Assembly: GCA_964520045.1 (NCBI GenBank)
Contig: CAZFMJ010000004.1
Location: 5,131 to 62,931, forward strand
Length of the DNA: 57,801 bases
Direction of reading: 5' to 3'
From: an uncultured Elusimicrobiales bacterium
Lineage (GTDB): Bacteria; Elusimicrobiota; Elusimicrobia; Elusimicrobiales; CAZFMJ01
The notes under the pieces are model-generated. The model had not been told where the DNA came from, did no database searches, and saw only the letters and a program-made list of their open reading frames with translations. Within the stretch, counting starts at the first letter, position 1, and every line of letters begins with the position of its first letter. Made by a program: the position numbers and the translations under genes. Of the stretch, positions 1 through 57,801 are shown in pieces.

Positions 1-223
1 ACCAGCCCGAAGCGTAAAAATGCTCAGCCAGTTTTGACGCCTGCGAATCGGATGGCGCATGAAATACAGCCAGCCGTATGCCTTTTATTTCAGTGGATAT
101 GGCCAAACCGAATATGGTCATCTGCACAAGCGGCATTACAAAAAGGATCATCCTCATGCGTATATCGCGCAGGGTCTGCGAAAATTCCTTATGAATAAAT
201 GCCATTATAGTATTAGAAGTCAT
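1..223 (-). CDS. ABC-2 type transporter permease (YbhR-like), 3' part runs off the window edge
   Basis: Not in the ORF track; translated by hand from ATG at 223, which overlaps the upstream TGA (ATGA): MTSNTIMAFIHKEFSQTLRDIRMRMILFVMPLVQMTIFGLAIS..., the typical KE-x4-RD N-terminus of YbhR/S permeases. Confidence 0.85.
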   Translation of the reverse strand, partial: MTSNTIMAFIHKEFSQTLRDIRMRMILFVMPLVQMTIFGLAISTEIKGIRLAVFHAPSDSQASKLAEHFYASGW

Positions 224-1332
224 GGTTCCAAATCCCGCTTAAACTTTTTGGCCGCGGCCGTGATAAGTATGACGTCCATCAAAAGAAGCGCGAAAAGAGG
301 TCCGGCAAGTTCCGTTATACCCGCTCCTTTAAGGAATATGCCCCGGCAGATCAGCATAAACCATCTTGGCGGAAGAACCGCGGTCAGATACTGAAAAAAC
401 AAAGGCATGCTCTCTATGGGAAAAACAAAACCGGAGAGAAGAAGAGAAGGAAGAAGCCCCATAAGCATGGAAAACTGCATCGCAAGCTGCTGCTGGCGCG
501 TGACTACGGATATAAGCAGTCCCTGCGAAAGCGCGGCTGTTAAAAACATAAGGCAGGATACCGCAAAAAGGATATGGCTTCCCCTGAACGGAACGCCGAA
601 TCCGGCTCTGGCGGTAAAATAGACGAATATCACGGAGATAATCCCTAGTCCGAGATACGGCATTATTTTGCCCAGAATAATTTCCATGGGCATGACGGGA
701 GTGGAAAGCAAAAGCTCCATTGAACCGTTTTCCCATTCCCGCGCAACCGTCAGAGCCGTCAAAAAAATCGCCATAAGCCCCAGCACTATAACTGTAAGTC
801 CGGGTATTATAAACCAGCGGCTGTTGAGTTCATGATTATAAAGAAAGCGCGTCCTGAGTTCTACAGATTCGGGAGGAGATATTCCGGACAGTCTTTTATG
901 GGCTGATTTGAGAATACCCGGAAGATAGCCGAGCACGGCCCCTGCCCGCGAATTATCGGCTCCGTCTAAAATAAACTGGGCTTCCGCAGATTTTCCGCCC
1001 GCCAGTTTATCCGCAAACCGCGGTTTTATCACAAGCGCCGCGCTGGCGCGCTCCGAATTCAACTCGCGCAGAACGCTTGAACCTTCCAAAGGACGAAGCA
1101 CTTTGAAATAACCGGAATCTGAAAAAATTTCCGCAAACTGCCGGGACAGTCTTGATTTGTCTGAATCATATACGGCCATGGAAATTCCGCTCACGTTAAA
1201 GTCTATGGCAAACCCGAAAAATGTCACCAGAATAACGGGCAGTCCCAATGCCAGAGCAAGAGTGAACGGGTCCCTTAAGATATGCCGAACCTCTTTGCCC
1301 GCTATTGAAACGGCTCTGCCTATTATAAACAT
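220..1332 (-). CDS. ABC-2 type transporter permease (YbhS-like)
   Basis: KEVRHILRDP N-terminus, AREWENGSMELLLSTP, LLSGFVFPIESMP; start moved from 1344 to ATG 1332. Confidence 0.9.
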   Translation of the reverse strand: MFIIGRAVSIAGKEVRHILRDPFTLALALGLPVILVTFFGFAIDFNVSGISMAVYDSDKSRLSRQFAEIFSDSGYFKVLRPLEGSSVLRELNSERASAALVIKPRFADKLAGGKSAEAQFILDGADNSRAGAVLGYLPGILKSAHKRLSGISPPESVELRTRFLYNHELNSRWFIIPGLTVIVLGLMAIFLTALTVAREWENGSMELLLSTPVMPMEIILGKIMPYLGLGIISVIFVYFTARAGFGVPFRGSHILFAVSCLMFLTAALSQGLLISVVTRQQQLAMQFSMLMGLLPSLLLSGFVFPIESMPLFFQYLTAVLPPRWFMLICRGIFLKGAGITELAGPLFALLLMDVILITAAAKKFKRDLEP

Positions 1333-1370
1333 ATTATTTCTCAAAATGACCGCTTCTGCGGTAATTTTGG

Positions 1371-1463
1371 GGTAGACGTCAGACGGTAAACGGTAGACGG
1401 TACAAACAAAACCGCTTTGTTAACATGCTTCTTCCCTCTCCGGTTTACCTTCCGCCGTCTGCC
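1371..1463. repeat. Inverted heptamer tandem-repeat pair, GGTAGAC family
   Basis: ggtagac gtcagac ggtaaac ggtagac ggtacaa (1371-1405) and complementary gtttacc ttccgcc gtctgcc (1443-1463), which overlaps the stop codon of the 1445 gene. Confidence 0.8.
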
Positions 1464-2389
1464 CTCTTATCGCTTTCCTCCACGAGACGGATAAAGACGT
1501 CCTCAAGAGACGGTTTTATGCGTCTGGCTGTAATGCCCTTCGGAATCTCCTGTTCCAGTTTCCGCCATACTTCTTCATCCTTAAGACTGAGATGAAAACG
1601 CAGGCCGTGGGGCTGGACGGAAATAACGCCCTCCCCGCGGATGAGCGCCTCCGGAACTTTGGTTCCGGCGGCGGCCGGGTTAAGTTCAATAAGCGGTCCG
1701 GCAAATGTTTTTTCCTTAAGCGCATGCGGAGAATCCAAAGCTATAAGCCTGCCGGCGGACATAAGCGCTATGCGTCCGCAATTTTCCGCTTCGTCCATGT
1801 AATGCGTTGTGACAAGAACGGTTTTGCCCGACTTGGTAAGCCTGCGTATCAAATTCCAAAATCTTTCTCTTGCGGCGGGAGCCACGCCGGAAGTCGGCTC
1901 GTCTAAAAACACTATTTCCGGGTCATGTAGTATGGCCGCGGCCAAAGCCAGTTCCTGCTTAAGCCCTCCGGGAAGACTGCGCACCATAGCATCGAGCCTA
2001 TGGTCAAAACCTATGAAATCCAGCAGTTCTTTGATGCGGACCGCGGCTGTTTTCGGCTCAAGCTTGCGCAGACCGGCGGTAAAAGCAAGATTTTCCTCCA
2101 CCGTAAGATCATCATAAAGGGTGAATTTCTGCGACATGTATCCAACCCTGCTTTTTATGGCTTTCCCTCCGTCCGCGAAATCCAGCCCGGCGACCTTCAC
2201 GCTTCCGGCCGTAGGCAGAAGAAGCCCGCACAAAGTGCGTATGGCTGTCGTCTTACCCGCTCCGTTCGCTCCCAGAAAACCGAATATCTCTCCGCTGTCT
2301 ACGGTAAAAGACAGCCTGTCCACGGCGGTAAATCCGCCGAAACGTATTGTGAGCTCATTGACTTCTATGGCGTAAGACTTGTTAATCAT
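1445..2389 (-). CDS. ABC transporter ATP-binding protein (YbhF-like)
   Basis: Walker A GANGAGKT, Walker B VFLDEPTSG, H-loop TTHYMDEAE; signature reads LPGG. Confidence 0.92.
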   Translation of the reverse strand: MINKSYAIEVNELTIRFGGFTAVDRLSFTVDSGEIFGFLGANGAGKTTAIRTLCGLLLPTAGSVKVAGLDFADGGKAIKSRVGYMSQKFTLYDDLTVEENLAFTAGLRKLEPKTAAVRIKELLDFIGFDHRLDAMVRSLPGGLKQELALAAAILHDPEIVFLDEPTSGVAPAARERFWNLIRRLTKSGKTVLVTTHYMDEAENCGRIALMSAGRLIALDSPHALKEKTFAGPLIELNPAAAGTKVPEALIRGEGVISVQPHGLRFHLSLKDEEVWRKLEQEIPKGITARRIKPSLEDVFIRLVEESDKRADGGR

Positions 2390-2402
2390 AGTTATCGCCG
2401 AT

Positions 2403-2552
2403 GCTAGACGGCTGGACCGCTTGACGGCTAGACAGCCAGACAGAAAAAAGTCACCATGTCACCAGTTTTAACAGCACAAGAAACTCTGAATCTTATTCTT
2501 ATACATTCTCCCCTCTATCAGCCCTCAGCCTTCAGTCTTCAGCCTTCAGCCT
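2403..2552. repeat. Cluster of octamer (GCTAGACG x5, GTCACCA(T/G) x2) and heptamer (TCAGCCT x5) tandem repeats
   Basis: gctagacg gctggacc gcttgacg gctagaca gccagaca (2403-2442); gtcaccat gtcaccag (2450-2465); tcagccc tcagcct tcagtct tcagcct tcagcct (2518-2552). Confidence 0.85.
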
Positions 2553-3272
2553 GCTTTTCTTACTGCGTCTTATAAACAGCTCTTCAAAACTTTCAGCGCC
2601 TTCCTGTTTAAGTATTTCTTTGGGTTCGCCAGAAGCCAGCGCCAGCCCCGATTCCAATAAATGCACTTTGGAACAGCGCTCCGCTTCGTCCATATATGCG
2701 GTGGAAATAACAACCAGAATTTTCTGCCCGGCAAGGCGGTATAAAAGCTCCCATAATTCCCTGCGGCTTATAGGATCCACTCCGTTGGTAGGCTCATCCA
2801 GAAGGATTGCCTTCGGAGACTGCAGAAGCGCGCACATAAGGCCGAGTTTTTTATACATGCCTCCGGACAACTGCCCCGCTCTGCGGTCCCTGAATTTATC
2901 CAGACGCGTAATTCTCAGCAGTTCTTCCGCTTTGGCGCGGTAAATATCAGCGGGAAGCTGATACAAACCGCGAAAAAAATCCAGATGCTCGCTGCAGGAA
3001 AGATCGGGATACAGGCTCTGCCGCTGAGGCATATATGCCATGGCGGGCCGGGCCAGCGCAAAAGTCAAAGCCCGCCCGTCTTCGCTGTAGGTTATGTCCC
3101 CCTCATCAGGATGAAGAAGCCCCATAAGAGAGCGCAAAAGAGTGGTTTTACCGGCCCCATCAGGTCCTATGACTCCATGCAGAAGGCCCGCGGAAAAATC
3201 CAAAGACACGCCCGCCAGAGCCTGATTTTGGCCCAGCTTTTTCCGCAAGCCCCGTGTCTTTATGCCTATCAT
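2532..3272 (-). CDS. ABC transporter ATP-binding protein (YbhF-like)
   Basis: GPDGAGKTT, LSGGM, LLDEPTNGVDP, STAYMDEAE. Confidence 0.92.
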   Translation of the reverse strand: MIGIKTRGLRKKLGQNQALAGVSLDFSAGLLHGVIGPDGAGKTTLLRSLMGLLHPDEGDITYSEDGRALTFALARPAMAYMPQRQSLYPDLSCSEHLDFFRGLYQLPADIYRAKAEELLRITRLDKFRDRRAGQLSGGMYKKLGLMCALLQSPKAILLDEPTNGVDPISRRELWELLYRLAGQKILVVISTAYMDEAERCSKVHLLESGLALASGEPKEILKQEGAESFEELFIRRSKKSRLKAED

Positions 3273-3293
3273 ATATATGCCCCAGAAAAAAGC

Positions 3294-3324
3294 GGCCAGT
3301 CACCAGCGGCCCAGCCGCCCGGCA
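3294..3324. repeat. Degenerate octamer repeat arm (GCCCAGCC, reverse complement of the GCTAGACG family)
   Basis: ggccagtc accagcg gcccagcc gcccggca. Confidence 0.5.
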
Positions 3325-3387
3325 ATCCCATGCCTGACCCTTTCAATGCTAAGGAAGTTATCCGCTGGAAAATCGGAAGACCCCTAA

Positions 3388-4110
3388 TTACTCCGGCAGA
3401 CGCGCTTCTATCGTCATGCCCGGCTTAAGAATCCGTTCGTCATTGGGAAATGTTATTTTCACTCCGTAGACCAAACGCGTGCGCTCCTCCCGTGTTTGAA
3501 CATTTTTGGGAGTGAACTCCGCCTCATCGTTAATATGGCTTATTCTCCCCTTGAATATCCGGCCTTTCATTTCAGGAATAATGCCGTCGACGGGCATGTT
3601 TAGAGATAATTTTGCGAGCAATGTCTGCGGGACATATACCAGCGCCCACACCTCGCTTAAATCGGCAAGCGTGAGAAGTTTCATTCCCGGAGAAACCAGT
3701 TCATTAGCCTCATGATAAGTAGAAAGCACGGTGGCGTTAATGGGAGACTTAATGACGCACCAATCAAGCTTTAGCGCGGCCTCATCGCGCTTGTTTTTAA
3801 GCCGGTCATAAGTCTCCTGGCTCATGGAGCTGTCGCGCAGCTGCTGCGCCCTCTTGAAATCCCTGTCGGCTATATCGGCCGAAAGCTTTATATCTTCGCA
3901 GGACAGCTTCACCAATGACTCCCCTGCCGATACATTTGCGCCCTCTTTGGCGTCAAAGGACGCGATTACCGAACCAAGCCTCGGCGATATATCAACTTCA
4001 ACCGCCTCAATGGTTCCGGCATAAAGGAAATCCCGTTGTTTCAGCAGCTTAAAAGCCAGAACCAGCGCTATAATTACCGCCGCCGCAATTATGATTTTTT
4101 TCCGTTTCAT
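3388..4110 (-). CDS. HlyD-family membrane fusion / periplasmic adaptor protein (YbhG-like)
   Basis: N-terminal TM anchor, lipoyl half-motifs, AEFTPKNVQTREER motif typical of YbhG. Confidence 0.9.
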   Translation of the reverse strand: MKRKKIIIAAAVIIALVLAFKLLKQRDFLYAGTIEAVEVDISPRLGSVIASFDAKEGANVSAGESLVKLSCEDIKLSADIADRDFKRAQQLRDSSMSQETYDRLKNKRDEAALKLDWCVIKSPINATVLSTYHEANELVSPGMKLLTLADLSEVWALVYVPQTLLAKLSLNMPVDGIIPEMKGRIFKGRISHINDEAEFTPKNVQTREERTRLVYGVKITFPNDERILKPGMTIEARLPE

Positions 4111-5463
4111 TTAATTCTCCTTTGAAAGACTTGAAAGCACGGCAAGCTGTATGAGAATCTGGACGTCCGTTTTTGCGGACTGAACCTTGGCTTCCAGTTC
4201 CCGCAGATTGGCGGACTGGACTTCAATAAAAGTCGACCTTCCGGCCTTGTAAGATTCATAGACAAGCCCTGCTAATTCTTCCGCTTCGGCCGACGCCCGC
4301 CTGTTTATTTCCCTCTGCGTTTTCAGGCTTAACAGCTGGTCTCCGGCTTTAAGCCGATCCCTTTTTAAATCCCTCAGAACAGCTTCCCTGCGGCTGTCAG
4401 CCGACATCGCATGGCTGTTCAAATCCCGCGCCTCGCTCGCGGTGCGGCCTGATTCAAAAAGAGGAAAGCTTGCGGAAATGCCGGCCATGTTCTGATGGAA
4501 TGATTCCAACACCGGACCGTTCGGGTAATCCAGACTGCTTCGGCCGCTTAAAATAACTTTGGGCCAACGCCCCGCGCTTATGCTTTGAGCCGTAATGCGC
4601 GCTGATTGCGCCATTGAACTTAAAGCCGAAAGCGCCGGATGATTTTCATCTATTTTGGAAAGCTCAGCCCGCGCCAGACCGCGCATGGAATCCTCCAGCG
4701 GATCAAGGGAAATCAGAGCCGAAGGCGGTTCTGTTTCATCGGGCAAAGAATCCGCCGTATCCGAACTCAGCGGATTGGACAAATCAGCGGAAGGCTCGTC
4801 TCCGGTCAACGCAAAAAGCTCCCGCAGAGAACCGGCGAGCTCCGCCCGCGATTGGCGGAACTGGCTCATGCGCCGGAGCGCTTCCTGATGAGCGGCAAGG
4901 CTGTCCATGCGGCTGGACGCCCCGGCCTGCCTGCGTTTTTCTATGTCTTTGTACTGAGACTGCGCCAGTTTAAGCGAATCGCCCAGCAAACGAACCTGCT
5001 CCAAAGCCAGCTGGGCCTGAAAATATGCCAGCCGCGTTTTTAAGCGGATATTTTTTAGCGCGGCTTTATATTCCCATGATTTTGCGGCGGCTGCGGCATC
5101 CGCCGCCTGCCATGCTCCGCGCAGAGCTCCTTTGTCCCAAAGGGTCCATGTCAGGGAAGGTCCCAACGAATAATTATTATTGTCTCCCAGAGTCATGTTT
5201 CTGCCTCCGGCCAAAGACAGGGCGGGAACTTCACTTAAATATTTCCAGCCTGCGTCAAAAGTCAGTTTGGGAAAAAGACCGCCCAGCCTGCCCTCCCGCC
5301 GGCTGGATGCCGACTCCGCATCAAAACCCGCGGCCTGAAGAAGCGGAGAGTTTTTTTCGGCATCTCCCTCGGCGGACCGCAGTTTTATGCGCAGAACGGG
5401 AATTTCAGCTGAAACGGTATAATTACAGGCTACAAACAGGAATAGACCCAGTATAAGTTTCAT
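4111..5463 (-). CDS. TolC-family outer membrane efflux protein
   Basis: Signal peptide, two OEP repeats (FPKLTF...LWDKG; WPKVIL...FPLFESG; YKAGRSTFIEV), operon context. Confidence 0.88.
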   Translation of the reverse strand: MKLILGLFLFVACNYTVSAEIPVLRIKLRSAEGDAEKNSPLLQAAGFDAESASSRREGRLGGLFPKLTFDAGWKYLSEVPALSLAGGRNMTLGDNNNYSLGPSLTWTLWDKGALRGAWQAADAAAAAKSWEYKAALKNIRLKTRLAYFQAQLALEQVRLLGDSLKLAQSQYKDIEKRRQAGASSRMDSLAAHQEALRRMSQFRQSRAELAGSLRELFALTGDEPSADLSNPLSSDTADSLPDETEPPSALISLDPLEDSMRGLARAELSKIDENHPALSALSSMAQSARITAQSISAGRWPKVILSGRSSLDYPNGPVLESFHQNMAGISASFPLFESGRTASEARDLNSHAMSADSRREAVLRDLKRDRLKAGDQLLSLKTQREINRRASAEAEELAGLVYESYKAGRSTFIEVQSANLRELEAKVQSAKTDVQILIQLAVLSSLSKEN

Positions 5464-6098
5464 TACTTGTCCCCCCTTAAAGCTTTTAACGCCAAATCCA
5501 CTCTTTCCGCTATAGCGGAATCCGAGGCCAGCATCGGCGCGACCAGTTTTACGGCCAAACCGAAAGGCCTGCGTAATAACGCCTGCTCAATAACTCCCAT
5601 CACTATGTTGGGCGCGACGCTGCTGCCCGCAAGAAACGCTATGGCTGAGGGCAGGGGCATTTTTTTTATAAGCCCCTGTTTCTGGCAGTCTCTCACAAGT
5701 CCGGCTATGATCAGCAGATGGCGCGGAATATTGGCCCGGGCAAAACCCGCCGCCTCGGCATTCTCGTCCAAAACATCCCGGAAAATCATCAGAAACAGCC
5801 TGCGGTTGTCTCTTGCAAATTTTGACAGGGTTATAAGCGCGCAGCGCAGACGCTCCAAAGGCGGGACATCCTTGCCTGTTTCTACGCTGAAATTCTTAAA
5901 AAATTCTTCGTATATTTCCTGAAGCACCAGTAGGGCGAATTTCCGCTTTGTTTTAAAATGATAATGGAACATTCCGAGATTGACGCCCGCCTCCTGCGCC
6001 ACCCGGCGCAGGCTTAGGCCGGACACGCCGGTCTCAGGCAGAAGCCTGCGCCCCGCCTGAATGAGAAGTTTATCGGTATTTTTGGAAGGTCTGGACAT
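5463..6098 (-). CDS. TetR/AcrR-family transcriptional regulator
   Basis: HTH LSLRRVAQEAGVNLGMFHYHFKTK; first gene of the efflux operon, the position CecR/YbiH occupies. Confidence 0.92.
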   Translation of the reverse strand: MSRPSKNTDKLLIQAGRRLLPETGVSGLSLRRVAQEAGVNLGMFHYHFKTKRKFALLVLQEIYEEFFKNFSVETGKDVPPLERLRCALITLSKFARDNRRLFLMIFRDVLDENAEAAGFARANIPRHLLIIAGLVRDCQKQGLIKKMPLPSAIAFLAGSSVAPNIVMGVIEQALLRRPFGLAVKLVAPMLASDSAIAERVDLALKALRGDK

Positions 6099-6321
6099 AA
6101 TTTTCCCCTGCGCCTTGAAATAAATTTAGCCACAATAAAGCACAAAAGGCATCCAAACAATCCTCAAAGGCAGTGAGTTTGGATAGTCCCATTCTCAAAG
6201 TATTCAAGGAAAGAATGGGGCACAAAAAATGATGCTACTGTTTATGTGTTTTATATGCTTTTTGCAACTAACCATAGGATTTAAATTCCCGAGCCTTAAG
6301 TTATTACTATACGCTAGTATA

Positions 6322-6350
6322 ATTATACACCTGAATAGTAATTTTGTCAA
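6322..6350 (-). promoter_or_regulatory. Consensus sigma70 promoter pointing toward the TetR/efflux operon
   Basis: Minus strand TTGACA (6350-6345), 17-nt spacer, TATAAT (6327-6322); the -10 lies inside the perfect palindrome GTATAATTATAC (6317-6328). Confidence 0.75.
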
Positions 6351-6365
6351 GGCCTGCTCAAACAT

Positions 6366-6450
6366 GGGAAACGGTAAATGGTAGATGGCAAAACAACAAA
6401 AAGGCAATTCAGTTGCCAGCCGCTATCTGCTTTCTACTATCTACTATCCT
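6366..6450. repeat. Inverted heptamer tandem-repeat pair (GGTAGAT / CTATCTA)
   Basis: gggaaac ggtaaat ggtagat ggcaaaa ... ctatctg ctttcta ctatcta ctatcct. Confidence 0.75.
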
Positions 6451-6564
6451 CCTTCGATTTTTAAATTTCACGCTTGCGCAGCGCCCATGCCGTAAGATTT
6501 GCGGACAAACGACAGCTGTATTTTTAGGGTTTACGTCTGAAAAATAGGAGAAAACGGTCAATTA

Positions 6565-6573
6565 TGCTATAAT
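6565..6573 (+). promoter_or_regulatory. Extended -10 promoter element upstream of the radical SAM gene
   Basis: TGcTATAAT, about 108 nt before ATG 6681. Confidence 0.55.
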
Positions 6574-6680
6574 TAAAAATGTCAGGTACGGTTCCTTCCT
6601 CAAGCTAAGCAGAATCTGCTCGATAAGCCGCACATACAGGAATTTACCGTGAATATCTCAGATTAAAGGTAAATTCAATA

Positions 6681-8276
6681 ATGAACAAGACAAAAACAAA
6701 AAAACTTCTTCTTACAAGCATCTGCCGTCCCCTTGGTCCGGAACACGGAGACGGGATCGGCGTAGGCTACGAAACTATGCACGGCCAGATAACCAGAGCG
6801 CAGGGGCTGTTCAGCCCGCGCACTACGCAGATTCACTTTTCGCTGGATTATATAGCCGAAAATCTCGAAATTCCCGCAGTAGTGCTTCAATACCCCTCCC
6901 GCAGGGAATTCATACGGGAACTTAAAAAGGGCTATGATTTTGTGGGAATATCTTTCATCCTTGCCACATTCCACAAAATGAAAGAAATGGCCGGCTTGGT
7001 GCGGAAATACTCTCCCGCGAGCAAAATAATACTGGGGGGCTACGGCACGGTTTTGAATGACGATACTTTAAAGCAGTACGGCGACTACTTCTGCAGAGGC
7101 GAGGGGATTTCATTTATGCGCCAGCTTTTGGGGGAACCCCCGATTTCCGCTCCTTACAAGCATCCGCTCATTGAAAACACTCTCAAGGTTTTCTCAATTC
7201 CGGCTTCGACATCAGGCACGATATTCGCCGGACTGGGCTGTCCGAACGGATGCGATTTCTGCTGCACTTCGCACTTTTTCAAGCGAAAGCACATAAAACT
7301 CCTGCCCGACGGCAAAGACATCTACAATGTGGTTGAGCGCTACCTGGAAAAAAATCCCGAAATACAATTTACGATTATAGACGAGGATTTTCTTTTGAAT
7401 AAAGAACGGGCTATGCAGTTCCGCGACTGCGTGCAGGCCGGCGGCAAACCGGTATCTATTTTTGTGTTTTCAAGCGTGCGCGCCATAAGCCAGTACAGCG
7501 TTCACGAAATACTTGATATGGGCATAGACGGTTTCTGGATAGGCTACGAAGGCTCCGCTTCCGGATACGGCAAACAGGGCGGCAGGCCGGTAGACGAGCT
7601 TTTCCTCGAGCTTAAGGAACACGGGATAAACATACTGGCATCCATGATCGTGGGATTCGACTACCAGACTCCGGAAGTAATAGCCAAAGAGCTTGACGGG
7701 CTGATGAAGCTCAAACCCGGTTTTGTCCAATGCATGATATACGGCGGAACTCCGGGAACGCCTTTTTACGACAAAATAGTGTCGCAAGGGCTCCTGCATA
7801 ATAAATATGCGGAGATGGACAAATACTGCCTCGGCGCTACCGGCTTTAATTCCATGGTAAAACACCCGGCCATGTCGCCTTCGGAAATAGAAAAAATCCA
7901 GCGCTGGTGCTTTGATCAGGATTTTCAGAGACTCGGCCCGTCCATATACCGCTCTCTTGACACATGGCTTATGGGATACAAGAACTGGAAAAAATCTTCC
8001 AATGCCCTGCTCCTGAAAAAAGCGGAATTATTAGGCGCGCAGCTGAGGAAAAGTTACCCCATATTTCTTGCGGGACGGTTATTCGGGCCCAATCGGTCCG
8101 TGCGCAGATGGATACGGGATTTGGAACGGAGCATCCACTCCGAACTGGGCCGTCCGACATCGGCGCAAAAACTGACGGCATGGGCCGCCGTAGCCGCCGC
8201 AGGCTGGACCGCAATAACCCTGCGCCTTAAAATTTTCCAGCATCCCCGCATGATCCGCTCGACATTCAGAATGTAA
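6681..8276 (+). CDS. B12-binding domain radical SAM protein (class B methyltransferase-like)
   Basis: N-terminal cobalamin-binding-like region (DFVGISF...KIILGGYG), CPNGCDFC 4Fe-4S motif, IIDEDF, IGYEG, SMIVGFD. Confidence 0.85.
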   Translation: MNKTKTKKLLLTSICRPLGPEHGDGIGVGYETMHGQITRAQGLFSPRTTQIHFSLDYIAENLEIPAVVLQYPSRREFIRELKKGYDFVGISFILATFHKMKEMAGLVRKYSPASKIILGGYGTVLNDDTLKQYGDYFCRGEGISFMRQLLGEPPISAPYKHPLIENTLKVFSIPASTSGTIFAGLGCPNGCDFCCTSHFFKRKHIKLLPDGKDIYNVVERYLEKNPEIQFTIIDEDFLLNKERAMQFRDCVQAGGKPVSIFVFSSVRAISQYSVHEILDMGIDGFWIGYEGSASGYGKQGGRPVDELFLELKEHGINILASMIVGFDYQTPEVIAKELDGLMKLKPGFVQCMIYGGTPGTPFYDKIVSQGLLHNKYAEMDKYCLGATGFNSMVKHPAMSPSEIEKIQRWCFDQDFQRLGPSIYRSLDTWLMGYKNWKKSSNALLLKKAELLGAQLRKSYPIFLAGRLFGPNRSVRRWIRDLERSIHSELGRPTSAQKLTAWAAVAAAGWTAITLRLKIFQHPRMIRSTFRM

Positions 8277-8292
8277 TCTCCTGAAAACCGGC

Positions 8293-9543
8293 ATGAAACG
8301 CCTTTTAAATCAGATTTTACCCCTCCTGCTGATTGCGTCAATTGGGCCCGGAGCGGCAGCCGCCGTCTCCATTCCCGCAAACGCATTTCAAATTGTAGAA
8401 AGCGTGCCTTCTGAGACAATACTTGGCTCCACAGATATTCCCCGCACCGCCGATGTCTGGCTGGACATGATAAACGGAGCTGAAAAATCGCTGGACATAG
8501 AGGTTTTTTACATAGCAGCGTCTTCGGGCTCGCGTATGGAAGAAGTATTGAACGCCGTAAAATCCGCATGTCTGCGCGGAGTGAAAACGCGGGTGCTGGT
8601 GGACTCCGTGTTTTATAAAAAGGAGCATAGCGGCACGGATGAACTTAAAGCCGTCCATGGACTGGAACTGCGCGTTATCCCGGTCTCCGCCTTAACCGGC
8701 GGGATTATGCATGCCAAATTTTTCATTGCCGACGGCAGGGAAGTTTTTGCCGGCAGCCAAAACTTTGACTGGAGAGCGCTGGAACACATACATGAAATAG
8801 GCGCCCGCATAAATGATTCAGGGCTGGCAAACGCCTTTCTTGAAATTTTCAACAGAGACTGGGAAATCGCGGTTTCGTCCGAAACAGGAAAGATGCGGAT
8901 GCGGGCGGACAAAAATTCCGTTACGGATAAAAATCCGCTCCTGCTGGATACCGCAGATTACGGAAAGCTGGAAATATACCCGGCCTTCAGCCCGCCTTCC
9001 CTTACTCCCGCGGGTTTAAATCTTGAGGAACAGGAATTGATAAAACTAATAGACGGCGCGAACGATGAACTTCTTATTCAGGTCATGACTTTTATGCCCG
9101 AAGAAAAGAAAAAGGGCGCGGTTTGGAATACGATCAAACAGGCTTTGGCCATGGCGGGACGCCGCGGAGTAAAAACAAAACTTCTGCTTTCAGACTGGGC
9201 TCTCAAGAAAAATGCCCTGAAAGCTCTTAAAAAATTATCCTCCTTAAACGGCATGGAGTTGAGGATAATTACTATACCTCGGCACAGTTCGGGCTTTATC
9301 CCCTACTCCCGGGTGGATCATTCAAAGTATATGGCGGTTGACGGCAAAATTGCGTGGATAAGCACCTCCAACTGGGAAAGGGGATATTTTCAGGAAAGCA
9401 GGGACGCCGCGCTGATCATAAAAGGCGGGAATGCGGCGGAAAAGCTCTCTGAGATTTTTTACCGGAGCTGGAACAGCCCTTACAGCGAAGAATTCGACCC
9501 CCAGAAACACACCAAGCCGGCTTGGAAACAGAGACCGCAATAA
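8293..9543 (+). CDS. Exported phospholipase D superfamily protein (PLD3/PLD4-like)
   Basis: Signal peptide; VESVP; two HKD motifs, HAKFFIAD...GSQNFDWRAL and HSKYMAVD...STSNW. Confidence 0.85.
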   Translation: MKRLLNQILPLLLIASIGPGAAAAVSIPANAFQIVESVPSETILGSTDIPRTADVWLDMINGAEKSLDIEVFYIAASSGSRMEEVLNAVKSACLRGVKTRVLVDSVFYKKEHSGTDELKAVHGLELRVIPVSALTGGIMHAKFFIADGREVFAGSQNFDWRALEHIHEIGARINDSGLANAFLEIFNRDWEIAVSSETGKMRMRADKNSVTDKNPLLLDTADYGKLEIYPAFSPPSLTPAGLNLEEQELIKLIDGANDELLIQVMTFMPEEKKKGAVWNTIKQALAMAGRRGVKTKLLLSDWALKKNALKALKKLSSLNGMELRIITIPRHSSGFIPYSRVDHSKYMAVDGKIAWISTSNWERGYFQESRDAALIIKGGNAAEKLSEIFYRSWNSPYSEEFDPQKHTKPAWKQRPQ

Positions 9544-9587
9544 TTATCGCGTATTCAAATCGGACAAAACACTGCTTAAATCAACTT

Positions 9588-9983
9588 TCACAAATTGCTT
9601 CGGGGAGATTTTGAAAGCTCCTGTCTTATGGCGGACAATTCCGCTTCAATCTTCTGAAAAAACGCCTTTTGTTCCTCCCAGATAACGTTTCTTTTTCCGG
9701 CTTCCATGCTGTACGCCTGTCCATATCTTACCACTCTGTCCAGAAAATAGCCGAAAAGCCATACTCCGGCAAAACCCGCAGGGACGGACACAAGAACCAG
9801 CACCCATGTTCTTGAGATATCCGTGTAGTAGCGCAGTTTATCGCTTGCGGCAATTACGAGCAGGGCGAAGTTCATAAGAGCAAGGAACTGATGCCCCATA
9901 TCGAAGCGGTATTTTTGGCTCAGAAAAAACCACTTCCAGAACGATAGTTTCTTTTTTATGCCCGATTCTTCAATTTCTGTCAT
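9588..9983 (-). CDS. Hypothetical membrane protein (2 TM helices, helical C-terminal tail)
   Basis: ATG with AAGGGGG RBS; two hydrophobic segments; fills the gap between neighbours. Confidence 0.65.
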   Translation of the reverse strand: MTEIEESGIKKKLSFWKWFFLSQKYRFDMGHQFLALMNFALLVIAASDKLRYYTDISRTWVLVLVSVPAGFAGVWLFGYFLDRVVRYGQAYSMEAGKRNVIWEEQKAFFQKIEAELSAIRQELSKSPRSNL

Positions 9984-10150
9984 AGATGTCCCCCTTAATT
10001 AGTTTTACCTCTTTACACAAAAAGTATTTTAACACATTCACAATTACTTTGGCGGTTTATATTCATTTATCGCGTATCCCGATTAAGTTATAATATAGTC
10101 ATAAATGCAATAGGTAAAATTATACGGGCTTTTAGGGCGGGAGGATTACT

Positions 10151-11137
10151 ATGACCAGATTGCTTTCAAAAACCGACGTGGCGAATGTTCTTGACATGAA
10201 GGACACCATAGATATTTTAGAAAAAGCCTTCCGGGATATCGCGGAAGGCAGGGCTAATATGCCTCAGCGCACGGTTATACCCTCTCCGGAACATAGCGGC
10301 GCAGCTTTGTTTATGCCGGCATACCTCAAGGGTATGTCCGCCCTTGGCGCAAAAATCGTAACCGTATATAAAAACAATCCCTCAAAACACAATCTGCCTA
10401 CGGTCATGGGAACCATAATTCTGCTTGATGAAAATACCGGCGCGCCGCTGTCTCTTATGGATGCGGGGTATCTGACTGCCATGCGCACCGGAGGCATAGC
10501 CGGCCTTGCCTCCAAACTGCTTGCGCGTAAAGATGCGCGCGTGCATGCGATGTTTGGAACCGGCGGAATGGCGCGGGCAAACGCATGGGCGGTTGACTCT
10601 GTCAGAAATATCCAAAAACTCATTTTATATTCAAAAGATACGGCGGAACAGCGGGAGGCGTTCCGCGCATCCCTGATGGATATTATAAACTGCGAAATAG
10701 TCATTGCCGACGATCCGGCCAAAGCGGCTGCGCAAGCGGATATAGTAACGCTGATTACAAGCTCCAAAGATCCCATAGTCAGCGGCGATTGGTTTAAACC
10801 CGGCACTCACATCAATGCCATAGGTTCGCACGCGCCGGCAATGCGCGAACTGGACACCGCAACGGTTATAAAATCAAAAGTAATCTGCGACTCTCTTGAG
10901 GCATGCAAAGCCGAGGCAGGGGACTTTATAATTCCCGCGGAAAAAGGCGAATGGACATGGGACAAAGTCCATGGCTGTATCGGAGATGTTATCACCGGCA
11001 AAATTCAAGGGCGTGTTGATGATAATGAAATTACGCTTTTTAAGAGCGTCGGGCTGGCGATTCAGGATATTTCAACCGCCATGCACGTATACAAAAAAGC
11101 TCTGAAAGTGAACGCAGGCACAGATTTCACCTTCTAA
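10151..11137 (+). CDS. Ornithine cyclodeaminase / mu-crystallin family protein (archaeal-type alanine dehydrogenase-like)
   Basis: GGAGG RBS; LFMPAY, GAKIVTV, LTAMRTG, GTGGMA, HINAIGS, TLFKSVGLAIQD. Confidence 0.9.
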   Translation: MTRLLSKTDVANVLDMKDTIDILEKAFRDIAEGRANMPQRTVIPSPEHSGAALFMPAYLKGMSALGAKIVTVYKNNPSKHNLPTVMGTIILLDENTGAPLSLMDAGYLTAMRTGGIAGLASKLLARKDARVHAMFGTGGMARANAWAVDSVRNIQKLILYSKDTAEQREAFRASLMDIINCEIVIADDPAKAAAQADIVTLITSSKDPIVSGDWFKPGTHINAIGSHAPAMRELDTATVIKSKVICDSLEACKAEAGDFIIPAEKGEWTWDKVHGCIGDVITGKIQGRVDDNEITLFKSVGLAIQDISTAMHVYKKALKVNAGTDFTF

Positions 11138-11195
11138 ACCCAGGCCGGACAGTTCCATAATTTTTCGTATACCTTACTGCAATATTGCTCAAACC

Positions 11196-12221
11196 ATGCT
11201 CATAAAAACCAATCATGAACACATTGAGTTTTTTCTGCGCCGGTTCATCCGGCTGATATCCGTAATATGCGCGGTTGTTTATATTATGCATGGGGTTAAG
11301 GCATCCGGCGCGCAGACAAAGCGGGATTATGATTTTTCAATCAGCCATGACGAACTCACCCGCACTTACAAAGTTCATACCCCGCCTTCTTATGACGGTA
11401 AAACTCCGGCGCCGGCGGTATTGAATTTTCACGGAGGAGGAGGAAACGCCGATTCGGCGCGCCTAAGCAGCGGCATGAATGATTTCGCGGACAAGAAAGG
11501 ATTTATCGTTGTTTATCCGGAAGCGGTGATGCAGGGATATTACAAAAAAAGATTGCGCAAACAGTATTGGAACGCTGGAAACAGAGCTGATACCTCAAAA
11601 AATTCGTCCGCGGACGACGTGGGTTTCGTTTCCGCAATGCTTGATAAGCTGGAAAAGGATTTTAAAATTGATTCAAAGCGGATATATGCCGCTGGTTTGT
11701 CGTGCGGAGGACTGATGAGCTACCGCCTTGCATGCCAGCTTTCAGACCGGATAGCGGCTATAGCCCCCATAGAAGCCGACCAGCTTGACATAGAATGCGC
11801 TCCTCCGCGCGCAATGTCTATAATCCATTTTCACGGCTTAAAAGACAAATTACTGCCATATGCCGGCGGACGCGGCAAGGCCGCAGATACTATGGAAGAC
11901 TGGAAACCAGTGCCTAAACTTATCGCGGAATGGGTTAAACGAAACACCTGCGCGCCTGAACCTAAAACCACCTTTAAGCACGGCTCCGCAGTCTGCAATA
12001 CTTATTCAAACTGCAAGGACGGAAGCGAAATAACGCTCTGCGCAATAGAAGATCACGGGCACACGTGGCCGGACGGAACTTATAACGACGCTCCGTCCTG
12101 CGTAGACAATCCCGAAGGATGGGGATGCAGAATATGGAAGAGACTGCTCGGCCCCATAAACCGCAATATATCAGCCAACGAAGAGATGTGGAAATTTTTC
12201 CTGCGGCATCCCAAAAATTAA
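11196..12221 (+). CDS. Exported alpha/beta hydrolase, PHB depolymerase/LpqC-like esterase
   Basis: LNFHGGGG, WNAG, DDVGFV, nucleophile GLSCGG, FHGLKD, GHTWP, MWKFF; exact start uncertain. Confidence 0.85.
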   Translation: MLIKTNHEHIEFFLRRFIRLISVICAVVYIMHGVKASGAQTKRDYDFSISHDELTRTYKVHTPPSYDGKTPAPAVLNFHGGGGNADSARLSSGMNDFADKKGFIVVYPEAVMQGYYKKRLRKQYWNAGNRADTSKNSSADDVGFVSAMLDKLEKDFKIDSKRIYAAGLSCGGLMSYRLACQLSDRIAAIAPIEADQLDIECAPPRAMSIIHFHGLKDKLLPYAGGRGKAADTMEDWKPVPKLIAEWVKRNTCAPEPKTTFKHGSAVCNTYSNCKDGSEITLCAIEDHGHTWPDGTYNDAPSCVDNPEGWGCRIWKRLLGPINRNISANEEMWKFFLRHPKN

Positions 12222-12333
12222 AACCGCGCAAGATATACCCACGCAAAGAATATGGCGTCCGCCGAATGTAAAACAAAATACGGAAAGAAAGCTGTAAAAT
12301 TGGTAAAATAGACACAGCTACAAAAGCAGAAAC

Positions 12334-12417
12334 GGTTGGGTGGCAGAGCGGTCAAATGCACCGGTCTGTAAAACCGGCGGGCTACGCCCTACGAAGGTTC
12401 AAATCCTTCCCCAACCA
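12334..12417 (+). tRNA. tRNA-Tyr (GTA)
   Basis: Acceptor GGTTGGG/CCCAACC plus discriminator A; anticodon arm CCGGT-CTGTAAA-ACCGG; long variable arm; T arm GAAGG-TTCAAAT-CCTTC; CCA not encoded; TGgTAAAAT extended -10 at 12301-12309. Confidence 0.97.
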
Positions 12418-12431
12418 TTTTTTATAGCAGC

Positions 12432-12463
12432 AACAAAAAACCGCCCGGCGCGGTTTTTTTGTT
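12432..12463 (+). terminator. Intrinsic terminator after tRNA-Tyr, probably bidirectional
   Basis: AACAAAAAA-CCGC-ccggc-GCGG-TTTTTTTGTT. Confidence 0.75.
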
Positions 12464-12803
12464 TTTATGAGTATTTATTTTATAGTTAATTCTGATTTTT
12501 ATTTTTTGTGAGGATATTTTCCACGCCTAAATTCATTTCAGCGCGCAGTTTGGCTTTTATTATCTCGCGCACAATTTCATGAGCCCAGCGGTTCCTGAAT
12601 ATCTTTTCCGGATCATCGCATTTTATTTTCACGGAAATTGCAATGGGCATATTTTTTATCCTTGCTTAACCGTAAAAATCCGCCAATCCTCCGGTTGGCG
12701 CCTGAATTGTTCCGGTTAAAGCGCGTATGCCCATTGATAACATAAATCTGCAACCAAAAAGTGTCAAGGATGTTAAGAATTTATAAAGACTACGGGGTTT
12801 TGA

Positions 12804-13100
12804 ACTGGACCGCCGGGCGGCTATGAGGAGGGTAGACGGGAGATGGAAGACGGAAGACGGGAAAAAACAAAAAAATAACCACAATCAACTTCCTACTTTC
12901 TATTTTCTCGCTTGCGCGGGACTGCGGGACAGCTGGGTAGCTTGGAAACTGGGGGTATGGGCGACAGGAACACTGTAAAACTGGTGACATGGTGACTTGG
13001 AAGCTGATGACTTTTTTCTGTCTGGCGGTCCAGCTGCCCAGCCGTCCAGTTGGTGTTTTCTTTTCTGTCTGGTGACTGGCGCCTGGTGACTTGGCGACTT
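12804..13100. repeat. Composite array of several 7/8-nt tandem-repeat arms downstream of pyrE
   Basis: ggtagac gggagat ggaagac ggaagac (12831-12858); gcgggact gcgggaca gctgggta gcttggaa; ggtgacat ggtgactt; gtctggcg gtccagct gcccagcc gtccagtt (13020-13051); ggtgactt ggcgactt. Confidence 0.8.
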
Positions 13101-13104
13101 CCCC

Positions 13105-13680
13105 CTACTTCCCCGGAGGTCTGCTGCCGGGTTTGGTTATTGGAATTCCGCCTGCGCACATGGGGCAGGACTGAGCCTGATATGCCACAAGCTTGATGGA
13201 GGCAAGGCTTTTTATTTCAAAACCAAGATCAGAAGAACCGCGGTTTATTATTGAAAGACCGGCCAGAACTTCGCCGCCGCAGGAACGGATTATCCCGGCC
13301 GTTTCAAGAGTGGATTTTCCCGTAGTCATCACATCTTCGACTATAATCACTTTCATTCCCGGGCCGAGAACAAATCCCCTGCGCAGGGACATATGTCCGT
13401 CAAGCCGCTCGCAGAACATAAATTTGACGCCCAAAGCCTTGGCTGTTTCATGGCCTATTATCATGCCGCCCAACGCGGGAGAAAGAACCGCGTCAGGTCT
13501 CGGCCCCGTCCATAAACCGGCAAGCTCTTTGCCTATTTCCTGCGCTTTAACCGGACAATGCAGGGCAAGCGCGCACTGAACATAATCCGCGCTGTGCAGC
13601 CCCGAAGAAAGCTCAAAATGGCCTTTTAAGAACGCTCCGCTGGAACGCAGATATTCAATAATGGATTCGGAATCAGCCAT
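13105..13680 (-). CDS. pyrE: Orotate phosphoribosyltransferase
   Basis: GHFELSSGLHS, PALGG, PRPP motif IIVEDVMTTGKS, C-terminal KPGSR. Confidence 0.95.
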   Translation of the reverse strand: MADSESIIEYLRSSGAFLKGHFELSSGLHSADYVQCALALHCPVKAQEIGKELAGLWTGPRPDAVLSPALGGMIIGHETAKALGVKFMFCERLDGHMSLRRGFVLGPGMKVIIVEDVMTTGKSTLETAGIIRSCGGEVLAGLSIINRGSSDLGFEIKSLASIKLVAYQAQSCPMCAGGIPITKPGSRPPGK

Positions 13681-14392
13681 TGGACTGTATCTCCTTGAGA
13701 ATCCTTTCCGCCGCGGACGCGGGGTCGGGCGTATCTATTATCGGACGCCCCACTACCGCAAAATCCACTTTAAGACTTGCCGCTTCGCCCGGAGTCATAG
13801 TGCGTTTCTGGTCATGAGTCTGCATTTTCGCCGGTCTTATGCCGGGCGTGATAAGATGAACTCTTTCTCCGAATTTGCTCCTGAGCATTTTTGCCTCATG
13901 GCCGGAGCAGACTATGCCTTCAATGTTATGCGACACGCCGAGTTTTGCCAAATGAAGAACGGTCTCCTGCATGGAATGCTTATAGTAACCTACCGCTTCA
14001 AAATCTTTCCAGTCAAAACTGGTAAGCACCGTTATTCCCCATATTTTTGGGCGCGGATGAACAGCCATGGCCGCTTCGATCATTTTGCCTTTTCCGGCTC
14101 CGCACAAATGTATTGAAATGGCGTATGCTCCGTGTCTTCCGGCGGCGCGCACCGCTTCCTGAACCGACTGGGGAATATCGTGAAGCTTCAAATCCAGAAA
14201 GACCTCCCCCCCGTATTTGCGCACCAGCCCTATCGCTTTGGGCCCCTCTGAGGTGAAAAGATTTATTCCCACTTTATAATATTTGACGATGTTCTTCAGG
14301 TCTTTAAGCAGAAGCTCCGCCGAACGCAGACTGCCCACATCCAAAGCTACCATAAGTTCTGTTTTTTTCTTTTTTAAAGGTTTCACAGTCAT
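13673..14392 (-). CDS. pyrF: Orotidine 5'-phosphate decarboxylase
   Basis: VALD, YKVG, FLDLKLHDIP, TVLTS, TPGIRP, DQKR, VVGRPI. Confidence 0.95.
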   Translation of the reverse strand: MTVKPLKKKKTELMVALDVGSLRSAELLLKDLKNIVKYYKVGINLFTSEGPKAIGLVRKYGGEVFLDLKLHDIPQSVQEAVRAAGRHGAYAISIHLCGAGKGKMIEAAMAVHPRPKIWGITVLTSFDWKDFEAVGYYKHSMQETVLHLAKLGVSHNIEGIVCSGHEAKMLRSKFGERVHLITPGIRPAKMQTHDQKRTMTPGEAASLKVDFAVVGRPIIDTPDPASAAERILKEIQSNG

Positions 14393-14422
14393 ATTCAGAC
14401 TCCTTTCTTCCCCGTTTTCCCA

Positions 14423-14479
14423 CTATATGCTATCTGCTGTCTACTATATACTGTCTCCTGATATACTATCTACTATCCG
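14423..14479. repeat. Heptamer tandem repeat (CTATCTA family, 8 units) supplying the pyrD stop codon
   Basis: ctatatg ctatctg ctgtcta ctatata ctgtctc ctgatata ctatcta ctatccg. Confidence 0.85.
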
Positions 14480-15486
14480 CTGCCCTTAGCAAGCGTTGTG
14501 AGAATATTTTTTATCAAAAAGGGCCCTTCATAAATCAGTCCGGTATAAACCTGCACAAGATCCGCTCCCATGGAAAGCTTGCGCTTGGCGCAAACGCCGC
14601 TAAAAATGCCGCCGCACCCTATTATCGGTATTTTTCCTCCGGCGATTTTTGCGGTTTTTGCCAGAATGCCGTCTGAAAGTTCGCGCAGCGGCCTGCCGCT
14701 TAATCCGCCTTCCTGCCTGCGCCAATGCTCCTCAAGCCCTTCTCTGGAAAGAGTGGTATTGGCGGCGATAATTCCAGCGCCGTACCGCACCGCGGTATGA
14801 ACCGCCGTTTCAAGGCAGTCTTCGGCCAAATCAGGCGCGATTTTCACAAAAACAGGCTTTCCGCCCGCAGCCGCAAGCACTTCATCCAAAAGTTTTTTCA
14901 GTCTTTCCGGCTCATGCAGAGAGCGCAGACCGGCGGTATTGGGAGAACTTATATTAACTGCGATATAATCGGCGTAATCTTTCAGGATTTTTACCGCGGC
15001 CGCATAATTTTGCGGCGCATCATCCAGACCGCAGTCGGCGTTTTTCCCTATATTTATGCCCAACGGTATTCCCGGCAGGCCGCGCTTTTCAAGATTTTTA
15101 GCGGCTTGTTCCGCTCCGATATTATTAAAACCCATCCTGTTTAAAATAGCTTCATGTTTAACAAGACGGAACAGCCTGGGCCTTAAATTTCCGGGCTGAG
15201 GCCTGAGAGTTATAGTCCCCAGCTCCACGAATCCGAAACCAAGACAGGCAAGAGCGAAAGGCACCCTGCAGTCTTTGTCATAGCCGGCCGCAAGGCCTAC
15301 CGGATTTTTAAACTTTATACCTGCGACCGTCAACGGAATATCAGGCCCCGAAAACACCGCGGAACACAGTCCGCCCAAAACCGGCGATTTCTGAACGATG
15401 GAAAGCAGGCTTATTACCGCAGAGTGAGCCGTCTCCGGGTCCAGCTTAAATAAAACAGGTTTTATTATCTTATAAAATGACGCCAT
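14473..15486 (-). CDS. pyrD: Quinone-dependent dihydroorotate dehydrogenase (class 2)
   Basis: LDPETAH, NPVGLAAGYDK, NRMGFNN, NIGKN, NISSPNT, KIAPD, GGLSG, QVYTGLIYEGP. Confidence 0.95.
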   Translation of the reverse strand: MASFYKIIKPVLFKLDPETAHSAVISLLSIVQKSPVLGGLCSAVFSGPDIPLTVAGIKFKNPVGLAAGYDKDCRVPFALACLGFGFVELGTITLRPQPGNLRPRLFRLVKHEAILNRMGFNNIGAEQAAKNLEKRGLPGIPLGINIGKNADCGLDDAPQNYAAAVKILKDYADYIAVNISSPNTAGLRSLHEPERLKKLLDEVLAAAGGKPVFVKIAPDLAEDCLETAVHTAVRYGAGIIAANTTLSREGLEEHWRRQEGGLSGRPLRELSDGILAKTAKIAGGKIPIIGCGGIFSGVCAKRKLSMGADLVQVYTGLIYEGPFLIKNILTTLAKGSG

Positions 15487-16765
15487 CTTTCATCACAAAT
15501 TTTCCGGCGACTATGCAGCAGCAGGACCTGCCGGTAAGCTTCATGCCGGTAAACGGGGAATTTTTTGATTTAGATAAAAATTTGCCGGCGGTGAACCGTT
15601 CCAGCGGATTTATTATTGTAATATCCGCGTCCATCCCGGGCTTAAGACCGCCCTTTGATTTAAGGCGCAGTATCTTCGCGGGATTTACGCTTAACAGACG
15701 CGCCATGCCGGAAGCGGAAATTATTTTTCCATGCACAAGTTTAGTCATAACAAGAGGCAGAAGCGTCTCCAAACCTATTATGCCGAAAGGCGCTTTCAGC
15801 ATTCCCTTTGCCTTGAGCCGGGCATGATGCGGAGCATGATCCGACGCCACGGCGTCTATTGTGCCGTCGGCAAGCCCGCGCAGTATAGCTATGACATCCC
15901 TTTTTGTGCGCAGGGGAGGATTCATCTTAAAATCCGCGTCCCGCCCTGAAATATCCTCCTCCGTAAGGCAAAAATAATGGGGGCAGGTCTCGGCCGTAAT
16001 ATTTATGCCGGCTTTTTTTGCGGTTCTGATATATTCCACGGTTTCCGCGCAGCTTACATGAGCGATATGAAGCCTTGAACCCGGCACGGCTGCCGCAAGC
16101 GCGATATTTTTTGCCGAAGATAAAATTTCGGACTGCCGCGCAATGCCGGGCAGTTTTTTTAGTTTTGAAATTTTACCTTTGTTTATCACGCCTCCCGCGG
16201 AAAGGCTTAAGTCTTCGCAATGCTCGATAAGAGGTATTCCAAGCGCGGCGGATGCCTCAAGGGCTTTTAAAAATATCCGCTGGTCGGACACCGGAGAGCC
16301 GTCGTCCGTGAATGCGCAGGCTCCGGCTTTCGCCATAGCCTCCATATCCGCAATTATTACTCCGCTTCTTCCCTTTGTCACACAGCCGGAAAACAGCGCG
16401 TTCACAACCGACTCCGACCGGGCGATGTTTTTCATGCGGAGTATCATTGCGGGCGAATCGGCGGGAGGATCGGTGTTAGGCATTGCGCACAACGTGCATA
16501 CTCCGCCTGCCGCGGCGGCTCTTGAACCTGTTTTAACGGTTTCGCTGTTTTCCGCTCCGGGCTGGCGCAGATGGACATGCATGTCGATAACGCCGGGCAT
16601 TACCCATTTGCCGGCGGCGTCGCAAACATGACAGCCGGCGGATGGAGTCTTAAGATTTTTTGCGCAGGCAAGTATCCTGCCGTCCTTTACAAGAACATCG
16701 GATACAGCCTCAATTTCCCGGGACGGATCTATGACAAGCCCGTTTTTTATAAGCAGGTATTTCAT
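15470..16765 (-). CDS. pyrC: Dihydroorotase (type I)
   Basis: DMHVHLRQPG, MPNT, FTDDG, HCED, HIAHVS, KMNPPLR, ASDHAPH, PFGIIGLET; start moved to ATG 16765 (MKYLLIKNG), 16771 is an alternative. Confidence 0.93.
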   Translation of the reverse strand: MKYLLIKNGLVIDPSREIEAVSDVLVKDGRILACAKNLKTPSAGCHVCDAAGKWVMPGVIDMHVHLRQPGAENSETVKTGSRAAAAGGVCTLCAMPNTDPPADSPAMILRMKNIARSESVVNALFSGCVTKGRSGVIIADMEAMAKAGACAFTDDGSPVSDQRIFLKALEASAALGIPLIEHCEDLSLSAGGVINKGKISKLKKLPGIARQSEILSSAKNIALAAAVPGSRLHIAHVSCAETVEYIRTAKKAGINITAETCPHYFCLTEEDISGRDADFKMNPPLRTKRDVIAILRGLADGTIDAVASDHAPHHARLKAKGMLKAPFGIIGLETLLPLVMTKLVHGKIISASGMARLLSVNPAKILRLKSKGGLKPGMDADITIINPLERFTAGKFLSKSKNSPFTGMKLTGRSCCCIVAGKFVMKDGVIL

Positions 16766-16820
16766 GCCCATTCTTCTATGCCAAAAAATATATTTCTTTA
16801 ACCTGAAAAATGCAATTACG

Positions 16821-16866
16821 CCCTCACCTTTTATCCTCTCCCCGAGGGAGAGGGCGGGGAGAGGGG
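16821..16866. repeat. BoxC/REP-like purine-pyrimidine palindromic element between pyrB and pyrC
   Basis: CCCTCACC-n6-CCTCTCCC-cga-GGGAGAGG-gc-GGGGAGAGGGG. Confidence 0.6.
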
Positions 16867-16936
16867 GATGCATAAAAAAATTCAGCTTTTTGATACGATA
16901 AACATGTTTCAACTGCAACTTTCAGGTTAATATAAA

Positions 16937-18007
16937 TCAATAGTCAAGAATTTTATTTTCCACCCTGAATATCACCGAGATAAGCGCCGCCCTGCTCCAC
17001 ATCCCGTTTCTTTCCTGCCTCCAGTACATGGCGCGGTCGTCTTTATCGACTTCCGTTTCTATTTCATGCCGCCTGGGCAGGGGATGCATTATTATGCAGT
17101 TCTTCTTGATTATCTTAAGATGCTCCGCCTTGAAATAAAACTTTGAATAATCCACTTTTTTGGAGTCTCCGGACACCGCATCGTGTTCATCCTGAATGCG
17201 GGTCATATATACGGCGTCCGCCTCCGGCAGGACAGCCTCAAAATCCTGCGTCTCGCGGTATGAAATATTATGCCTGTCCAGGAATTCTATGATATCCCTT
17301 TCTATGCTGAATTCTTCGGGCGCGGCATACAGTAATTTTACGTCTTTATAATTCTTCATCAGGTAAGACAGAGACCGCACCGTCCTGCCGCGTTTTAAAT
17401 CCCCAGCCATGACTATTGTTTTTCCGTCTATGCCGTCTTTGAACGACTTGTCCAGCGTATACATGTCCAACAGGGCCTGCGTAGGGTGCTGGTCCTTGCC
17501 CGAGCCTCCGTTTATGATAGGCACGGGCCGCTTTGCCGTATTCATGTACCATGCGGTCTTTTCAACAAACCCCGCCGCCGGATGCCGCATTATTATGAGG
17601 TCCACATAGCTGGAAAAGGTGCGCACGGTGTCCTCGGGAGACTCCCCCTTTATCTCCGAAGAAGTGCTTGTGTCTCTTATTTCGGAAGTCTTAAGCCCGA
17701 GTATGTGGCAGGCGTTCAAAAAAGACAGGAACGTCCTGGTGGACGGCTGGACAAAATACAGCATGGCGCGCTTATGCGAAAGCAGGGAAGAGGCATAATC
17801 GCTTCCTTTCTTGGTTTTTGTCATTAGACGCAGTTTATTGGCTATCTTAAAAATCCTCTCCAGCAGAGGCCTGTCGAACTGCTGGGAAAAAAGACAGTCG
17901 TAAATGCATCCTTCTTTTGCAAAAAACTGAAGTTTTTTTGAAATCTCCAGTTTATAGAACTCATCCCAGTTTTTAGGTATGCCTGTCATCTGCAAAGTTC
18001 TTTCCAT
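16937..18007 (-). CDS. pyrB: Aspartate carbamoyltransferase catalytic subunit
   Basis: QPSTRT, KGES, MRH, QHPTQALLD, GDLKRGRTVRSL, TRIQ, MHPLPR; ATG 18007 preceded by GAGGAGGAG. Confidence 0.95.
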   Translation of the reverse strand: MERTLQMTGIPKNWDEFYKLEISKKLQFFAKEGCIYDCLFSQQFDRPLLERIFKIANKLRLMTKTKKGSDYASSLLSHKRAMLYFVQPSTRTFLSFLNACHILGLKTSEIRDTSTSSEIKGESPEDTVRTFSSYVDLIIMRHPAAGFVEKTAWYMNTAKRPVPIINGGSGKDQHPTQALLDMYTLDKSFKDGIDGKTIVMAGDLKRGRTVRSLSYLMKNYKDVKLLYAAPEEFSIERDIIEFLDRHNISYRETQDFEAVLPEADAVYMTRIQDEHDAVSGDSKKVDYSKFYFKAEHLKIIKKNCIIMHPLPRRHEIETEVDKDDRAMYWRQERNGMWSRAALISVIFRVENKILDY

Positions 18008-18050
18008 TTTTCTCCTCCTCTTTAATATTTCCGCGTTGTCAAACATTGAC

Positions 18051-18146
18051 CACGGAGACACTGGAACTGAAATACACGGAGACACCGAAAACAATTAATC
18101 CCAAACTTCCCGTTCCGTGTCTCTTAACCTCCGTGTTTCCGTGTTT
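18051..18146. repeat. Inverted octamer tandem-repeat pair (CACGGAGA / CCGTGTTT)
   Basis: cacggaga cactggaa ctgaaata cacggaga caccgaaa ... ccgtgtct cttaacct ccgtgttt ccgtgttt; right arm lies inside the MFS C-terminus. Confidence 0.8.
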
Positions 18147-19537
18147 TTCATTTTATTTCCGGCATTACCGATATTTCCTCTCGCTAATGAAGCGAATATT
18201 CCCAAAAAGCAGACAGCTGAGAAAAGAACAAGAGCGGCCTTAAAGCCTTTCATAAACAGCGTTATATTTTCCGCGCCTATCCTCAAATCACCCATATAAA
18301 CCGAAAAGACCATGGTGGCCGCCGCAATGCTGAACGTCTGCCCCAGCACGCGCATGGACGACAGCGCCGCGGAAGCGATTGAATAATTCCGTTTTTCCAC
18401 CGATGCCATAACGGCATTTGTGTTGGGGGAAGCGAACAGCCCGAATCCGGCTCCAAGAATTATCAAAAGCATTATAATCCCAATTATACCGGTCTGCCCG
18501 TCTATAAATGCAAGTCCCGCCAGCCCCGCGACCGTAACGGCCATGCCCCACGACGCTATTACGCGCGGCTGTATTCTATCCGAAAGCCTTCCGGCAAAAG
18601 GCGAAACCGCGGCCATCATAAGCGGCTGCGCCATAAGAATAATCCCGGCTTCCTGCACCGGCATGCCTTTTACATACTGCAGATACAGGCTCATCAGGAA
18701 GGTTACCGCAAAAGTGGCGCTGTAGTTTATAAGCGCGGCAAGATTTGAAAAGGCAAAGACCGCATTGCCGGCAAAAAGCCTCATATCCATCACCGGATTC
18801 TGAGCTTTGAGCTCGGATATACAGAACACCGCTATACCCGCTATGCCCAAAACAGCATACGCCGCTCCGGCGAAAGAAGACAGAAAGGAAAAGCCGTGAA
18901 TAAAACTGCATATTGAAACCGCGTAAATAACCGAGCCCGCAAAATCGAACTTTGTTTCAGCCTGCCGGGGAACCGTTTTTTCAAGCTTCAACCCGGCAAG
19001 AAGCGCTCCGGCAAATCCCAGAATGCCGGTAGCGATAAATACGCTTCTCCAGCCTAAATGAGCGCAAAACAACCCTCCGGCCAAAGGCCCGGCTGAAAGA
19101 CCGATATACACGGCGGCCGTGTTTATTCCTATATATTTCCCCAGTTCATTACGGGGAAAGGTATGCGCAAGTATGGCCATTCCGGTGCTGAACATCATGG
19201 CTCCTCCCAGCCCCTGCGCCGCGCGCATGGTTATGAGCCAGCTTACGGAAGGAGCCGCCGCGGATAAAAGAGCGCCAGCGGCGAAAACTCCCATACCCAG
19301 AGTGAATACCCCTTTTGTGCCGCGCATATCCGCCAGCTTTCCGAAAGGAAGCATTAGAGCCGCCGCCGCGACAAGAAATGCCATGCCGAAACGGCCCAGA
19401 AGCACCGCGCTCATGCCGAATTCTTCGGCTATAAGCGGCATAGCCACATTAACGGATGATATTGCGAAAGGTGAAATAAACGAACTGAATATTACCGCGA
19501 TAAGCACTGCCTGTCTGCTGCGGATTAATTCCTGCAT
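18095..19537 (-). CDS. MFS drug:H+ antiporter-like transporter (DHA2, ~14 TM)
   Basis: Motif A GKLADMRG, RAAQGLGG, GPLAGG, GRLSDRI, FASPNTNAVM. Confidence 0.9.
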   Translation of the reverse strand: MQELIRSRQAVLIAVIFSSFISPFAISSVNVAMPLIAEEFGMSAVLLGRFGMAFLVAAAALMLPFGKLADMRGTKGVFTLGMGVFAAGALLSAAAPSVSWLITMRAAQGLGGAMMFSTGMAILAHTFPRNELGKYIGINTAAVYIGLSAGPLAGGLFCAHLGWRSVFIATGILGFAGALLAGLKLEKTVPRQAETKFDFAGSVIYAVSICSFIHGFSFLSSFAGAAYAVLGIAGIAVFCISELKAQNPVMDMRLFAGNAVFAFSNLAALINYSATFAVTFLMSLYLQYVKGMPVQEAGIILMAQPLMMAAVSPFAGRLSDRIQPRVIASWGMAVTVAGLAGLAFIDGQTGIIGIIMLLIILGAGFGLFASPNTNAVMASVEKRNYSIASAALSSMRVLGQTFSIAAATMVFSVYMGDLRIGAENITLFMKGFKAALVLFSAVCFLGIFASLARGNIGNAGNKMKNTETRRLRDTEREVWD

Positions 19538-19659
19538 TAATCATATATTAGAAAATATTGTCCGAATAATCCAAAATCACGACTATTGCGCCTATCCGGC
19601 GTTTTTACAGAGCCGATTGTTTTTTGGTATCATGAAGTACTTAGTTCTTTTTAACCTAC

Positions 19660-23596
<3,937 letters not shown>

Positions 23597-23612
23597 AAAA
23601 TATAAAAGTATT

Positions 23613-25157
23613 TTATTTTTCGGAAGAAATGCGCATAGGAAGAGTTTCAAGACAGCGCGACACGAACATATCGACCTCGTATCCGAGAGGCGCTTTTCTA
23701 ATGCGCTCCCACAAACCCCGGGCAAGCTGGAAGATAAAATTAACACCCGCGTTTTTAGTGGAAATGCTTTCGCGGATTATACTCTGCTCGGCCTGCCATA
23801 TCTCCGCCCGCCCGCTCACATCCCAAAGACGCATACCGCCGGCCACTTTGCGCTTATTATAAACGCCGAGCGGAACTTCGCTGAACTCCGTTATATTGCC
23901 GAATACCATGCGGCCGGCGCCAAGCCAGCCGGCCATATCAGCCGGTTTGGCGGCCTTAAGCTGTCCCCCCTGGCTGAAGCCGTGACCGCGCAAAACAGCG
24001 TCCGTTTCTTCAAGCGGAACTACGCCGTACCCGCCTCTTTTTAACGATTCATATACCAGACGCCTTATCAATACCGGGCCGTCTATGCTTGAGGTCTCGT
24101 CCGAAAACGGCAATACGGCGATTTTTTCCCCGAACCAGTTTACAGCCGTGCCGGAACCGGTTTTAATTTCCGCCTGCGCTTTTGAAATATCAGAAACAAT
24201 GCCGTTCCAGTCAACGGGCGGGACATCTTTCGCTAAAACCGCCTCCTGCTTTGATCTTTCGAAAAATGCGGAAGCGCGTAAATAATCCTTTCGGTATTCG
24301 GCATACACTCCCATATTAAAATTGTCTCTCCAGTCCCCAGAGCCGGAAGATATTCTGGCCGACCATATTTTTTCCGCTTCTTCCCACTTTTTGCGCCGGG
24401 CGAATTTCCATGCCTGCTTTGAATCCTTATGATCATTTCTTTTAAAAACCGGCCTGAGCCTTATCGCGCGCGGAGAGTAAAACCGCCCTGCTATTTTTTG
24501 GGAGGCGGCAGCAAACAGATTTTTTTCATTGCTTTCATACCAATCGTCAATTTCGCCGCCGGAGCCGGTCTGCTGTCCAAAAAAAGAAAAAACGTCATTA
24601 TACCCATCGATAATCCTGCCGTCCGGAAACGAAGATAAAGACACAGACGCGCGCATTTCTGCGGCATAAAACACTAATTTGGAAGCCGCTTCCCGCAATC
24701 CGCCGTTTTTGTCTCTTATTACTATATTTCTTTCTTTTTCAGCGCGGTCCAGCGACGGAACATCTATTTTTATGCGCAGTATGCCTGAAGGATTAATTTC
24801 AGAAAGAAAAGGATCCGGCGCAGAACCGCCCCGCGCGACCCTGTAAGCCGCCACTCCGGCTCCGGCGTCTTCAAGCTCCCGCGCCAGCTGAGCGGCAAAA
24901 CGCGACGGCTCAAACCTGAAACTTTCGCCGATCTTAACCCCGCCGGATAATACCGAGGCGGACCCGCCTTTCAAATTTAAATCTATGCTTCTGCCGGAAC
25001 CGGGTGGAGCTTCCACAATAATATAGACGTTCCTCAAAACAGCCGCACGTTCATTGCCGGCGGAAAGATCATAGGGAATGCGGACATAATAATTCCCCGC
25101 GCATCCGCAAAAAAGCGCCGCCGATATAATTACCGCTATTTTTTTAGTAATTAACAT
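23613..25157 (-). CDS. Lipoprotein with TPR-like middle region and C-terminal DUF799/GNA1162-like domain
   Basis: Lipobox-like LFCGC after the hydrophobic stretch from ATG 25157; KIAVLPFSDETSSIDGP...GYGVVPLEETDAVL. Confidence 0.65.
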   Translation of the reverse strand: MLITKKIAVIISAALFCGCAGNYYVRIPYDLSAGNERAAVLRNVYIIVEAPPGSGRSIDLNLKGGSASVLSGGVKIGESFRFEPSRFAAQLARELEDAGAGVAAYRVARGGSAPDPFLSEINPSGILRIKIDVPSLDRAEKERNIVIRDKNGGLREAASKLVFYAAEMRASVSLSSFPDGRIIDGYNDVFSFFGQQTGSGGEIDDWYESNEKNLFAAASQKIAGRFYSPRAIRLRPVFKRNDHKDSKQAWKFARRKKWEEAEKIWSARISSGSGDWRDNFNMGVYAEYRKDYLRASAFFERSKQEAVLAKDVPPVDWNGIVSDISKAQAEIKTGSGTAVNWFGEKIAVLPFSDETSSIDGPVLIRRLVYESLKRGGYGVVPLEETDAVLRGHGFSQGGQLKAAKPADMAGWLGAGRMVFGNITEFSEVPLGVYNKRKVAGGMRLWDVSGRAEIWQAEQSIIRESISTKNAGVNFIFQLARGLWERIRKAPLGYEVDMFVSRCLETLPMRISSEK

Positions 25158-25167
25158 TTTTAAAAAA

Positions 25168-25306
25168 GGTAAATGGGAGAATATAGAAGGTAGATGGAAA
25201 GGAAAAGACAAAAAACAAATCCTTTTTTTATTTAGTTTAAAACTTGCTTCTTTTAAGGATTGCTTTGGCAGCCCAGCCGTCTAGCTGCCTCGCTGTCCAG
25301 CTGTCT
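25168..25306. repeat. Two unpaired repeat arms (GGTAGAT heptamers; GTCCAGCT octamers)
   Basis: ggtaaat gggagaa tatagaa ggtagat ggaaagg (25168-25202); gcccagcc gtctagct gcctcgct gtccagct gtct (25271-25306), abutting the kbl stop. Confidence 0.75.
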
Positions 25307-26509
25307 TTATATGCTCCCCATTTCTTTTCCGACTTTGCGGAATTTTTCAAGAGCGGTTTCAAGGTCTTTGTGCGTATGACCGGCTGTGACAATGGTCCTG
25401 AGCCTTTCTTTGCCCCTCGGCACCGTGGGAAATCCTATGGAAAGGGCAAATACCCCTTCTTCAAAAAGCCGTTTGCTGAAGGCCGCCGCTTTGGCAGTGT
25501 CTCCCACCATGACGGGCGTAATAGGCGTTTCACTGGCGCCCGTGTCAAATCCCGCCTTTTTAAGACCTTCTTTAAACATTTTGGCGTTATCCCAAAGTCT
25601 CGGCACAAGACCGGGTTCGCTTTCCAAAACATCCAGGCCAGCTATGCAGGACGCGACAACCGAAGGAGGATGGGAACTGGAGAAAAGGAAAGGCCGGGCT
25701 GTGGAAATCATATAATCCCGTAATTTTTGGGTGGAAGCCGCATACCCGCCCACCGCCGCAAATGCCTTGGAAAGAGTTCCTATCTGGATATCCACTCTGC
25801 CCTTAAGTCCGAAGTGGTCCACGGTGCCTTTCCCGTTTTTACCCAACACTCCGCTCGCATGAGCGTCATCCACCATTACCACGGCGTCATATTTTTCGGC
25901 AAGTTCGACTATTTCCGGAAGCGGGCATATATCGCCGTCCATGCTGAAAACTCCGTCCGTAACTATAAGCCTGCGCCTGGCGGTTTTTGATTCCCCGGAT
26001 TCAAGAATAGCGCGCAGGGCTTTCATATCCTTATGCGGATATATTTTTCTTGCTGATTTCGCAAGCCTGGCTCCGTCTATAATTGAGGCGTGGTTAAATT
26101 CATCGGAAATAAGCAGGTCATTTTCGGCGGTCATAAGGGCCTGGCAAACCGCCGTATTCGTGGAAAACCCGGACTGGAACAAAACGGCCGCCTCCGTATC
26201 CTTAAACGCGGCGAAGCGCTTTTCAAGTTCCTGATGCAGGGACATGGTGCCGATTATAGTGCGCACCGCCGCCGTTCCGACTCCGTAATCCTCTATGGCC
26301 TTTATAGCCGCGGCTTTGACTTTGGGATGGGTAGTTAAAGCCAGATAGTTATTTGAAGTAAGATTTATAACCTTTTTACCGTCTATCACCGACACTGGCT
26401 CCTGAGCGGATTCAAGAATTCTCAGGCTCAAAAGCCTGCCCTGCTCTTTGAGCTGTTTTATTTCATCGTCCAAAAACCTTAAAGCGTTTTTTCGCGTCTG
26501 CGTCTGCAT
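25307..26509 (-). CDS. kbl: Glycine C-acetyltransferase (2-amino-3-ketobutyrate CoA ligase), BioF/Kbl family
   Basis: SNNYL, NHASIIDG, DGVFSMDGD, DDAH, PLP lysine in GTLSKA; directly downstream of tdh. Confidence 0.88.
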   Translation of the reverse strand: MQTQTRKNALRFLDDEIKQLKEQGRLLSLRILESAQEPVSVIDGKKVINLTSNNYLALTTHPKVKAAAIKAIEDYGVGTAAVRTIIGTMSLHQELEKRFAAFKDTEAAVLFQSGFSTNTAVCQALMTAENDLLISDEFNHASIIDGARLAKSARKIYPHKDMKALRAILESGESKTARRRLIVTDGVFSMDGDICPLPEIVELAEKYDAVVMVDDAHASGVLGKNGKGTVDHFGLKGRVDIQIGTLSKAFAAVGGYAASTQKLRDYMISTARPFLFSSSHPPSVVASCIAGLDVLESEPGLVPRLWDNAKMFKEGLKKAGFDTGASETPITPVMVGDTAKAAAFSKRLFEEGVFALSIGFPTVPRGKERLRTIVTAGHTHKDLETALEKFRKVGKEMGSI

Positions 26510-26531
26510 GTTACGCCTCCAGATAAAGAAA

Positions 26532-26736
26532 GTAACCAGTCACCAGATGCCCGGCAACCCAGAAAGAGACCGCATTATTAAAAACCTTTATGAAACTTGC
26601 GCCACAAGTTTCCGGCCCTTAAGTCTCCGGCGACCCAAGTCACCATGTCACCAGACAACAGCACCGAACAAGCATAGAAACCGGCGATTTTTTTCTTCTC
26701 TTGACTGGTGACCGGCAACCGGAGACTTGGTGACTT
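26532..26736. repeat. Inverted GTCACCA / TGGTGAC repeat cluster between tdh and kbl
   Basis: gtaacca gtcacca; aagtctccgg (26621) vs ccggagactt (26719); gtcaccat gtcaccag vs ctggtgac and tggtgactt. Confidence 0.75.
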
Positions 26737-26766
26737 CTAAATAGCTGTCTCGCCGGTTCCCGTGTT

Positions 26767-27804
26767 CTACGGCACCAATACGACTTTCCCGCATTTTTTT
26801 TCTTTAGAAGACATTACCTCAAAGGCCTTTTTATGATCCTTAAGCTTGAATGTGTGTGTGATAACAGGCCTGGGGTCGACCGCTTTCGATTTGAGCAGGC
26901 TTTCCATCTTGTACCAGCTTTTGAAAATTTCCCTGCCGACTATTCCGTAAACCCGCACTCCCTTGAATACAAGCTGGTTTGCATAATCAAATTCAATCTT
27001 TTTCCCCGGCAGTCCGAAAGCGGTAAATCTGCCCGCATTTCTTATCGCGGCAAACCCAAGATTAATGGCATCGGGGTGACCCGACATTTCAAGCACCACG
27101 TCTACGCCGTCATGGCTTTTTGCCGCCTTTTTTATTCTGCTTAAAACATCGGGTTCTGCGGAGTCTATTGCGGCATCCGCCCCCATCTTCAAAGCCAGTT
27201 TTCTCCTGTAGGCGGAACTTTCCACGGCTATCACGGTTTTTGCCCCGCACGCCCTTGCTATGCCTGCGGCAAAAAGCCCCTGAGGCCCGCAGCCCAGAAC
27301 AAGAACCGTTTTGCTGACCACATCCTCGGTTAAAACCGCATAGACTGCGTTTCCGAAAGGCTCCATTATGGAACCTATGTCTTTTAAACCCCCGTCTGAA
27401 TGCTTCCACGCGCATCTGGGGGGCACCGCGGCGTATTCGGCAAACCCGCCGGGAGAATCTATGCCCAAAATCCGCGTATTAGCGCACACATGCCGCTGGT
27501 CGTTGCGGCACTGATAGCAGAGCCCGCAAAAAATATGGGATTCAACCGAAACAAAATCGCCCTTGGCGAATCCGCGGGAGCGCGTTCCCGTTTCAATCAC
27601 ATGGCCGCATAATTCGTGTCCGAATACCATGGGAATTTTTATTCTCTTGGGCGCCCAGCCGGTCCAGTTGTAAATAGGCAGGTCGCTTCCGCATATGGAA
27701 GCGCTGTGGATTTTTATGAGGATTTCATCCTTATTTATCGACGGCATAGCCGTCTCGGCATAATCGGCTCCGGCGCACGGCTTGGTTTTGCATAAAGCTT
27801 TCAT
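26767..27804 (-). CDS. tdh: L-threonine 3-dehydrogenase (Zn-dependent MDR family)
   Basis: SICGSD, GHE, ESHIFCGLCYQC...HVC, EPFGNAV, GCGPQG, LEMSG, GKVVL. Confidence 0.92.
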   Translation of the reverse strand: MKALCKTKPCAGADYAETAMPSINKDEILIKIHSASICGSDLPIYNWTGWAPKRIKIPMVFGHELCGHVIETGTRSRGFAKGDFVSVESHIFCGLCYQCRNDQRHVCANTRILGIDSPGGFAEYAAVPPRCAWKHSDGGLKDIGSIMEPFGNAVYAVLTEDVVSKTVLVLGCGPQGLFAAGIARACGAKTVIAVESSAYRRKLALKMGADAAIDSAEPDVLSRIKKAAKSHDGVDVVLEMSGHPDAINLGFAAIRNAGRFTAFGLPGKKIEFDYANQLVFKGVRVYGIVGREIFKSWYKMESLLKSKAVDPRPVITHTFKLKDHKKAFEVMSSKEKKCGKVVLVP

Positions 27805-27839
27805 AGATTTAACTCCTTATTTACAACTATCCGGGCAGA

Positions 27840-27904
27840 CAGAAGTTAGAATTCAGAAGTCAGAAGCCTCTGTTCATTCTGAATTCCTACTCCTGAATCC
27901 CGTC
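27840..27904. repeat. Inverted heptamer tandem-repeat pair (CAGAAGT / TTCTGAA)
   Basis: cagaagt tagaatt cagaagt cagaagc ... ttctgaa ttcctac tcctgaa tcccgtc. Confidence 0.75.
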
Positions 27905-28032
27905 CACCTGCACAGTAACTGTTTTTTTATATATTAACATTTATACGCTGGGGCAAAAAAGCCGACGCGCCGGCTCGTCAACGGTTGACAAGCATTGCGG
28001 GTATGTAGGAAAATAGTTTTAGTAGTCCGACC

Positions 28033-28461
28033 ATGAAACCAGAACTGACAGAATTGCATGAAAACCAGCAGCCGCTTCTTAACGCGGACTGGCTGAACTG
28101 CTTTAACTCGGACAAAAACCGGCTTGTGATTCTGCCGCTAAGCCCGGTCTCTATTTTCGTCTACTGGCAGTGGACCGCTTCAAAAACGGAGTTTTTCAGA
28201 GGCAATCCCGCTCAAAACGCCTGCGTCCTCAGATTGTTCAATGCCGAAACAAAAACACAAGCCGCGGAATTCAAGTGCCGGTGGGACGGTCTTAAATTAT
28301 ATCTTGAGCCTCCGCAGGAAACCCGCAGATATTACGCCTCGCTCTGCGTGATCGACGCCGGAGGAACCGCGCAAACGCTTCTGGAATCCAATGTCATAAC
28401 CCTTCCTTACGGGGGGCAGGCGGGAGAACTGGAAGCGGTTTGGTCCGGGACAAAACAATGA
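28033..28461 (+). CDS. DUF4912-like domain protein
   Basis: RLVILPLSPVSIFVYW, YYASL, LLESNVITLP; ATGA-coupled to GH57, a common pairing. Confidence 0.7.
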   Translation: MKPELTELHENQQPLLNADWLNCFNSDKNRLVILPLSPVSIFVYWQWTASKTEFFRGNPAQNACVLRLFNAETKTQAAEFKCRWDGLKLYLEPPQETRRYYASLCVIDAGGTAQTLLESNVITLPYGGQAGELEAVWSGTKQ

Positions 28462-30065
28462 GTCTTAACAAAGGTTCTATAGCGATAGTGCTTCACGCCC
28501 ACCTTCCCTTTGTCCGCCATCCGGAATATCCTAGATTTCTTGAGGAAGACTGGTTTTTTGAGGCTGTAATAGAGACCTACATTCCCATCATATCCATGCT
28601 GGAGCGGCTGGTTAAAGACGGCATACGGCCGGCGCTTACGATATCCCTGTCCCCGACCCTCTGCGCCATGCTTGAAGACGATCTGCTGGAAAAACGCTGC
28701 AGGCAGTATCTTGAAAACCGCATGGAGCTCATCGAGGAAGAAATATCAAAAATCGGGGATCACGGTCCCGCGGCCGAAACCGCGAAAATGTACCGCGAAC
28801 TGTTCAGCCAGGCTTATTCCATAATGAACAAATACAGCGGAGATCTGATAACCCCGTTTAAACAGCTCCAGCAGGCGGGCCAGATAGAAGTCATCACCTG
28901 CTCGGCAACGCATGCCCTGCTTCCGCTGATAATTCATCCCGAATCCCTGCGGGCGCAGATAACCGCCGCCGCTGACGATTACAATGACAGGTTCAACCGC
29001 AAAACAAAAGGTTTCTGGCTTCCGGAATGCGGTTATGACCACAGGATACCGCAGTTCCTTAAACTTGCCGGCGTTAAATACTTTTTTTCGGAAAGCCATA
29101 CTATTAACTATTCCAGACCGCGGCCTAAAATGGGGATATACGCACCCTTAAAAACACCTTCCGGAGTAATGACTCTGGGAAGAGACGCGGAATCGGCCCG
29201 CGAGGTCTGGAGCTCCAAATTCGGCTATCCCGGAGATCCGGCATACAGGGAATTTTATAAAGACCTTGGATTCGACGCGGATTATGATTACATAAAACCG
29301 TATCTTCATCCTGACGGAGTGAGAAGATCCATAGGTATAAAATATCACCGCATTACGGGCACGGTGGATTTGGCAGGGAAAGAGCTTTACGACCCGTCCC
29401 TTGCCAGGGCCGCCGCGGAAAAACATGCGCTGGATTTCATAAAAAAACGGCTTAAACAGGCCGATGATATATATGCCGAAAAGGGCATACGCCCGATAAT
29501 AACCGGCACCTACGACGCGGAACTTTTCGGACACTGGTGGTTTGAAGGACCGCTTTTTCTTGAAAATGTGCTTAGAAAAATACGGCAGGAACGGGCTCCG
29601 CTTCAGGTGGCGCTTCCTTCCGAATGCATTGAAACCTATCCCCAGCCGCAGGAAGCGGAGCCGGAAATATCGTCATGGGGAGACAGGGGATATTTTGAGC
29701 CGTGGGCAAACGGCTCCAACGACTGGATATACCCGCCGATAATCGCATCCTCGGAGAAAATGATAGAAGCGGCCAACCGTTTCCGCCATCAGAACTTAAG
29801 CTATCTGGAAACAAGAGCGCTTAATCAGGCCGCGCGGGAAACTCTTCTCGCGCAATCCTCGGACTGGGCATTTCTTATGAATGTCGGCACTCACCCGGAA
29901 TACGCGGCGGGCAGGGTGCGACTGCACTGCAAAAACAGCGCACGGCTGATTTCAATGGTCACGGATAAATGTATGGATGAAAGAGAGCTTCAGCAGATGG
30001 AAGCAAAAAATAATATTTTCCCGCGGATGGATTTTAGGATCTTCGCCTCAGCCTCGGCGTTTTAA
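28458..30065 (+). CDS. GH57 family 1,4-alpha-glucan branching enzyme (with DUF1957)
   Basis: HAHLPFV, ETYIP, GFWLPEC, YREFYKD, KYHRITG, YDAELFGHWWFEG, LLAQSSDWAF; start at ATG 28458. Confidence 0.93.
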   Translation: MSLNKGSIAIVLHAHLPFVRHPEYPRFLEEDWFFEAVIETYIPIISMLERLVKDGIRPALTISLSPTLCAMLEDDLLEKRCRQYLENRMELIEEEISKIGDHGPAAETAKMYRELFSQAYSIMNKYSGDLITPFKQLQQAGQIEVITCSATHALLPLIIHPESLRAQITAAADDYNDRFNRKTKGFWLPECGYDHRIPQFLKLAGVKYFFSESHTINYSRPRPKMGIYAPLKTPSGVMTLGRDAESAREVWSSKFGYPGDPAYREFYKDLGFDADYDYIKPYLHPDGVRRSIGIKYHRITGTVDLAGKELYDPSLARAAAEKHALDFIKKRLKQADDIYAEKGIRPIITGTYDAELFGHWWFEGPLFLENVLRKIRQERAPLQVALPSECIETYPQPQEAEPEISSWGDRGYFEPWANGSNDWIYPPIIASSEKMIEAANRFRHQNLSYLETRALNQAARETLLAQSSDWAFLMNVGTHPEYAAGRVRLHCKNSARLISMVTDKCMDERELQQMEAKNNIFPRMDFRIFASASAF

Positions 30066-30094
30066 ATTACAGAACGCTGATAAACAAACCAAAC

Positions 30095-30253
30095 CGCAAA
30101 GCGCGCAAAGGGTTTACGCTAAGAACGCAAAGATTACACAAACCCTTAACTTTCCATCCATCCCCATGCCAATGACTCCGCTGGAGAATTCTTTTTCCAT
30201 CATCTCCCTCAGATTCGCTCCGTATCCTTCGCGTTTGCTTTGCGTTCTTTGCG
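30095..30253. repeat. Inverted CGCAAAG / CTTTGCG repeat pair (about 9-nt period) between convergent genes
   Basis: CGCAAAG at 30095, 30104, 30126 (CGCTAAG at 30117); CTTTGCG at 30238, 30247 (CTTCGCG at 30227); perfect 12-bp IR AAGAACGCAAAG/CTTTGCGTTCTT. Confidence 0.8.
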
Positions 30254-30271
30254 TTTAGTCTTCGAGTTTTT

Positions 30272-30730
30272 TTACAACTGCTTCAGAAACTGCACGGAAA
30301 TACGTTCCCGCGCTTCAAGCGAAGAAATTTTTGTTTTTTTTATTCCGCGGATAATAACAAGCATGTCACGGCAGGCGGAATGCTTGTCCCCGTAAACAAA
30401 CGGCATGAACATATGGTTTGAGACATGGACCCTCTTCATTTCATCGCCCTGATAATAAATTTTGTCATCCCCCCTGTTCTGCAGGCACCACACAGCGGGC
30501 ATTCCCAGGGTTTTAGCCGGAGATAACAACACCTGCTCATAAACAATATTCTGCCGTCTCGCTTCCTTAAGAAGGGACGATGTGCCCTGCCTGCTCCAGT
30601 ATGCATGCGCCATTCCGGGGATGGCCGGCACGATCCAATAATAAATGAGAAACCCAGCAACAAACGGCAGGGCCGCCACAGCCGATATTTTCAGCAGGGC
30701 GGTGAAGGCGTTTTTCTGAGGAGCAGGCAT
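30272..30730 (-). CDS. Hypothetical protein with N-terminal TM anchor
   Basis: Co-oriented downstream of glnA; one hydrophobic helix; start moved to ATG 30730 because the upstream part is a repeat arm. Confidence 0.6.
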   Translation of the reverse strand: MPAPQKNAFTALLKISAVAALPFVAGFLIYYWIVPAIPGMAHAYWSRQGTSSLLKEARRQNIVYEQVLLSPAKTLGMPAVWCLQNRGDDKIYYQGDEMKRVHVSNHMFMPFVYGDKHSACRDMLVIIRGIKKTKISSLEARERISVQFLKQL

Positions 30731-30736
30731 AGGGTT

Positions 30737-30765
30737 AGGCTGAAGACTGCAGGCTGCTAACCTGA
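30737..30765. repeat. Heptamer repeat arm (AGGCTGA family)
   Basis: aggctga agactgc aggctgc taacctga, reverse complement of the TCAGCCT array at 2518. Confidence 0.65.
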
Positions 30766-30775
30766 ACAATTAAGG

Positions 30776-32104
30776 TCACAGAATAGGAAGATATCTTTTC
30801 ACTTCATAATCCGTGACTTTGGTGCGGTAGTCATCCCACTCTATTTTTTTATTTTCGATAAACTTTTCGAAAACATGGTCTCCGAGCGCCGTCCTTAAAA
30901 AATTAGATTTTTCGGCTTCTTCAATGGCCTCTATCAAAGAGCCGGGCAGGGTCTCTATCCTCTTAGCCCTGCGCTCTATATCATCCATCTCGTATATATC
31001 CGCCTCAACCGGCTTGGCCAGCGGGATTTTATTTTTTATTCCGTCAAGCCCGGCCGCGAGCATGACCGAAAAAGCAAGATAGGGATTGCAGGCGGGGTCC
31101 GGGAATCTGCACTCTATTCTTGTGGAATACTCTTTTCCCACACGGGCCTGCGGAACCCTTACCATAGCGGACCTGTTGCTTTTTGCCCATGCTATATAAA
31201 CGGGCGCCTCAAACCCCGGCACAAGCCGTTTGTACGAATTCGTCCATTGATTGGTTATGGCGCATATTTCCCTGACATGCTTTAAAACGCCGGCGGCAAA
31301 ATGTTTTGCCGTTGAAGAGAGAAAACATGCGTCCTTAGGATCAAAAAACGTATTTTTCTTCCCGGCGAACAAGGACTGGTGCACGTGCATTCCGCTTCCA
31401 TTCACCCCTCCTATAGGCTTCGGCATGAAAGAAGCGTATACCTGATGGCTGGATGCCACCTGTTTTACAACCACCTTGTACGTTATAACGTTATCGGCCA
31501 TGCTTAAAGCGTCGCCGTAGCGCAAGTCTATCTCATGCTGGCTGGAAGCGACCTCATGATGCGAATATTCAACATGTATGCCCAGCTGTTCCAGCATAAG
31601 TATGGTTTCCCGGCGCAGGTCGTGAGATTCATCCAGCGGAACCGTGTCGAAATAACCGCCATCGTCAAGTATTTCGGGAGACTTATCATTGCGGAAATAA
31701 AAATATTCAAGCTCGGGCCCCACCATAAAATCGGTAAAACCCATTTTTTTCGCCTGCTCAAGATTTTTCTTAAGAACGTATCTTGTATCGCCGGGATAAC
31801 TTTTGCCGTCGGGAGTGATTATGTCGCAGAACATTCTTGCGGTGGGAATCCCGTCGAATTTCCACGGCATTATCCTGAATGTGGCCGGCTCCGGCACGGC
31901 AAGCAGATCGGACTCGTATATTCTGGCAAATCCCTCCACGGAAGAGCCGTCAAATCCCATGCCGTCCTTGAGCGCATGCTCCAGTTCGCGGTGGGTAATG
32001 GAAAACGATTTTAGCTGTCCCAAAATGTCGACAAACCAGAGCCGTATAAATTTTATTTCCTTGTCTTTTGCGATTTTGAGTATCTCTTTTATCCTGCTGT
32101 CCAT
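30776..32104 (-). CDS. glnA: Glutamine synthetase type I
   Basis: FDGSS, GPELEY, HHEVA...QHEI, FMPKP, NGSGMHVHQS, NSYKRLVPGFEAP, NRS, RIECRFPD, NPYL. Confidence 0.96.
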   Translation of the reverse strand: MDSRIKEILKIAKDKEIKFIRLWFVDILGQLKSFSITHRELEHALKDGMGFDGSSVEGFARIYESDLLAVPEPATFRIMPWKFDGIPTARMFCDIITPDGKSYPGDTRYVLKKNLEQAKKMGFTDFMVGPELEYFYFRNDKSPEILDDGGYFDTVPLDESHDLRRETILMLEQLGIHVEYSHHEVASSQHEIDLRYGDALSMADNVITYKVVVKQVASSHQVYASFMPKPIGGVNGSGMHVHQSLFAGKKNTFFDPKDACFLSSTAKHFAAGVLKHVREICAITNQWTNSYKRLVPGFEAPVYIAWAKSNRSAMVRVPQARVGKEYSTRIECRFPDPACNPYLAFSVMLAAGLDGIKNKIPLAKPVEADIYEMDDIERRAKRIETLPGSLIEAIEEAEKSNFLRTALGDHVFEKFIENKKIEWDDYRTKVTDYEVKRYLPIL

Positions 32105-32122
32105 TTAGTCCTCCACTTGTGG

Positions 32123-32491
32123 TTATTTAGAACGTCCGGTAGCTTTGAGTATTGCGGCATCTAATGCGGAGAAATCAATAGGTTTGGTTAAAACTATCGT
32201 GTTTTGCGACAAACCAAGCGCATAAATCACGTCCTTGGACGTGCCGGTTATAACGATAAAAGGAATTCCCTGCATGGGAGGATACATTTCCACCATAGCC
32301 TGGACGGATTCGCCCCGTATGCCGGGCATGTCTATATCCGAAATTATAAGATCGGGTTTTGATTTAATCACTTCGGCGATAAGCTCTTTGCCGTTGGAAA
32401 CGCAAATGACTTCGTTTCCGCACTCCGTGCCCAGATAATCGGAAAGCATTTCCGTTATTATGGGATCGTCATCGGCTGTTATTATTTTCAT
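32123..32491 (-). CDS. Single-domain response regulator (receiver only)
   Basis: ADDD, phosphoacceptor in SDIDMPG, ITG, TKP; ATG 32491 overlaps the upstream TGA. Confidence 0.88.
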   Translation of the reverse strand: MKIITADDDPIITEMLSDYLGTECGNEVICVSNGKELIAEVIKSKPDLIISDIDMPGIRGESVQAMVEMYPPMQGIPFIVITGTSKDVIYALGLSQNTIVLTKPIDFSALDAAILKATGRSK

Positions 32492-33117
32492 ATTTTTATT
32501 CTGGATTCCGCCGTCCATTGCTGAAGCGTTTGTTCGTCTTTGACCGTATAACTTTCCGGCAGCGGCGACACGGTAATCCTCAAATGTTTCGCCTTTTCCG
32601 ACAATTCGTCAAACTGACGTTTTGACGGCCATGGATACCCCTCGAAAATCTGCGGATAGAAAGCCCCCACCGAAAAAAGATAAATTCCCCCGTCCTGAGA
32701 CTGGCCCGCGGCGATATTGCGCTCGGCGCAGGCGTCAAAAGCTTTGTCGATAATTTCAGGGGAAACCCCGGGAGAAAAAACCGAAAGCACCGCTACTTTT
32801 CCGGCCCCGGCGCTGAACGACCATTTTATCGCGTCCATAAGCCGTTCACCGCACGAAGACTTTATCTTAGGCTCCAGAAACCCCGGGTCATCAGAATGAA
32901 GCCACATAAGATCCGGAAATTTGGGCGTCTTTTCATACACAAGCACCGGATATATCTTTTTAATCCGCCTGATAAGTCCATAAACGCTTTTAGCTATATC
33001 CGTATATATGCGGCAGGCGCGTTCGGGACCGAATATTTCCACGACTGCCGGCTCCAGCCTGTCAGGCTGAGGCGCGTTAAGGAAAAGGATCAAACATCTT
33101 TCTCTTATATTGGACAT
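32488..33117 (-). CDS. DUF2064 / TIGR04282-like GT-A fold protein, divergent
   Basis: GERLMDA, GQSQDGGIYL (compare GPAxDGGYYL), IFEGYPW, LPESYTV. Confidence 0.65.
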   Translation of the reverse strand: MSNIRERCLILFLNAPQPDRLEPAVVEIFGPERACRIYTDIAKSVYGLIRRIKKIYPVLVYEKTPKFPDLMWLHSDDPGFLEPKIKSSCGERLMDAIKWSFSAGAGKVAVLSVFSPGVSPEIIDKAFDACAERNIAAGQSQDGGIYLFSVGAFYPQIFEGYPWPSKRQFDELSEKAKHLRITVSPLPESYTVKDEQTLQQWTAESRIKI

Positions 33118-33128
33118 AAAACAAAGAA

Positions 33129-33230
33129 GGTAGATGGTAAACGGTAGACGGTAAACGAAAGAATGAAGAAAATAAATGGAAGAAAATTTATATCTGTTTT
33201 TGTTTTACCATCTACCGTCTACCGTCTACC
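33129..33230. repeat. Inverted heptamer tandem-repeat pair, GGTAGAC family
   Basis: ggtagat ggtaaac ggtagac ggtaaac ... ttttacc atctacc gtctacc gtctacc. Confidence 0.9.
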
Positions 33231-33231
33231 C

Positions 33232-33269
33232 CAATATGACCCCGCCACACAAGTGGTGGGGTCATATTG
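33232..33269. terminator. 17-bp stem-loop directly after the PorV-like gene (terminator or mRNA-stabilising hairpin)
   Basis: CAATATGACCCCGCCAC-acaa-GTGGTGGGGTCATATTG with one non-Watson-Crick pair; no clear U-tract on the minus strand. Confidence 0.55.
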
Positions 33270-33274
33270 AGTTG

Positions 33275-34228
33275 TTAGAATCTTACGGAAAGGGTATACC
33301 TGAAAGTATTTCCTAGATCTCCGAATGGAACCCATGCGAAATCAACATTAAACTTTGAATACTGCAGTCCGGCTCCGGACGAGATGCCTTTGAGCCCGTC
33401 TATATTCCTGTAATGATTTGTATAGCCGAACCGGAGCGCCCCGCTGAGCTTTTGCATTATTTTACGGCTGTATTCCGCGCCCGCGGCGAAAAACGTATTG
33501 GTATCCCTGTATTTAATAAAATCTATATCGGCCCTGAGCCCCGGCAAAAATGTATATCCCAGTCCCAAAACGCCGCAGACAGGAAGGGGATCCGAACCCT
33601 GATTATATTTAAGTTTGCTTCCGAAATTCCTTATTCCCACCGCGACATCAAGCGGTCTGTCATACAAAGGCCGCATCTGTATGCCGACGTCAAAAGCCGC
33701 TGCTCCCGCGGACACGGCGTCTATTTTTTCCCGCACATATTTAACAGTGCCTCCGATGCCGAAATATTTGGCCATTCTGTAGGAATAACTCAGCGCATAC
33801 GCCATATTTGAAGCGTCGAAAAGACCGGCGGCGAGATCGGTGTCTTCCGTGCGCCTTTCCATTTCCGTTACGGACATATTATAAACGGAAATACCCACCG
33901 CCTGGCGGGAATATCCGTCCTGTTTGTCAAAGGGATAAGCGAATGACATGAACTCATAATTCGTATCCTGAAAATAGGTCACATGCTGGCCAGCGAATTC
34001 AGGAGAAGTCATTTTTGTCAGTCCGGCCGGATTATAATAACCGGAATACACGTCGTCGGCCAGCGCCGAATAAGCGTCCGCCATTCCTCCGGCGCGGGAA
34101 CCCGCGCCGAATTTTAAAAATTGAGCGCCGCTTGTGCCCGCGTAATCGGCAAGGGCGTATGCCGCTCCCTGACATAAACCGGCGGCAAAAACAATAAAAA
34201 CAGCTGTCCTATAAAATTTTGTTTTCAT
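33275..34228 (-). CDS. PorV/PorQ-family (UPF0164, FadL-like) outer membrane beta-barrel
   Basis: Signal peptide; GTSGAQFLKFGAGSRAGGMADAYSALADD...YYNPAGL; alternating beta-strand pattern; C-terminal LSVRF. Confidence 0.85.
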   Translation of the reverse strand: MKTKFYRTAVFIVFAAGLCQGAAYALADYAGTSGAQFLKFGAGSRAGGMADAYSALADDVYSGYYNPAGLTKMTSPEFAGQHVTYFQDTNYEFMSFAYPFDKQDGYSRQAVGISVYNMSVTEMERRTEDTDLAAGLFDASNMAYALSYSYRMAKYFGIGGTVKYVREKIDAVSAGAAAFDVGIQMRPLYDRPLDVAVGIRNFGSKLKYNQGSDPLPVCGVLGLGYTFLPGLRADIDFIKYRDTNTFFAAGAEYSRKIMQKLSGALRFGYTNHYRNIDGLKGISSGAGLQYSKFNVDFAWVPFGDLGNTFRYTLSVRF

Positions 34229-34241
34229 AATTCCCCTTTAC

Positions 34242-34320
34242 GGTAGATAGTAAACGGTAGAAGGCAGACGGAAAAACAAACTGTTTTTTTCTCCGTCTAC
34301 CGTCTCCCATCTACCGTCTT
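34242..34320. repeat. Inverted heptamer tandem-repeat pair, GGTAGAC family
   Basis: ggtagat agtaaac ggtagaa ggcagac ggaaaaa ... ccgtcta ccgtctc ccatcta ccgtctt. Confidence 0.9.
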
Positions 34321-34323
34321 AAT

Positions 34324-37300
34324 TTACTGATACCTGCTGTCCTTTACTACCGCCATCTTGAAGAAATCCTTCTTACCATCGAGCTTAATCTCGCCTATGT
34401 ATACGCCGGAGGCCACAGGCTGGCCCGTCTTATTGACTCCGTTCCAAGCATACACCGTCGTCTGGCCCGCGGTATAGGGGAGCGTATCGTCCCACACAAG
34501 TTCGCCGGCCATGTTGTATATTTTGAGAAGCAGATTGCCGCTCATTCCGGCGGGCACAAAAATCCGTATGCAGGTGCCTCTTGTGACGCACTGCGCGCCG
34601 GCCGTATATCCGCCCATTCCGGCAAGCATATTCGTGCTCTTGGTTTTAAGGCTCAGATTAAACGGATTCGGGAAGTTATAAGCCTTAAATTCCGTTCCGG
34701 TATACGCCACAGTGGAACCAACAACAGGAGCAACTGTAACCAGAGTGGAATAGAACACGGTGTATACGGACATATGGCCGATATTGACGGAGATGGTGTT
34801 ATTGAACGGATCTACCGCCTTGCCGTCCTCTTGTATCTGATACGAACAGGAGGAACAGGGCAGATAATAGACATTGAGCATGTCCGGATTATTGGTGGCG
34901 GTAGATTTAGTCAGGTCATATGAAAGCGTTATCCTTGCCTTTTTCTGCAAAGTATGGCTTATTCCAGCAGGCAGGAAGAAATCATAGAAAGAGCTGAACG
35001 GAGTATAGTTAGTCGCGCTTCCTGCGCCTCCGGCCTGAGCTTTATATCCGCCTCCATCCTGATTTTTAACCGCAAGGATAGCCCCATAAAGTTCCACCGG
35101 CAATCCTTTGGAAGCGGCTATCTTAGCGATATTTTCACCGTCATCGTATTTTGACACGGACACCGTCGTAAACGCGTTTCCGCTGTCTTCGAACCTGCGT
35201 ATGACCACGGTCACGGTGGTATTCACCACCGCATAAGTGCTGCCTTCCAAAGCAAAACTGCCGGCTTCAAATTCGGCGGAAGTATGCTCTGTCTCGGTGG
35301 AAGCGGATTCAAGCTCCACCATGCCTCCGTTCATGTTCGTAATCTTCTCCTGCGCCCCGGCGCTTATGCCGGTATAGAAGTCGAACGTTTTGTATATCAT
35401 GAAATTCGCCCGTTCAAGGCTGTTGGGATCTATTTCATTGATATACGCGGAGGAGATTATTATCTGGAATCTGTTCTCTCCCGCCCCCGGCTTATATGCG
35501 GCCGTCATCTGCTTGCGGTCAAAAGATATTGTTTTTGACCCTAATACGAAACTGCCGGTTCCCGAACTCAATATTATGGCATCGAGATCATTATCCGAAG
35601 GCAGTCTGTTCCTAAGCGCTTTTGAGCAGGTGAATTTAAGCTGGAACTGCGTGGCGCCGGCCAAATCCAAAGTCCTCTTGGTTGTGGCGGCGCAATCGCC
35701 TATCGCCGGCCTGAAAGTAAGAATCTGGCCGGGAACAGAGGCTGTCGATTCAGCCTGAGTGAACCTTACCATCCCCTCCACGGGAAACACTATATCGCCT
35801 CCAAACGGCGGCACAAGCGCCATGACATAAGTTATATCGGGCTTAAATCCGGAGATGGCATACTGATCCACCGTGTTGGATTCGGAATTAACCAGCACTG
35901 TGCCCACGACAAATTCCGTAAATCCGTCATTCGCGGCGACTATCATGCCTATCTCGTTCGCACTGGGCGAAGTCCACCCACCGGGAGCGGTTGTATCCGG
36001 CTTGCGTATCGCGCCTGAAATAGTGGCTCCTTTTTCAAGCACAACAGAGCCGATATCCTTGCTTCCCGCCTGCGTTATGGCGAAAGTGGCGTTAGTAACC
36101 GCATAGTTGAGGCTGACCGCCCTTATGGTATACGTGCCTACGGAAAGACCCAGCACCTCAAATCTTCCGTCAGGGTCGGTTATGGCCTCTATATCGCCCA
36201 TAGGATTATTCTTGGGCAGAGTGCCGTAGGGCTGTATAAACACTGCGGCCACCGGGAATCCCCTCATATCCCCGAACGGATAGGAAAGAGGCCCGCTGTC
36301 TACGGTGACAATCGTTCCCTGCAGATCTCCGCGCATCTGTTCAAGGCTGAAATTGACCTCCGTGGTTTTGGTCAAATCGATAGCACGTTTAACGGTTTCC
36401 TTGTAAACTTCCGTGGAACCGGAAACATTTGCAGTCTGCTCTCTGGGAGCCGCCGTAATATCAAAATACCTGGAAATATAGGTGGATACCCACACGCTGT
36501 ATCTGCCGTCCCTATTGGTCATGGTCTGTATGGTCATGGGATTGACCACATAAGAAGGCTTCGCCAGCATCTTTACATTAGCCAGAGGCGCTCCGCCGTC
36601 GGAATTTACAACAAGCCCGGTAAGCGCCTGACCCTGATTCAGGTCAAAAACCCCGAGGTCCCGTGTTTCTCCGGCGACAGGTTTAATTCCTGTTTTTATA
36701 ACCGGCGAATAGTTCTGGGCGCCCTGCCTCATGTAGCCTATGTCCCAGCTGGTCTGTTCGCATCTGACGTCATAATAGATGTCGGGCAGAACGGGACCTA
36801 TTTTAACGGTTCCGTCATATTCCACCGGCCTGCCTATCCCGTTTACGGTAACGCTGGTTCCGGACAGATAATACCCGCCCTGCACCCATGGATTCGATAT
36901 CGCGTAGCAGGAGAAGTTCGGAGCGAGCAGAGACGCGTTGTTCTGCGCGATTATAGACACTGTGTTCATGTCGCGAAGCTTAAACTTCAGGAACGCGCCC
37001 TGCTTTAATATCACATTCTGATTGCTCAGATTCTGCTGGAGACCTCCGGTTACGGTAACATCCGGGAACTTTATAGGCGAAGCCACGTATTTGACCGTTC
37101 CGCTGGAATCTTTCACATCCCTTACCTGCAGGGTATAGTACCCGCCCCTTTGCAGGCCGGCCATCGAGTAGGCCGCGGAATTGGAAAGAGTATTGGTGAA
37201 CACGTTGCCCAGCATGGCGGCAGTGGAACGCACTACCTGATTACTGTTATTGAGCAGGGTAAGCTGAAGCGACCTTGCGTCCTGAATATCATTGGCTATG

Positions 37301-40300
37301 GAGATATTCCCGCTGACATCAACCCCGTCAAAAAGCGTGAAGTTGACGGCGCCGGTGGAAACGGCCGTTCCGTTTACCATCACGTTACCGGAAAGATAAT
37401 CCGACCTTCTGACGGTTACGATTTTTTCCTGCTTGGGCACGGATACCGCGCATGTCGCGCACAGCTGGAGAGGAAGCGTGCGCAGGGTATATACGCCTTC
37501 CTGCAGGCCTGATACGGTATAAGAGCCTGCCGCGGTGATATATCCTACCCTGGTGCGCATCGGATCATACGTGTCCGACAAAACTATGCCTGTCTGGGTC
37601 ATTTCCCTGCGCACGGCTTCAATCGGTATAACCGTTCCCACGGCATAAGCGGGGTATCCGGCTGCCAGAGTAAAGCTTGAATTCTGAACTATTTTCTGGC
37701 TGGTATTAAAATCCGGATTGCTTATCTGCGTAGCGACGACAGCTCCGGAAACTGCATACGTCTCGTCCCTCAGGTCTACAACGACATTGGTGACCGCGCC
37801 GTTTACCACCTTAAGCTGATAAGTTTTGGAACGGCCTGTCGCCTTGAACGTGAAGATGATCTCCATCGTCTGAGTCTCGAGCCCTTCCACTCTAAAAACA
37901 GCCCGCGAACCATTTATCACAAGTCCGGGAAGTCCTTCGCCTCCGGACGTGCCGGTTATGTCGGCCATATAGATTCCGCTATCCGTCGTCGCGTACGGGT
38001 TGTCTGAATTCAAAATGCGGCCGGTCATGGAAACCTGCTGGAAATCAGCCGCGGTCGTAGGCGCGCCGTTTACTGTTTCCGGCAGATAGATGGTTCCGTT
38101 TATCACGCCCGAAGCCAGCTCAAAAGAGAAATCTCCGGCATTATTTGTGACAGGCACGGGCACAATTTTCGGGAATCCGCCCGGCGTTGAAAATTCGCCG
38201 GGTCCGTTTGATCTTCTGTCCAGATTCGCGAACAATTGATAACTGGAATTGCTCTCCAGACCCGTTATTGTATAAGCGGAACTGGCTATTTGTTCGCTCC
38301 CCGAAACCGTTCCGGTAGACAGATACACTTCAGCCCAGCCGTTACTGAAAGTCGCCGGCGACCAGACATTTATCCATACCTTAAAGGCGCAGCCGTTATG
38401 CTGGCCGTCTATGCACTCAGGCTTGGTATCAAGCAGTTCGAAATTAGACATGGCGGACGCGCTTCCTTTTATCGACACTGTGCCGGTTATCTGCCCGCCC
38501 GTATTAAATTCCGGCAGATCAACTACGCGGTCGGTATATGCGACCACCACGGGAAAGGTGCTCGATACTCCCGAGAAACCCGGGACCTGTCCTCTTATAA
38601 CGTAGGTTCCAGGATCGACTCCGAACAGGTTATACGTGCCTGAGCTTAAATTCGGCTCAAGCCATATTCCGCCCCATGCGCCCTGATTGGAAGACGACAT
38701 GTCCTGCGGCATGGCATTGACCGATATCCACGTGCCGTTGGCATTAAGAGCGCCTGCCGGCAGTTTTACAAGCCCTGAGACATTGGCTTTTCTTGAGAAA
38801 GGAGACAGGTTTACCACAGCTCCGATACTGCCTACGTATGCCGTAGCGCTTACATTTCCGTAGCCGTATAACTGTGCATCCACGGTATATGTTCCGGCTT
38901 CCACGTCAAATCTTATGCGGCTGCGGTACACAATTTGACCCGTTGACGCGTCCCAACTTCCTCCATCGTCGAAATTAGTGGTTCCGCCTATAAGCCGAAG
39001 TCCTCCGTTATATACGCGGTCCCAATTGTCGGTGTGAACATTTATCCAGCCCCATTGGTCGGCCGTATTAGAATTCACTCCCGAAAACGACGGTATGAGT
39101 ATAAGGGCGGGGGCTCCCCTCATTGAAGCATTGCGCGTGGCGCCCGCCGCGTTGACAATAACATTCGTCGAAATACTCGCGTATTCCGGCTTTGTGAACT
39201 GGAAGTTATAAGTTCCGGCGGCAAGCCCCGGTATGGAATAATTTCCGTTGGAATCCGTTACAGTCTGACCCCAGCCGGACGGACCGCTCGCATTTATATT
39301 TACTCCGGCAAGCGGCCTTGAAGGAACAACTCCCGCGTCAAGAACCCGTCCGGAAACCTGCGGAACAGTTACATCTATGCGCAGATCCGTGTTTGAAAGG
39401 CTCCCTACCTCTATTTTCACATAATAGACGCCTGAAGGAACTACCGAACCATAATTAATCCACGGACTGTAGTGTCCGTCCCAGACTACCTGGCCGAGAT
39501 ACGGCTGTCCCCAGCCCCATGATTCCCATATAGCCGTCGTAGTTACGCCCTCGCGGAAAGTTCTTGAAGAAATAATCACATGCCAGCCTATACTCGGATC
39601 GCTGAGCGCAAAGTTTATATACGCGCGGGCATTATCCACAGGATTGATCGTTATCTGCGTTAAGGCGGAATTATAAGTTCCGGTTGAGATATTAGCTCCC
39701 GTAATAGCCTGGCCGGCCATAACCTGCACGCCCATATAGGACGTATTCGCATATCCTAGATTATAGGACAAAGCGATATTATGGAATCCCGCGGTAAGAG
39801 GCCTGACATGGAATGTGGCCGAAGACACTCCGGCGGGAATAGTTATCCCCGTCTGTCCAGCGGCAAGAGCGGCCAAACCAACGTTGCGGGAGAACTGCAT
39901 ATTGGGATCAGCGGCAAACGCTCCTGTCGCGTAGTCATAACTCTGTCCGCTTACGGTGGCTACCGTCACTCCGGCAAAAGGCGCCGGGTTCCAGCACATG
40001 TCCCGTCCCTCCACCACCATAGTTGAGATTGAGTTTGCTGGCAGAGTGATGTTATAGGAATTTTCGCTTCCTGCCATGCGCATTGAAATATTTGCCGCTG
40101 TTCCGGCCACAAGCGCGGATGACGGCTCGCCGTTTACTAAAGGCGCCGGCGTTGAACCGGATTTGGACGTGCCCACATGGAATACCGCAGTTCCGGTTTC
40201 GCACGGAGAATTCAACCCCTTAAGCATTATATAAACGGACGCGCCTTCAGACAGAGACTGGCCCGCCGCAAGACGAATTTCGGCGCCTGAACCGAATGAA

Positions 40301-43300
40301 TTAAGCGCCGCTATAGGCGGATTTACGGCCCCGCCGGTGCTGAACGACACATAGTTACTGCACTGCGGACAGCCTGTCTGCAGACCGCCGTAGAAATTAA
40401 ACGGCAGGCTGAACGCTATCACTCCGTTCTGGCTCAACCCGTTCGGGCCGACCCTTACCGTTATAGTGGAGTCGAACATGCTTCCCGCGGGAATCTGAGC
40501 CGGCAGTATGCTTGCCCAGCCCTCGCCTTTCACGTCTCCGCCCGAAATACCCGGGTCATAAAGCGCGAAATCCACGCCCGAAGCTTCTTCGCCTTCGCTC
40601 ACATACCTGGGCTCAGGCCCCTGATTATTGGGCTGATACGCGCCTTTGGGTTCGTTTGCGTCAGGCATTGCGTTCCCGTTCATATCCAAAAAGGCCTTGA
40701 AGTAATACTGGGAATTGCCGGGAAGCTGCATATCATACGCGGTAGGCCAGTATCCGGTCTCTACGGAACGCACGGCGACGGGATACCCCTGGAATTTGGA
40801 ATCATTCCAGGCTTCCACTCTCAGTGTTCCGGCAAAAGCTCCGGTATACGATATAAATCCGCTTATTACCGCCGGAACAGGCCCCTGCGGAGTTACCGTA
40901 GTCGTATTAATCGCAAACTGCAGACCGGAAATATTCTGGCCGGCTCTGAGCACTATCGGAGTCGGATTATCCAGGCTCGGGCCGTATACTCCGAAATCCT
41001 CGCCGTCATTGATGTTGCCGTCTAAATTAACGTCCATAAAGCCGGCGATATAATAGGTGGACCCCGTGGGTAAACCGGTAAAGTTAAACGGCCCCGATAC
41101 CGTCATATCCGTCCCGCGCAAAGGTTCGGAATTCTTAAGGTCGGTGGTGTTGAACAATCCCACCCTTATCATTCCGCCCTGCGTGCCGTTATACCGTGCG
41201 TCTCCCGCTATGGCTCCGGTTGCCGAACCGGAAGTGTTCAGAGACAAGCGGTATTCTCCGGTTATAGCGCCTCCAAGAGAGGTGGCTCCTATTACGTATT
41301 GGCCGGTTTCTCTGAGCGTGAACGCGGATATGGCCGCATTGCCGGTAACATAGTCAGGCTCAGCCGACGCGGCCAAATTATAATAATGGGGCGTGCCGGT
41401 CTCTTCCGTCGAAGGCCTGTACAGATACAGGTATTTGTCCGAGAAACCCGTGCCTGTCATCTCTATGGTTACTACGTCTCCGTTTCTTCCTTCAAAAGTG
41501 TAATAATCCAGATATGAAGAAGGCCGTTCCGGACTTACGCAGTCCGAAGCAGCCAGACTGCCGACGACCTGAACTCCGGACTGAATCGACGCCCGGTAGC
41601 ATGCTTTAAAATTAACTCCGCTTGCGGGAACGAGCGTGCCCAAGTCAACGGTTTTGCTCTGTCCCCATGCTTCCTGCGGACTATCCGGCCAGTAGTTATC
41701 GTTGGAATCCAGAAACGCCTGCACGAGATAGTTCCCGTCGTCGACATCCGTGAAGGAATAAAAAACCGGCTGCTGAGTGTAATTCTCAGCAATACTGCGT
41801 ATGGGATAGCGCATTACTTCTTTGTCCGCGTTATATCTGAACAATTGAATGCGCACTTTCCCCGCGGTATTCTGGGATAGAACGGAAATGGCGCCGGAAA
41901 TAGCCCTGCTTCCGGTGGAAACCAGCACATAAGCGGGATCGTTTATGTTCCCGTTCTGGTCAAATATCTGATTGAACGCGGGGCTTATGTTTATTCCCGC
42001 GCTGTTTCCGATTATACCGTAAGCCTCAAAAGACCCGTCATAAATCCCGTTTGCGCTGGTATCCATGTATGCGTCAAGATAATACATTCCGCCGCTTAGA
42101 TTTAAGAATTCATACGAACACGAAGAACCGGCGGGGCATGTATTAAAGGTCCTCACAGGCGCTCCAGTGCGCCCGGCATTATCAAACATCCTTACGATAA
42201 TACTGCCTGCCTGCTGACCGCTGTAAGACACCAATCCGCTTATCCTTCCGATGTTCTCCACGCCTATAAACTGGCCCGGATCGAACATATTCAGCTGTAC
42301 GCCGGCGGTAGGAAGACCTTCGGCAACCGTATAAGAAGTATCCGACCATGCATTAGGCTCGCCCTGGTCATGATTGCCGGAATTGTTAGTATCCATGAAC
42401 GCGTATAGATGATAGCTCGTTGACGCGCCCATGAAATTCAATGTGAACGGATAACTGGCCACGCCCTGCGCCCAGTTAATCTGAGTCCTGTTTCCGCACC
42501 CGTTGCCCTGGCAGTTTTCAACCCATGCCTCCACGCGCACGGCGCCGTAATTGGTATTGCTGTTTGAATAATAAATCGTTCCGCTCAGGCTTCCCTTGGC
42601 AGGTTCCTGAACCGTGACATTGGCGGCCGCATTTGAAGACACTGGTATATACAGCGGCGCGAACTCCCCGCCTGTTCCGTAAAATCCAAGAGGCTCGCCG
42701 AGAGTCATATCGTCGGGCAGGCCGTTGCCGTTCAAATCCAGAAATGCCGCCATATAATACGTGGCGTTGCCCAATATATTGGTTTTTGAATAATACCATG
42801 ACGCCGTACCGCCCGAGACAGACCGGCTTGAACTGGTGGTCCAATAAGGAACATTATCGAATTCATCATCCAATGCCCAGCCTATCCAGACGGTTCCCGT
42901 TGATACGGAGCCGGCTGAAGGCGTGTAATGCACATAGCCCGAAATATTGGAATTGCCGGTCGTTCCGGTGCCCGGATCTCTTAACAGAAGATTAACTCCG
43001 GTTGCGGTGCTTCCGGCAATTATATTTATCGTGCCGGATGAAACATATGGTTCAAGAACGTCTTTCTCGTTATTGCTGTTCAAGTCCATATACGCCCGGA
43101 TGTAATACTGAGTCGCCGGTTCCAACAGCGTCAGCGTATACGCGGCGGTCGTGCTTCTGTCCACGCTGTACAGATAAGTAAATTTCTTTATATCCAAGTC
43201 GCGCGTTCCGCAGTCCGGACAGTCAGACCTCACTTTTCCGGCTTCTATCCGTATATTGCCGGTCTTTGAGCCTGTATAACTCAGCGTGCCGGACACCGCC

Positions 43301-46300
43301 CCCATGGGCGGATCCGTCATGATAATATTCAGTGAATCGGTAGTAAGTCCGCCGGACACATTAAATGCCGCCGGAGCCGAACTTCCGTGATAGCCGTAGG
43401 GCTCAAAAGCGTCGCGCATACTGTTGTTATTTATATCCCAGTAGGCCTTAAGGTAGAAATTTCCGTCCTGCAGTCCCTCGATCTCAAAAGTTCCGGTTGA
43501 CGAAGCAGTAACGAACCGCATCGGCCATGCATACGGGTCCAGATTATTAAACACCTGCACATAAACCTGCCCCTGATTAGCATAAGGAGACCCGAGATAT
43601 CCCACGGTTCCGGACACCATTCCGTTATATCCGCCGGTTATATTCATAGCCACTTCCACGTCTCCGGAACTGGCGGGCGAGAATGAAGTGGGCTCAAGAA
43701 GATAAATTCCCTCTTCCTGAACGGTGTAATTTATTCTCGCATTCCCGTTTCCGTTCGAATCGTCGTCCTGCGTAACCACATCGCCGGACGGACCTATCAG
43801 ATAAAGATACGAATCGCTGAATCCGCCGTTTACGGCATTGGCCGTGATGTTCAATTGAGAACCCGGCGTGACCTTTCCGGCTCCGTATCCTACTTCAAAC
43901 GTAAATATTCTGGTGTAATAGTCGGGTCCGCGGTCAAGAGCCCGGCAGGCGGCCTCTGAAATCGCCGTCACCGTGCTTACGCCCACGGCAAGAGGAACTC
44001 TGTTGCAAACGATCAAATCCTTGCCGGTTATGGTATTCCCCTGAGTTACATAGAGGTCGAACGGCCGGGCTATTCCGCCGTGCGTGCCGGAAGGCTCGTT
44101 TCTTCTGCTCTGCGTGAAGTCCCCGTTCACGTCGCGGTACCCGCGCATATAATACACGCCGTCCGATAATCCCGTCACGGTATAGGTATTAGGCGAAGTG
44201 GAAACTATAATATCCGCGATGCTGGAAATATTCGCATCGGGGCTGGTCGACACCCTCACATGGTATGAACCCTGAGAAGCCGTGTCATAGGCATGAACAA
44301 TACCCGTTATGCTTCCTCCCGAAGTTGCGCGGACAGAAGCGGGAGACGTCCATGAACTGACATTCATTCCCCAGTCAAGAGTGCGCATCCTGTAATAGGA
44401 ATATACTCCGGTCACCGGATTATTGTCGGTATATGCCGTACCCGTCGCGTATCCCGCGGGAGCCGAAGAAGAAATTCTCATTACATTGCCGGCAAACGTA
44501 TTTGAAGTGCTCCGCTCTATTTCATAGCCGAGCGCATCGCCGGAAACCGAAGCGGTCCATGAAAGATTGACCGTCATAAATCCGGCTGACGCCGTAAGCA
44601 ATGTGGGCATTTTGGGAGCTATTGTATCCCGCATTAAGGATATATTTTTGCCTGCCATTGCGCCGGTTACATTAATTGGATTTGCGGCAACGCCGGAATC
44701 CTCATTGGTTGTCTTGATGCCGTCGCCCGTGACATCAACAAACGCTCTCACATAATAGTTGACGCCATTAGTCAAATCTCCAAGATAATACTCATTCCCG
44801 CCCTGCAGGGATATTGATTTAACCAGCCCTGTAAAATCGGCGCCGGTGAACGCCCGCACTATTATCGGACCACTCTGCTGTCCGCTGTAAATTATGGCGC
44901 CCGCTATTGAATATCCCGCCCCCATGAGGGTAACGGTTGAGGCGGACATCGGATCGCTGAAGCCGGAAGCTATATTGGCGGCGTTAAAAGTTCTGGCCCT
45001 GTAATAATATGCCGCCGAGGGCGAAAGTCCCTCGTCCAAATAGCCTGCCACCGGCGCTGTGCCTGCCAGCACGGTGACGAATCCTCCTGAAGACGAAGTG
45101 CTTCTCTGAATTCCGTATCTCGTGCCCGCCGAATTGCCGGAAATACTGAGATTTATGCCTATTGAAGATTCCGTCCTCGAAACTATTTCCACGGAAGGAA
45201 TGACCGCCAGAGTATAAACCGGCTGGGGAACAAATACGGCATTGCTGTCGCCGTAGCTATTGGCCGATTTTATCCCCCGTATTGCGCCCGCGGTATTGCC
45301 TGTTCCGATGTCTTCAAGGTAATAGGTCGTATTTGCGGGCAGACTTGTTATAAAACCTCCGGTGCTGTCAAGGAGTTTATATCCGGTTTCGCTTAACACA
45401 TCCTGCCATGTCCACCTTATCTGAGAGACGTCCTCGGCGACTCCGGTAAGTGACGGAGGAGGCGGAGGAACAAGCGTTTCCTGAATGGACATATTGGCAA
45501 ATGTTACCGCATTAGCCGAAACAGACAAATTAAGCTGGCTTACTCCGAATTTCTCGCCGGCGTCAAATTGCCTGTTTTTGTTGTCGTCCACATATGCAAA
45601 GACCGCATAATCGCTTCCGGGGCTGAGAGTGCCAAGGCTGTATTCAAGCTGATTCGCGCATCCGGTCCAGCCGCACATCTCTACGTAGTACTCCTTCCAG
45701 TTTTCTCTGACGGAAGACAGTCCGCCCGGCGCTCCGTGCCACACTTCCACGCCGACCTCTCCATGCAGCTGCCCGAGAGCCAGCGTTCCGTTGATCTGCC
45801 CCATGTCATAAAGCGTAATGGACGGCACATTAACTGTCGCGGCGGAAGCCACGGCCACCTGAACGGCATTTGCGCCGATCTGAGATAAAGGACCCGGATT
45901 TCCAAAATATCCCAAAGGCTCGGGACCGTCCGGCTCTCCATTGTTGTTAAAATCTATAAATACCGCCATATAATATTGGTCGGGACCCGGCACGTTGGGA
46001 AGACTGAATGTTCCCACTGCTGAATATGGTTCTCCTGCTGCCGAACACGTAGAGGTGTATACCGGCTGTGATTCAAAGCTCTTAAACAATACGGCGGTCA
46101 CAACGCCCTGCGTTTGAGCGCCGGAATAAGACAGCGTTGAATTTATGGTTCCGGCTCCGGGATTTACCCTGAAATCAATTCCTGCGCGCACGGCTCCGGG
46201 CTCAAGCCACAAGTCTCCGGGGTATCCTCCCATCTGCGCTTCGTCGCTGGAAACATGCGCGAATATCATTGAGGAGCGCTGGCCTGGTATTCCGGAAAAC

Positions 46301-49300
46301 ACATACGGATACACCGTGGTTCCGCCTACAAGTGCGACCGAGGTGCTTGCTGCGACCTGCAGACCGCTTTCATTCCACTGCTTGGCTTCAATTGTTATAC
46401 TGCCGGAAGTTAAACCATCGTAAGTAATCGTTCCCATTACGGTCGCGGTGGTAGAGCCGGTTACAGCATAACTGATGAAAAGCTTGCCGAATGTGTCATT
46501 GTAAGAGCAGTTGTCGCACTTATTCATGCCGAGCTTCAGTCCGCCTCCGAAGCCGGTATATTGCAGAGTCGTGCCCGTGCCTACGTATATCCACGGGTTA
46601 TTCCCGATTCTTGCGATAAGCGCTCCGAGAGGCGCCCCCGGAACTATCCCGCCGTAAGTATTTCCGCCCCGCGCGTCAACCTGCGTTCCCTGAACAGTCC
46701 ACTGTCCGGTGGCCGAGATAGAAAGAGTCTGCCCGCCGTATATATTCACGTCCATGTACGCTCCGCACCATTCGCTGTAGCACACCGCAGCGCTCGCGTT
46801 TACGGACGGCTTAACCGTGCGGATACCCGAAGTTATGGGCGCGAACTCCGACACCTGCCCCTGCGTAAGACCCATACCGGAGCTGGAAACTATCACGCCT
46901 ATTGAATCATCGTTTTGGACCTGGCCGGGATTAATTACTCCGGCGGTTATGAGAAAATACCGAGTGGCCGCTGTGACCAAAGGCGGCGCGGACAGATGAT
47001 CGAGGTCGATTACAACCGGTGCCGTGGAAGACGCCGTGAAATAGCCGTTCCCCGTCCATTCATCGTCATAATCGCGCATGCCGTTGCCGTTGTAATCCCT
47101 GTACACGTCTACTTTAAAAGAACTCGGATCGCTTGTGCCTGCAGGAAGCAGACTTAGGTATTTAAAATATGCGTCAAGCCCGTCAGTCCAAACGCCTAGG
47201 TTAAGGATAGGCTCCTCGCTCTCATATGTGTTTTTGGACATATATCCCGAAAACGGCTGATAAGATACAAACATTGTTCCGCCCGGAACGGCCGTTCCCG
47301 AGGATATTTCCAGATTAACATTATCCTCCACAACTCCCGCTGTCGCTGTTATATTGGGTCCGAACTGTCCGCTGCCTTCAAAAGAATCCCACGTTTTGTC
47401 TCCGTCTACGTCCGTGAATACGCGGACGTAATAATCAGAGCCCGGCGCGACAGGGATAGAATACGGCATGTAGGGATAGTACCCCGGGAACTCAATTTTA
47501 TTAGCAAGCAGTCCTCCGGTGGCATGCCATGCTTCCACAATTATCCAGCCCTGCTGATCTCCGTTTTTAAGGATGGTGCCCGCGAATGTCCCCTGATTGT
47601 CAAGAGTTATATTTTTTCCGGTCTGAACCAAAGAACCCTGGGCAAGATATATGCCCGTGGCGCCGTATACTTCACCGGGCTTGCCGTAGCTTCCCTGCGG
47701 ATTATTATTGCCGTCGGCATACGCGTAGACATAATAAGTAGCCGGGGCGGTCAAGTCAACGAAATGATAAGTATGTGGGAAAGAAGGCTGTGCGGATGAA
47801 TACATCAAAACGTACGGATCAGTCGGGTTGTTCGAAGTGCTCAAATACACGTAAAGAGACCCGCCCGTGGAACCGGAATAAGAAACCTGTCCCTCTATTT
47901 CGCCTCCAGACAAACCGCCTTCGGGCGACCATGTCACATAGTTATTGGGGTCCATGCCTCTTTCGTTTACGGAACCCATTTTCGGTCCGCTTGCATTTGT
48001 CATGACAAGATTAAACGAATAAGCCGCGCCCGCCGTGTTTACGTTCGTTGAAACCGAGCCGTCAAAATTCCAGTTATTGAACGTAAGGTTCGCCCCTGAC
48101 GGCGGATTCAGTATTAAAGCCGCTACCCCCGGCTGGAGCCCCATGAAGCTCACATTGTTCATCACGGCATTGCCCGTGTTAAGCGTAATGCCCAGCACAT
48201 TGTCAAAGGTGGTGCCTCCCGCGCTGTTTACCGTGACCGTCCCGCCCAGTATGTATATGGGATATTGCCCGTAATCTACGCCGGATATGAAGGCTGAGGA
48301 AGCCCCTCCGCTCCTGAACGTTCCGGAAGAAGTCACCGTCAGTCCCGCTGAGCCGAGATACAGCGGGCTGTTCGAATTTACCGCGTTCAAAAAGAGCGTT
48401 CCGTTGGAAGCGCCCCCTACGGTGATTCCTCCTTTCGCCTGCAGTGACTGGCCGTTAGTGTCAAGCGTTCCGCCCTGAATATCGATGGCATTATCCACGG
48501 TAAGCTGGTTAAAAGACGGGCTCTGCACTATTCTCACCGTTCCGGTGAACGACGGCCCCAGAGTGAGGCTCTTGGACGTGTTCCAAAAGATATCCCAGTC
48601 GCACTGTTTATCGGCATTTGTCCCCACTCCATCGAATACGACATCATCGCCGTATCCCGGCGGCATATTGCCTTCCCAGTTATTAGCGTCCGTGGCGTAA
48701 TCAGTGACTCCGTTTCCGGTCCATCTGGCCGCTTTGGCCTGTATCCATGCCTTAAAGAAAAGTTCTCCGTAATTGCCGTCATAATAATCATCGTCGTTCA
48801 TCGCAAGGAACAAATCTCCGCTGTTTTCTCCGGAACTTATCGTACTGGAAACGCCTATTAATTGCCATGCTCCGGAATAACCCACTCTCGCGACAAGAGC
48901 TCCGCGCGGAGCGGATTCAATTTTACAGCCCGCGGAACAGGAACCGCTTCCGGCAGGCCCCGTTTCCCCGTAACTGCCGCCGGCGCTCCATGTGCCGGTC
49001 GATTCAATATTCGCGGTCTGGTTATAACCCACCCAGAAATTGCCGTAATTTTCATAATTTCCGGCAAATACGCTGTTCGAAACTTCCATTTGCGCGGAAG
49101 TCATAGGATAACTGCCGTCCGCAATATATCCCTTGCTCAGAGTGAAAGCGTTCTTGGATTGGATAGAAACGCTTACCGTTTTGCCCAAGGCTGAAAAATT
49201 ATTCGGCCTTGCAAGCACATAATAAACGGACGGCGTCGTAGTAATGACTTCGTTTGAATACGTGGTTACCGTAAACGTGGAAACCCCCATATTCCATATG

Positions 49301-52300
49301 TTGCCGACCATCTGATCGTCGTAATAATTATACTTGCCGTCTCCGTTTATTTCTTTGGCTATTGCAACGTCGCTTATTTCATTGTTGGCCATGACTACGC
49401 TGCCGACTATATTAAGCTCAATGCCGTTAAAATATGCTTCCCCTGAATTGACGGCGAGAGTGAACTTAAGCATCGGAGCATCATTATACAGCTTGCCGTA
49501 AGGCAGAGCGGCATTCACGGCAGTGACGGTCATCGTGCCGGCCTCAACCGGCCCGCCGCCGCCGAAATTGACGGTTATGTAATTCGGAACGCCGCCGGTA
49601 ATCCAATTATCGGATGAAGTCCCGTTAGGTTCTCCTTCGTCGTAAACATTATTCATATTATTGTCTACGAATGCGAATGCCGTGACCATAGAGTTGAAAT
49701 AAGTTGAAGGAGGAAGCTCCGTATTCCAAGGCGAAGCGGGGGCCATTTCCCTCAGCATTTCGTCGGGAGTGAGCAAAAATTCGAGATATGCCGTACCGGC
49801 CGGCTTGTTGTTCATCGTAACCGCAACGGGAGCAGGATCAACTATAGTGATAGTCCCGCTTCCAAGTCCGCCTTCGGGCACGAAAATTCTGGCTATGCCG
49901 AACGGCTCGCCTGTATTTCTCTGCATCTGGAAATTACCGTCTGTGTCCCTGAACGCAAACACATAGTAAGTCGCCGGGGCAGGCAGGCTGAAGAACTGAA
50001 AATTGGTGTCGGGCTGCAAACTCGGATTGGAAACCATGCGCCCGTATCCAACGCTTGAAACCAAAACCACGTAATCGCCCGAAGACCCGGAACCCTGAAA
50101 ATCAATCAAAGCCTGTAGATTGCCGGTTCCTCCCCCTCCTCCGCCCGTGAATTCGGTATACGGGAACTTGCCCGTGCTAACGTCATATTCATTTTCAGCG
50201 CCGCCCAAATACGTGCCGGCGGCATAAACATTGCCTATTGAATCCAACGCAATTCCTCCGGGCTCATAGCTCTGGTCAAAACTCTTTATGGCAGAAGCGA
50301 TATAGCCCAAATCGGCGTCAAATTTGCCAACTACCACATCGTCGTTGGTCATTCCGTCATAGGTATTGCCCTGGACATATATGTTTCCGTCCTGCGCAAT
50401 CTTTATAAAGGCCGCGTCGTCGGCGCCGTTCCACTGATAGAAAGCGGTCTGCGCAAGGCCGGAATTATAGCGCACAATTCCGATATCCCTGCCGTTTTGA
50501 GCGCTGGGCACGGCTCCGGTAAGGAACAACTCTCTGGTGCTGTCCTTGAAAGCTATGCTCATCCAGCTGTGTTCGCTAAAATACGCGTTTGTATATGCGC
50601 CTGAAGACACAAATGCAAGAGAAGAATTCAATTTAGCCGTGACGTAATTAGTTGTCCCGCCTATAAAGTTATACCCCGCCAGATAGACGCTGCTGTCGGT
50701 ATTATCAACCGCCACACCGTAACCTTCGTCATTTCCGCCGGCGTCAAATGTGCCGAGAACAGGAGACGCGAGGTCATAGCTATATTTCACGAATTTATAG
50801 TCAGAAGGCGGGCCCATGTGCGGTCCTGCCTCCGACTCCGAGCCTATCACATAAACATTACCCGAGTTATCAACCGTTATTCCGCGCGCAGAAGCGTCGC
50901 CTGAAAGCACTGCGGACGAGATAAGAACGAGACTGTCGTTATATCTGTATGTGCCAAAACCTGTGTCCGCTATCTGTCCCGTAACATAAACGCCGTTATT
51001 GTTTACGGCTATGCCCGTTGGGTACAATTCGGTTATTACCGCATGCGCCTGCTTATTTCCCAAAGTATCATACTTGTAGACTATTCCGCCGATACCCGAA
51101 GATATAGCTATGCCGTACACGTAGCCGTTGTTATACGCCAACCCCTGAGCCATATCCATATCCCCGCCGTCGTACACCGCGCCGCTAGTCTGGTTGAAAT
51201 CTCCCGAGAAAACCGGCGTCCCCCCCCCGCCTCCTCCGCTGAAAGTCAAAACAACGGGATTAGAAGCTGAAGAAGACGCCCATACCGAATAGGTGACGGA
51301 ACTTTCGCCCGCGTCATACTGTCCGTTTTCGGGATTATTGTCCACAAATGCGTTAATGGTTACGTCGTAGCCGAAATAGGGAGACGGCATAACTCCGGTT
51401 TCAAAATACGAATCCGTGGTAGATTCAATATACCCGCTGTACCCCGGAATGTTGACAAATTCAGCTATGACTCTGTCTCCGGCCGGCTTATTACTAAGCG
51501 TTACCGCCATTACGGCTGGGTCGACCACATTTAGCGGAGTGCTGAACGAACCGGCAGTCCCCATGTAATACGACATCCAACCCATAGGTTCGGTAACCGC
51601 GTCTTTCTGGTAGCTTCCGCTCGAGTCCGTGTCCCGCGAGGAAAAAATAAAGTAGGTTGTATTTGAAGAGAGCCCCTTGAATGTGCCTGACGCGCTGGGC
51701 GAGTAAACATACCCCGCGCCGGTATACGGGTCCCCCAGATCGGTGGAAAGGACTATCGAGTAATTGCCCGCATTCACCGAGCCGAGATAATTTAAATTGA
51801 CCGTCAAATCCGAAGTCCCGCCGTAATAGCGCTGTGTGACGGGCATATTGACCGTTGTGGTGGCATTCTCAACGACAGAGAGACCGAGACTGCTTAATCC
51901 GAAAGTTTCACCCGCATCGGGACTTCGGTTGTCATTCCGGTCAAAATAGGCGAACACCGCATAATCGGTACCCGGCACTATACCCGAAAAATCGTATAGA
52001 GCAGTGTATACGCAGGTAGAACAGTTAAAAACCGTATTTACATACAAATGCTCGTCGTCTTCAACGACCAACGAGCCCGCTAAAGGATCCCCGTGAACCA
52101 ATGCGACCCGGAAATTTCCGCTATTCAGACCAAGATTAAGAGTTCCCGCAACCGAGCCCATCTCATGTAAATCAATTGAGCCGGCATCCACTACGGTATC
52201 CGAAGCCGCCGCCACAGCCACAGCATTGGTGTTAAAATACGCCATCGGTCCCCATGTGCCTTTATATCCCAAAGGCTCAAAACCCCTTGGCTCCATGTCT

Positions 52301-54615
52301 CCATTTTCGTCTACGAAGGCAAATATGTACAGGTTTGCCGGAGCCGGCACGTTATACACCGTAACGGGAGCGCCGGACGAAACAGCTGACATATAGATAG
52401 GAGAACCGTCTATGTTATCCATGAATGCCACATAAAAATTCCCCGTATGGGAACCGGAGTAATTTATGGTCATGTTTATCGACCCTGTCGCTGAATATAT
52501 GGTGAAATCATGGCCGGAGCTGGTCTGGCCCACCCCGACTTCCATACCCCCGCTTTCTATCTGGCCGTTCATGTCCGGATTTCCAAGAACATATCCCGTT
52601 ATCTTTGAACTGCGGTCAGCCTGCACCGGAAGCGAATACGCATACTGCGTTGTTCCCCCCGCGAGCGGGATAACGACTGAGCTGACAAGAACCTCATCGT
52701 TTCCGGACAGCCATTGCCATGCTTTAACCACAAGACTGTCTCCGGGCCTGTCGCCGGCAAAGGTTATTGTTCCCGCCAGATTTCCGTACTGGATAAGCTG
52801 GCCGGTATTAAAATTGAAAGTATACGGCGTGTCCATACACATGCCTTCCGAGCAGAAACTCTGAACTTTGACCATATACTGCGTATAGGGATCCAGATTA
52901 CCGCCGGTCAGGGTTATTCTGTACCTGTATTGGCCGGGAACGGGCATATCCACGAACTGAAAACTCTGAAACAGCGAAGTATAATTAAAATTGCTGCCGT
53001 CCATGGTTTTTCCAAACTGCAGATAAGAGCCTATGGCTGAATTGTCATAGGGATATACAAAACCCGTAAAAATGACATCTATGCTTGAGAGGCTGGGGGA
53101 AACGTTCGTGGCGTCGTACTGGGGCAGGGTGTCCCCAACCGACGGATTCATGACAGCGGGCGGAGCGGAAGCGAATGCCCCTGTAGACACATAATCGGCG
53201 TACTTTGCTGTGTTATAGCGCCATGAAACTATAACTCCGTTCTGGGAATCAGTAACAGCAGGCTGACCCGACCCATAATAAGGCGGCATGGAACCGGAAA
53301 CATCCACAATAGTCCCCAATGCGCCGGTTGCGGCGGAAACTCTTGAGGCAACTATATGCCCGTTGTTATGCGCATAGCCGGCTATATAATAATATCCGTC
53401 CTTATACAACAGTCCGTCCCCGCTATTGCGCTGTCCGAAAGGAACATCCCACACCGGCGAACCTCCCCCGCTTGACACTCTTGCGATATACTCCGCCGAA
53501 GTGCTCCAATTATCCGGAGCCGCTATTGTGGAATAAACAACCGCAAGACCGCCCGGATCAACCGCTACTTCTTCCGGGGAAGCCCATTTGCCCTCAGCTC
53601 CGGCCGCTATAAGCTGGCCTCCGCCGTCCCCTATTGTAAACGCGCCTACGGCATTGCCGTCAGCGTCCACATGCGTCGCGTAGACTTCGGTATAATTGCC
53701 CGCCGCCCTCGTGTCATCCCATACGATATAAAAACCGTCATTTCCGTCTTCCAGAACATCCAATTCGTCTAGCGCCTGGTCGCCCGGCCCGGTAACAAGC
53801 GGTTTGCTCCATACCAAAGAGCCCGAGGCGGACCATTTTGCCCCGTATATGTCCATACTGCCCAAATCGTTTGAGGTCCACACAAAATACCCGCTTCCCG
53901 CAGTTGCGCCTCTTATCAATCCGGCATTGCTTAAGTTGGCCGCAATCAAAACAGCTCCGGTGGAATTATGCACGCAGTCCGCGTCGGCCGTGGGCCATTG
54001 GCAGTTTCCGCTGGAATCCAGCCTCTGAACCACACCGCCGACTCCCTCAATCCCCATGCCGACGGCCGCCCCGCCGTCAAGCGTTTCTATAAGTTCCCCG
54101 CCGCCGGCATAGCCGGGAGACACCTGCTTCGGCCCCCACACAGACATCCCGTCCGGAGCGATCCTGTGCAGGAATATCCTTGAAGGGAACTCGTCTCCCA
54201 CCGACGTCCCTTCATATTCCTGCCAGAATATAATAATGCCGCCCGAGCCGTCGCCTACGGGACTGGCATGACTGCCCTGGGCATTGGTCGAAACGCTTAC
54301 TCTCATCGGCACGCCTGAATTCCACATCAGCGCGCCCGTGAGACTCACATGCTGAGCGTACATCTGGGGATAACCGGGATGCTCCGGCGCAGTGGCGGAC
54401 CATACCTGATAAAAACCGCCGTTTCCATCGGCAAGATAATAGGTTTCAGAGTCATTGTCATTAAAATCATACCCGGATGAAACCGTAATAGGCCATGAAG
54501 CATGCGCCTGCCATGCGGTTCCCAATGCAATGCATAAAATTAAAGCCGCGCCTTTGGCGGCGGCTTTCAAATTTGAATAAACCTTTTCAGTCTTGTTTAA
54601 CGTAATTTTTTTCAT
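34324..54615 (-). CDS. Giant (6,763 aa) secreted multi-domain surface protein / putative adhesin with FlgD-Ig/T9SS-like C-terminal domain
   Basis: Uninterrupted 20.3-kb ORF; Sec signal ending AHA|SW; beta-propeller-like repeats, Ig/FN3-like, PPC-like, LecA-like and carboxypeptidase-regulatory-like modules; about 20 DxNxN-type loops; C-terminal YNFPNPFN...KIYNMAGELV...WNGVN..GQPVASGVY. Confidence 0.9.
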   Translation of the reverse strand: MKKITLNKTEKVYSNLKAAAKGAALILCIALGTAWQAHASWPITVSSGYDFNDNDSETYYLADGNGGFYQVWSATAPEHPGYPQMYAQHVSLTGALMWNSGVPMRVSVSTNAQGSHASPVGDGSGGIIIFWQEYEGTSVGDEFPSRIFLHRIAPDGMSVWGPKQVSPGYAGGGELIETLDGGAAVGMGIEGVGGVVQRLDSSGNCQWPTADADCVHNSTGAVLIAANLSNAGLIRGATAGSGYFVWTSNDLGSMDIYGAKWSASGSLVWSKPLVTGPGDQALDELDVLEDGNDGFYIVWDDTRAAGNYTEVYATHVDADGNAVGAFTIGDGGGQLIAAGAEGKWASPEEVAVDPGGLAVVYSTIAAPDNWSTSAEYIARVSSGGGSPVWDVPFGQRNSGDGLLYKDGYYYIAGYAHNNGHIVASRVSAATGALGTIVDVSGSMPPYYGSGQPAVTDSQNGVIVSWRYNTAKYADYVSTGAFASAPPAVMNPSVGDTLPQYDATNVSPSLSSIDVIFTGFVYPYDNSAIGSYLQFGKTMDGSNFNYTSLFQSFQFVDMPVPGQYRYRITLTGGNLDPYTQYMVKVQSFCSEGMCMDTPYTFNFNTGQLIQYGNLAGTITFAGDRPGDSLVVKAWQWLSGNDEVLVSSVVIPLAGGTTQYAYSLPVQADRSSKITGYVLGNPDMNGQIESGGMEVGVGQTSSGHDFTIYSATGSINMTINYSGSHTGNFYVAFMDNIDGSPIYMSAVSSGAPVTVYNVPAPANLYIFAFVDENGDMEPRGFEPLGYKGTWGPMAYFNTNAVAVAAASDTVVDAGSIDLHEMGSVAGTLNLGLNSGNFRVALVHGDPLAGSLVVEDDEHLYVNTVFNCSTCVYTALYDFSGIVPGTDYAVFAYFDRNDNRSPDAGETFGLSSLGLSVVENATTTVNMPVTQRYYGGTSDLTVNLNYLGSVNAGNYSIVLSTDLGDPYTGAGYVYSPSASGTFKGLSSNTTYFIFSSRDTDSSGSYQKDAVTEPMGWMSYYMGTAGSFSTPLNVVDPAVMAVTLSNKPAGDRVIAEFVNIPGYSGYIESTTDSYFETGVMPSPYFGYDVTINAFVDNNPENGQYDAGESSVTYSVWASSSASNPVVLTFSGGGGGGTPVFSGDFNQTSGAVYDGGDMDMAQGLAYNNGYVYGIAISSGIGGIVYKYDTLGNKQAHAVITELYPTGIAVNNNGVYVTGQIADTGFGTYRYNDSLVLISSAVLSGDASARGITVDNSGNVYVIGSESEAGPHMGPPSDYKFVKYSYDLASPVLGTFDAGGNDEGYGVAVDNTDSSVYLAGYNFIGGTTNYVTAKLNSSLAFVSSGAYTNAYFSEHSWMSIAFKDSTRELFLTGAVPSAQNGRDIGIVRYNSGLAQTAFYQWNGADDAAFIKIAQDGNIYVQGNTYDGMTNDDVVVGKFDADLGYIASAIKSFDQSYEPGGIALDSIGNVYAAGTYLGGAENEYDVSTGKFPYTEFTGGGGGGTGNLQALIDFQGSGSSGDYVVLVSSVGYGRMVSNPSLQPDTNFQFFSLPAPATYYVFAFRDTDGNFQMQRNTGEPFGIARIFVPEGGLGSGTITIVDPAPVAVTMNNKPAGTAYLEFLLTPDEMLREMAPASPWNTELPPSTYFNSMVTAFAFVDNNMNNVYDEGEPNGTSSDNWITGGVPNYITVNFGGGGPVEAGTMTVTAVNAALPYGKLYNDAPMLKFTLAVNSGEAYFNGIELNIVGSVVMANNEISDVAIAKEINGDGKYNYYDDQMVGNIWNMGVSTFTVTTYSNEVITTTPSVYYVLARPNNFSALGKTVSVSIQSKNAFTLSKGYIADGSYPMTSAQMEVSNSVFAGNYENYGNFWVGYNQTANIESTGTWSAGGSYGETGPAGSGSCSAGCKIESAPRGALVARVGYSGAWQLIGVSSTISSGENSGDLFLAMNDDDYYDGNYGELFFKAWIQAKAARWTGNGVTDYATDANNWEGNMPPGYGDDVVFDGVGTNADKQCDWDIFWNTSKSLTLGPSFTGTVRIVQSPSFNQLTVDNAIDIQGGTLDTNGQSLQAKGGITVGGASNGTLFLNAVNSNSPLYLGSAGLTVTSSGTFRSGGASSAFISGVDYGQYPIYILGGTVTVNSAGGTTFDNVLGITLNTGNAVMNNVSFMGLQPGVAALILNPPSGANLTFNNWNFDGSVSTNVNTAGAAYSFNLVMTNASGPKMGSVNERGMDPNNYVTWSPEGGLSGGEIEGQVSYSGSTGGSLYVYLSTSNNPTDPYVLMYSSAQPSFPHTYHFVDLTAPATYYVYAYADGNNNPQGSYGKPGEVYGATGIYLAQGSLVQTGKNITLDNQGTFAGTILKNGDQQGWIIVEAWHATGGLLANKIEFPGYYPYMPYSIPVAPGSDYYVRVFTDVDGDKTWDSFEGSGQFGPNITATAGVVEDNVNLEISSGTAVPGGTMFVSYQPFSGYMSKNTYESEEPILNLGVWTDGLDAYFKYLSLLPAGTSDPSSFKVDVYRDYNGNGMRDYDDEWTGNGYFTASSTAPVVIDLDHLSAPPLVTAATRYFLITAGVINPGQVQNDDSIGVIVSSSGMGLTQGQVSEFAPITSGIRTVKPSVNASAAVCYSEWCGAYMDVNIYGGQTLSISATGQWTVQGTQVDARGGNTYGGIVPGAPLGALIARIGNNPWIYVGTGTTLQYTGFGGGLKLGMNKCDNCSYNDTFGKLFISYAVTGSTTATVMGTITYDGLTSGSITIEAKQWNESGLQVAASTSVALVGGTTVYPYVFSGIPGQRSSMIFAHVSSDEAQMGGYPGDLWLEPGAVRAGIDFRVNPGAGTINSTLSYSGAQTQGVVTAVLFKSFESQPVYTSTCSAAGEPYSAVGTFSLPNVPGPDQYYMAVFIDFNNNGEPDGPEPLGYFGNPGPLSQIGANAVQVAVASAATVNVPSITLYDMGQINGTLALGQLHGEVGVEVWHGAPGGLSSVRENWKEYYVEMCGWTGCANQLEYSLGTLSPGSDYAVFAYVDDNKNRQFDAGEKFGVSQLNLSVSANAVTFANMSIQETLVPPPPPSLTGVAEDVSQIRWTWQDVLSETGYKLLDSTGGFITSLPANTTYYLEDIGTGNTAGAIRGIKSANSYGDSNAVFVPQPVYTLAVIPSVEIVSRTESSIGINLSISGNSAGTRYGIQRSTSSSGGFVTVLAGTAPVAGYLDEGLSPSAAYYYRARTFNAANIASGFSDPMSASTVTLMGAGYSIAGAIIYSGQQSGPIIVRAFTGADFTGLVKSISLQGGNEYYLGDLTNGVNYYVRAFVDVTGDGIKTTNEDSGVAANPINVTGAMAGKNISLMRDTIAPKMPTLLTASAGFMTVNLSWTASVSGDALGYEIERSTSNTFAGNVMRISSSAPAGYATGTAYTDNNPVTGVYSYYRMRTLDWGMNVSSWTSPASVRATSGGSITGIVHAYDTASQGSYHVRVSTSPDANISSIADIIVSTSPNTYTVTGLSDGVYYMRGYRDVNGDFTQSRRNEPSGTHGGIARPFDLYVTQGNTITGKDLIVCNRVPLAVGVSTVTAISEAACRALDRGPDYYTRIFTFEVGYGAGKVTPGSQLNITANAVNGGFSDSYLYLIGPSGDVVTQDDDSNGNGNARINYTVQEEGIYLLEPTSFSPASSGDVEVAMNITGGYNGMVSGTVGYLGSPYANQGQVYVQVFNNLDPYAWPMRFVTASSTGTFEIEGLQDGNFYLKAYWDINNNSMRDAFEPYGYHGSSAPAAFNVSGGLTTDSLNIIMTDPPMGAVSGTLSYTGSKTGNIRIEAGKVRSDCPDCGTRDLDIKKFTYLYSVDRSTTAAYTLTLLEPATQYYIRAYMDLNSNNEKDVLEPYVSSGTINIIAGSTATGVNLLLRDPGTGTTGNSNISGYVHYTPSAGSVSTGTVWIGWALDDEFDNVPYWTTSSSRSVSGGTASWYYSKTNILGNATYYMAAFLDLNGNGLPDDMTLGEPLGFYGTGGEFAPLYIPVSSNAAANVTVQEPAKGSLSGTIYYSNSNTNYGAVRVEAWVENCQGNGCGNRTQINWAQGVASYPFTLNFMGASTSYHLYAFMDTNNSGNHDQGEPNAWSDTSYTVAEGLPTAGVQLNMFDPGQFIGVENIGRISGLVSYSGQQAGSIIVRMFDNAGRTGAPVRTFNTCPAGSSCSYEFLNLSGGMYYLDAYMDTSANGIYDGSFEAYGIIGNSAGINISPAFNQIFDQNGNINDPAYVLVSTGSRAISGAISVLSQNTAGKVRIQLFRYNADKEVMRYPIRSIAENYTQQPVFYSFTDVDDGNYLVQAFLDSNDNYWPDSPQEAWGQSKTVDLGTLVPASGVNFKACYRASIQSGVQVVGSLAASDCVSPERPSSYLDYYTFEGRNGDVVTIEMTGTGFSDKYLYLYRPSTEETGTPHYYNLAASAEPDYVTGNAAISAFTLRETGQYVIGATSLGGAITGEYRLSLNTSGSATGAIAGDARYNGTQGGMIRVGLFNTTDLKNSEPLRGTDMTVSGPFNFTGLPTGSTYYIAGFMDVNLDGNINDGEDFGVYGPSLDNPTPIVLRAGQNISGLQFAINTTTVTPQGPVPAVISGFISYTGAFAGTLRVEAWNDSKFQGYPVAVRSVETGYWPTAYDMQLPGNSQYYFKAFLDMNGNAMPDANEPKGAYQPNNQGPEPRYVSEGEEASGVDFALYDPGISGGDVKGEGWASILPAQIPAGSMFDSTITVRVGPNGLSQNGVIAFSLPFNFYGGLQTGCPQCSNYVSFSTGGAVNPPIAALNSFGSGAEIRLAAGQSLSEGASVYIMLKGLNSPCETGTAVFHVGTSKSGSTPAPLVNGEPSSALVAGTAANISMRMAGSENSYNITLPANSISTMVVEGRDMCWNPAPFAGVTVATVSGQSYDYATGAFAADPNMQFSRNVGLAALAAGQTGITIPAGVSSATFHVRPLTAGFHNIALSYNLGYANTSYMGVQVMAGQAITGANISTGTYNSALTQITINPVDNARAYINFALSDPSIGWHVIISSRTFREGVTTTAIWESWGWGQPYLGQVVWDGHYSPWINYGSVVPSGVYYVKIEVGSLSNTDLRIDVTVPQVSGRVLDAGVVPSRPLAGVNINASGPSGWGQTVTDSNGNYSIPGLAAGTYNFQFTKPEYASISTNVIVNAAGATRNASMRGAPALILIPSFSGVNSNTADQWGWINVHTDNWDRVYNGGLRLIGGTTNFDDGGSWDASTGQIVYRSRIRFDVEAGTYTVDAQLYGYGNVSATAYVGSIGAVVNLSPFSRKANVSGLVKLPAGALNANGTWISVNAMPQDMSSSNQGAWGGIWLEPNLSSGTYNLFGVDPGTYVIRGQVPGFSGVSSTFPVVVAYTDRVVDLPEFNTGGQITGTVSIKGSASAMSNFELLDTKPECIDGQHNGCAFKVWINVWSPATFSNGWAEVYLSTGTVSGSEQIASSAYTITGLESNSSYQLFANLDRRSNGPGEFSTPGGFPKIVPVPVTNNAGDFSFELASGVINGTIYLPETVNGAPTTAADFQQVSMTGRILNSDNPYATTDSGIYMADITGTSGGEGLPGLVINGSRAVFRVEGLETQTMEIIFTFKATGRSKTYQLKVVNGAVTNVVVDLRDETYAVSGAVVATQISNPDFNTSQKIVQNSSFTLAAGYPAYAVGTVIPIEAVRREMTQTGIVLSDTYDPMRTRVGYITAAGSYTVSGLQEGVYTLRTLPLQLCATCAVSVPKQEKIVTVRRSDYLSGNVMVNGTAVSTGAVNFTLFDGVDVSGNISIANDIQDARSLQLTLLNNSNQVVRSTAAMLGNVFTNTLSNSAAYSMAGLQRGGYYTLQVRDVKDSSGTVKYVASPIKFPDVTVTGGLQQNLSNQNVILKQGAFLKFKLRDMNTVSIIAQNNASLLAPNFSCYAISNPWVQGGYYLSGTSVTVNGIGRPVEYDGTVKIGPVLPDIYYDVRCEQTSWDIGYMRQGAQNYSPVIKTGIKPVAGETRDLGVFDLNQGQALTGLVVNSDGGAPLANVKMLAKPSYVVNPMTIQTMTNRDGRYSVWVSTYISRYFDITAAPREQTANVSGSTEVYKETVKRAIDLTKTTEVNFSLEQMRGDLQGTIVTVDSGPLSYPFGDMRGFPVAAVFIQPYGTLPKNNPMGDIEAITDPDGRFEVLGLSVGTYTIRAVSLNYAVTNATFAITQAGSKDIGSVVLEKGATISGAIRKPDTTAPGGWTSPSANEIGMIVAANDGFTEFVVGTVLVNSESNTVDQYAISGFKPDITYVMALVPPFGGDIVFPVEGMVRFTQAESTASVPGQILTFRPAIGDCAATTKRTLDLAGATQFQLKFTCSKALRNRLPSDNDLDAIILSSGTGSFVLGSKTISFDRKQMTAAYKPGAGENRFQIIISSAYINEIDPNSLERANFMIYKTFDFYTGISAGAQEKITNMNGGMVELESASTETEHTSAEFEAGSFALEGSTYAVVNTTVTVVIRRFEDSGNAFTTVSVSKYDDGENIAKIAASKGLPVELYGAILAVKNQDGGGYKAQAGGAGSATNYTPFSSFYDFFLPAGISHTLQKKARITLSYDLTKSTATNNPDMLNVYYLPCSSCSYQIQEDGKAVDPFNNTISVNIGHMSVYTVFYSTLVTVAPVVGSTVAYTGTEFKAYNFPNPFNLSLKTKSTNMLAGMGGYTAGAQCVTRGTCIRIFVPAGMSGNLLLKIYNMAGELVWDDTLPYTAGQTTVYAWNGVNKTGQPVASGVYIGEIKLDGKKDFFKMAVVKDSRYQ

Positions 54616-54649
54616 ATATATTCACCTTTTTTTAACGAAGATGATCAAC

Positions 54650-54705
54650 TGCTCACCATCACTTTCTGCTCATCACTTAAAACTTACCGCCAACTTACGA
54701 CTTCT
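54650..54705. repeat. Heptamer repeat arm (CTTAC family) right after the beta-barrel stop
   Basis: cacttaa aacttac cgc caacttac gacttct; AACTTACCGC is the exact reverse complement of GCGGTAAGTT at 55882-55891. Confidence 0.65.
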
Positions 54706-54706
54706 T

Positions 54707-55945
54707 TTAAAATTCGTAAGAAAATCCGAGCAAATACGTTGTCACGTCAAAATTATATCTGTAAAGCTTTTCATACGACATATTCGATACCTGCTTCCCG
54801 TACTGAAAGGAAACCAGCCCCTTAAAACCCGGAGCAAGCGGATATGACGCCGAAGCCGAAAGAAGCCACTCATTCATATAAATGCTGTCTGTTCCGTAAA
54901 GGCCCGCCGAATCCTGAATCGGCCTTTTGGAATATTTCGTCCTTCCCACACCGGCGCCCGCCCTGATCTCTGTAAATTTTTTATCGTCATTTGCTAAAGG
55001 GATCTGCACCGCCATATCGACTCCGAACCTGTACTTGTTATAATTGTAGTAATCCGCCAGATAGGTCGTTCTCTGCGCGTCATAGCTGTTCTGGTTGGAG
55101 CGGTTTGCCAACAGAGTAAAACCGACCCCAGGAATAAGCTTCACGCCTTTGGCTGTTTTGTTCGGCACTTTCCAACTTAAATCAAACATTCCCATGGTAT
55201 CGTTTCTTGTGCCTGTTTCAAACTGGCCGGCGGTGTTAATCACATGCTGTTCATCATACGCCCTTGCGGTTAAATTGCCGGATACCGCAAGAACCGACCC
55301 CCCGGCATTTCCGGTTACGGAAAAAGTGACCCCATGGTTTACCGAATTAAGCACCTCAGAACCTGCCATTTCTCTGGCAAGACTGCCCGCCGACTGGCCC
55401 GCTATCTGGGATTCCAAAGAGGTGTAATTAAGAAAATTGATCAAATAAAAATCATATCCCAAGCGCACTGAAAACGGATCATTATAAAGGTATTCGCATT
55501 CAAGCGAAAAAGCGGGTTTATGATAGTCAAAAAGCCCTTTGCCCCATTTTTCATCTTTTGTTTCCTTTAAAAGATCCCATTTAAACTCCGCTTCCGGCTT
55601 TATCCTTAATTTCGGAGAAATCGAATATATTCCCCGCACGGCCACCTTATGGTCCATCCTTTCCTGGAAAAGCGTACCGCCTCCCACCAAATCAGTAACC
55701 TGTTTTGTGCCCTGATATCTTCCGCTATATAAAGGAATAAGGGTTAACTCTCTGGACATTTTGACGGAAGCCGAAGCAAGGGCGCTTGCATTCCCGGAAA
55801 GCGCTCCCTCCTGCCCCGAAAAGAAATACTGCCCGCCCAAAAACGAGGCGTTGAAATAAGGAGTGACTTCGTAAGCCGTAAGCGGTAAGTTGTAAGCGGT
55901 AAGTAAAAAAACAACCAAAGAAAATAAGCGTGTGTAAAATCTCAT
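54707..55945 (-). CDS. Putative outer membrane beta-barrel protein
   Basis: AGGAGG RBS, signal peptide, Tyr/Phe/Gly-rich alternating strands, C-terminal LGFSYEF (BAM-type aromatic end). Confidence 0.75.
   Translation of the reverse strand: MRFYTRLFSLVVFLLTAYNLPLTAYEVTPYFNASFLGGQYFFSGQEGALSGNASALASASVKMSRELTLIPLYSGRYQGTKQVTDLVGGGTLFQERMDHKVAVRGIYSISPKLRIKPEAEFKWDLLKETKDEKWGKGLFDYHKPAFSLECEYLYNDPFSVRLGYDFYLINFLNYTSLESQIAGQSAGSLAREMAGSEVLNSVNHGVTFSVTGNAGGSVLAVSGNLTARAYDEQHVINTAGQFETGTRNDTMGMFDLSWKVPNKTAKGVKLIPGVGFTLLANRSNQNSYDAQRTTYLADYYNYNKYRFGVDMAVQIPLANDDKKFTEIRAGAGVGRTKYSKRPIQDSAGLYGTDSIYMNEWLLSASASYPLAPGFKGLVSFQYGKQVSNMSYEKLYRYNFDVTTYLLGFSYEF
55871..55905. repeat. Heptamer tandem repeat (GTAAGCG x5) inside a signal-peptide coding region
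   Basis: gtaagcc gtaagcg gtaagtt gtaagcg gtaagta, encoding ...LLTAYNLPLTAY... Confidence 0.85.
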
Positions 55946-55988
55946 TATATACCCCTCCTGAGCTATATATGACGACCCTGGTTAACCG

Positions 55989-57575
55989 TTACCTTATAAT
56001 TCCTGATTGAATGAGTGTTTTGGGCTCCACCACAAGGTCAATTTTGCGTCCTTCAAACAGATTGCTGGTAATGACCTGCTCATAATTCCATTTAAGGAGC
56101 GTTTCCTTATAATCAGCCGTTCCCCGCGCCACTCCCTCAAAATCGAAAATAGATGCGATTTTGCCTTCATCTGATACTATATAACTGTCATACTGCTCCC
56201 AATAAGTCCCGACAGCGCCGTATGTCAGCCTTATTTTATCATGCAGAAGCAGTCCATCAGGTAAAATATCGCTATTGGTTGCAGGAAGCGGGTTTGCGGC
56301 GGAAAGCTGGCCATTGTCGCCTATATATTTATAGAGCGCATTATTCGCATAGCTTTGTATTCCGGTTCCTGCCGCGCCGTTATACGCTGTAATTCCAACG
56401 GCGGGTTCCCATGAATTAAATGTAACCTGCGAACCCGAACCGCCTTTGTATTTTATCGCATAGTTGTCAAACAGCGTCCTGTAATACGCCCCGGTCACTG
56501 CATCATAGTTATTGGTCTGCGAATTGAAATAAAACGCGACATCATCCGTATTATCCCCATTTGCATTTACATTGACCTGATGCCCGCCCAAAGCGTTTTC
56601 CTGTACAGTATCGATCAGATTAGACCTTCCGGTTTCATAGGCGGTCAGGTTATAGGCGCAGGCGGAACCGGCACATCCGCCCATCTGCCTGAGAGCCACG
56701 CTCAAATCGGAAGGAAGAGCCGTATTAAAGGTTCCCAGATAGTAAAAATAGTCAAACCGGCTCTCCCTTTCATTTAATACCACCAGCTTGAATTGATCCA
56801 GCTGGTTTTTGGGCCTCATTATATACTGCTCAAGCCGCACTCTTTTGCCGAAGGCGTCTATCATGCTTTTGCCCAATTGATATTCCGCAAGCTTCATTTC
56901 CTCCGCCGCGGCCGCCTGCACTTCCTCTTTTGTCATATTAAGGGAAATTTCGCTTTTTACCGCCTGCTTAGTGTCTTCGCTCTGCTGTTTCTGGTATTCC
57001 TGCCCCGACACCGCGGAACCCAGCCCGCGCTCATCCACCTTTATATGCTGGCCTTCGTTAAGCAGGGTCTCGTTGCCCATCGTGTCCTGAACGGCAAGGG
57101 CTCCGCTAAAAAGGTCTATGTTGGTATTATTGCCGTCGACATCTACGGTGAATTCCGTTCCGCGCACGGAGCAGACCGCCGTGGGAGTGCGCACTCTGAA
57201 ATTTCTCTGGGCCACTTTTTTGACCCACGCCTTCATCCAGCCGAAATTAAGCTTCATGCCGGAATCGTTTTTATCCGAGCCGTCTTTCTCAAGCACATAA
57301 AAAGACGACGACCCAAGTTCCACCCTTGAGCCGTCACTAAAATTCACCTGAGTGCGTCCGCGCCAATTGGTTCTTACCGAATCCCCGGGCTGAATTACGG
57401 CGGAATCATCCGCTCTGCTCCAGTCCGGCATGCTTGCGCGTTTTATTTCAACTTTTCCGGAAATTCCGGTAAGCCATGCGGCGTTTAACGCCCCGCCTGA
57501 AAGAAAAAATACGCAAAAAAGAAAAAGGAAACACAATGAAAAACGAAAGGAATAGCCTTTAGGATAACTGGTCAT
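55989..57575 (-). CDS. FecR-domain protein with a long unrecognised C-terminal region
   Basis: GGGAGG RBS; N-terminal signal/TM; GDSVRT...FSDGSRVEL...VRTPTAVCSVRGTEF FecR motif. Confidence 0.8.
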   Translation of the reverse strand: MTSYPKGYSFRFSLCFLFLFCVFFLSGGALNAAWLTGISGKVEIKRASMPDWSRADDSAVIQPGDSVRTNWRGRTQVNFSDGSRVELGSSSFYVLEKDGSDKNDSGMKLNFGWMKAWVKKVAQRNFRVRTPTAVCSVRGTEFTVDVDGNNTNIDLFSGALAVQDTMGNETLLNEGQHIKVDERGLGSAVSGQEYQKQQSEDTKQAVKSEISLNMTKEEVQAAAAEEMKLAEYQLGKSMIDAFGKRVRLEQYIMRPKNQLDQFKLVVLNERESRFDYFYYLGTFNTALPSDLSVALRQMGGCAGSACAYNLTAYETGRSNLIDTVQENALGGHQVNVNANGDNTDDVAFYFNSQTNNYDAVTGAYYRTLFDNYAIKYKGGSGSQVTFNSWEPAVGITAYNGAAGTGIQSYANNALYKYIGDNGQLSAANPLPATNSDILPDGLLLHDKIRLTYGAVGTYWEQYDSYIVSDEGKIASIFDFEGVARGTADYKETLLKWNYEQVITSNLFEGRKIDLVVEPKTLIQSGIIR

Positions 57576-57801
57576 TCGCCCCTCCCTTTATCCATCAGAT
57601 TTTCAGTACCATCAATTTATGCAAAAAAGGTCAAAACTTGTCAAGTCTTTTTTAGGCTTCGTCTAACCGACGTATTCCGCTGTTTTACCGACGGAAAAAT
57701 CCCGCAATATCCTGGCGAAACAATATGAGCGCTTGTTCTATTATTTCACCGCGTCCGCTATAAGGTTATCAGCCAGATTCCTATCGCCACGAAAGCCGTG
57801 C

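Follow-up and report, generated by a model that had tools for sequence, protein, structure and literature searches.

Short tandem-repeat arrays in the intergenic gaps of an Elusimicrobiota genome and their possible kinship with gene-carrying hairpin cassettes

Repeat arrays in the window and across the genome

The stretch of DNA analyzed here (the window, 57,801 nucleotides from an uncultured Elusimicrobiales bacterium) holds short tandem repeats in the gaps between its genes, among them ABC-transporter genes, pyrF, pyrD, pyrB and a PorV-like gene. Tandem Repeats Finder places arrays starting at positions 1383, 2403, 2518, 6364, 6423, 12834, 12982-13096, 14422 and 18130, with further arrays at 25273, 27840, 30238, 33129, 33206, 34293 and 55870. 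An array is thus present at each of the gaps in which the first-pass annotation had reported tandem repeats, and all of the unit families that it listed were seen by direct reading of the window sequence. All window copies lie between protein genes, with no ORF in any loop. They are listed here, with folding energies in kcal/mol and z values computed against mononucleotide shuffles:

1371..1463, paired GGNARAN hairpin between two minus-strand ABC-transporter genes (called from Pfam); −29.7 (plus strand), −36.2 (minus strand), z −3.5; right arm runs into the final codons of ORF 1445-2389
2403..2552, composite of an 8-mer and a 7-mer array: GCTAGACG-type 8-mers (2403-2441), two GTCACCA units (about 2449-2464), an A/T-rich spacer and five TCAGCCT units (2518-2552); folds well only on the minus (sense) strand, −52.0 vs −31.4 on the plus strand
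6364..6450, paired hairpin in a divergent gap, GGTAAAT/GGTAGAT and then CTATCTA units; −25.6, z −4.9
12834..12910, purine-rich GGNARAN arm, an A-run and then a weak pyrimidine-rich partner; −15.4, z −3.1, plus strand only
12920..13100, 8-mer arrays with TGGTGACA, GTCCAGCC and similar units, clustered within a 680-nt noncoding stretch after tRNA-Tyr; folding not better than shuffles (z 0.1 and −0.5)
14422..14477, single pyrimidine-rich arm of ACTATCT units between pyrF and pyrD; no partner arm and no fold (z 0.1)
18051..18146, CACGGAGA 8-mers paired as a hairpin where an MFS gene meets pyrB; −29.4, z −4.2
25273..25305, single array of CCAGCTGT-type 8-mers adjoining a gene start; weak fold, no partner
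27840..27904, CAGAAGT/CAGAATT heptamers paired as a hairpin between divergent genes; −21.7, z −5.5
30095..30255, CGCAAAG-type 9-mers forming paired arms between convergent genes; folds of −37.8 and −48.5
33129..33230, the best-formed GGNARAN hairpin, with four units, an A/T-rich spacer and four complementary units; −42.8, z −8.8 on both strands
34242..34320, GGNARAN hairpin occupying the gap from the stop of a giant ORF (34324) to the start of a PorV-like gene (34228); −30.8 (plus strand), −38.1 (minus strand, sense)
55870..55905, single purine-rich array of GTAAGCG heptamers; no partner arm, no significant fold

The seven sites that had been described as inverted arms each fold as one long hairpin, with plus-strand energies from −21.7 to −42.8 kcal/mol and z values from −2.8 to −8.8. 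Compared with 30 dinucleotide shuffles of the window, arrays of period 7 and 14 are clearly in excess (15, vs 1.37 ± 1.02 with a maximum of 5), as are those of period 9 and 18 (5 vs 1.30, maximum 4), while the enrichment at period 8 and 16 is weak, since the shuffle maximum of 7 equals the observed count (7 vs a mean of 1.87); at period 10 there is one array vs 1.93 in the shuffles. The genome-wide tandem and inverted repeat scan that had been proposed as a check, run on the 2.96 Mb genome (a metagenome bin), gave 585 rows at period 7, where three shuffles gave 75-80, an approximately 7-fold excess. The corresponding values are 265 vs 16 at period 14, 278 vs 72-98 at period 8, 330 vs 83-93 at period 9 and 136 vs 116-124 at period 10. 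After merging, 394 of 563 period-7 arrays are intergenic, in a genome of which rough gene calls cover 82%. Short intergenic repeats of 7-9 bases are therefore real, and the initial observation is confirmed.

Pairing is commonest among the heptamers: a reverse-complement partner lies within 200 nt of 204 of 560 period-7 arrays (40 for partners in direct, 15 in reversed and 63 in complement-only orientation), and of only 15 of 253 period-8 and 12 of 280 period-9 arrays. The remaining 356 period-7 arrays have no detected partner and stand as single arms. The description of the units as eight unrelated families holds insofar as the families are present, but one degenerate heptamer, GGNARAN, dominates, accounting for about 311 of the 560 arrays when its commonest canonical forms are counted. 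Four of its seven positions are conserved and three vary freely, with G at positions 1 and 2 only. This family is also narrowly distributed: three consecutive GGTAGAC units (allowing up to 2 mismatches) occur 200 times in the genome, vs 4 times for a control pattern, twice in the one genome of the same family, and not at all in 39 genomes of the same order. The CAGAAGT/CAGAATT family of 27840..27904, in turn, recurs on contigs C16, C25 and C111.

Layout and folding of the paired arms

The 152 arm pairs that could be classified share one common layout, in which the purine-rich arm comes first (135 pairs, with the purine-rich arm second in only one), and this polarity holds on either strand. The median distance from a stop codon to the first arm is 3 nt, and that from the end of the second arm to the downstream start is 11 nt. 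Arrays just after stops are overwhelmingly purine-rich on the sense strand (165 vs 8), and those before starts are mostly pyrimidine-rich (80 vs 24). The pairs are found in 120 co-directional, 21 convergent and 11 divergent gaps, with divergent gaps clearly depleted (11 pairs in 184 gaps of at least 80 nt vs 120 in 735 co-directional ones). Only one pair lies deep inside a gene, where it is inserted in frame between the regions encoding the UvrB-interaction and CarD/TRCF-RID domains of Mfd. The spacers, which have a median length of 77 nt in gene-less pairs, are far less uniform than the layout: 72 of 152 have no counterpart among the others, and what the remaining ones have in common is mainly A-run/T-run collars, in line with the earlier judgment that these are not copies of one MITE.

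Folding is strong genome-wide (median z −5.8, n = 60), and the sense strand is the more stable one in 68 of 112 elements, by 2.3 kcal/mol on average (Wilcoxon p = 0.005). Mismatches affect about 25% of arm positions. Complementarity between cognate arms is not higher than between arms taken from different elements (0.767 vs 0.777), and arm lengths within pairs are uncorrelated (rho = 0.02), which argues against both selection on a particular stem and recent inverted duplication. Nor is there a significant excess of sense G·U over A·C pairs in the arms (207 vs 189, p = 0.39). The suggestion that the repeats are RNA hairpins tuning mRNA processing thus fares unevenly, being favored by the strand asymmetry but not by cognate complementarity or G·U content. 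We note that the genome contains an RNase III gene.

Intrinsic terminators, as short G+C-rich stems followed by a T-run, were considered as a candidate identity and rejected: among 20 terminator-like sites found between 24000 and 36000 with loops of 3-8 nt, none coincides with any of the 5 repeat sites of that interval. A separate classic terminator-like site lies at 27982-27961.

Enclosed genes and comparison with known repeat systems

The first-pass annotation had stated that similar arms flank four-helix-bundle (PF05635) and GxxExxY (TIGR04256) genes in other genomes, and this is borne out both here and across the phylum. The genome contains six PF05635 matches (4 intact genes and 2 fragments) and one TIGR04256 match. 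All five intact genes, and one of the two fragments, all outside the window, sit alone between a purine-rich and a pyrimidine-rich arm (6 of 7 loci), each co-oriented with a neighboring gene, while flanking inverted repeats scoring at least 14 were found for only 40 of 1991 genes scanned. Across Elusimicrobiota, the genomes of which, belonging to one phylum, are not independent samples, flanking inverted repeats scoring at least 11 are present at 25 of 29 PF05635 loci (vs 4 of 55 shifted controls) and at 19 of 22 TIGR04256 loci (vs 2 of 41).

Moreover, cargo type is matched by arm type. Four-helix-bundle genes are enclosed by period-7 units with TAG, and GxxExxY genes by units of period 9-11 with a C-R-C-R-R-A core: period 7 is seen in 16 of 25 of the former and period 9-11 in 15 of 19 of the latter, TAG in 17 of 25 vs 1 of 19, and C[AG]C[AG][AG]A in 0 of 25 vs 14 of 19, the motifs having been picked after the arms had been seen. 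The CGCAAAG-type units of 30095..30255 also enclose the only GxxExxY gene of the genome (G000:C7:4749-5225), and by comparison of arm types the units of 18051..18146 are of the kind seen around GxxExxY genes in the phylum. Where a cargo gene recurs at unrelated loci, its copies are framed by arms of one family: the cassettes on contigs C32 and C56 (85% identity over 409 nt) both have GGNARAN arms, with the DNA outside the arms not aligning, and those on C34 and C67 (83% identity over 240 nt) both have AGGCTGA arms. Gene-less pairs nevertheless outnumber filled ones by about 150 to 6. They are not recent decay products of filled pairs, as their short spacers leave no room for a gene and only two PF05635 fragments are present.

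Tandem heptamers as such are familiar. The cyanobacterial STRR heptamers are intergenic tandem repeats near gene boundaries, lineage-specific in sequence and patchy in distribution. The likeness to published bacterial heptamer repeats that had been pointed out is a real one, and the available part of Rehm et al. 2015 (PMC4692102) describes repeats of the same kind, namely G-rich heptamers in Xanthomonas and Nostoc for which quadruplex formation or protein binding was proposed. Xanthomonas is described there as having 70-75 convergent "inverted repeat" pairs per genome, with most repeats transcribed and no known function, such that the repeat architecture itself is already published for that genus. 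As in our genome, those repeats are spread genome-wide, more frequent than expected between co-directional ORFs and scarce between divergent ones, with the G-rich strand being the coding strand within 50 bp after stops and the noncoding strand within 50 bp before starts. Unlike them, several unit families and periods (7, 8 and 9-11) coexist here, and GGNARAN lacks any tract of at least three G, so the quadruplex reading is not transferable. The unit profile does not supply the four tracts of at least three G from which a G-quadruplex could form, and several families lack even a GG. A further difference is that the available portion of PMC4692102 mentions no link between the repeats and mobile elements or cargo genes, whereas the arms here have four-helix-bundle and GxxExxY genes between them. 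The TAACTGA repeats of Beggiatoaceae (MacGregor 2015, PMC4679880, also available in part) are likewise intergenic tandem heptamers at gene boundaries, with lineage-specific sequence and patchy distribution, but they are counted as 169 direct and 1 indirect and sit just upstream of starts, whereas inverted pairs are the rule here and anchoring is strongest at stops.

A parallel in construction is offered by the intervening sequences (IVS) of 23S rRNA. In Coxiella, RNase III has been found experimentally to excise an IVS with a terminal-inverted-repeat stem and an S23p four-helix-bundle ORF in its loop (PMC4990558, in the part available to us). Like the present elements, the IVS of Coxiella and Leptospira described there have a long inverted-repeat stem with a PF05635-family ORF in the loop (here in the filled copies elsewhere in the genome). 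They have gene-less versions in other bacteria, and are regarded, as we regard ours, as selfish elements of unproven mobility. They differ in replacing the tetraloops of helices 9, 25 or 45 of 23S rRNA, while the present elements lie between, and once within, protein genes, and in that the Coxiella stem is a near-perfect 28 bp rather than a pair of degenerate tandem arrays. No 23S rRNA was found in the assembly.

Like REP/BIME and REPIN sequences, the elements are abundant imperfect palindromes in intercistronic or 3′ positions, often in mosaic with other small repeats (here a double-hairpin element of approximately 70-88 nt at about 156 loci), and RAYT-like genes flanked by inverted arms exist in the genome; the arms are tandem 7-11-nt units, however, and not one conserved palindrome. 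The elements resemble MITEs and Rickettsia palindromic elements in being small, noncoding, palindromic, dispersed and capable of in-frame residence in a gene (mfd), but differ in having no conserved internal sequence and no detected target-site duplication. MITE identity was rejected on account of the unrelated spacers and because the genes sharing the arms encode four-helix-bundle and GxxExxY proteins, with no known transposase among them.

Possible origins of the gene-less pairs

Since arm pairs enclose cargo genes in both the genome and the phylum, we take the window sites to be gene-less copies, and we put at about an even chance the reading that they belong to a family of hairpin cassettes built like the IVS of 23S rRNA. 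In a cassette of this kind, a short motif would be repeated in two arrays that converge on a variable loop, with A-rich and T-rich collars on their inner sides, and the whole would reside between protein genes and not in rRNA. Such elements would spread as selfish DNA, the gene-less copies being related to the few filled ones as MITEs are to their parent elements, and the arms may serve as repeated recognition sites, perhaps for the cargo protein, as opposed to a tuned stem. Transcribed within operons, they would fold into long imperfect hairpins that, by analogy with IVS stems, RNase III could cut. They would be tolerated because the hairpin would keep the upstream stop near the downstream start, and because the first arm would supply stops in all three frames. 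Against this reading, we know of no demonstrated role in mobility for either the PF05635 or the GxxExxY family. The search for target-site duplications found none, with end matches of at least 2 nt in 7 of 151 pairs vs 13 of 151 with shuffled partners, on crudely defined arm ends.

The observed placement also suits host-selected intercistronic RNA structures with no mobile cassette, such as sites for processing by RNase III or other enzymes, 3′ stabilizers, or stop-start bridges for translational coupling, in the loops of which small genes merely settled. The operon setting, the tight spacing from stops and starts, the strong folds with a more stable sense strand, and the lower frequency of SD-like motifs upstream of genes preceded by an arm (8 of 45 vs 703 of 2116) all point this way. 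Yet the arms show no compensatory coevolution and no significant G·U excess, the unit family is missing from the 39 genomes of the same order, one element lies inside the mfd coding sequence, and arm type tracks cargo type between genomes; the sense-strand bias could also be produced by transcription-linked C-to-T mutation. We consider this explanation rather unlikely, and distinctly more so one in which the arrays are made in place by slippage, never move, and work through the DNA itself or as binding sites for a host protein, the inversion reflecting only the rule that after a stop the purine-rich strand is the coding one. The same positional rule and inverted pairs in Xanthomonas (PMC4692102, as far as available), the four conserved and three free unit positions, the arms that look like independent samples of the unit and the many single arms are what it would predict, but slippage leaves unexplained the enclosed cargo genes, the arms shared by duplicated cargo and the in-frame mfd copy. 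Quadruplexes cannot be the common factor either, as GGNARAN has only two-G tracts and the CAGAAGT, CGCAAAG and GTAAGCG units have none.

Among explanations that do involve mobility, REP/REPIN-like elements could be moved in trans by RAYT-like Y1 transposases acting on single-stranded DNA hairpins, with the cargo genes as passengers. REP elements also occur between and after genes in operons. The genome (G000) has six PF01797 matches, and three ORFs that were tested best match the NCBIfam "REP-associated tyrosine transposase", although at 63-72 bits they score under its cutoff of 80. Two of these ORFs, C34:31-993 and C28:23587-24054 (a 155-aa ORF), are enclosed by inverted arms composed of a G-rich box and two 8-mer units, but the other four PF01797 matches showed no inverted arrays. 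The transposase arms differ from the GGNARAN, AGGCTGA and CGCAAAG units and are found at only 6 places, unlike the abundant units, for which reason membership in the REP/REPIN-RAYT system was rejected for the latter; we regard this explanation as very unlikely. The precise position of cargo genes in the loops, and the existence of several cargo classes, would also be expected of empty attachment sites of an integron-like system in which a site-specific recombinase inserts and excises the cargo, an idea close to one raised in the first-pass annotation. We hold this to be highly improbable: the best match to an integron integrase (TIGR02249) reaches 74.9 bits against a cutoff of 265, such sub-cutoff matches also being present in all 14 control genomes, the arms are cargo-specific where attachment sites would be shared, and the sites are scattered among operons instead of forming an array beside a recombinase, such that identity with integron cassettes or attC sites was rejected. 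Gene-less copies consisting of arms and A/T collars fit the evidence at least as well as "empty sites" awaiting cargo.

With the nearest available genome this region has only glnA in common. Run contigs end within arms and the assembly is a metagenome bin, so that some joins across repeats could be wrong. Within the window, the hairpin at 27840..27904 is spanned by one contig of run X3, and contigs from runs X1 and X3 cross the one at 34242..34320 without any difference.

Short-period arrays in the window and across the genome

The first-pass annotation had described 7-, 8- and 9-nt tandem repeats arranged as inverted arms between genes, and this observation held up: Tandem Repeats Finder recovers short-period arrays where they had been placed, in 13 intergenic gaps of the window, and the arrays are real and enriched over shuffled sequence both there and throughout the genome. 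Window counts were compared with 30 dinucleotide-preserving shuffles of the window, and a genome-wide tandem scan, which had been proposed as a check, was run on the 2.96 Mb assembly (144 contigs). The window corresponds to C4:5131-62931, and the closest relatives of its GlnA agree with a placement in Elusimicrobiota.

Table. Tandem arrays by period, observed and in shuffled sequence
Window, period 7+14: 15 observed; shuffle mean 1.37 (sd 1.02), shuffle maximum 5
Window, period 8+16: 7 observed; shuffle mean 1.87, shuffle maximum 7
Window, period 9+18: 5 observed; shuffle mean 1.30, shuffle maximum 4
Window, period 10: 1 observed; shuffle mean 1.93, shuffle maximum 5
Genome, period 7: 585 rows; 75-80 in three shuffles
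Genome, period 14: 265 rows; 16 in shuffles
Genome, period 8: 278 rows; 72-98 in shuffles
Genome, period 9: 330 rows; 83-93 in shuffles
Genome, period 10: 136 rows; 116-124 in shuffles

Gene positions came from a rough map of ORFs (2185 genes, with 82% of the genome coding), on which 394 of the 563 period-7 arrays left after merging fall between genes. Of 560 period-7 arrays, 204 have a reverse-complement array no more than 200 nt away; looking instead for the direct, reversed or complement-only unit gave control counts of 40, 15 and 63, respectively. At other periods such partners accompany only 15 of 253 (period 8) and 12 of 280 (period 9). Merging yielded 163 inverted pairs, 11 of them at contig edges. 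The dominant unit is GGNARAN (profile G.85, G.88, N, A.88, R, A.91, N), the commonest canonical forms of which make up about 311 of the 560 arrays; distinct canonical heptamers number 111. Three consecutive GGTAGAC units (at most 2 mismatches) occur 200 times in this genome vs 4 times for a backwards control, with 2 occurrences in the sole genome of the same family and none in the 39 same-order genomes searched.

Within the window, each of the seven sites originally named as inverted arms folds into one long hairpin (-21.7 to -42.8 kcal/mol on the + strand, z -2.8 to -8.8). Single arms stand at three listed sites (14422, 25273 and 55870), the partner arm at 12834 is only weak, and at 2403-2552 an 8-mer array is joined to a 7-mer array. 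The neighbouring genes are ordinary housekeeping ones (ABC transporters, the pyr operon, ligA, purH, glnA and others). A reading as terminators was rejected, with 0 of 5 repeat sites at 24-36 kb called terminator-like; a separate, classic terminator-like site adjoins one of these five.

Further features of the window
34324-54615, - strand: single ORF of 6763 aa, with a GGNARAN hairpin on its 3' side
12334-13105: tRNA-Tyr followed by a G+C-rich hairpin that has a T-run; beyond this, a non-coding stretch of about 680 nt contains a 55-aa ORF and several arrays of different kinds
16937-18146 and 1445-1463: arms that reach into called ORFs
6150-6235 (contig C4, 11280-11365): another dispersed repeat, made up of two hairpins within about 70-88 nt, CCAAAC...GTTTGG and then CCCATTCT...AGAATGGG

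The double-hairpin repeat has about 156 loci in the genome (77-88% identity, blastn) and lies within 30 nt of a period-7 array at 21 of these 156, often abutting or splitting an arm. In the pyrimidine-rich arms none of the three frames of the sense strand contains a stop codon, and ORF calls are therefore lengthened; at the N-terminus of the pyrB ORF about 65 additional residues precede the first domain, and the MFS and ABC ATPase ORFs have ends inside arms.

Anatomy, position and folding of the inverted pairs

In 135 of 152 pairs the purine-rich arm leads, in 1 the pyrimidine-rich arm does, and 16 are unclear; for the 29 pairs that do not belong to the GGNARAN family the corresponding counts are 17, 1 and 11. 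Because an inverted repeat is identical when read on either strand, this order of arms does not depend on which way the genes run. Up to 60 nt past a stop, arrays are purine-rich in the sense of the gene (165 vs 8), and those ahead of a start are pyrimidine-rich (80 vs 24). The distance from stop to first arm has a median of 3 nt (86 of 162 fall within -10 to +15), and that from the end of the second arm to the called start a median of 11 nt, a figure that depends on uncertain start calls, 41 of 142 of which extend into the arm. The pairs occupy 120 co-directional, 21 convergent and 11 divergent gaps, against a genome background (gaps of at least 80 nt) of 735, 137 and 184, respectively. An A-rich and a T-rich collar lie inside the arms, and the spacers measure 11-236 nt (median 77). 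Beyond the collars these spacers are mostly unrelated, 72 of 152 being unlike any other, and on this ground a single MITE was rejected; a quadruplex reading was rejected on unit composition.

A published positional counterpart is found in Xanthomonas, where Rehm et al. (PMC4692102) describe GGGAATC heptamers in 70-75 convergent pairs per genome, depleted between divergent ORFs and mostly transcribed, which they interpret as quadruplex-forming and for which they report no association with mobile elements. The positional rule is the same as here, and our repeats fit the description except for the G-tracts. The TAACTGA repeats of MacGregor (PMC4679880) are direct and lie upstream of starts, in contrast to the convergent pairs seen here.

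The main rival to the cassette reading set out below is that these are intercistronic hairpins selected by the host, which we consider unlikely. Folding, another check proposed at first pass, bears on this reading: the elements are far more stable than their shuffles (median z -5.8, n = 60), and of the elements in 112 co-directional gaps, 68 are more stable on the sense strand and 44 on the antisense strand, with a mean sense-strand advantage of 2.3 kcal/mol (Wilcoxon p 0.005). A gene for RNase III is present in the genome. Against a tuned stem, we see no sign that the arms evolve as partners. Arm lengths are uncorrelated across 124 GGNARAN pairs (rho 0.02), co-evolution was looked for in GGNARAN pairs and not found (complementarity 0.767 to the element's own partner vs 0.777 to right arms drawn from other elements), mismatches affect a quarter of arm positions, and sense-strand G.U pairs show no excess over A.C pairs (207 vs 189, p 0.39). 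The arms thus behave as two independent, convergent arrays of one motif, and not as a co-evolving stem.

Cargo genes between arms in this genome and across the phylum

The first-pass annotation had also suggested that similar arms flank four-helix-bundle (IVS-type, PF05635) and GxxExxY (TIGR04256) genes in other genomes. PF05635 is matched six times in this genome, by four intact genes and two fragments, and TIGR04256 once; six of these seven genes turned out to be the sole gene between complementary arms.

Table. Genes enclosed by complementary arms (contigs of this assembly)
C32:20228-20829: four-helix-bundle gene, with its protein encoded at 20342-20716; arm units GGNARAN
C56:12896-13425: four-helix-bundle gene, with its protein encoded at 12962-13345; arm units GGNARAN
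C34, about 16915-17328: four-helix-bundle gene; arm units AGGCTGA
C67, about 10919-11200: four-helix-bundle pseudogene; arm units AGGCTGA
C32, about 16000-16470: four-helix-bundle gene; arm units CCCAG-type 8-mers
C7:4749-5225: GxxExxY gene, with its protein encoded at 4788-5180; arm units CGCAAAG-type

Each cargo gene has the same orientation as a neighbouring gene, and the CGCAAAG family around the GxxExxY gene is that found in the window at 30095-30255. Over 409 nt that span the gene, the GGNARAN-armed cassette of C32 shares 85% identity with that of C56, and the DNA outside their arms does not align; the cassettes of C34 and C67 share 83% identity over 240 nt. In both pairs the two members have their arm family in common. 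Flanking inverted repeats scoring at least 14 occur at only 40 of 1991 genes scanned. Other seemingly enclosed genes (ankyrin, biotin-lipoyl, GmhB, patatin, SIS and DUF192) were rejected as cargo, most lying between two complete elements and not in one loop; the ankyrin gene is ambiguous, with the order purine-rich arm, gene, second purine-rich arm, loop, pyrimidine-rich arm. Enclosure is likewise ambiguous for an MntA-like nucleotidyltransferase/HEPN pair of toxin-antitoxin type (C103:390-1370), which has inverted TTAAG-rich units of another family on both flanks. At C93:3200-3800, a palindromic repeat of two G+C-rich hairpins within AGGCTGA-type units lies on either side of a 115-aa ORF with no family match.

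Among 201 Elusimicrobiota genomes sampled, 66 have PF05635 matches and 26 TIGR04256 matches. Flanks were scored by the best ungapped inverted match between 260-nt flanks, with the same geometry shifted by 900 nt as control. For PF05635, taking one best locus per genome (29 of 30 loci usable), 25 of 29 score at least 11 vs 4 of 55 controls; for TIGR04256, 23 of 30 returned loci were tested, the locus of the present genome and six weak or partial hits being excluded, and 19 of the 22 usable loci score at least 11 vs 2 of 41 controls. Arms of this kind accompany most of the loci tested in both gene families.

Table. Arm properties by cargo type (motifs picked after the arms were seen)
Period 7: four-helix-bundle 16/25; GxxExxY 1/19
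Period 9-11: four-helix-bundle 3/25; GxxExxY 15/19
Containing TAG: four-helix-bundle 17/25; GxxExxY 1/19
Containing C[AG]C[AG][AG]A: four-helix-bundle 0/25; GxxExxY 14/19

Arm type tracks cargo type, in a comparison where the motifs were chosen with the arms in view and related genomes are non-independent samples. By this post hoc criterion the window holds both arm classes, its GGNARAN, GTAAGCG, GCTAGACG and TCAGCCT sites being of four-helix-bundle type and its CACGGAGA and CGCAAAG sites of GxxExxY type. Heptamer hairpins that lack a gene and lead with the purine-rich arm also stand beside glnA in unrelated phyla, at L119:4110-4190 (a Nitrospira bin) and L011:6655-6725 (a metagenome contig whose units resemble the published G-rich type); both were chance finds among glnA loci.

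Evidence bearing on mobility

To our knowledge, bacterial intergenic tandem heptamers and the intervening sequences (IVS) of 23S rRNA have both stayed unexplained since their first descriptions, around 1990. In the present genome the two appear as a single architecture that is present in many copies and has two classes of cargo, with a distinct type of arm for each. The reading we favour, at roughly even odds, is that the window repeats are gene-less members of IVS-like hairpin cassettes with at least two cargo classes; such cassettes would be mobile and may have a role at the RNA level. The closest match for the filled cassettes is the ORF-bearing IVS, first reported in 1990 and long suspected to be a mobile element, in which a stem of terminal inverted repeats carries an S23p four-helix-bundle ORF in its loop and is excised by RNase III (PMC4990558); unlike the present cassettes, the IVS sits inside rRNA, and its stem is nearly perfect. 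The same paper states that the structure of one S23p-family protein of Xanthomonas campestris ATCC 33913 has been solved. The 23S rRNA was not found in this assembly. Our search, which took in neither subscription journals nor the family descriptions of databases, found no paper that connects four-helix-bundle or GxxExxY genes with tandem-repeat arms outside rRNA.

Three observations count for mobility: the lineage-specific GGTAGAC unit, the arms of one family that duplicated cargo genes carry at unrelated loci, and an insertion into Mfd. This last is the only one of 152 pairs deep in a gene (C7:3666-3895, within ORF 1119-4613 on the - strand); it is in frame between the UvrB-interaction and CarD/TRCF-RID domains and is translated as a repetitive low-complexity stretch rich in Ser, Gly, Asp, Val and Thr. 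Counting against mobility, neither cargo family has a known mobility function. Target-site duplications were not detected, matches of at least 2 nt occurring in 7 of 151 pairs vs 13 of 151 with shuffled partners, where element ends are fuzzy. Among 160 glnA neighbourhoods the best protein identity was 79%, and the five Elusimicrobiota loci compared share no synteny with the window beyond glnA. An integron reading was rejected, with no integron integrase above cut-off in the genome.

More broadly, and with considerable doubt, we propose that STRR-type heptamers, 23S rRNA IVS and multi-copy four-helix-bundle and GxxExxY genes might form one undescribed class of mobile hairpin cassette. The arms would be putative binding arrays for the cargo proteins, with 7-nt TAG units for an Avd-like bundle (Avd being a four-helix-bundle relative) and 9-11-nt C-R-C-R-R-A units for a PD-(D/E)XK-like nuclease; a few filled copies would mobilise or maintain about 150 gene-less ones per genome, and the hairpin shape would make insertion between stop and start nearly harmless. 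The architecture seen in this genome raises testable questions, namely whether the four-helix-bundle protein binds GGNARAN arrays, whether the GxxExxY nuclease cuts its arms and whether RNase III cuts at these sites in operon mRNAs.

The arms also have practical consequences. Since they enter ORF ends and once cross mfd, they create false N- and C-terminal extensions in annotation, and they break metagenome assemblies. In DNA contig data from 5 runs of 2 studies, three contig sets (X1, X3 and X5) compared with window positions 24000-40000 comprise low-depth contigs that end inside arms, and many of the joints are other arm copies.

The genome has six Y1-transposase matches, and three ORFs tested have 'REP-associated tyrosine transposase' (RAYT) as best match, below cut-off. 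Two of these, RAYT-like genes with a DnaA-C-like part, lie at C34:1-1070 (fused) and C28:22980-24110 (separate ORF), each within inverted arms made of a G-rich box and two 8-mer units, with more tandem arrays outside; the C34 arm sequence occurs at only six places in the genome and is unlike the abundant units. These arm-wrapped transposases may represent a third cargo class or possibly a helper acting in trans.

What the first reader, a model, noticed from the sequence alone, without database searches (positions are those of the whole stretch)
33275..57575. Candidate T9SS-like giant-adhesin export locus: FecR-domain protein, OM beta-barrel, 6,763-aa cargo, PorV-like barrel
Seen: four co-oriented genes with gaps under 100 nt, closed by a 17-bp hairpin; all have signal peptides; the giant ends in a PNPF...IY..AG.LV...W.G.N..G..VASGVY domain; the next gene has the PorV/UPF0164 N-terminal motif. 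Established: in Bacteroidota, PorV binds the C-terminal domain of type IX secretion cargo, and some large adhesins have a dedicated co-encoded PorV-like or SprF-like partner. Inference: this is a dedicated cargo plus shuttle unit in what appears to be a non-Bacteroidota host. The unknown barrel and FecR-domain protein may be uncharacterised translocation, anchoring or sensing parts. No SprA/PorKLMN genes are visible in this window.
Basis: partly seen in the sequence, partly recalled or inferred. Interest (0 to 1): 0.85.

Follow-up and report, generated by a model that had tools for sequence, protein, structure and literature searches.

The report
Elusimicrobial giant-adhesin export and anchor operon
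A groundwater Elusimicrobiota bacterium encodes a 6,763-residue surface protein together with its own PorV-like outer-membrane partner and two uncharacterised envelope proteins, pointing to a stripped-down relative of the type IX secretion system in a phylum where that system is not described.

Summary
Four co-oriented minus-strand genes lie 43, 91 and 95 nt apart and end at a 17-bp hairpin: a FecR-domain protein, a family-less barrel, a 6,763-aa giant with an Ig-like C-terminal domain (CTD), and a PorV/PorQ-family barrel.

- **Host:** Elusimicrobiota, which is not an FCB phylum.
- **Synteny:** the four-gene order recurs across the phylum. All 4 modules I read end to end have barrel, CTD giant and PorV-like gene in that order, 3 with a called FecR ORF.
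- **Pairing is the rule here:** 17 of 26 CTD genes in this genome are followed directly by their own PorV paralogue, and CTD and barrel co-diverge (Mantel r 0.66).
- **Predicted binding:** a co-fold of the giant's CTD with its PorV-like barrel scored 0.91, best control 0.00. A like complex is solved, so this may be memory.
- **Rest of the machinery:** a remote SprA-like gene occurs in 114 of 121 phylum genomes. No PorL, PorM, PorN or PorU catalytic part was found, but no positive control was available.

Best reading: a T9SS-like export module in which the PorV-like barrel keeps the uncleaved CTD as a surface anchor. The role of the FecR protein and the 16-strand barrel is unresolved. I rate it a new variant of a known kind.

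The parts
57616..57644 (-). Possible promoter. TTGACA at 57644-57639, then 17 nt, then CATAAA at 57621-57616, about 40 nt upstream of the FecR-gene ATG (57575). AAAGGGAGGGG sits just before the ATG.
   Evidence: Read by eye. The consensus scan of 57300-57801 did NOT call it (0 promoter-like sites). Treat it as weak.
55989..57575 (-). P0001, 528 aa. It has a signal-peptide-like N-terminus, a FecR beta-sandwich (about residues 33-181), two helices (191-227) and a conserved beta-rich C-terminal domain (232-528) with no recognised fold. It has no cytoplasmic anti-sigma part.
   Evidence: Pfam FecR 61.8 bits. Model pLDDT 88.2. PupR 6ovm_R: Z 16.9, rmsd 2.2, 130 aligned. For the C-domain the best match is Z 6.8.
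54707..55945 (-). P0002, 412 aa. A signal peptide followed by a 16-strand outer-membrane beta-barrel with no periplasmic domain. It belongs to a family seen in Elusimicrobiota that has no Pfam or NCBIfam model.
   Evidence: no family. (286 homologues). (pLDDT 90.5, 16 long strands). (only generic barrel matches).
34324..54615 (-). P0004, the 6,763-aa giant secreted surface protein, with a signal-peptide-like N-terminus.
   Evidence: Pfam domains: DUF2141, CarboxypepD_reg, and fn3, PPC and SBBP below cut-off.
40516..52818 (-). Variable distal part of the giant (about residues 600-4700). It holds about 20 divergent (25-45% identical) DUF2141-like beta-sandwich repeats of roughly 110-120 aa, each with an [AVG][FY]xDxN/DxN/D loop.
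   Evidence: Motif count (22 regex hits) and windowed self-BLAST. Pfam DUF2141.
34327..41238 (-). Conserved proximal part of the giant (about residues 4460-6763). This is the only region shared with the module giants of relatives.
   Evidence: BLASTP of 4 module giants from G092, G086 and G090.
34327..34656 (-). C-terminal domain (last 110 aa), an Ig-like, T9SS-CTD-like sorting and anchoring signal.
   Evidence: Predicted contact with P0003.
33275..34228 (-). P0003, 317 aa. A PorV/PorQ-family (FadL-like) outer-membrane barrel, the cognate partner of the giant's CTD.
   Evidence: NF033709 at 154 bits. The family profile hits solved PorV 6h3i_F at E 4.8e-20. Co-fold.
33232..33269 (-). 17-bp hairpin directly after the P0003 stop codon, the likely end of the transcript. 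No T-run follows it.

Best explanation
This is a chromosomal four-gene operon of an Elusimicrobiota bacterium. It makes, exports and anchors one giant surface fibre by a reduced, T9SS-like route. All four products enter the periplasm through Sec (inferred from their N-termini). The giant's last ~100 residues form an Ig-like CTD that docks on the co-encoded PorV/PorQ-family barrel (predicted). I propose that this barrel meets the cargo at a SprA-like outer-membrane translocon encoded elsewhere, which is near-universal in the phylum (inferred). No PorU-type sortase was found, so I further propose that the CTD is not cut off. The PorV-like barrel would then remain the permanent membrane anchor, as PorQ holds PorZ and PorP/SprF-like barrels hold type-B cargo in Bacteroidota (inferred). 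The conserved C-terminal ~2,300 residues would form the cell-proximal stalk, and the variable N-terminal repeats the distal, interacting end. The FecR-domain periplasmic protein and the 16-strand barrel are an always-adjacent pair specific to this giant family, with a more distant paralogous pair elsewhere in the genome. I take them to be a second outer-membrane complex that helps this very long cargo to pass or to be held (a guess; mechanism not shown). They are not a sigma/anti-sigma sensor.
For: **Gene order and boundaries:**

**Family membership of the PorV-like barrel:**
- NF033709 at 154 bits against a cut-off of 90.
- A profile of 46 orthologues hits solved F. johnsoniae PorV 6h3i_F at E 4.8e-20.

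**CTD likeness:**
- FlgD_ig 27.6 of 27. The best NCBIfam stretches are the C-terminal ends of PorZ and PorU.
- The CTD profile hits PorZ 5m11 (residues 713-758) at E 6e-4 and PorU 6za2 at E 0.048.

**Co-fold of P0003 (26-317) with the last 110 aa of the giant:**
- Score 0.91, best of 3 controls 0.00.
- The mark was reached by 58 of 80 solved complexes and 2 of 110 mismatched pairs. These counts hold only roughly because my own alignments were used.
- The runs agree in at least 87% of contacts; partner pLDDT is at least 71.
- A like complex (PorV with a cargo CTD, entries 8gl6-8gln) is solved, so the pass may come from memory.

**Pairing is systematic:**
- 17 of 26 CTD-bearing ORFs in this genome are followed on the same strand, within -120 to +244 nt, by a PorV-family ORF. 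17 of 23 PorV-family ORFs are so placed.
- Among 16 such pairs, CTD identity and barrel identity correlate: Mantel r 0.66, 0 of 5,000 permutations as high.

**Module conservation:**
- A FecR-type ORF ends just before the barrel in 55 of 68 testable loci. An ORF of at least 1,000 aa starts within 600 nt after it in 30 of 51 testable loci.
- All 4 modules read end to end in G092 (two), G086 and G090 run barrel, giant with CTD, PorV-like. A FecR ORF was called upstream in 3 of them. In G090 my ORF picker took an antisense 512-aa ORF at that place.

**Translocon candidate:**
- TIGR04189 (SprA) matches ~1,750-1,900-aa frames in 114 of 121 phylum genomes and in 0 of 14 control genomes.
- The whole-protein score is 105 bits in G105.

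**No sortase or motor found:**
- The PorU model matched only at its CTD end, positions 991-1095, in 12 of 12 matches.
- GldL, GldM, GldN and GldM_1st gave no match.

**Not a sensor:**
- P0001 has only ~30 residues before its FecR domain.
- No sigma factor lies among the 10 genes downstream and 9 upstream that I scanned.
Against: - The SprA-like protein never reaches the curated cut-off (0 of 121 genomes). It gave no Pfam SprA match and no hit to solved SprA, either by phmmer or by a 3-sequence profile.
- The CTD is below cut-off for both T9SS CTD models.
- The negative searches for PorL, PorM and PorN had no positive control: nothing rang in any control genome. A divergent motor cannot be excluded.
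- The co-fold may reflect likeness to solved PorV-CTD complexes and says nothing about permanence.
- The Mantel correlation is expected from duplication of whole modules and does not by itself show specificity.
- 9 of 26 CTD genes have no adjacent PorV gene.
- Nothing tested here ties P0001 or P0002 physically to the giant, to each other or to the translocon.
- The distant paralogous barrel (75-120 bits) lies within about 5 kb of the SprA-like gene in only 3 genomes (G105, G107, G071; two families). That is 3 of the roughly 22 genomes in which one search lists a hit of that class (my count from the rows).
- No expression data exist.
Confidence: 0.55

Rival explanations
1. The giant crosses the outer membrane through the 412-aa 16-strand barrel itself. 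This would be a two-partner-secretion-like or Slam-like dedicated translocon, with the FecR-domain protein doing the periplasmic job that POTRA or TPR domains do elsewhere. The PorV-like barrel would only anchor the finished protein by its CTD.
For: The pair is specific to this giant family. The other 25 CTD genes of the genome have no P0002-type barrel: phmmer finds only the window's own copy, and the A1 profile adds one distant paralogue on C25. So the pair is not needed for CTD cargo in general. The best structural neighbours of the P0002 model are TpsB barrels: CdiB 6wil_A (Z 20.6, rmsd 3.4, 288 aligned) and FhaC 4ql0_A (Z 18.7, rmsd 4.3, 278 aligned). An Atlas neighbour cluster (rank 9, score 0.97) carries Pfam SlipAM on 19% of its members, which is a lead only. 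The pair is adjacent in 55 of 68 loci.
Against: Ordinary porins score within 1-2 Z units of the TpsB barrels: OprP 19.5, chitoporin 18.7, Omp38 18.6. The fold match therefore does not discriminate. The model has no POTRA domain, since the barrel starts at residue 26. Pfam finds no TPS or haemagglutination-activity domain in the giant's N-terminal half. Neither Pfam SlipAM nor any other family reaches E 0.1 on P0002. A 16-strand lumen without a lateral-gate partner is narrow for a folded beta-sandwich chain.
Confidence: 0.17
2. This is a canonical-style T9SS shuttle. The PorV-like barrel only ferries the CTD from a SprA-like translocon to an as yet unrecognised sortase, which removes the CTD and links the giant to a surface glycolipid. 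Motor and ring proteins exist but are too divergent for the HMMs.
For: PorV-family membership. The SprA-like gene. The negative searches lacked a positive control. The SprA-like gene sits next to LptF/LptG in G105 (Pfam), and genes of LptF/G size hold that place in G071, G107 and the own contig C74. This hints at a link with LPS export.
Against: One PorV suffices for all type-A cargo in Bacteroidota (abstract of PMC12618676). Here there are 23 paralogues, 17 of them glued to a cargo gene, and they co-diverge with the CTDs. The PorU model found no peptidase part anywhere in a genome that is 99.45% complete. The CTD resembles most the retained CTDs of PorZ and PorU.
Confidence: 0.13
3. There is no secretion link. 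The PorV-family barrels are FadL-type uptake channels or general porins that happen to be co-transcribed with surface proteins. The CTD is just a terminal Ig domain. FecR protein plus barrel is a cell-surface sensing pair.
For: Some sources name the orthologues 'long-subunit fatty acid transport protein'. Pfam Toluene_X gives a weak hit on P0003 (15 bits). The CTD's only above-cut-off family is FlgD_ig. The FecR fold is that of PupR-type signalling domains.
Against: 17 of 26 adjacency and co-divergence. A high-confidence predicted interface against zero-scoring controls. No anti-sigma N-domain and no sigma factor nearby. The domain always sits at the extreme C-terminus: all 26 CTD ORFs carry a hit ending within 30 aa of the end (24 of the 32 domain hits within 15 aa).
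Confidence: 0.07
4. This is an ordinary locus of a Bacteroidota/FCB organism with a complete canonical T9SS.
For: None found.
Against: Taxon evidence. No PorL, PorM, PorN or PorU catalytic part. GldK matches only the generic sulfatase-modifying-factor part, at 68 bits against a cut-off of 350, and three unrelated control genomes ring the same way.
Confidence: 0.02

Closest known systems
Bacteroidota T9SS: type-A CTD cargo, the PorV shuttle and the SprA/Sov translocon (F. johnsoniae SprA-PorV, PDB 6h3i; PorV with cargo CTD, 8gl6-8gln)
   Same: Sec signal peptide plus an Ig-like C-terminal domain. A PorV-family barrel predicted to bind that domain. A very large SprA-like outer-membrane protein in the genome.
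   Different: The phylum is Elusimicrobiota. There is one PorV paralogue per cargo instead of one for all. The CTD is below cut-off for TIGR04183 and PF18962. The SprA-like protein is ~1,800 aa (the model is 2,319 positions) and below cut-off. No PorL, M, N or U was found.
Type-B CTD cargo with cognate PorP/SprF-like barrels (SprB-SprF; PG1035-PorP-PorE). I read the abstracts of PMC9143113 and PMC12618676.
   Same: The same genetic logic: the cargo gene is directly followed by its own small outer-membrane barrel, which is needed for delivery and/or holds the cargo on the surface. In SprB the cargo is also a giant adhesin. A periplasmic partner (PorE) joins the barrel, which is a possible analogy for P0001 with P0002.
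   Different: The barrel family is different: PorV/PorQ here. The PorP/SprF model TIGR03519 gives only one 21.9-bit match in the genome, on a PorV-family ORF. The CTD type is different too (CHU_C 20.4 of 27).
P. gingivalis attachment complex, PorQ-PorZ and PorV-PorU (named in the abstract start of PMC12365241 in the listing; that PorZ and PorU keep their CTDs is recalled, not checked here)
   Same: PorV/PorQ-family barrels that keep hold of a protein by its uncleaved CTD. The giant's CTD scores best against the CTD ends of PorZ and PorU. P0003 scores higher on the PorQ equivalog (80 bits) than on the PorV one (67 bits).
   Different: Both equivalog scores are far below their cut-offs (220 and 250). 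The cargo here is a structural giant, not a sortase or an LPS-delivery protein.
FecR/PupR-type anti-sigma regulators of cell-surface signalling
   Same: The FecR beta-sandwich fold: PupR 6ovm_R at Z 16.9, rmsd 2.2, 130 aligned. Pfam FecR. Partnership with an outer-membrane barrel.
   Different: No cytoplasmic anti-sigma domain or membrane-spanning middle. An extra 300-aa C-terminal domain of unrecognised fold. The partner is a plain 16-strand barrel, not a TonB-dependent transducer. No sigma factor is nearby.
Two-partner secretion TpsB transporters (FhaC, CdiB)
   Same: A 16-strand barrel encoded next to a giant secreted adhesin, with the top VIA matches.
   Different: No POTRA domains, no TPS domain in the cargo, and the fold match does not stand out from porins.

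Membership tests
Canonical type IX secretion system (Bacteroidota) | SprA/Sov translocon | tested here: inconclusive
   TIGR04189 gives partial matches of 72, 45 and 18 bits on two contig-end fragments, C74 and C89. It gives 105 bits on a whole 1,793-aa relative against a cut-off of 200. 114 of 121 phylum genomes match and 0 are over the cut-off. There is no Pfam SprA hit and no hit to solved SprA.
Canonical type IX secretion system (Bacteroidota) | PorL/PorM (GldL/GldM) proton-driven motor | tested here: inconclusive
   TIGR03513, TIGR03517 and PF12081 give no match in a 99.45%-complete genome. For the two TIGR models nothing rang in any control genome, so there is no positive control.
Canonical type IX secretion system (Bacteroidota) | PorK/PorN (GldK/GldN) periplasmic ring | tested here: inconclusive
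   The best GldK match is 68 bits against a cut-off of 350. It covers only the generic domain that also rings in Bacillus, Caulobacter and Methanosarcina. GldN gives no match, with no positive control.
Canonical type IX secretion system (Bacteroidota) | PorU C-terminal signal peptidase (sortase) | tested here: not met
   NF033707 gives 12 of 12 matches confined to model positions 991-1095, the CTD end. None matches the peptidase part.
Canonical type IX secretion system (Bacteroidota) | Type-A or type-B CTD on the cargo | tested here: not met
   TIGR04183 18.6 (cut-off 23), PF18962 12.8 (cut-off 27) and CHU_C 20.4 (cut-off 27). Only FlgD_ig passes, at 27.6 of 27.
Canonical type IX secretion system (Bacteroidota) | Host in Bacteroidota or the FCB group | tested here: not met
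   The host is Elusimicrobiota.
PorV/PorQ family (NCBIfam NF033709, Pfam PF19572) | Score over the curated cut-off along the full length, and homology to a solved PorV | tested here: met
   154 bits against 90, over residues 32-317 of 317. PF19572 scores 32.6 against 27. The A3 profile hits 6h3i_F at E 4.8e-20.
PorV or PorQ equivalogs (NF033710, NF033711) | Equivalog cut-off | tested here: not met
   PorV 67.1 of 250 and PorQ 80 of 220.
FecR-type anti-sigma regulator | FecR periplasmic domain | tested here: met
   PF04773 scores 61.8 against 24. PupR: Z 16.9, rmsd 2.2, 130 aligned.
FecR-type anti-sigma regulator | N-terminal cytoplasmic anti-sigma domain, a transmembrane helix and a cognate ECF sigma gene | tested here: not met
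   Only ~30 residues, a signal-peptide-like helix at 10-25, precede the domain. No sigma factor is among the 19 flanking genes scanned.
TpsB/Omp85 two-partner secretion | POTRA domains on the barrel protein and a TPS domain on the cargo | tested here: not met
   The model is barrel from residue 26 to 412. Pfam finds no TPS domain in the giant. The 16-strand barrel likeness (Z 20.6 to CdiB) is not distinguishable from porins.
PorP/SprF family (TIGR03519) | Family model match for either barrel of the locus | tested here: not met
   The genome's single match (21.9 bits, cut-off 90.55) is elsewhere, on C53.

The most novel reading that the evidence does not exclude
Free-living Elusimicrobiota run a minimal or ancestral-looking relative of the type IX secretion system. 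It consists of a ~1,800-aa SprA-like translocon and a private PorV-like anchor for every cargo, with no PorLM motor, no PorKN ring and no sortase. The FecR-domain protein with the 16-strand barrel is a previously undescribed outer-membrane machine. It exists as one more distant paralogous pair (encoded beside the SprA-like gene in 3 genomes) and as giant-specific copies, and it supplies the docking, gating or energy-coupling function that PorK/N/W supply in Bacteroidota.
Probability: 0.28. Interest if true: 0.85.

Novelty: new variant of a known kind. Interest (0 to 1): 0.68.

Why it matters
Every T9SS review and paper whose abstract I saw in the listings describes the system as confined to Bacteroidota or the FCB superphylum (PMC5445135, PMC4980022, PMC11205867, PMC12398890). 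Here a phylum outside that group carries PorV-family barrels, CTD cargo and a remote SprA-like protein. PorV-family barrels are in 61 of 61 genomes sampled, with up to about 30 matches per genome. The motor, ring and sortase were not detected.

If real, this has three consequences:
- It separates the parts of the T9SS that are needed to recognise and hold cargo from the parts that add energy and processing.
- It gives a handle on how the system arose.
- It offers 16 or more natural cognate CTD-barrel pairs in a single genome for working out the recognition code.

It also assigns a first testable context to two protein families without annotation: the 412-aa barrel family, and the C-terminal domain of the FecR protein. 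Finally, it suggests how the giant genes reported as common in Elusimicrobia (passage in PMC12057145) reach and stay on the cell surface.

Tried and rejected
**P0002 (the 412-aa barrel)**
- Pfam and NCBIfam found nothing.
- Foldseek against PDB gave only generic barrels, with TM at most 0.47.
- The VIA wide search gave a continuum of 16-strand barrels from Z 20.6 to about 14, with no stand-out.
- The Atlas gave Elusimicrobiota 'hypothetical protein' clusters, plus a SlipAM lead on 19% of one Ignavibacteriota cluster that Pfam does not confirm.
- hhalign of the P0002 family against the PorV family gave probability 5.8%, so they are not related.

**P0001 C-terminal domain**
- Foldseek found nothing. 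VIA gave at most Z 6.8 to parts of TamA, Sam50 and PapC barrels, too weak to name a fold.
- The Atlas gave no usable hit.

**SprA-like protein**
- Pfam found nothing on the own fragments. On a whole relative it found only a marginal Autotransporter hit.
- phmmer and a 3-sequence profile against PDB found nothing.
- It was not folded, because it exceeds 1,200 aa.

**Other checks that led nowhere**
- The promoter scan of 57300-57801 found 0 sites. The terminator scan did not call the hairpin.
- Expression: no RNA holder is listed. 4 DNA runs of groundwater metagenomes from one study hold the stretch, and one of them may be the source.
- There was no positive control for the PorL, PorM and PorN searches, because no T9SS-bearing genome was within reach of the genome search.

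**Literature**
- Five searches found no paper describing T9SS-like parts in this phylum: Elusimicrobia + PorV, Elusimicrobia + 'type IX secretion', Elusimicrobiota + T9SS, 'giant genes' + Elusimicrobia, and a PorV/paralogs/cognate set.
- The co-occurrences were reference-list or unrelated mentions.
- Most subscription papers are not held, and PMC2681670 (the Elusimicrobium minutum genome) is not held.
Supplements of the giant-gene preprint (10.1101/2023.11.21.568195) may list these giants.

**Ideas considered and dropped**
- A mobile element or island: the flanks are housekeeping genes (GlnA, LigA, PurH, GH57).
- An assembly artefact: the ORF is uninterrupted, and full-length homologous giants exist in relatives.

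Full report
**1. What is there**

The window is G000:C4:5131-62931 of a 2.96-Mb, 144-contig genome rated 99.45% complete. On the minus strand lie four ORFs:
- 55989-57575: 528 aa, P0001
- 54707-55945: 412 aa, P0002
- 34324-54615: 6,763 aa, P0004
- 33275-34228: 317 aa, P0003

They are separated by 43, 91 and 95 nt. Directly after the last stop codon is a 17-bp hairpin, 33232-33248 paired with 33253-33269, 94% complementary. Its folding energy is -32.8 kcal/mol, with z -6.1. It has no T-tail, and the terminator scan missed it.

Upstream of the first gene I read a perfect TTGACA, 17 nt and CATAAA. The consensus scan did not call a promoter there.

The flanks are housekeeping or unrelated genes:
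- DUF2064, a receiver domain, GlnA, GH57, PurH and LigA on one side.
- EamA, a cupin, xanthine-dehydrogenase-family subunits, PmbA/TldD and Mrr on the other.

No sigma factor, no mobile-element gene and no further secretion gene is adjacent.

**2. The four proteins**

*P0001.*
- It has a signal-peptide-like start and a FecR domain (61.8 bits).
- Its model (pLDDT 88.2) shows the FecR sandwich, two helices and a 300-aa beta-rich C-domain.
- The sandwich superposes on PupR (Z 16.9, rmsd 2.2, 130 aligned). The C-domain finds nothing better than Z 6.8.
- It lacks the cytoplasmic anti-sigma half of true FecR proteins.

*P0002.*
- It matches no family.
- It folds with pLDDT 90.5 into a 16-strand barrel that begins at residue 26.
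- Its structural neighbours are 16-strand barrels of every kind: CdiB Z 20.6, OprP 19.5, FhaC 18.7, and porins about 18.
- It is unrelated to the PorV family (hhalign probability 5.8%).

*P0004.*
- It is rich in G, S, A, T and V.
- Residues ~600-4700 hold about 20 divergent DUF2141-like sandwich repeats, with fn3- and PPC-like stretches below their Pfam cut-offs.
- Carboxypeptidase-regulatory-like and other Ig-like domains follow.
- The terminal CTD just passes FlgD_ig and falls short of the T9SS CTD models.

*P0003.*
- It is a full-length PorV/PorQ-family protein (154 bits against 90).
- A profile of its orthologues finds solved PorV 6h3i_F at E 4.8e-20.

**3. Whose genome**

- Homologues of P0002 number 286 at E no greater than 1e-3. 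Those of P0003 number 612 at E no greater than 1e-20. Wherever a source names a taxon it is Elusimicrobia, -ota, -ales or -aceae, with one '[bacterium]'.
- 78 of 80 genome loci holding a P0002 relative are titled Elusimicrobi*; the other two are titled just 'bacterium'.
- NCBI's lineage places the phylum directly under Pseudomonadati, with no FCB rank shown.
- DNA runs that hold the stretch are groundwater metagenomes.

**4. Conservation of the module**

- In the 80 loci, a FecR-type ORF ends within -200 to +400 nt of the barrel in 55 of 68 testable cases.
- Seven of the 13 misses (L045, L047, L050, L051, L104, L102, L118) show the FecR gene directly upstream in the gene-order listing. Their barrel ORFs are longer at the N-terminus, which broke my distance rule.
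- An ORF of at least 1,000 aa starts within 600 nt downstream in 30 of 51 testable loci. Many of the rest have one or two genes of about 500 aa in between.
- Several loci show giant-CTD, PorV, FecR, barrel, giant in a row, meaning tandem modules.
- I fetched three longer stretches from relatives. All four complete modules in them run barrel, giant with CTD, PorV-like. A FecR ORF was called upstream in three; in G090 my picker took an antisense ORF there. The giants are 7,844 and 3,553 aa in G092, 2,498 aa in G086 (after an extra 789-aa gene) and 3,600 aa in G090.
- These giants share only the C-terminal ~2,000-2,300 residues with P0004. The end nearest the CTD is the conserved one and the N-terminal repeats are free to vary.
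- The P0002 family is present in 44 of 121 sampled phylum genomes and 36 of 53 genera. It was not found in two families of small (1.0-1.9 Mb) genomes, 0 of 37 and 0 of 34.

**5. The wider system in this genome and phylum**

- The genome holds 23 PorV-family ORFs and 26 ORFs with this CTD at their C-terminus, by HMMs I built from the genome itself. The curated model puts 17 places over its cut-off.
- 17 of the 26 CTD genes are followed at once by a PorV gene.
- Across 16 pairs, CTD and barrel identities correlate, with r 0.66 and 0 of 5,000 permutations as high. One pair cut by a contig end was left out.
- PorV-family matches occur in 61 of 61 sampled phylum genomes.
- The SprA model finds one ~1,750-1,900-aa frame, in two or three colinear stretches, in 114 of 121 genomes. 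It never reaches the cut-off. In this genome the gene is split over two contig ends.
- No match was found for GldL, GldM, GldN or the GldM first domain.
- GldK matches are the generic domain only.
- PorU matches are CTDs only.
- PorP/SprF gives nothing real.
- For PorL, PorM and PorN no control genome rang, so absence is not shown.

**6. A second FecR-barrel pair**

- The profile of P0002 also finds a distant paralogue class at 75-120 bits.
- In this genome the paralogue sits on C25 as FecR-like (603 aa), a 260-aa protein, then the barrel (407 aa), next to SMC.
- In G105 and G071 the order is FecR-like, a ~250-275-aa protein, barrel, a long PorV/TraF_2-like barrel (544-552 aa), two divergently oriented genes, then the SprA-like gene. 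In G105 the two divergent genes are LptG/LptF by Pfam; in G071 I identified them by size only. G107 is similar but lacks the long PorV gene.
- This is a hint that the pair belongs with the translocon. It holds in only 3 of roughly 22 genomes with that paralogue class (my count), and those three come from two families.

**7. The binding test**

I co-folded P0003 (residues 26-317, 46-row alignment) with the last 110 aa of the giant (24-row alignment).
- The scores were 0.91, 0.89 and 0.91, against a best of three controls of 0.00.
- The mark was reached by 58 of 80 solved complexes and 2 of 110 mismatched pairs in the tool's calibration. These counts hold only roughly with my own alignments.
- The runs agree in at least 87% of contacts, and partner pLDDT is at least 71.
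- The contacts involve the conserved N-terminal GTSGAQFLKFGAG segment and loops of the barrel. On the CTD side they involve the IYNMAGELV, VASGVYIGE and terminal strands.
- A PorV-CTD complex is solved (8gl6-8gln), so the pass may show likeness rather than prove this copy binds.

**8. Reading**

The best-supported account is a T9SS-like, cargo-private export-and-anchor module.

Shown here:
- gene order
- family membership of the PorV-like barrel
- phylum
- conservation of the module
- genome-wide pairing and co-divergence

Predicted:
- CTD-barrel contact

Inferred:
- Sec export
- passage through the SprA-like protein
- retention of the CTD
- any role of P0001 and P0002

The anchor reading rests on three points:
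- The PorU search found no catalytic part.
- The CTD resembles those of PorZ and PorU, which are retained by PorQ and PorV. That retention is recalled, not checked here.
- The one-barrel-per-cargo logic is known for type-B cargo and PorP/SprF-like proteins (abstracts of PMC9143113 and PMC12618676).

The main rival is that P0002 is itself the translocon for this giant, in a TPS- or Slam-like manner.

**9. Novelty**

- NCBI already labels these barrels 'PorV/PorQ family protein' in Elusimicrobia records, so the family call is not new.
- Five literature searches found no description of T9SS-like parts, cargo-PorV pairing or this four-gene module in the phylum.
- The T9SS papers listed describe the system as confined to Bacteroidota or the FCB group (abstract starts only).
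- Giant genes as such are reported as common in Elusimicrobia (passage in PMC12057145 citing the preprint 10.1101/2023.11.21.568195, of which I saw one methods passage).
- Supplements were closed and subscription papers are mostly not held, so an earlier description cannot be excluded.
- I rate it a new variant of a known kind, with interest 0.68.

Noticed in passing
window 33125-33156 and 33204-33230 (between the hairpin and the next gene); genome-wide: Tandem heptamers (GGTAGAC/GGTAAAC/GGTAGAT) form an inverted pair around an A+T-rich spacer. A regex for two or more such heptamers finds 262 arrays across the 2.96-Mb genome, often as nearby opposed pairs. This looks like a dispersed intergenic repeat element of unknown role.
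   Followed up: partly
G000 contigs C5:33408-66746 (-) and C2:28421-51397 (+): There are two further giant ORFs. One is at least 11,112 aa and runs off the contig end; it is followed by a 2,565-aa CTD protein and a PorV paralogue. The other is 7,658 aa and is followed 1.9 kb later by a 524-aa CTD protein and a PorV paralogue. Neither has a P0002-type barrel nearby.
   Followed up: partly
G000 C19:15775-17805, C19:22136-24199, C53:10624-12603, C13:11875-13728 and others: Several PorV-family ORFs are 470-690 aa long, with the PorV domain in the first ~300 residues and a long unexplained C-terminal extension. ORF starts were not curated.
   Followed up: no
L128 (G105:C7), L129 (G071:C81), L127 (G107:C36); own contig C74: In G105 the SprA-like gene sits next to a divergently oriented LptF/LptG pair (Pfam). 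Genes of the same size hold that place in G071, G107 and the own contig C74, where I did not scan them. In G105 and G071 it also sits next to a long (544-552 aa) PorV-like barrel; the G105 one was scanned and also matches TraF_2.
   Followed up: partly
L130 (G000:C25:15001-34000), ORFs at 7509-11344 (-): A second, distant FecR-like (603 aa), 260-aa, barrel (407 aa) trio lies directly upstream of SMC. The 260-aa protein has no family.
   Followed up: partly
Homologues P0021-P0035, P0049 and P0010 of the 412-aa barrel; loci L045, L047, L050, L051, L104: One clade of P0002 homologues is listed at 376-715 aa, most of them 686-715 aa, which implies an extra N-terminal part of about 300 residues. 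One homologue carries an fn3 domain, and one is annotated with a four-helix-bundle domain.
   Followed up: no
L138 (G000:C4:62700-74918), ORFs at 6867-9000 (-): An Mrr-type restriction endonuclease and an AAA_14/DUF4143 ATPase sit among xanthine-dehydrogenase-family and PmbA/TldD genes, upstream of the operon on the same contig.
   Followed up: no
window 23613-25211 (-): A 532-aa protein whose only Pfam match is the GNA1162-like lipoprotein domain in its C-terminal part.
   Followed up: no

Follow-up and report, generated by a model that had tools for sequence, protein, structure and literature searches.

[quoted passage not shown] In Flavobacterium johnsoniae, SprB is a giant repetitive surface adhesin of ~6,500 aa with a type-B CTD, and SprF is a PorP/SprF-like barrel. 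Among Gram-negative bacteria, the giant calcium-dependent adhesins of the LapA/MpIBP type, built of repeats, are exported by type I secretion; their N-terminus carries a retention module and their C-terminus is of the RTX type.

PorV is described as a shuttle (PMC5562754), and a 2024 review assigns T9SS to the Fibrobacteres-Bacteroidetes-Chlorobi group (PMC11205867). A passage of PMC11573180 lists Elusimicrobia among the phyla rich in proteins of more than 5,000 aa. MAIN domains are microbial GAIN_B-like autoproteolytic domains, e.g. that of B. subtilis YfkN (Brogan and Rudner, 10.64898/2026.05.12.724683); according to this preprint, MAIN domains with the motif HFS cleave, the fragments stay associated and the site lies between ectodomain and anchor.

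A four-gene cassette around a 20.3-kb open reading frame

The window, i.e. the whole stretch of DNA that was analysed (57,801 nucleotides), contains a cassette whose order is FecR-domain protein, 412-aa barrel, giant protein and PorV/PorQ-family barrel:

55989..57575, (-) strand: secreted FecR-domain protein of 528 aa, with whose gene the cassette begins (PF04773, 61.8 bits)
54707..55945, (-) strand: protein of 412 aa that matches no known family, separated by 91 nt from the giant ORF on its upstream side; it carries a signal peptide and ends in a ...GFSYEF beta-signal
34324..54615, (-) strand: giant ORF, 20.3 kb, one open frame with an ATG start, 6,763 aa
33275..34228, (-) strand: gene for an outer-membrane barrel of the PorV/PorQ family, 95 nt beyond the 3' end of the giant ORF (NF033709, PF19572)

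The giant protein has a computed mass of 714.8 kDa and a pI of 4.47, and a Shine-Dalgarno-like motif, AAAGGTGA, can be read a few bases 5' of its ATG. Around the cassette, scans for promoters and terminators gave counts no higher than those of shuffles. The FecR-domain protein has a LipL45/Lsa33-like N-terminus. The 412-aa protein is, by its sequence, probably a second outer-membrane barrel; its family occurs in 67 of the 201 sampled genomes of the phylum, and its profile has 0 matches in the PDB. An atlas look-up of this protein returned Elusimicrobiota clusters without a name and one cluster with SlipAM in 19% of its members, which we take as a lead only. The genes for the FecR-domain protein and the 412-aa barrel are directly upstream of the giant gene in four further genomes (G092, G090, G144 and G086), and in the first three of these the pair is repeated before a ~3,600-aa paralogue.

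The first-pass annotation had described a single 20.3-kb ORF without recent DNA-level repeats, and both points are borne out. Self-blastn of the ORF gives one off-diagonal match only (49 bp, 77.6%). The repeats appear at the protein level, where piecewise self-BLAST finds 52 non-overlapping pairs with 23–45% identity. Coverage was examined with Logan contigs of two runs (two samples of one study of a groundwater metagenome). All 30 bins of positions 34500-54499 are covered at a minimum of 99% identity, and no variant letter, indel, joint or loose end was found over this interval; as the two runs are possibly the assembly's own source, the check shows consistency but does not amount to independent proof.

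A chimera of shorter genes or strains, i.e. an assembly artefact, has some points in its favour: misassembly is common in repeat-rich giant genes, the source genome is a metagenome bin of 144 contigs and the public-contig depth over the ORF is low, ~3–7x. We nevertheless hold it to be extremely unlikely. No DNA repeats are available to misjoin, the contigs of both runs pass through the ORF unbroken, its GC content is even (0.50–0.53) and collinear giants of 5.2–8.4 k aa exist in independent genomes. The giant gene is real and under selection.

The C-terminal tail and the adjacent outer-membrane barrel gene

The C-terminus of the giant protein had been read as a CTD:

34327..34701, (-) strand: CTD, residues ~6639-6763, with a T9SS CTD fold (fold search) and a profile match

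This assignment is confirmed by fold and by profile. The first matches of the CTD profile are the CTDs of PorU (E 2.2e-5) and PorZ (E 9.7e-5), and the AF2 model, a beta-sandwich like the solved T9SS CTDs, is also closest to those two in the fold search. The cut-offs of the curated models are not reached: FlgD_ig gives 26.9 bits for a cut-off of 27 and CHU_C 19.8 for a cut-off of 27, PF18962 (Por_Secre_tail) is not listed for this C-terminus in the Pfam search, and TIGR04183, with 18 matches in the same genome, does not pick up the giant. The tail does belong to a family of 25 CTD-bearing ORFs in this genome, 16 of which pass TIGR04183.

The barrel encoded downstream matches NF033709 over its whole length (1-326 of 326) with 154 bits, the cut-off being 90, and stays below the cut-offs of both equivalogs (PorQ, 80 bits vs 220; PorV, 67 vs 250). 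A homologue follows the cargo in the nine related loci that reach far enough (9/9). The source genome contains 23 PorV-like genes for its 25 CTD ORFs. For 15 of these ORFs a PorV-like gene on the same strand begins within 300 nt of the downstream end, and 8 of the 25 are without an adjacent one (10 if two overlapping ORF calls are not taken into account).

Other parts of a type IX apparatus were searched in the same genome. An SprA-like ORF, partial at a contig end, matches TIGR04189 with 109 bits (E 8.9e-32), below the cut-off of 200. An SprA-like frame of 1.7–1.9 k aa is found in 77 of the 81 sampled genomes of the phylum and exceeds the TIGR04189 cut-off in none (0/81); these proteins are ~500 residues shorter than the model. 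The SprA_N model (PF14349) had no match in the source genome and the control was silent too. GldL and GldM also gave no match there, with equally silent controls, so that this result is uninformative. For PorU no sortase body was found in the source genome, where the CTD part alone matched. Among the main texts searched, none connected Elusimicrobia with type IX secretion, and the main text of an Elusimicrobia genomics preprint is free of the terms secretion, surface, adhes-, pili and outer membrane.

These data bear on the possibility that the giant is a mobile gliding adhesin like SprB, driven along the surface by a motor with the adjacent barrel as its carrier. Its size is SprB-like, and a CTD next to a cognate barrel gene is the arrangement of sprB-sprF. 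The tail, however, is of the type-A, PorU/PorZ-like kind, in contrast to the type-B tail of SprB, the cassette has no motor genes and GldL/GldM were not found, although with silent controls. We judge this explanation very unlikely.

A candidate self-cleaving domain before the CTD

A further domain directly precedes the CTD, i.e. it lies between the large ectodomain and the surface-anchoring element:

34741..34998, (-) strand: probable domain of ZU5/GAIN (MAIN) type before the CTD, residues ~6540-6625 (profile comparison, motif)
34768..34776, (-) strand: HMS, His6614-Met6615-Ser6616, candidate HX(S/T) self-cleavage motif (alignment, AF2 hairpin turn)

The motif H-x-S/T is kept in all 17 aligned tails (HFS in 11, HLT in 3, HLS in 1, HAS in 1, and HMS in the giant itself). 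The middle residue of the giant's motif is thus hydrophobic, i.e. Met, without being Phe or Leu. The alignment includes six paralogues, whose identity is 14–19% over the domain and 19–25% over the 270-aa tail. In an AF2 model of this 270-aa tail the pre-CTD domain has a pLDDT of 66–87, and the motif is at a predicted beta-hairpin turn flanked by strands 114-121 and 124-129.

With hhalign the pre-CTD profile matches residues 496-612 of the protein P0280 at 98.6% probability, HMS being aligned on HFS, and this segment of P0280 passes the Pfam ZU5 model (PF00791, 25.5 bits for a cut-off of 21). The profile also aligns the motif on the GPS "HLS" of aGPCR B2, with an E-value of 1.8 that is not significant. 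In the fold search of the two-domain tail model every row fell on the CTD and none on the pre-CTD domain. The domain is a probable self-cleaving ZU5/GAIN-type module, which the first-pass annotation had missed. An atlas look-up of the pre-CTD piece returned clusters without a name at 0.91–0.92 (a lead only).

A conserved stalk

The giant was compared with ten relatives of 4.4–7.8 k aa, of which the named ones are all labelled Elusimicrobiota. Residues ~3000-6763 are collinear in P0002-P0008 at 30–64% identity, with all seven of these relatives matching in 24 of 25 150-aa windows from residue 3001 to 6601, and are largely collinear in P0009 and P0010. Residues 600-3000 are rearranged among the ten relatives, none of which matches residues 1-600. 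Together, these three observations point to a conserved stalk with a swapped head and a shuffled distal part. The architecture had been proposed to be old and selected rather than recently expanded or misassembled. With DNA repeats absent and a clean contig cover, the second half of this proposal holds; the first applies to the collinear stalk, and the N-terminal ~45% of the protein is not old and fixed. The stalk region and its modules are:

34327..45618, (-) strand: conserved collinear stalk, residues ~3000-6763 (comparison with related Elusimicrobiota giants)
44911..45198, (-) strand: FN3 copy 1, residues 3140-3235 (PF00041, 28.4 bits; own HMM)
44299-44592, (-) strand: FN3 copy 2, residues 3342-3439 (own HMM, which finds 2 copies)
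43672..43989, (-) strand: PPC-like domain 1, residues 3543-3648 (Pfam/own HMM)
41266..41583, (-) strand: PPC-like domain 2, residues 4345-4450 (PF04151, 27.2 bits, cut-off 25.9)
39361..40533, (-) strand: beta-rich region conserved among relatives, residues 4695-5085
35356..39360, (-) strand: CarboxypepD_reg/prealbumin-like sandwich region, residues 5086-6420 (PF13620, 59.7 and 40 bits)

Three FN3 modules had been proposed; two were found, and a third was detected neither by Pfam nor by our own HMM. Both predicted PPC-like domains are present, as are the carboxypeptidase-regulatory-like modules, and PF13620 is matched by 11 of 12 orthologue tails. The internal FlgD-like module placed at residues 4951-5085 has no Pfam match, although this stretch is among the best-conserved parts of the giant (64% identity to P0002). 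A profile of the 913-aa C-terminus matched Ig-like or FlgD entries only, and PDB sequence searches of both protein halves gave two marginal scaffoldin matches only. PF22904 (NOMO1-like_2nd, a sandwich), which figures in the precomputed Pfam list of the giant, had no match in our own search and was rejected.

A variable distal part with propellers and lectin-type domains

Towards the N-terminus the following features were delimited:

54499..54615, (-) strand: probable Sec signal peptide, residues 1-39, with a Lys-rich start, the hydrophobic core AALILCIALGTAW and AHA|S
53176..54498, (-) strand: N-terminal beta-propeller, residues ~40-480 (AF2, Foldseek, repeat consensus)
51259..52785, (-) strand: first DUF2141-like acidic-loop beta-sandwich block, residues 611-1119 (Pfam, own HMM)
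50170..51048, (-) strand: second propeller, of SBBP type, residues ~1190-1482 (PF06739, 24.9 bits, cut-off 20.5)
48754..49107, (-) strand: LecA/PA-IL-type lectin domain 1, residues 1837-1954 (profile match)
47911..48753, (-) strand: segment read earlier as beta-helix-like, residues 1955-2235, conserved in two relatives
46474..46809, (-) strand: LecA/PA-IL-type lectin domain 2, residues 2603-2714 (profile match)

The hydropathy of the giant protein peaks at residue 16, and its N-terminus is a probable Sec signal peptide. Both propellers announced by the first-pass annotation were recovered. The first has ~7 blades built on a ~56-aa repeat of the type "DG.GG..W.D.R....DIYAQR". Residues ~40-480 are all-beta in AF2 (pLDDT 75–92), and their top Foldseek matches are all propellers. 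This propeller has 1,789 relatives at E<=1e-3, and no counterpart in the ten related giants or elsewhere in the source genome. The second, over the PF06739 cut-off, is bordered on both sides by poly-Gly linkers read from the translation. The acidic-loop sandwiches are DUF2141-like; our own HMM counts 24 such modules, the last reaching residue 5489. Single modules score 24.8–34.1 bits and pass the Pfam gathering score of 24.4, and PF09912 sums to 69.8 bits over residues 2201-4600. Two predicted elements were not retrieved: the Big_5-like Ig at residues ~485-620 has a pLDDT below 50 in AF2, and the beta-helix-like segment has no Pfam match and no meaningful PDB match. The one PDB profile match of this segment, to GAPDH (E 0.004), was judged implausible.

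The LecA-like region corresponds to two domains. A profile built from four copies matches residues 5-112 of the 121 of LecA (1l7l_A) with an E-value of 1.1e-4, and PllA with an E-value of 0.13. Pfam PF07828 has no match in the giant at E<=0.05. The residue aligned with Asp100 of LecA is Asp in copy 1 and in the two relatives of the alignment, and Lys in copy 2. The role of adhesin or surface scaffold, which had been deduced earlier from the lack of a recognisable catalytic domain, is strengthened because the giant combines LecA-type domains with a T9SS-type tail and flanking outer-membrane barrel genes. The propeller head, the pI of 4.47 and the 24 DUF2141-like modules also speak for a surface adhesin.

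A purely structural role in the envelope, as an S-layer-like coat, a sheath or a spacer, would make the 3,700-residue stalk the functional part, attached to the outer membrane through the barrels. The stalk is indeed what is conserved, and the source genome devotes 2.6% of its DNA to three giant ORFs. But swapped distal heads with lectin domains are a hallmark of adhesins and not of lattice proteins, no lattice-forming domain was recognised in the giant, and relatives that come with this cassette are anywhere between ~2,000 and 8,400 aa long, which is hard to fit to a layer of fixed spacing. A role of this kind seems to us improbable.

As to catalysis, the earlier reading stands for hydrolases and toxins: no such family was found in Pfam, NCBIfam or PDB sequence searches, nor in the precomputed Pfam lists of the ten relatives, and the recognised modules are of structural or binding types only. 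It does not stand for the probable self-cleaving pre-CTD module. The N-terminal propeller fold is common to some enzymes, so that a cryptic activity is possible, and its Foldseek matches include PL24 lyases, a GH (BT3686), tetrathionate hydrolase and peptidase propellers. The giant could then be an enzyme-bearing nutrient scaffold that is released or shed, with a cryptic polysaccharide lyase or hydrolase in one of the propellers or in an unassigned region, lectins and sandwiches targeting polymers and the joint before the CTD releasing it; the MAIN preprint proposes enzyme release from the surface (10.64898/2026.05.12.724683), and residues 1955-2235, 4695-5085 and much of 5170-6420 are without an assigned family. 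The propeller matches are nevertheless generic (TM 0.35–0.63, designed propellers first), and it is the stalk that is conserved among relatives and not the head. With the catalytic families absent from all these searches, we consider an enzyme scaffold unlikely.

A model for the giant protein and its cassette

The explanation that we favour, and hold to be probable, is that the four-gene cassette makes and anchors the giant, an adhesin fibre displayed on the cell surface and equipped with a breakaway joint. Its signal peptide suggests that it would pass the inner membrane via Sec. The short SprA-like protein of the phylum would then serve as its passage across the outer membrane, in a manner like type IX secretion. 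The likeness to PorU and PorZ and the gene linkage suggest that the CTD would stay uncleaved and be held by the downstream PorV/PorQ-like barrel. Some ~6,000 residues of calcium-type acidic-loop and prealbumin-like sandwiches would form the conserved stalk, and the variable distal part, with its two propellers and two LecA-type domains, may bind a glycan-bearing surface or cell. The ZU5/GAIN-type domain between stalk and tail probably cuts between Met6615 and Ser6616, with the pieces staying associated; by analogy with MAIN and GAIN domains the result would be a breakaway joint at which the fibre detaches under force.

More tentatively, free-living Elusimicrobiota might possess a phylum-wide surface display derived from T9SS. 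It would use a short SprA-like translocon without a recognisable GldLM motor or PorU sortase, and each cargo would be anchored permanently by a PorV/PorQ-like barrel of its own. The giant-fibre class would add the new barrel, the FecR partner and the ZU5/GAIN-type joint, giving a 700-kDa lectin-tipped fibre held non-covalently and shed under force. We regard this wider scheme as possible rather than probable. If true, it would provide the first MAIN-type breakaway joint with a type-IX-style anchor in a diderm.

Comparison with known systems

Giant adhesins are already known as such, and the significance of this one lies in its genomic and anchoring context. Type-IX-style tails and PorV/PorQ barrels appear as one-to-one cargo-anchor pairs outside the Fibrobacteres-Bacteroidetes-Chlorobi group, together with a near-universal short SprA-like gene and a conserved candidate joint of self-cleavage type before the anchor. 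If confirmed, this would extend type IX secretion in both range and variety, place MAIN domains in a diderm, barrel-anchored setting and give uncultured groundwater Elusimicrobiota a concrete attachment organelle.

The closest likeness is to the PorU-PorV and PorZ-PorQ pairs (PDB 6za2, 5m11). The giant's tail is nearest to the PorU and PorZ CTDs in profile and fold, a PorV/PorQ-family barrel gene adjoins it, and a kept, barrel-bound CTD would anchor the protein on the surface. The partner, however, is here a 715-kDa fibre and there a sortase or an LPS-delivery protein; the present genome has nearly one barrel gene per cargo; and the PorU body was not found in it. Elusimicrobiota are moreover outside the group to which the 2024 review assigns T9SS (PMC11205867).

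With SprB-SprF the locus shares a giant repetitive adhesin gene beside a cognate outer-membrane barrel gene, which in the case of SprB is needed for surface retention. It differs by its type-A, PorU/PorZ-like tail and a barrel of the PorV/PorQ family instead of PorP/SprF, and by two additional genes, one for another barrel that is unrelated and one for a protein with a FecR domain. Giant adhesins of the LapA/MpIBP type likewise have an export element at one end, distal ligand-binding modules and, as a long stalk, tens of Ig-like or sandwich repeats that have diverged and bear acidic loops. In contrast to them, the giant starts with a probable Sec signal peptide and ends with a T9SS-type CTD, and RTX repeats were not found by Pfam.

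The pre-CTD domain resembles MAIN domains, as well as eukaryotic ZU5 and GAIN/GPS domains, by its conserved HX(S/T) at a predicted beta-turn and by its layout between a large ectodomain and a surface anchor. It is also homologous to the P0280 domain that passes Pfam ZU5. The MAIN proteins described so far are mostly sortase-anchored and from Bacillota, whereas the giant has a T9SS-type CTD anchor in a diderm and an HMS motif whose cleavage is putative; the terms T9SS, type IX and Elusimicrobi have 0 occurrences in the preprint (10.64898/2026.05.12.724683). Finally, the two ~115-aa lectin-type domains, whose nearest known counterparts are the galactophilic lectin LecA (Pseudomonas aeruginosa PA-IL, 1l7l) and PllA (Photorhabdus, 5odu), match over the whole lectin length, but they lie inside a giant chain, whereas LecA is a free tetrameric lectin.

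Integrity of the giant gene

The giant protein is encoded by a single frame lying among three genes of the same strand; the list ends with a tRNA gene from elsewhere in the window:

33275-34228, minus strand: 317-aa PorV/PorQ-family protein, downstream of the giant gene (NCBIfam, 154 bits, cut-off 90)
34324..54615, minus strand: giant gene, uninterrupted frame of 6,763 codons with an ATG start
54707-55945, minus strand: probable outer-membrane barrel of 412 aa and of no known family, bearing a signal peptide and ending in the beta-signal GFSYEF
55989-57575, minus strand: FecR-domain secreted protein
12334-12417, plus strand: tRNA-Tyr (GTA), the only tRNA in the window

The other genes of the right half of the window are ordinary housekeeping genes: NAD-dependent DNA ligase, PurH, an aminotransferase, an alcohol dehydrogenase, a GH57 branching enzyme with DUF4912, GlnA and a response regulator.

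A AAAGGTGA motif stands a few bases 5' of the ATG of the giant gene, whose GC content is uniform (0.50-0.53). All 30 bins of 34500-54499 are covered at 99% or more by Logan contigs of two public runs, and variant letters, indels, joints and loose ends are all absent from these contigs over that interval. Depth is low (~3-7x), and the runs, two samples of a single groundwater study, are possibly the assembly's own source; the coverage is a sign of consistency and not independent proof. The giant frame is real. It holds no recent DNA-level repeats, as the first-pass annotation had stated, since the only off-diagonal match in a blastn self-comparison measures 49 bp at 77.6%. At the protein level a piecewise search yields 52 repeat pairs of 23-45% identity, among them older segmental duplications (613-928 / 2726-3046, 941-1179 / 1504-1740 and 1837-1954 / 2603-2714).

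The product is acidic (714.8 kDa, pI 4.47) and enriched in Gly, Ser, Thr, Asn and Tyr. Its 43 Cys fall mainly in close pairs, mostly 3-6 residues apart, e.g. 865/868, 1893/1897, 2612/2617, 3799/3802, 4749/4752, 6587/6590 and 6676/6682. This spacing suggests short disulphide staples in many modules.

Structural and binding modules

Pfam and NCBIfam searches of the giant return structural and binding modules only. The acidic-loop beta-sandwiches noticed from the sequence are DUF2141 modules, 24 in number with an HMM built from the giant itself, and what had been called a second propeller is recognised by Pfam/NCBIfam as an SBBP propeller:

residues ~1190-1482: SBBP propeller

Both expected PPC copies are present, as are the carboxypeptidase-regulatory-like modules, in the form of CarboxypepD_reg-type sandwiches from residue 5086 onward; of three FN3 modules announced, two were found and the third was not. 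The extreme C-terminus gives a weak FlgD_ig/CHU_C match. A profile made of the two LecA-like copies of the giant and two from a related giant aligns with the full length of Pseudomonas aeruginosa LecA (E 1.1e-4) and gives a weaker match to PllA, which bears out the LecA-like assignment. Three labels found no confirmation: the Big_5-like Ig at ~485-620 (pLDDT below 50 there), the beta-helix-like segment, and an internal FlgD-like domain at 4951-5085, which has no Pfam match despite being among the best conserved stretches.

For the ~440 residues that follow the signal peptide there is no Pfam family. This head is built on a repeat of ~56 aa (consensus DG.GG..W.D.R....DIYAQR). A search of 1.84 billion representatives gave 1,789 relatives at E<=1e-3; 4 of 15 relatives scanned end in a FlgD_ig or Por_Secre_tail domain. 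An AF2 model with 27 relatives as input is all-beta over residues 40-480 (pLDDT 75-92), and its top Foldseek matches are all beta-propellers: designed ones, lectins, BamB and those of several enzymes. The beta-propeller reading of the N-terminal region is confirmed. An HMM seeded on one blade matches residues 57-96 and 284-323, and also 6704-6734 inside the C-terminal sorting domain (CTD; E 2e-15 after iteration), this last match being either a common short motif or an artefact of single-sequence iteration.

Neither the searches of the giant nor the precomputed Pfam lists of ten relatives contain a hydrolase or toxin domain, in agreement with the earlier failure to recognise a catalytic domain.

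A conserved stalk and a changing distal half

The search for relatives, confined to proteins of 3.7-11.8 k aa, gave ten (4,426-7,844 aa, 29-43% identity), from Elusimicrobia or Elusimicrobiota wherever the source name states a taxon. Compared window by window with these, the giant divides into three zones. Over residues ~3000-6763 collinearity is strict in relatives P0002-P0008 and largely kept in P0009 and P0010; within this zone conservation is highest at 4951-5250 and 5851-6300. Between residues 600 and 3000 the matches are patchy and their order is rearranged, and residues 1-600 have no match in any of the ten, most of which carry SBBP-type propellers at their N-terminus. No paralogue of the DIYAQR-type head occurs in the window's genome. 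The "old, selected architecture" first proposed thus applies to the stalk, but not to the distal half, which is a changing mosaic.

End-to-end matches to the last 913 residues occur in about two dozen of 201 sampled genomes of the phylum, in open frames of ~2,000, ~3,600 and 5,500-8,400 aa. The family resembles a ~2,000-aa core lengthened at its N-terminal, distal end.

A recurrent cassette

The order FecR-domain gene, 412-aa barrel gene, giant and PorV/PorQ-family gene is repeated around giants of four other genomes (G092, G090, G144 and G086). In G092, G090 and G144 (loci L014, L016 and L018) a second complete cassette follows directly in tandem, around a ~3,600-aa paralogue; with the C-terminal query of the giant, no second copy was found in the window's genome. 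Matching frames of ~3,600 aa were seen in G072 and G182 too. A PorV-like ORF lies directly 3' of the cargo in all nine related loci that reach far enough.

The 412-aa barrel, which has no Pfam, NCBIfam or PDB match, occurs in 67 of the 201 genomes and was not found in two small-genome families (0/58 and 0/63). Read from two tables, it lies upstream of the C-terminal match on the same contig and strand at ~21 loci in 17 genomes; it is not upstream in G112 or G200. In one Atlas neighbour cluster (score 0.97), 19% of the members carry SlipAM (surface lipoprotein assembly modifier), a lead towards a possible Slam-like translocator. In G086:C22 (L002, L019), the closest relative among the sampled genomes, there is only a 2,498-aa open frame at the C-terminal match; the barrel gene lies ~7 kb upstream, where a maximal ORF call of 772 aa joins it to the sequence before it. 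The frame may be interrupted in this locus, or the annotation may be irregular. Our literature search found no published description of the cassette.

Cargo-barrel pairs and a probable export route

The window's genome (2.96 Mb, 144 contigs, 99.45% complete) contains 25 ORFs ending in the ~110-aa C-terminal domain of the giant, 16 of which pass TIGR04183, and 23 PorV-like ORFs. Fifteen of the 25 are followed on the same strand, at most 300 nt downstream, by the start of a PorV-like gene; two more pairs escape this criterion only because maximal ORF calls overlap. Several PorV-like ORFs reach 430-690 aa; in these the barrel takes up the first ~300 residues and a C-terminal extension follows. 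Two further giant loci and a putative export gene stand on other contigs of this genome (G000):

C5:25733-66722, minus strand: giant locus 2, frame of 11,104 aa running into the contig end and sharing 23 nt with a 2,565-aa CTD ORF, after which comes a PorV-like gene
C2:23106-56687, plus strand: giant locus 3, 1,765-aa ORF and 7,658-aa ORF, next a 524-aa CTD ORF, then a PorV-like gene
C74:3-2810, minus strand, and C89:3-2513, plus strand: SprA/Sov-like gene, apparently split over two contig ends (TIGR04189, 109 bits for the N-terminal 936 aa)

The three giant ORFs combined represent 2.6% of the genome.

The 936-aa ORF, which runs off its contig end, matches the SprA/Sov model below the cut-off (109 bits, E 8.9e-32, cut-off 200). 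The C89 frame, with a weak match to positions 1392-1469 of TIGR04189 and no NCBIfam match at E<=0.01, may be the C-terminal part of the same gene. Frames of 1.7-1.9 k aa with several collinear TIGR04189 matches, none above the cut-off, are present in 77 of 81 sampled genomes of the phylum. PorU is matched in the window's genome through the CTD only; GldL and GldM gave no match there, a result that is uninformative, as the controls were also silent. A reduced form of a type-IX-like translocon therefore seems to be present.

Probable anchoring tail and candidate breakaway joint

In the AF2 model of the C-terminal 270 residues pLDDT averages 73 and reaches 85-96 in the CTD. The best structural matches of this model share 25-27% identity; the substrate CTDs of mirolase and NucA appear further down the list. 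When a profile of 17 tails is searched, the CTDs of Porphyromonas gingivalis PorU (E 2.2e-5) and PorZ (E 9.7e-5) rank above FlgD; in sequence and in fold, the tail of the giant is closest to these two CTDs. PorU and PorZ are T9SS proteins that retain their CTDs and are held at the surface by PorV and PorQ. Because of this parallel and of the one-to-one gene linkage, we propose that each PorV-like barrel would be the permanent anchor of its neighbouring cargo; the tail of the giant would thus probably stay uncleaved, held by its own PorV/PorQ-like barrel.

The ~85 residues ahead of the CTD (the candidate joint) were aligned in 11 orthologues and six paralogues of the window's genome. One His is invariant, with Ser/Thr two residues later in 17/17: HFS in 11, HLT in three, and HLS, HAS and HMS in one each, HMS being that of the giant (6614-6616). 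In the tail model this motif is at the turn between two strands. The joint profile matches residues 496-612 of a 708-aa relative, P0280 (probability 98.6%, E 6.8e-16), HFS aligned on HFS, and P0280 passes Pfam ZU5 in that region (25.5 bits, cut-off 21). In a direct PDB profile search the motif falls precisely on "HLS", the GPS of adhesion GPCR B2, at a non-significant E of 1.8. Microbial GAIN-like "MAIN" domains are cut between F and S of HFS, the fragments remaining associated; they link the ectodomain to its anchor, and most belong to Bacillota proteins anchored by sortase (10.64898/2026.05.12.724683). The terms T9SS, type IX and Elusimicrobi are absent from that preprint. In the giant, a self-cleaving breakaway joint is probable.

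Comparison with known systems

The best reading of the giant is an adhesin fibre anchored at the cell surface and tipped with lectin domains, whose stalk is conserved and whose head has been swapped; the role of adhesin or surface scaffold first suggested for the giant is supported. It is not categorically new: it combines known kinds, namely a giant adhesin, a T9SS-type cargo-barrel pair and a MAIN domain.
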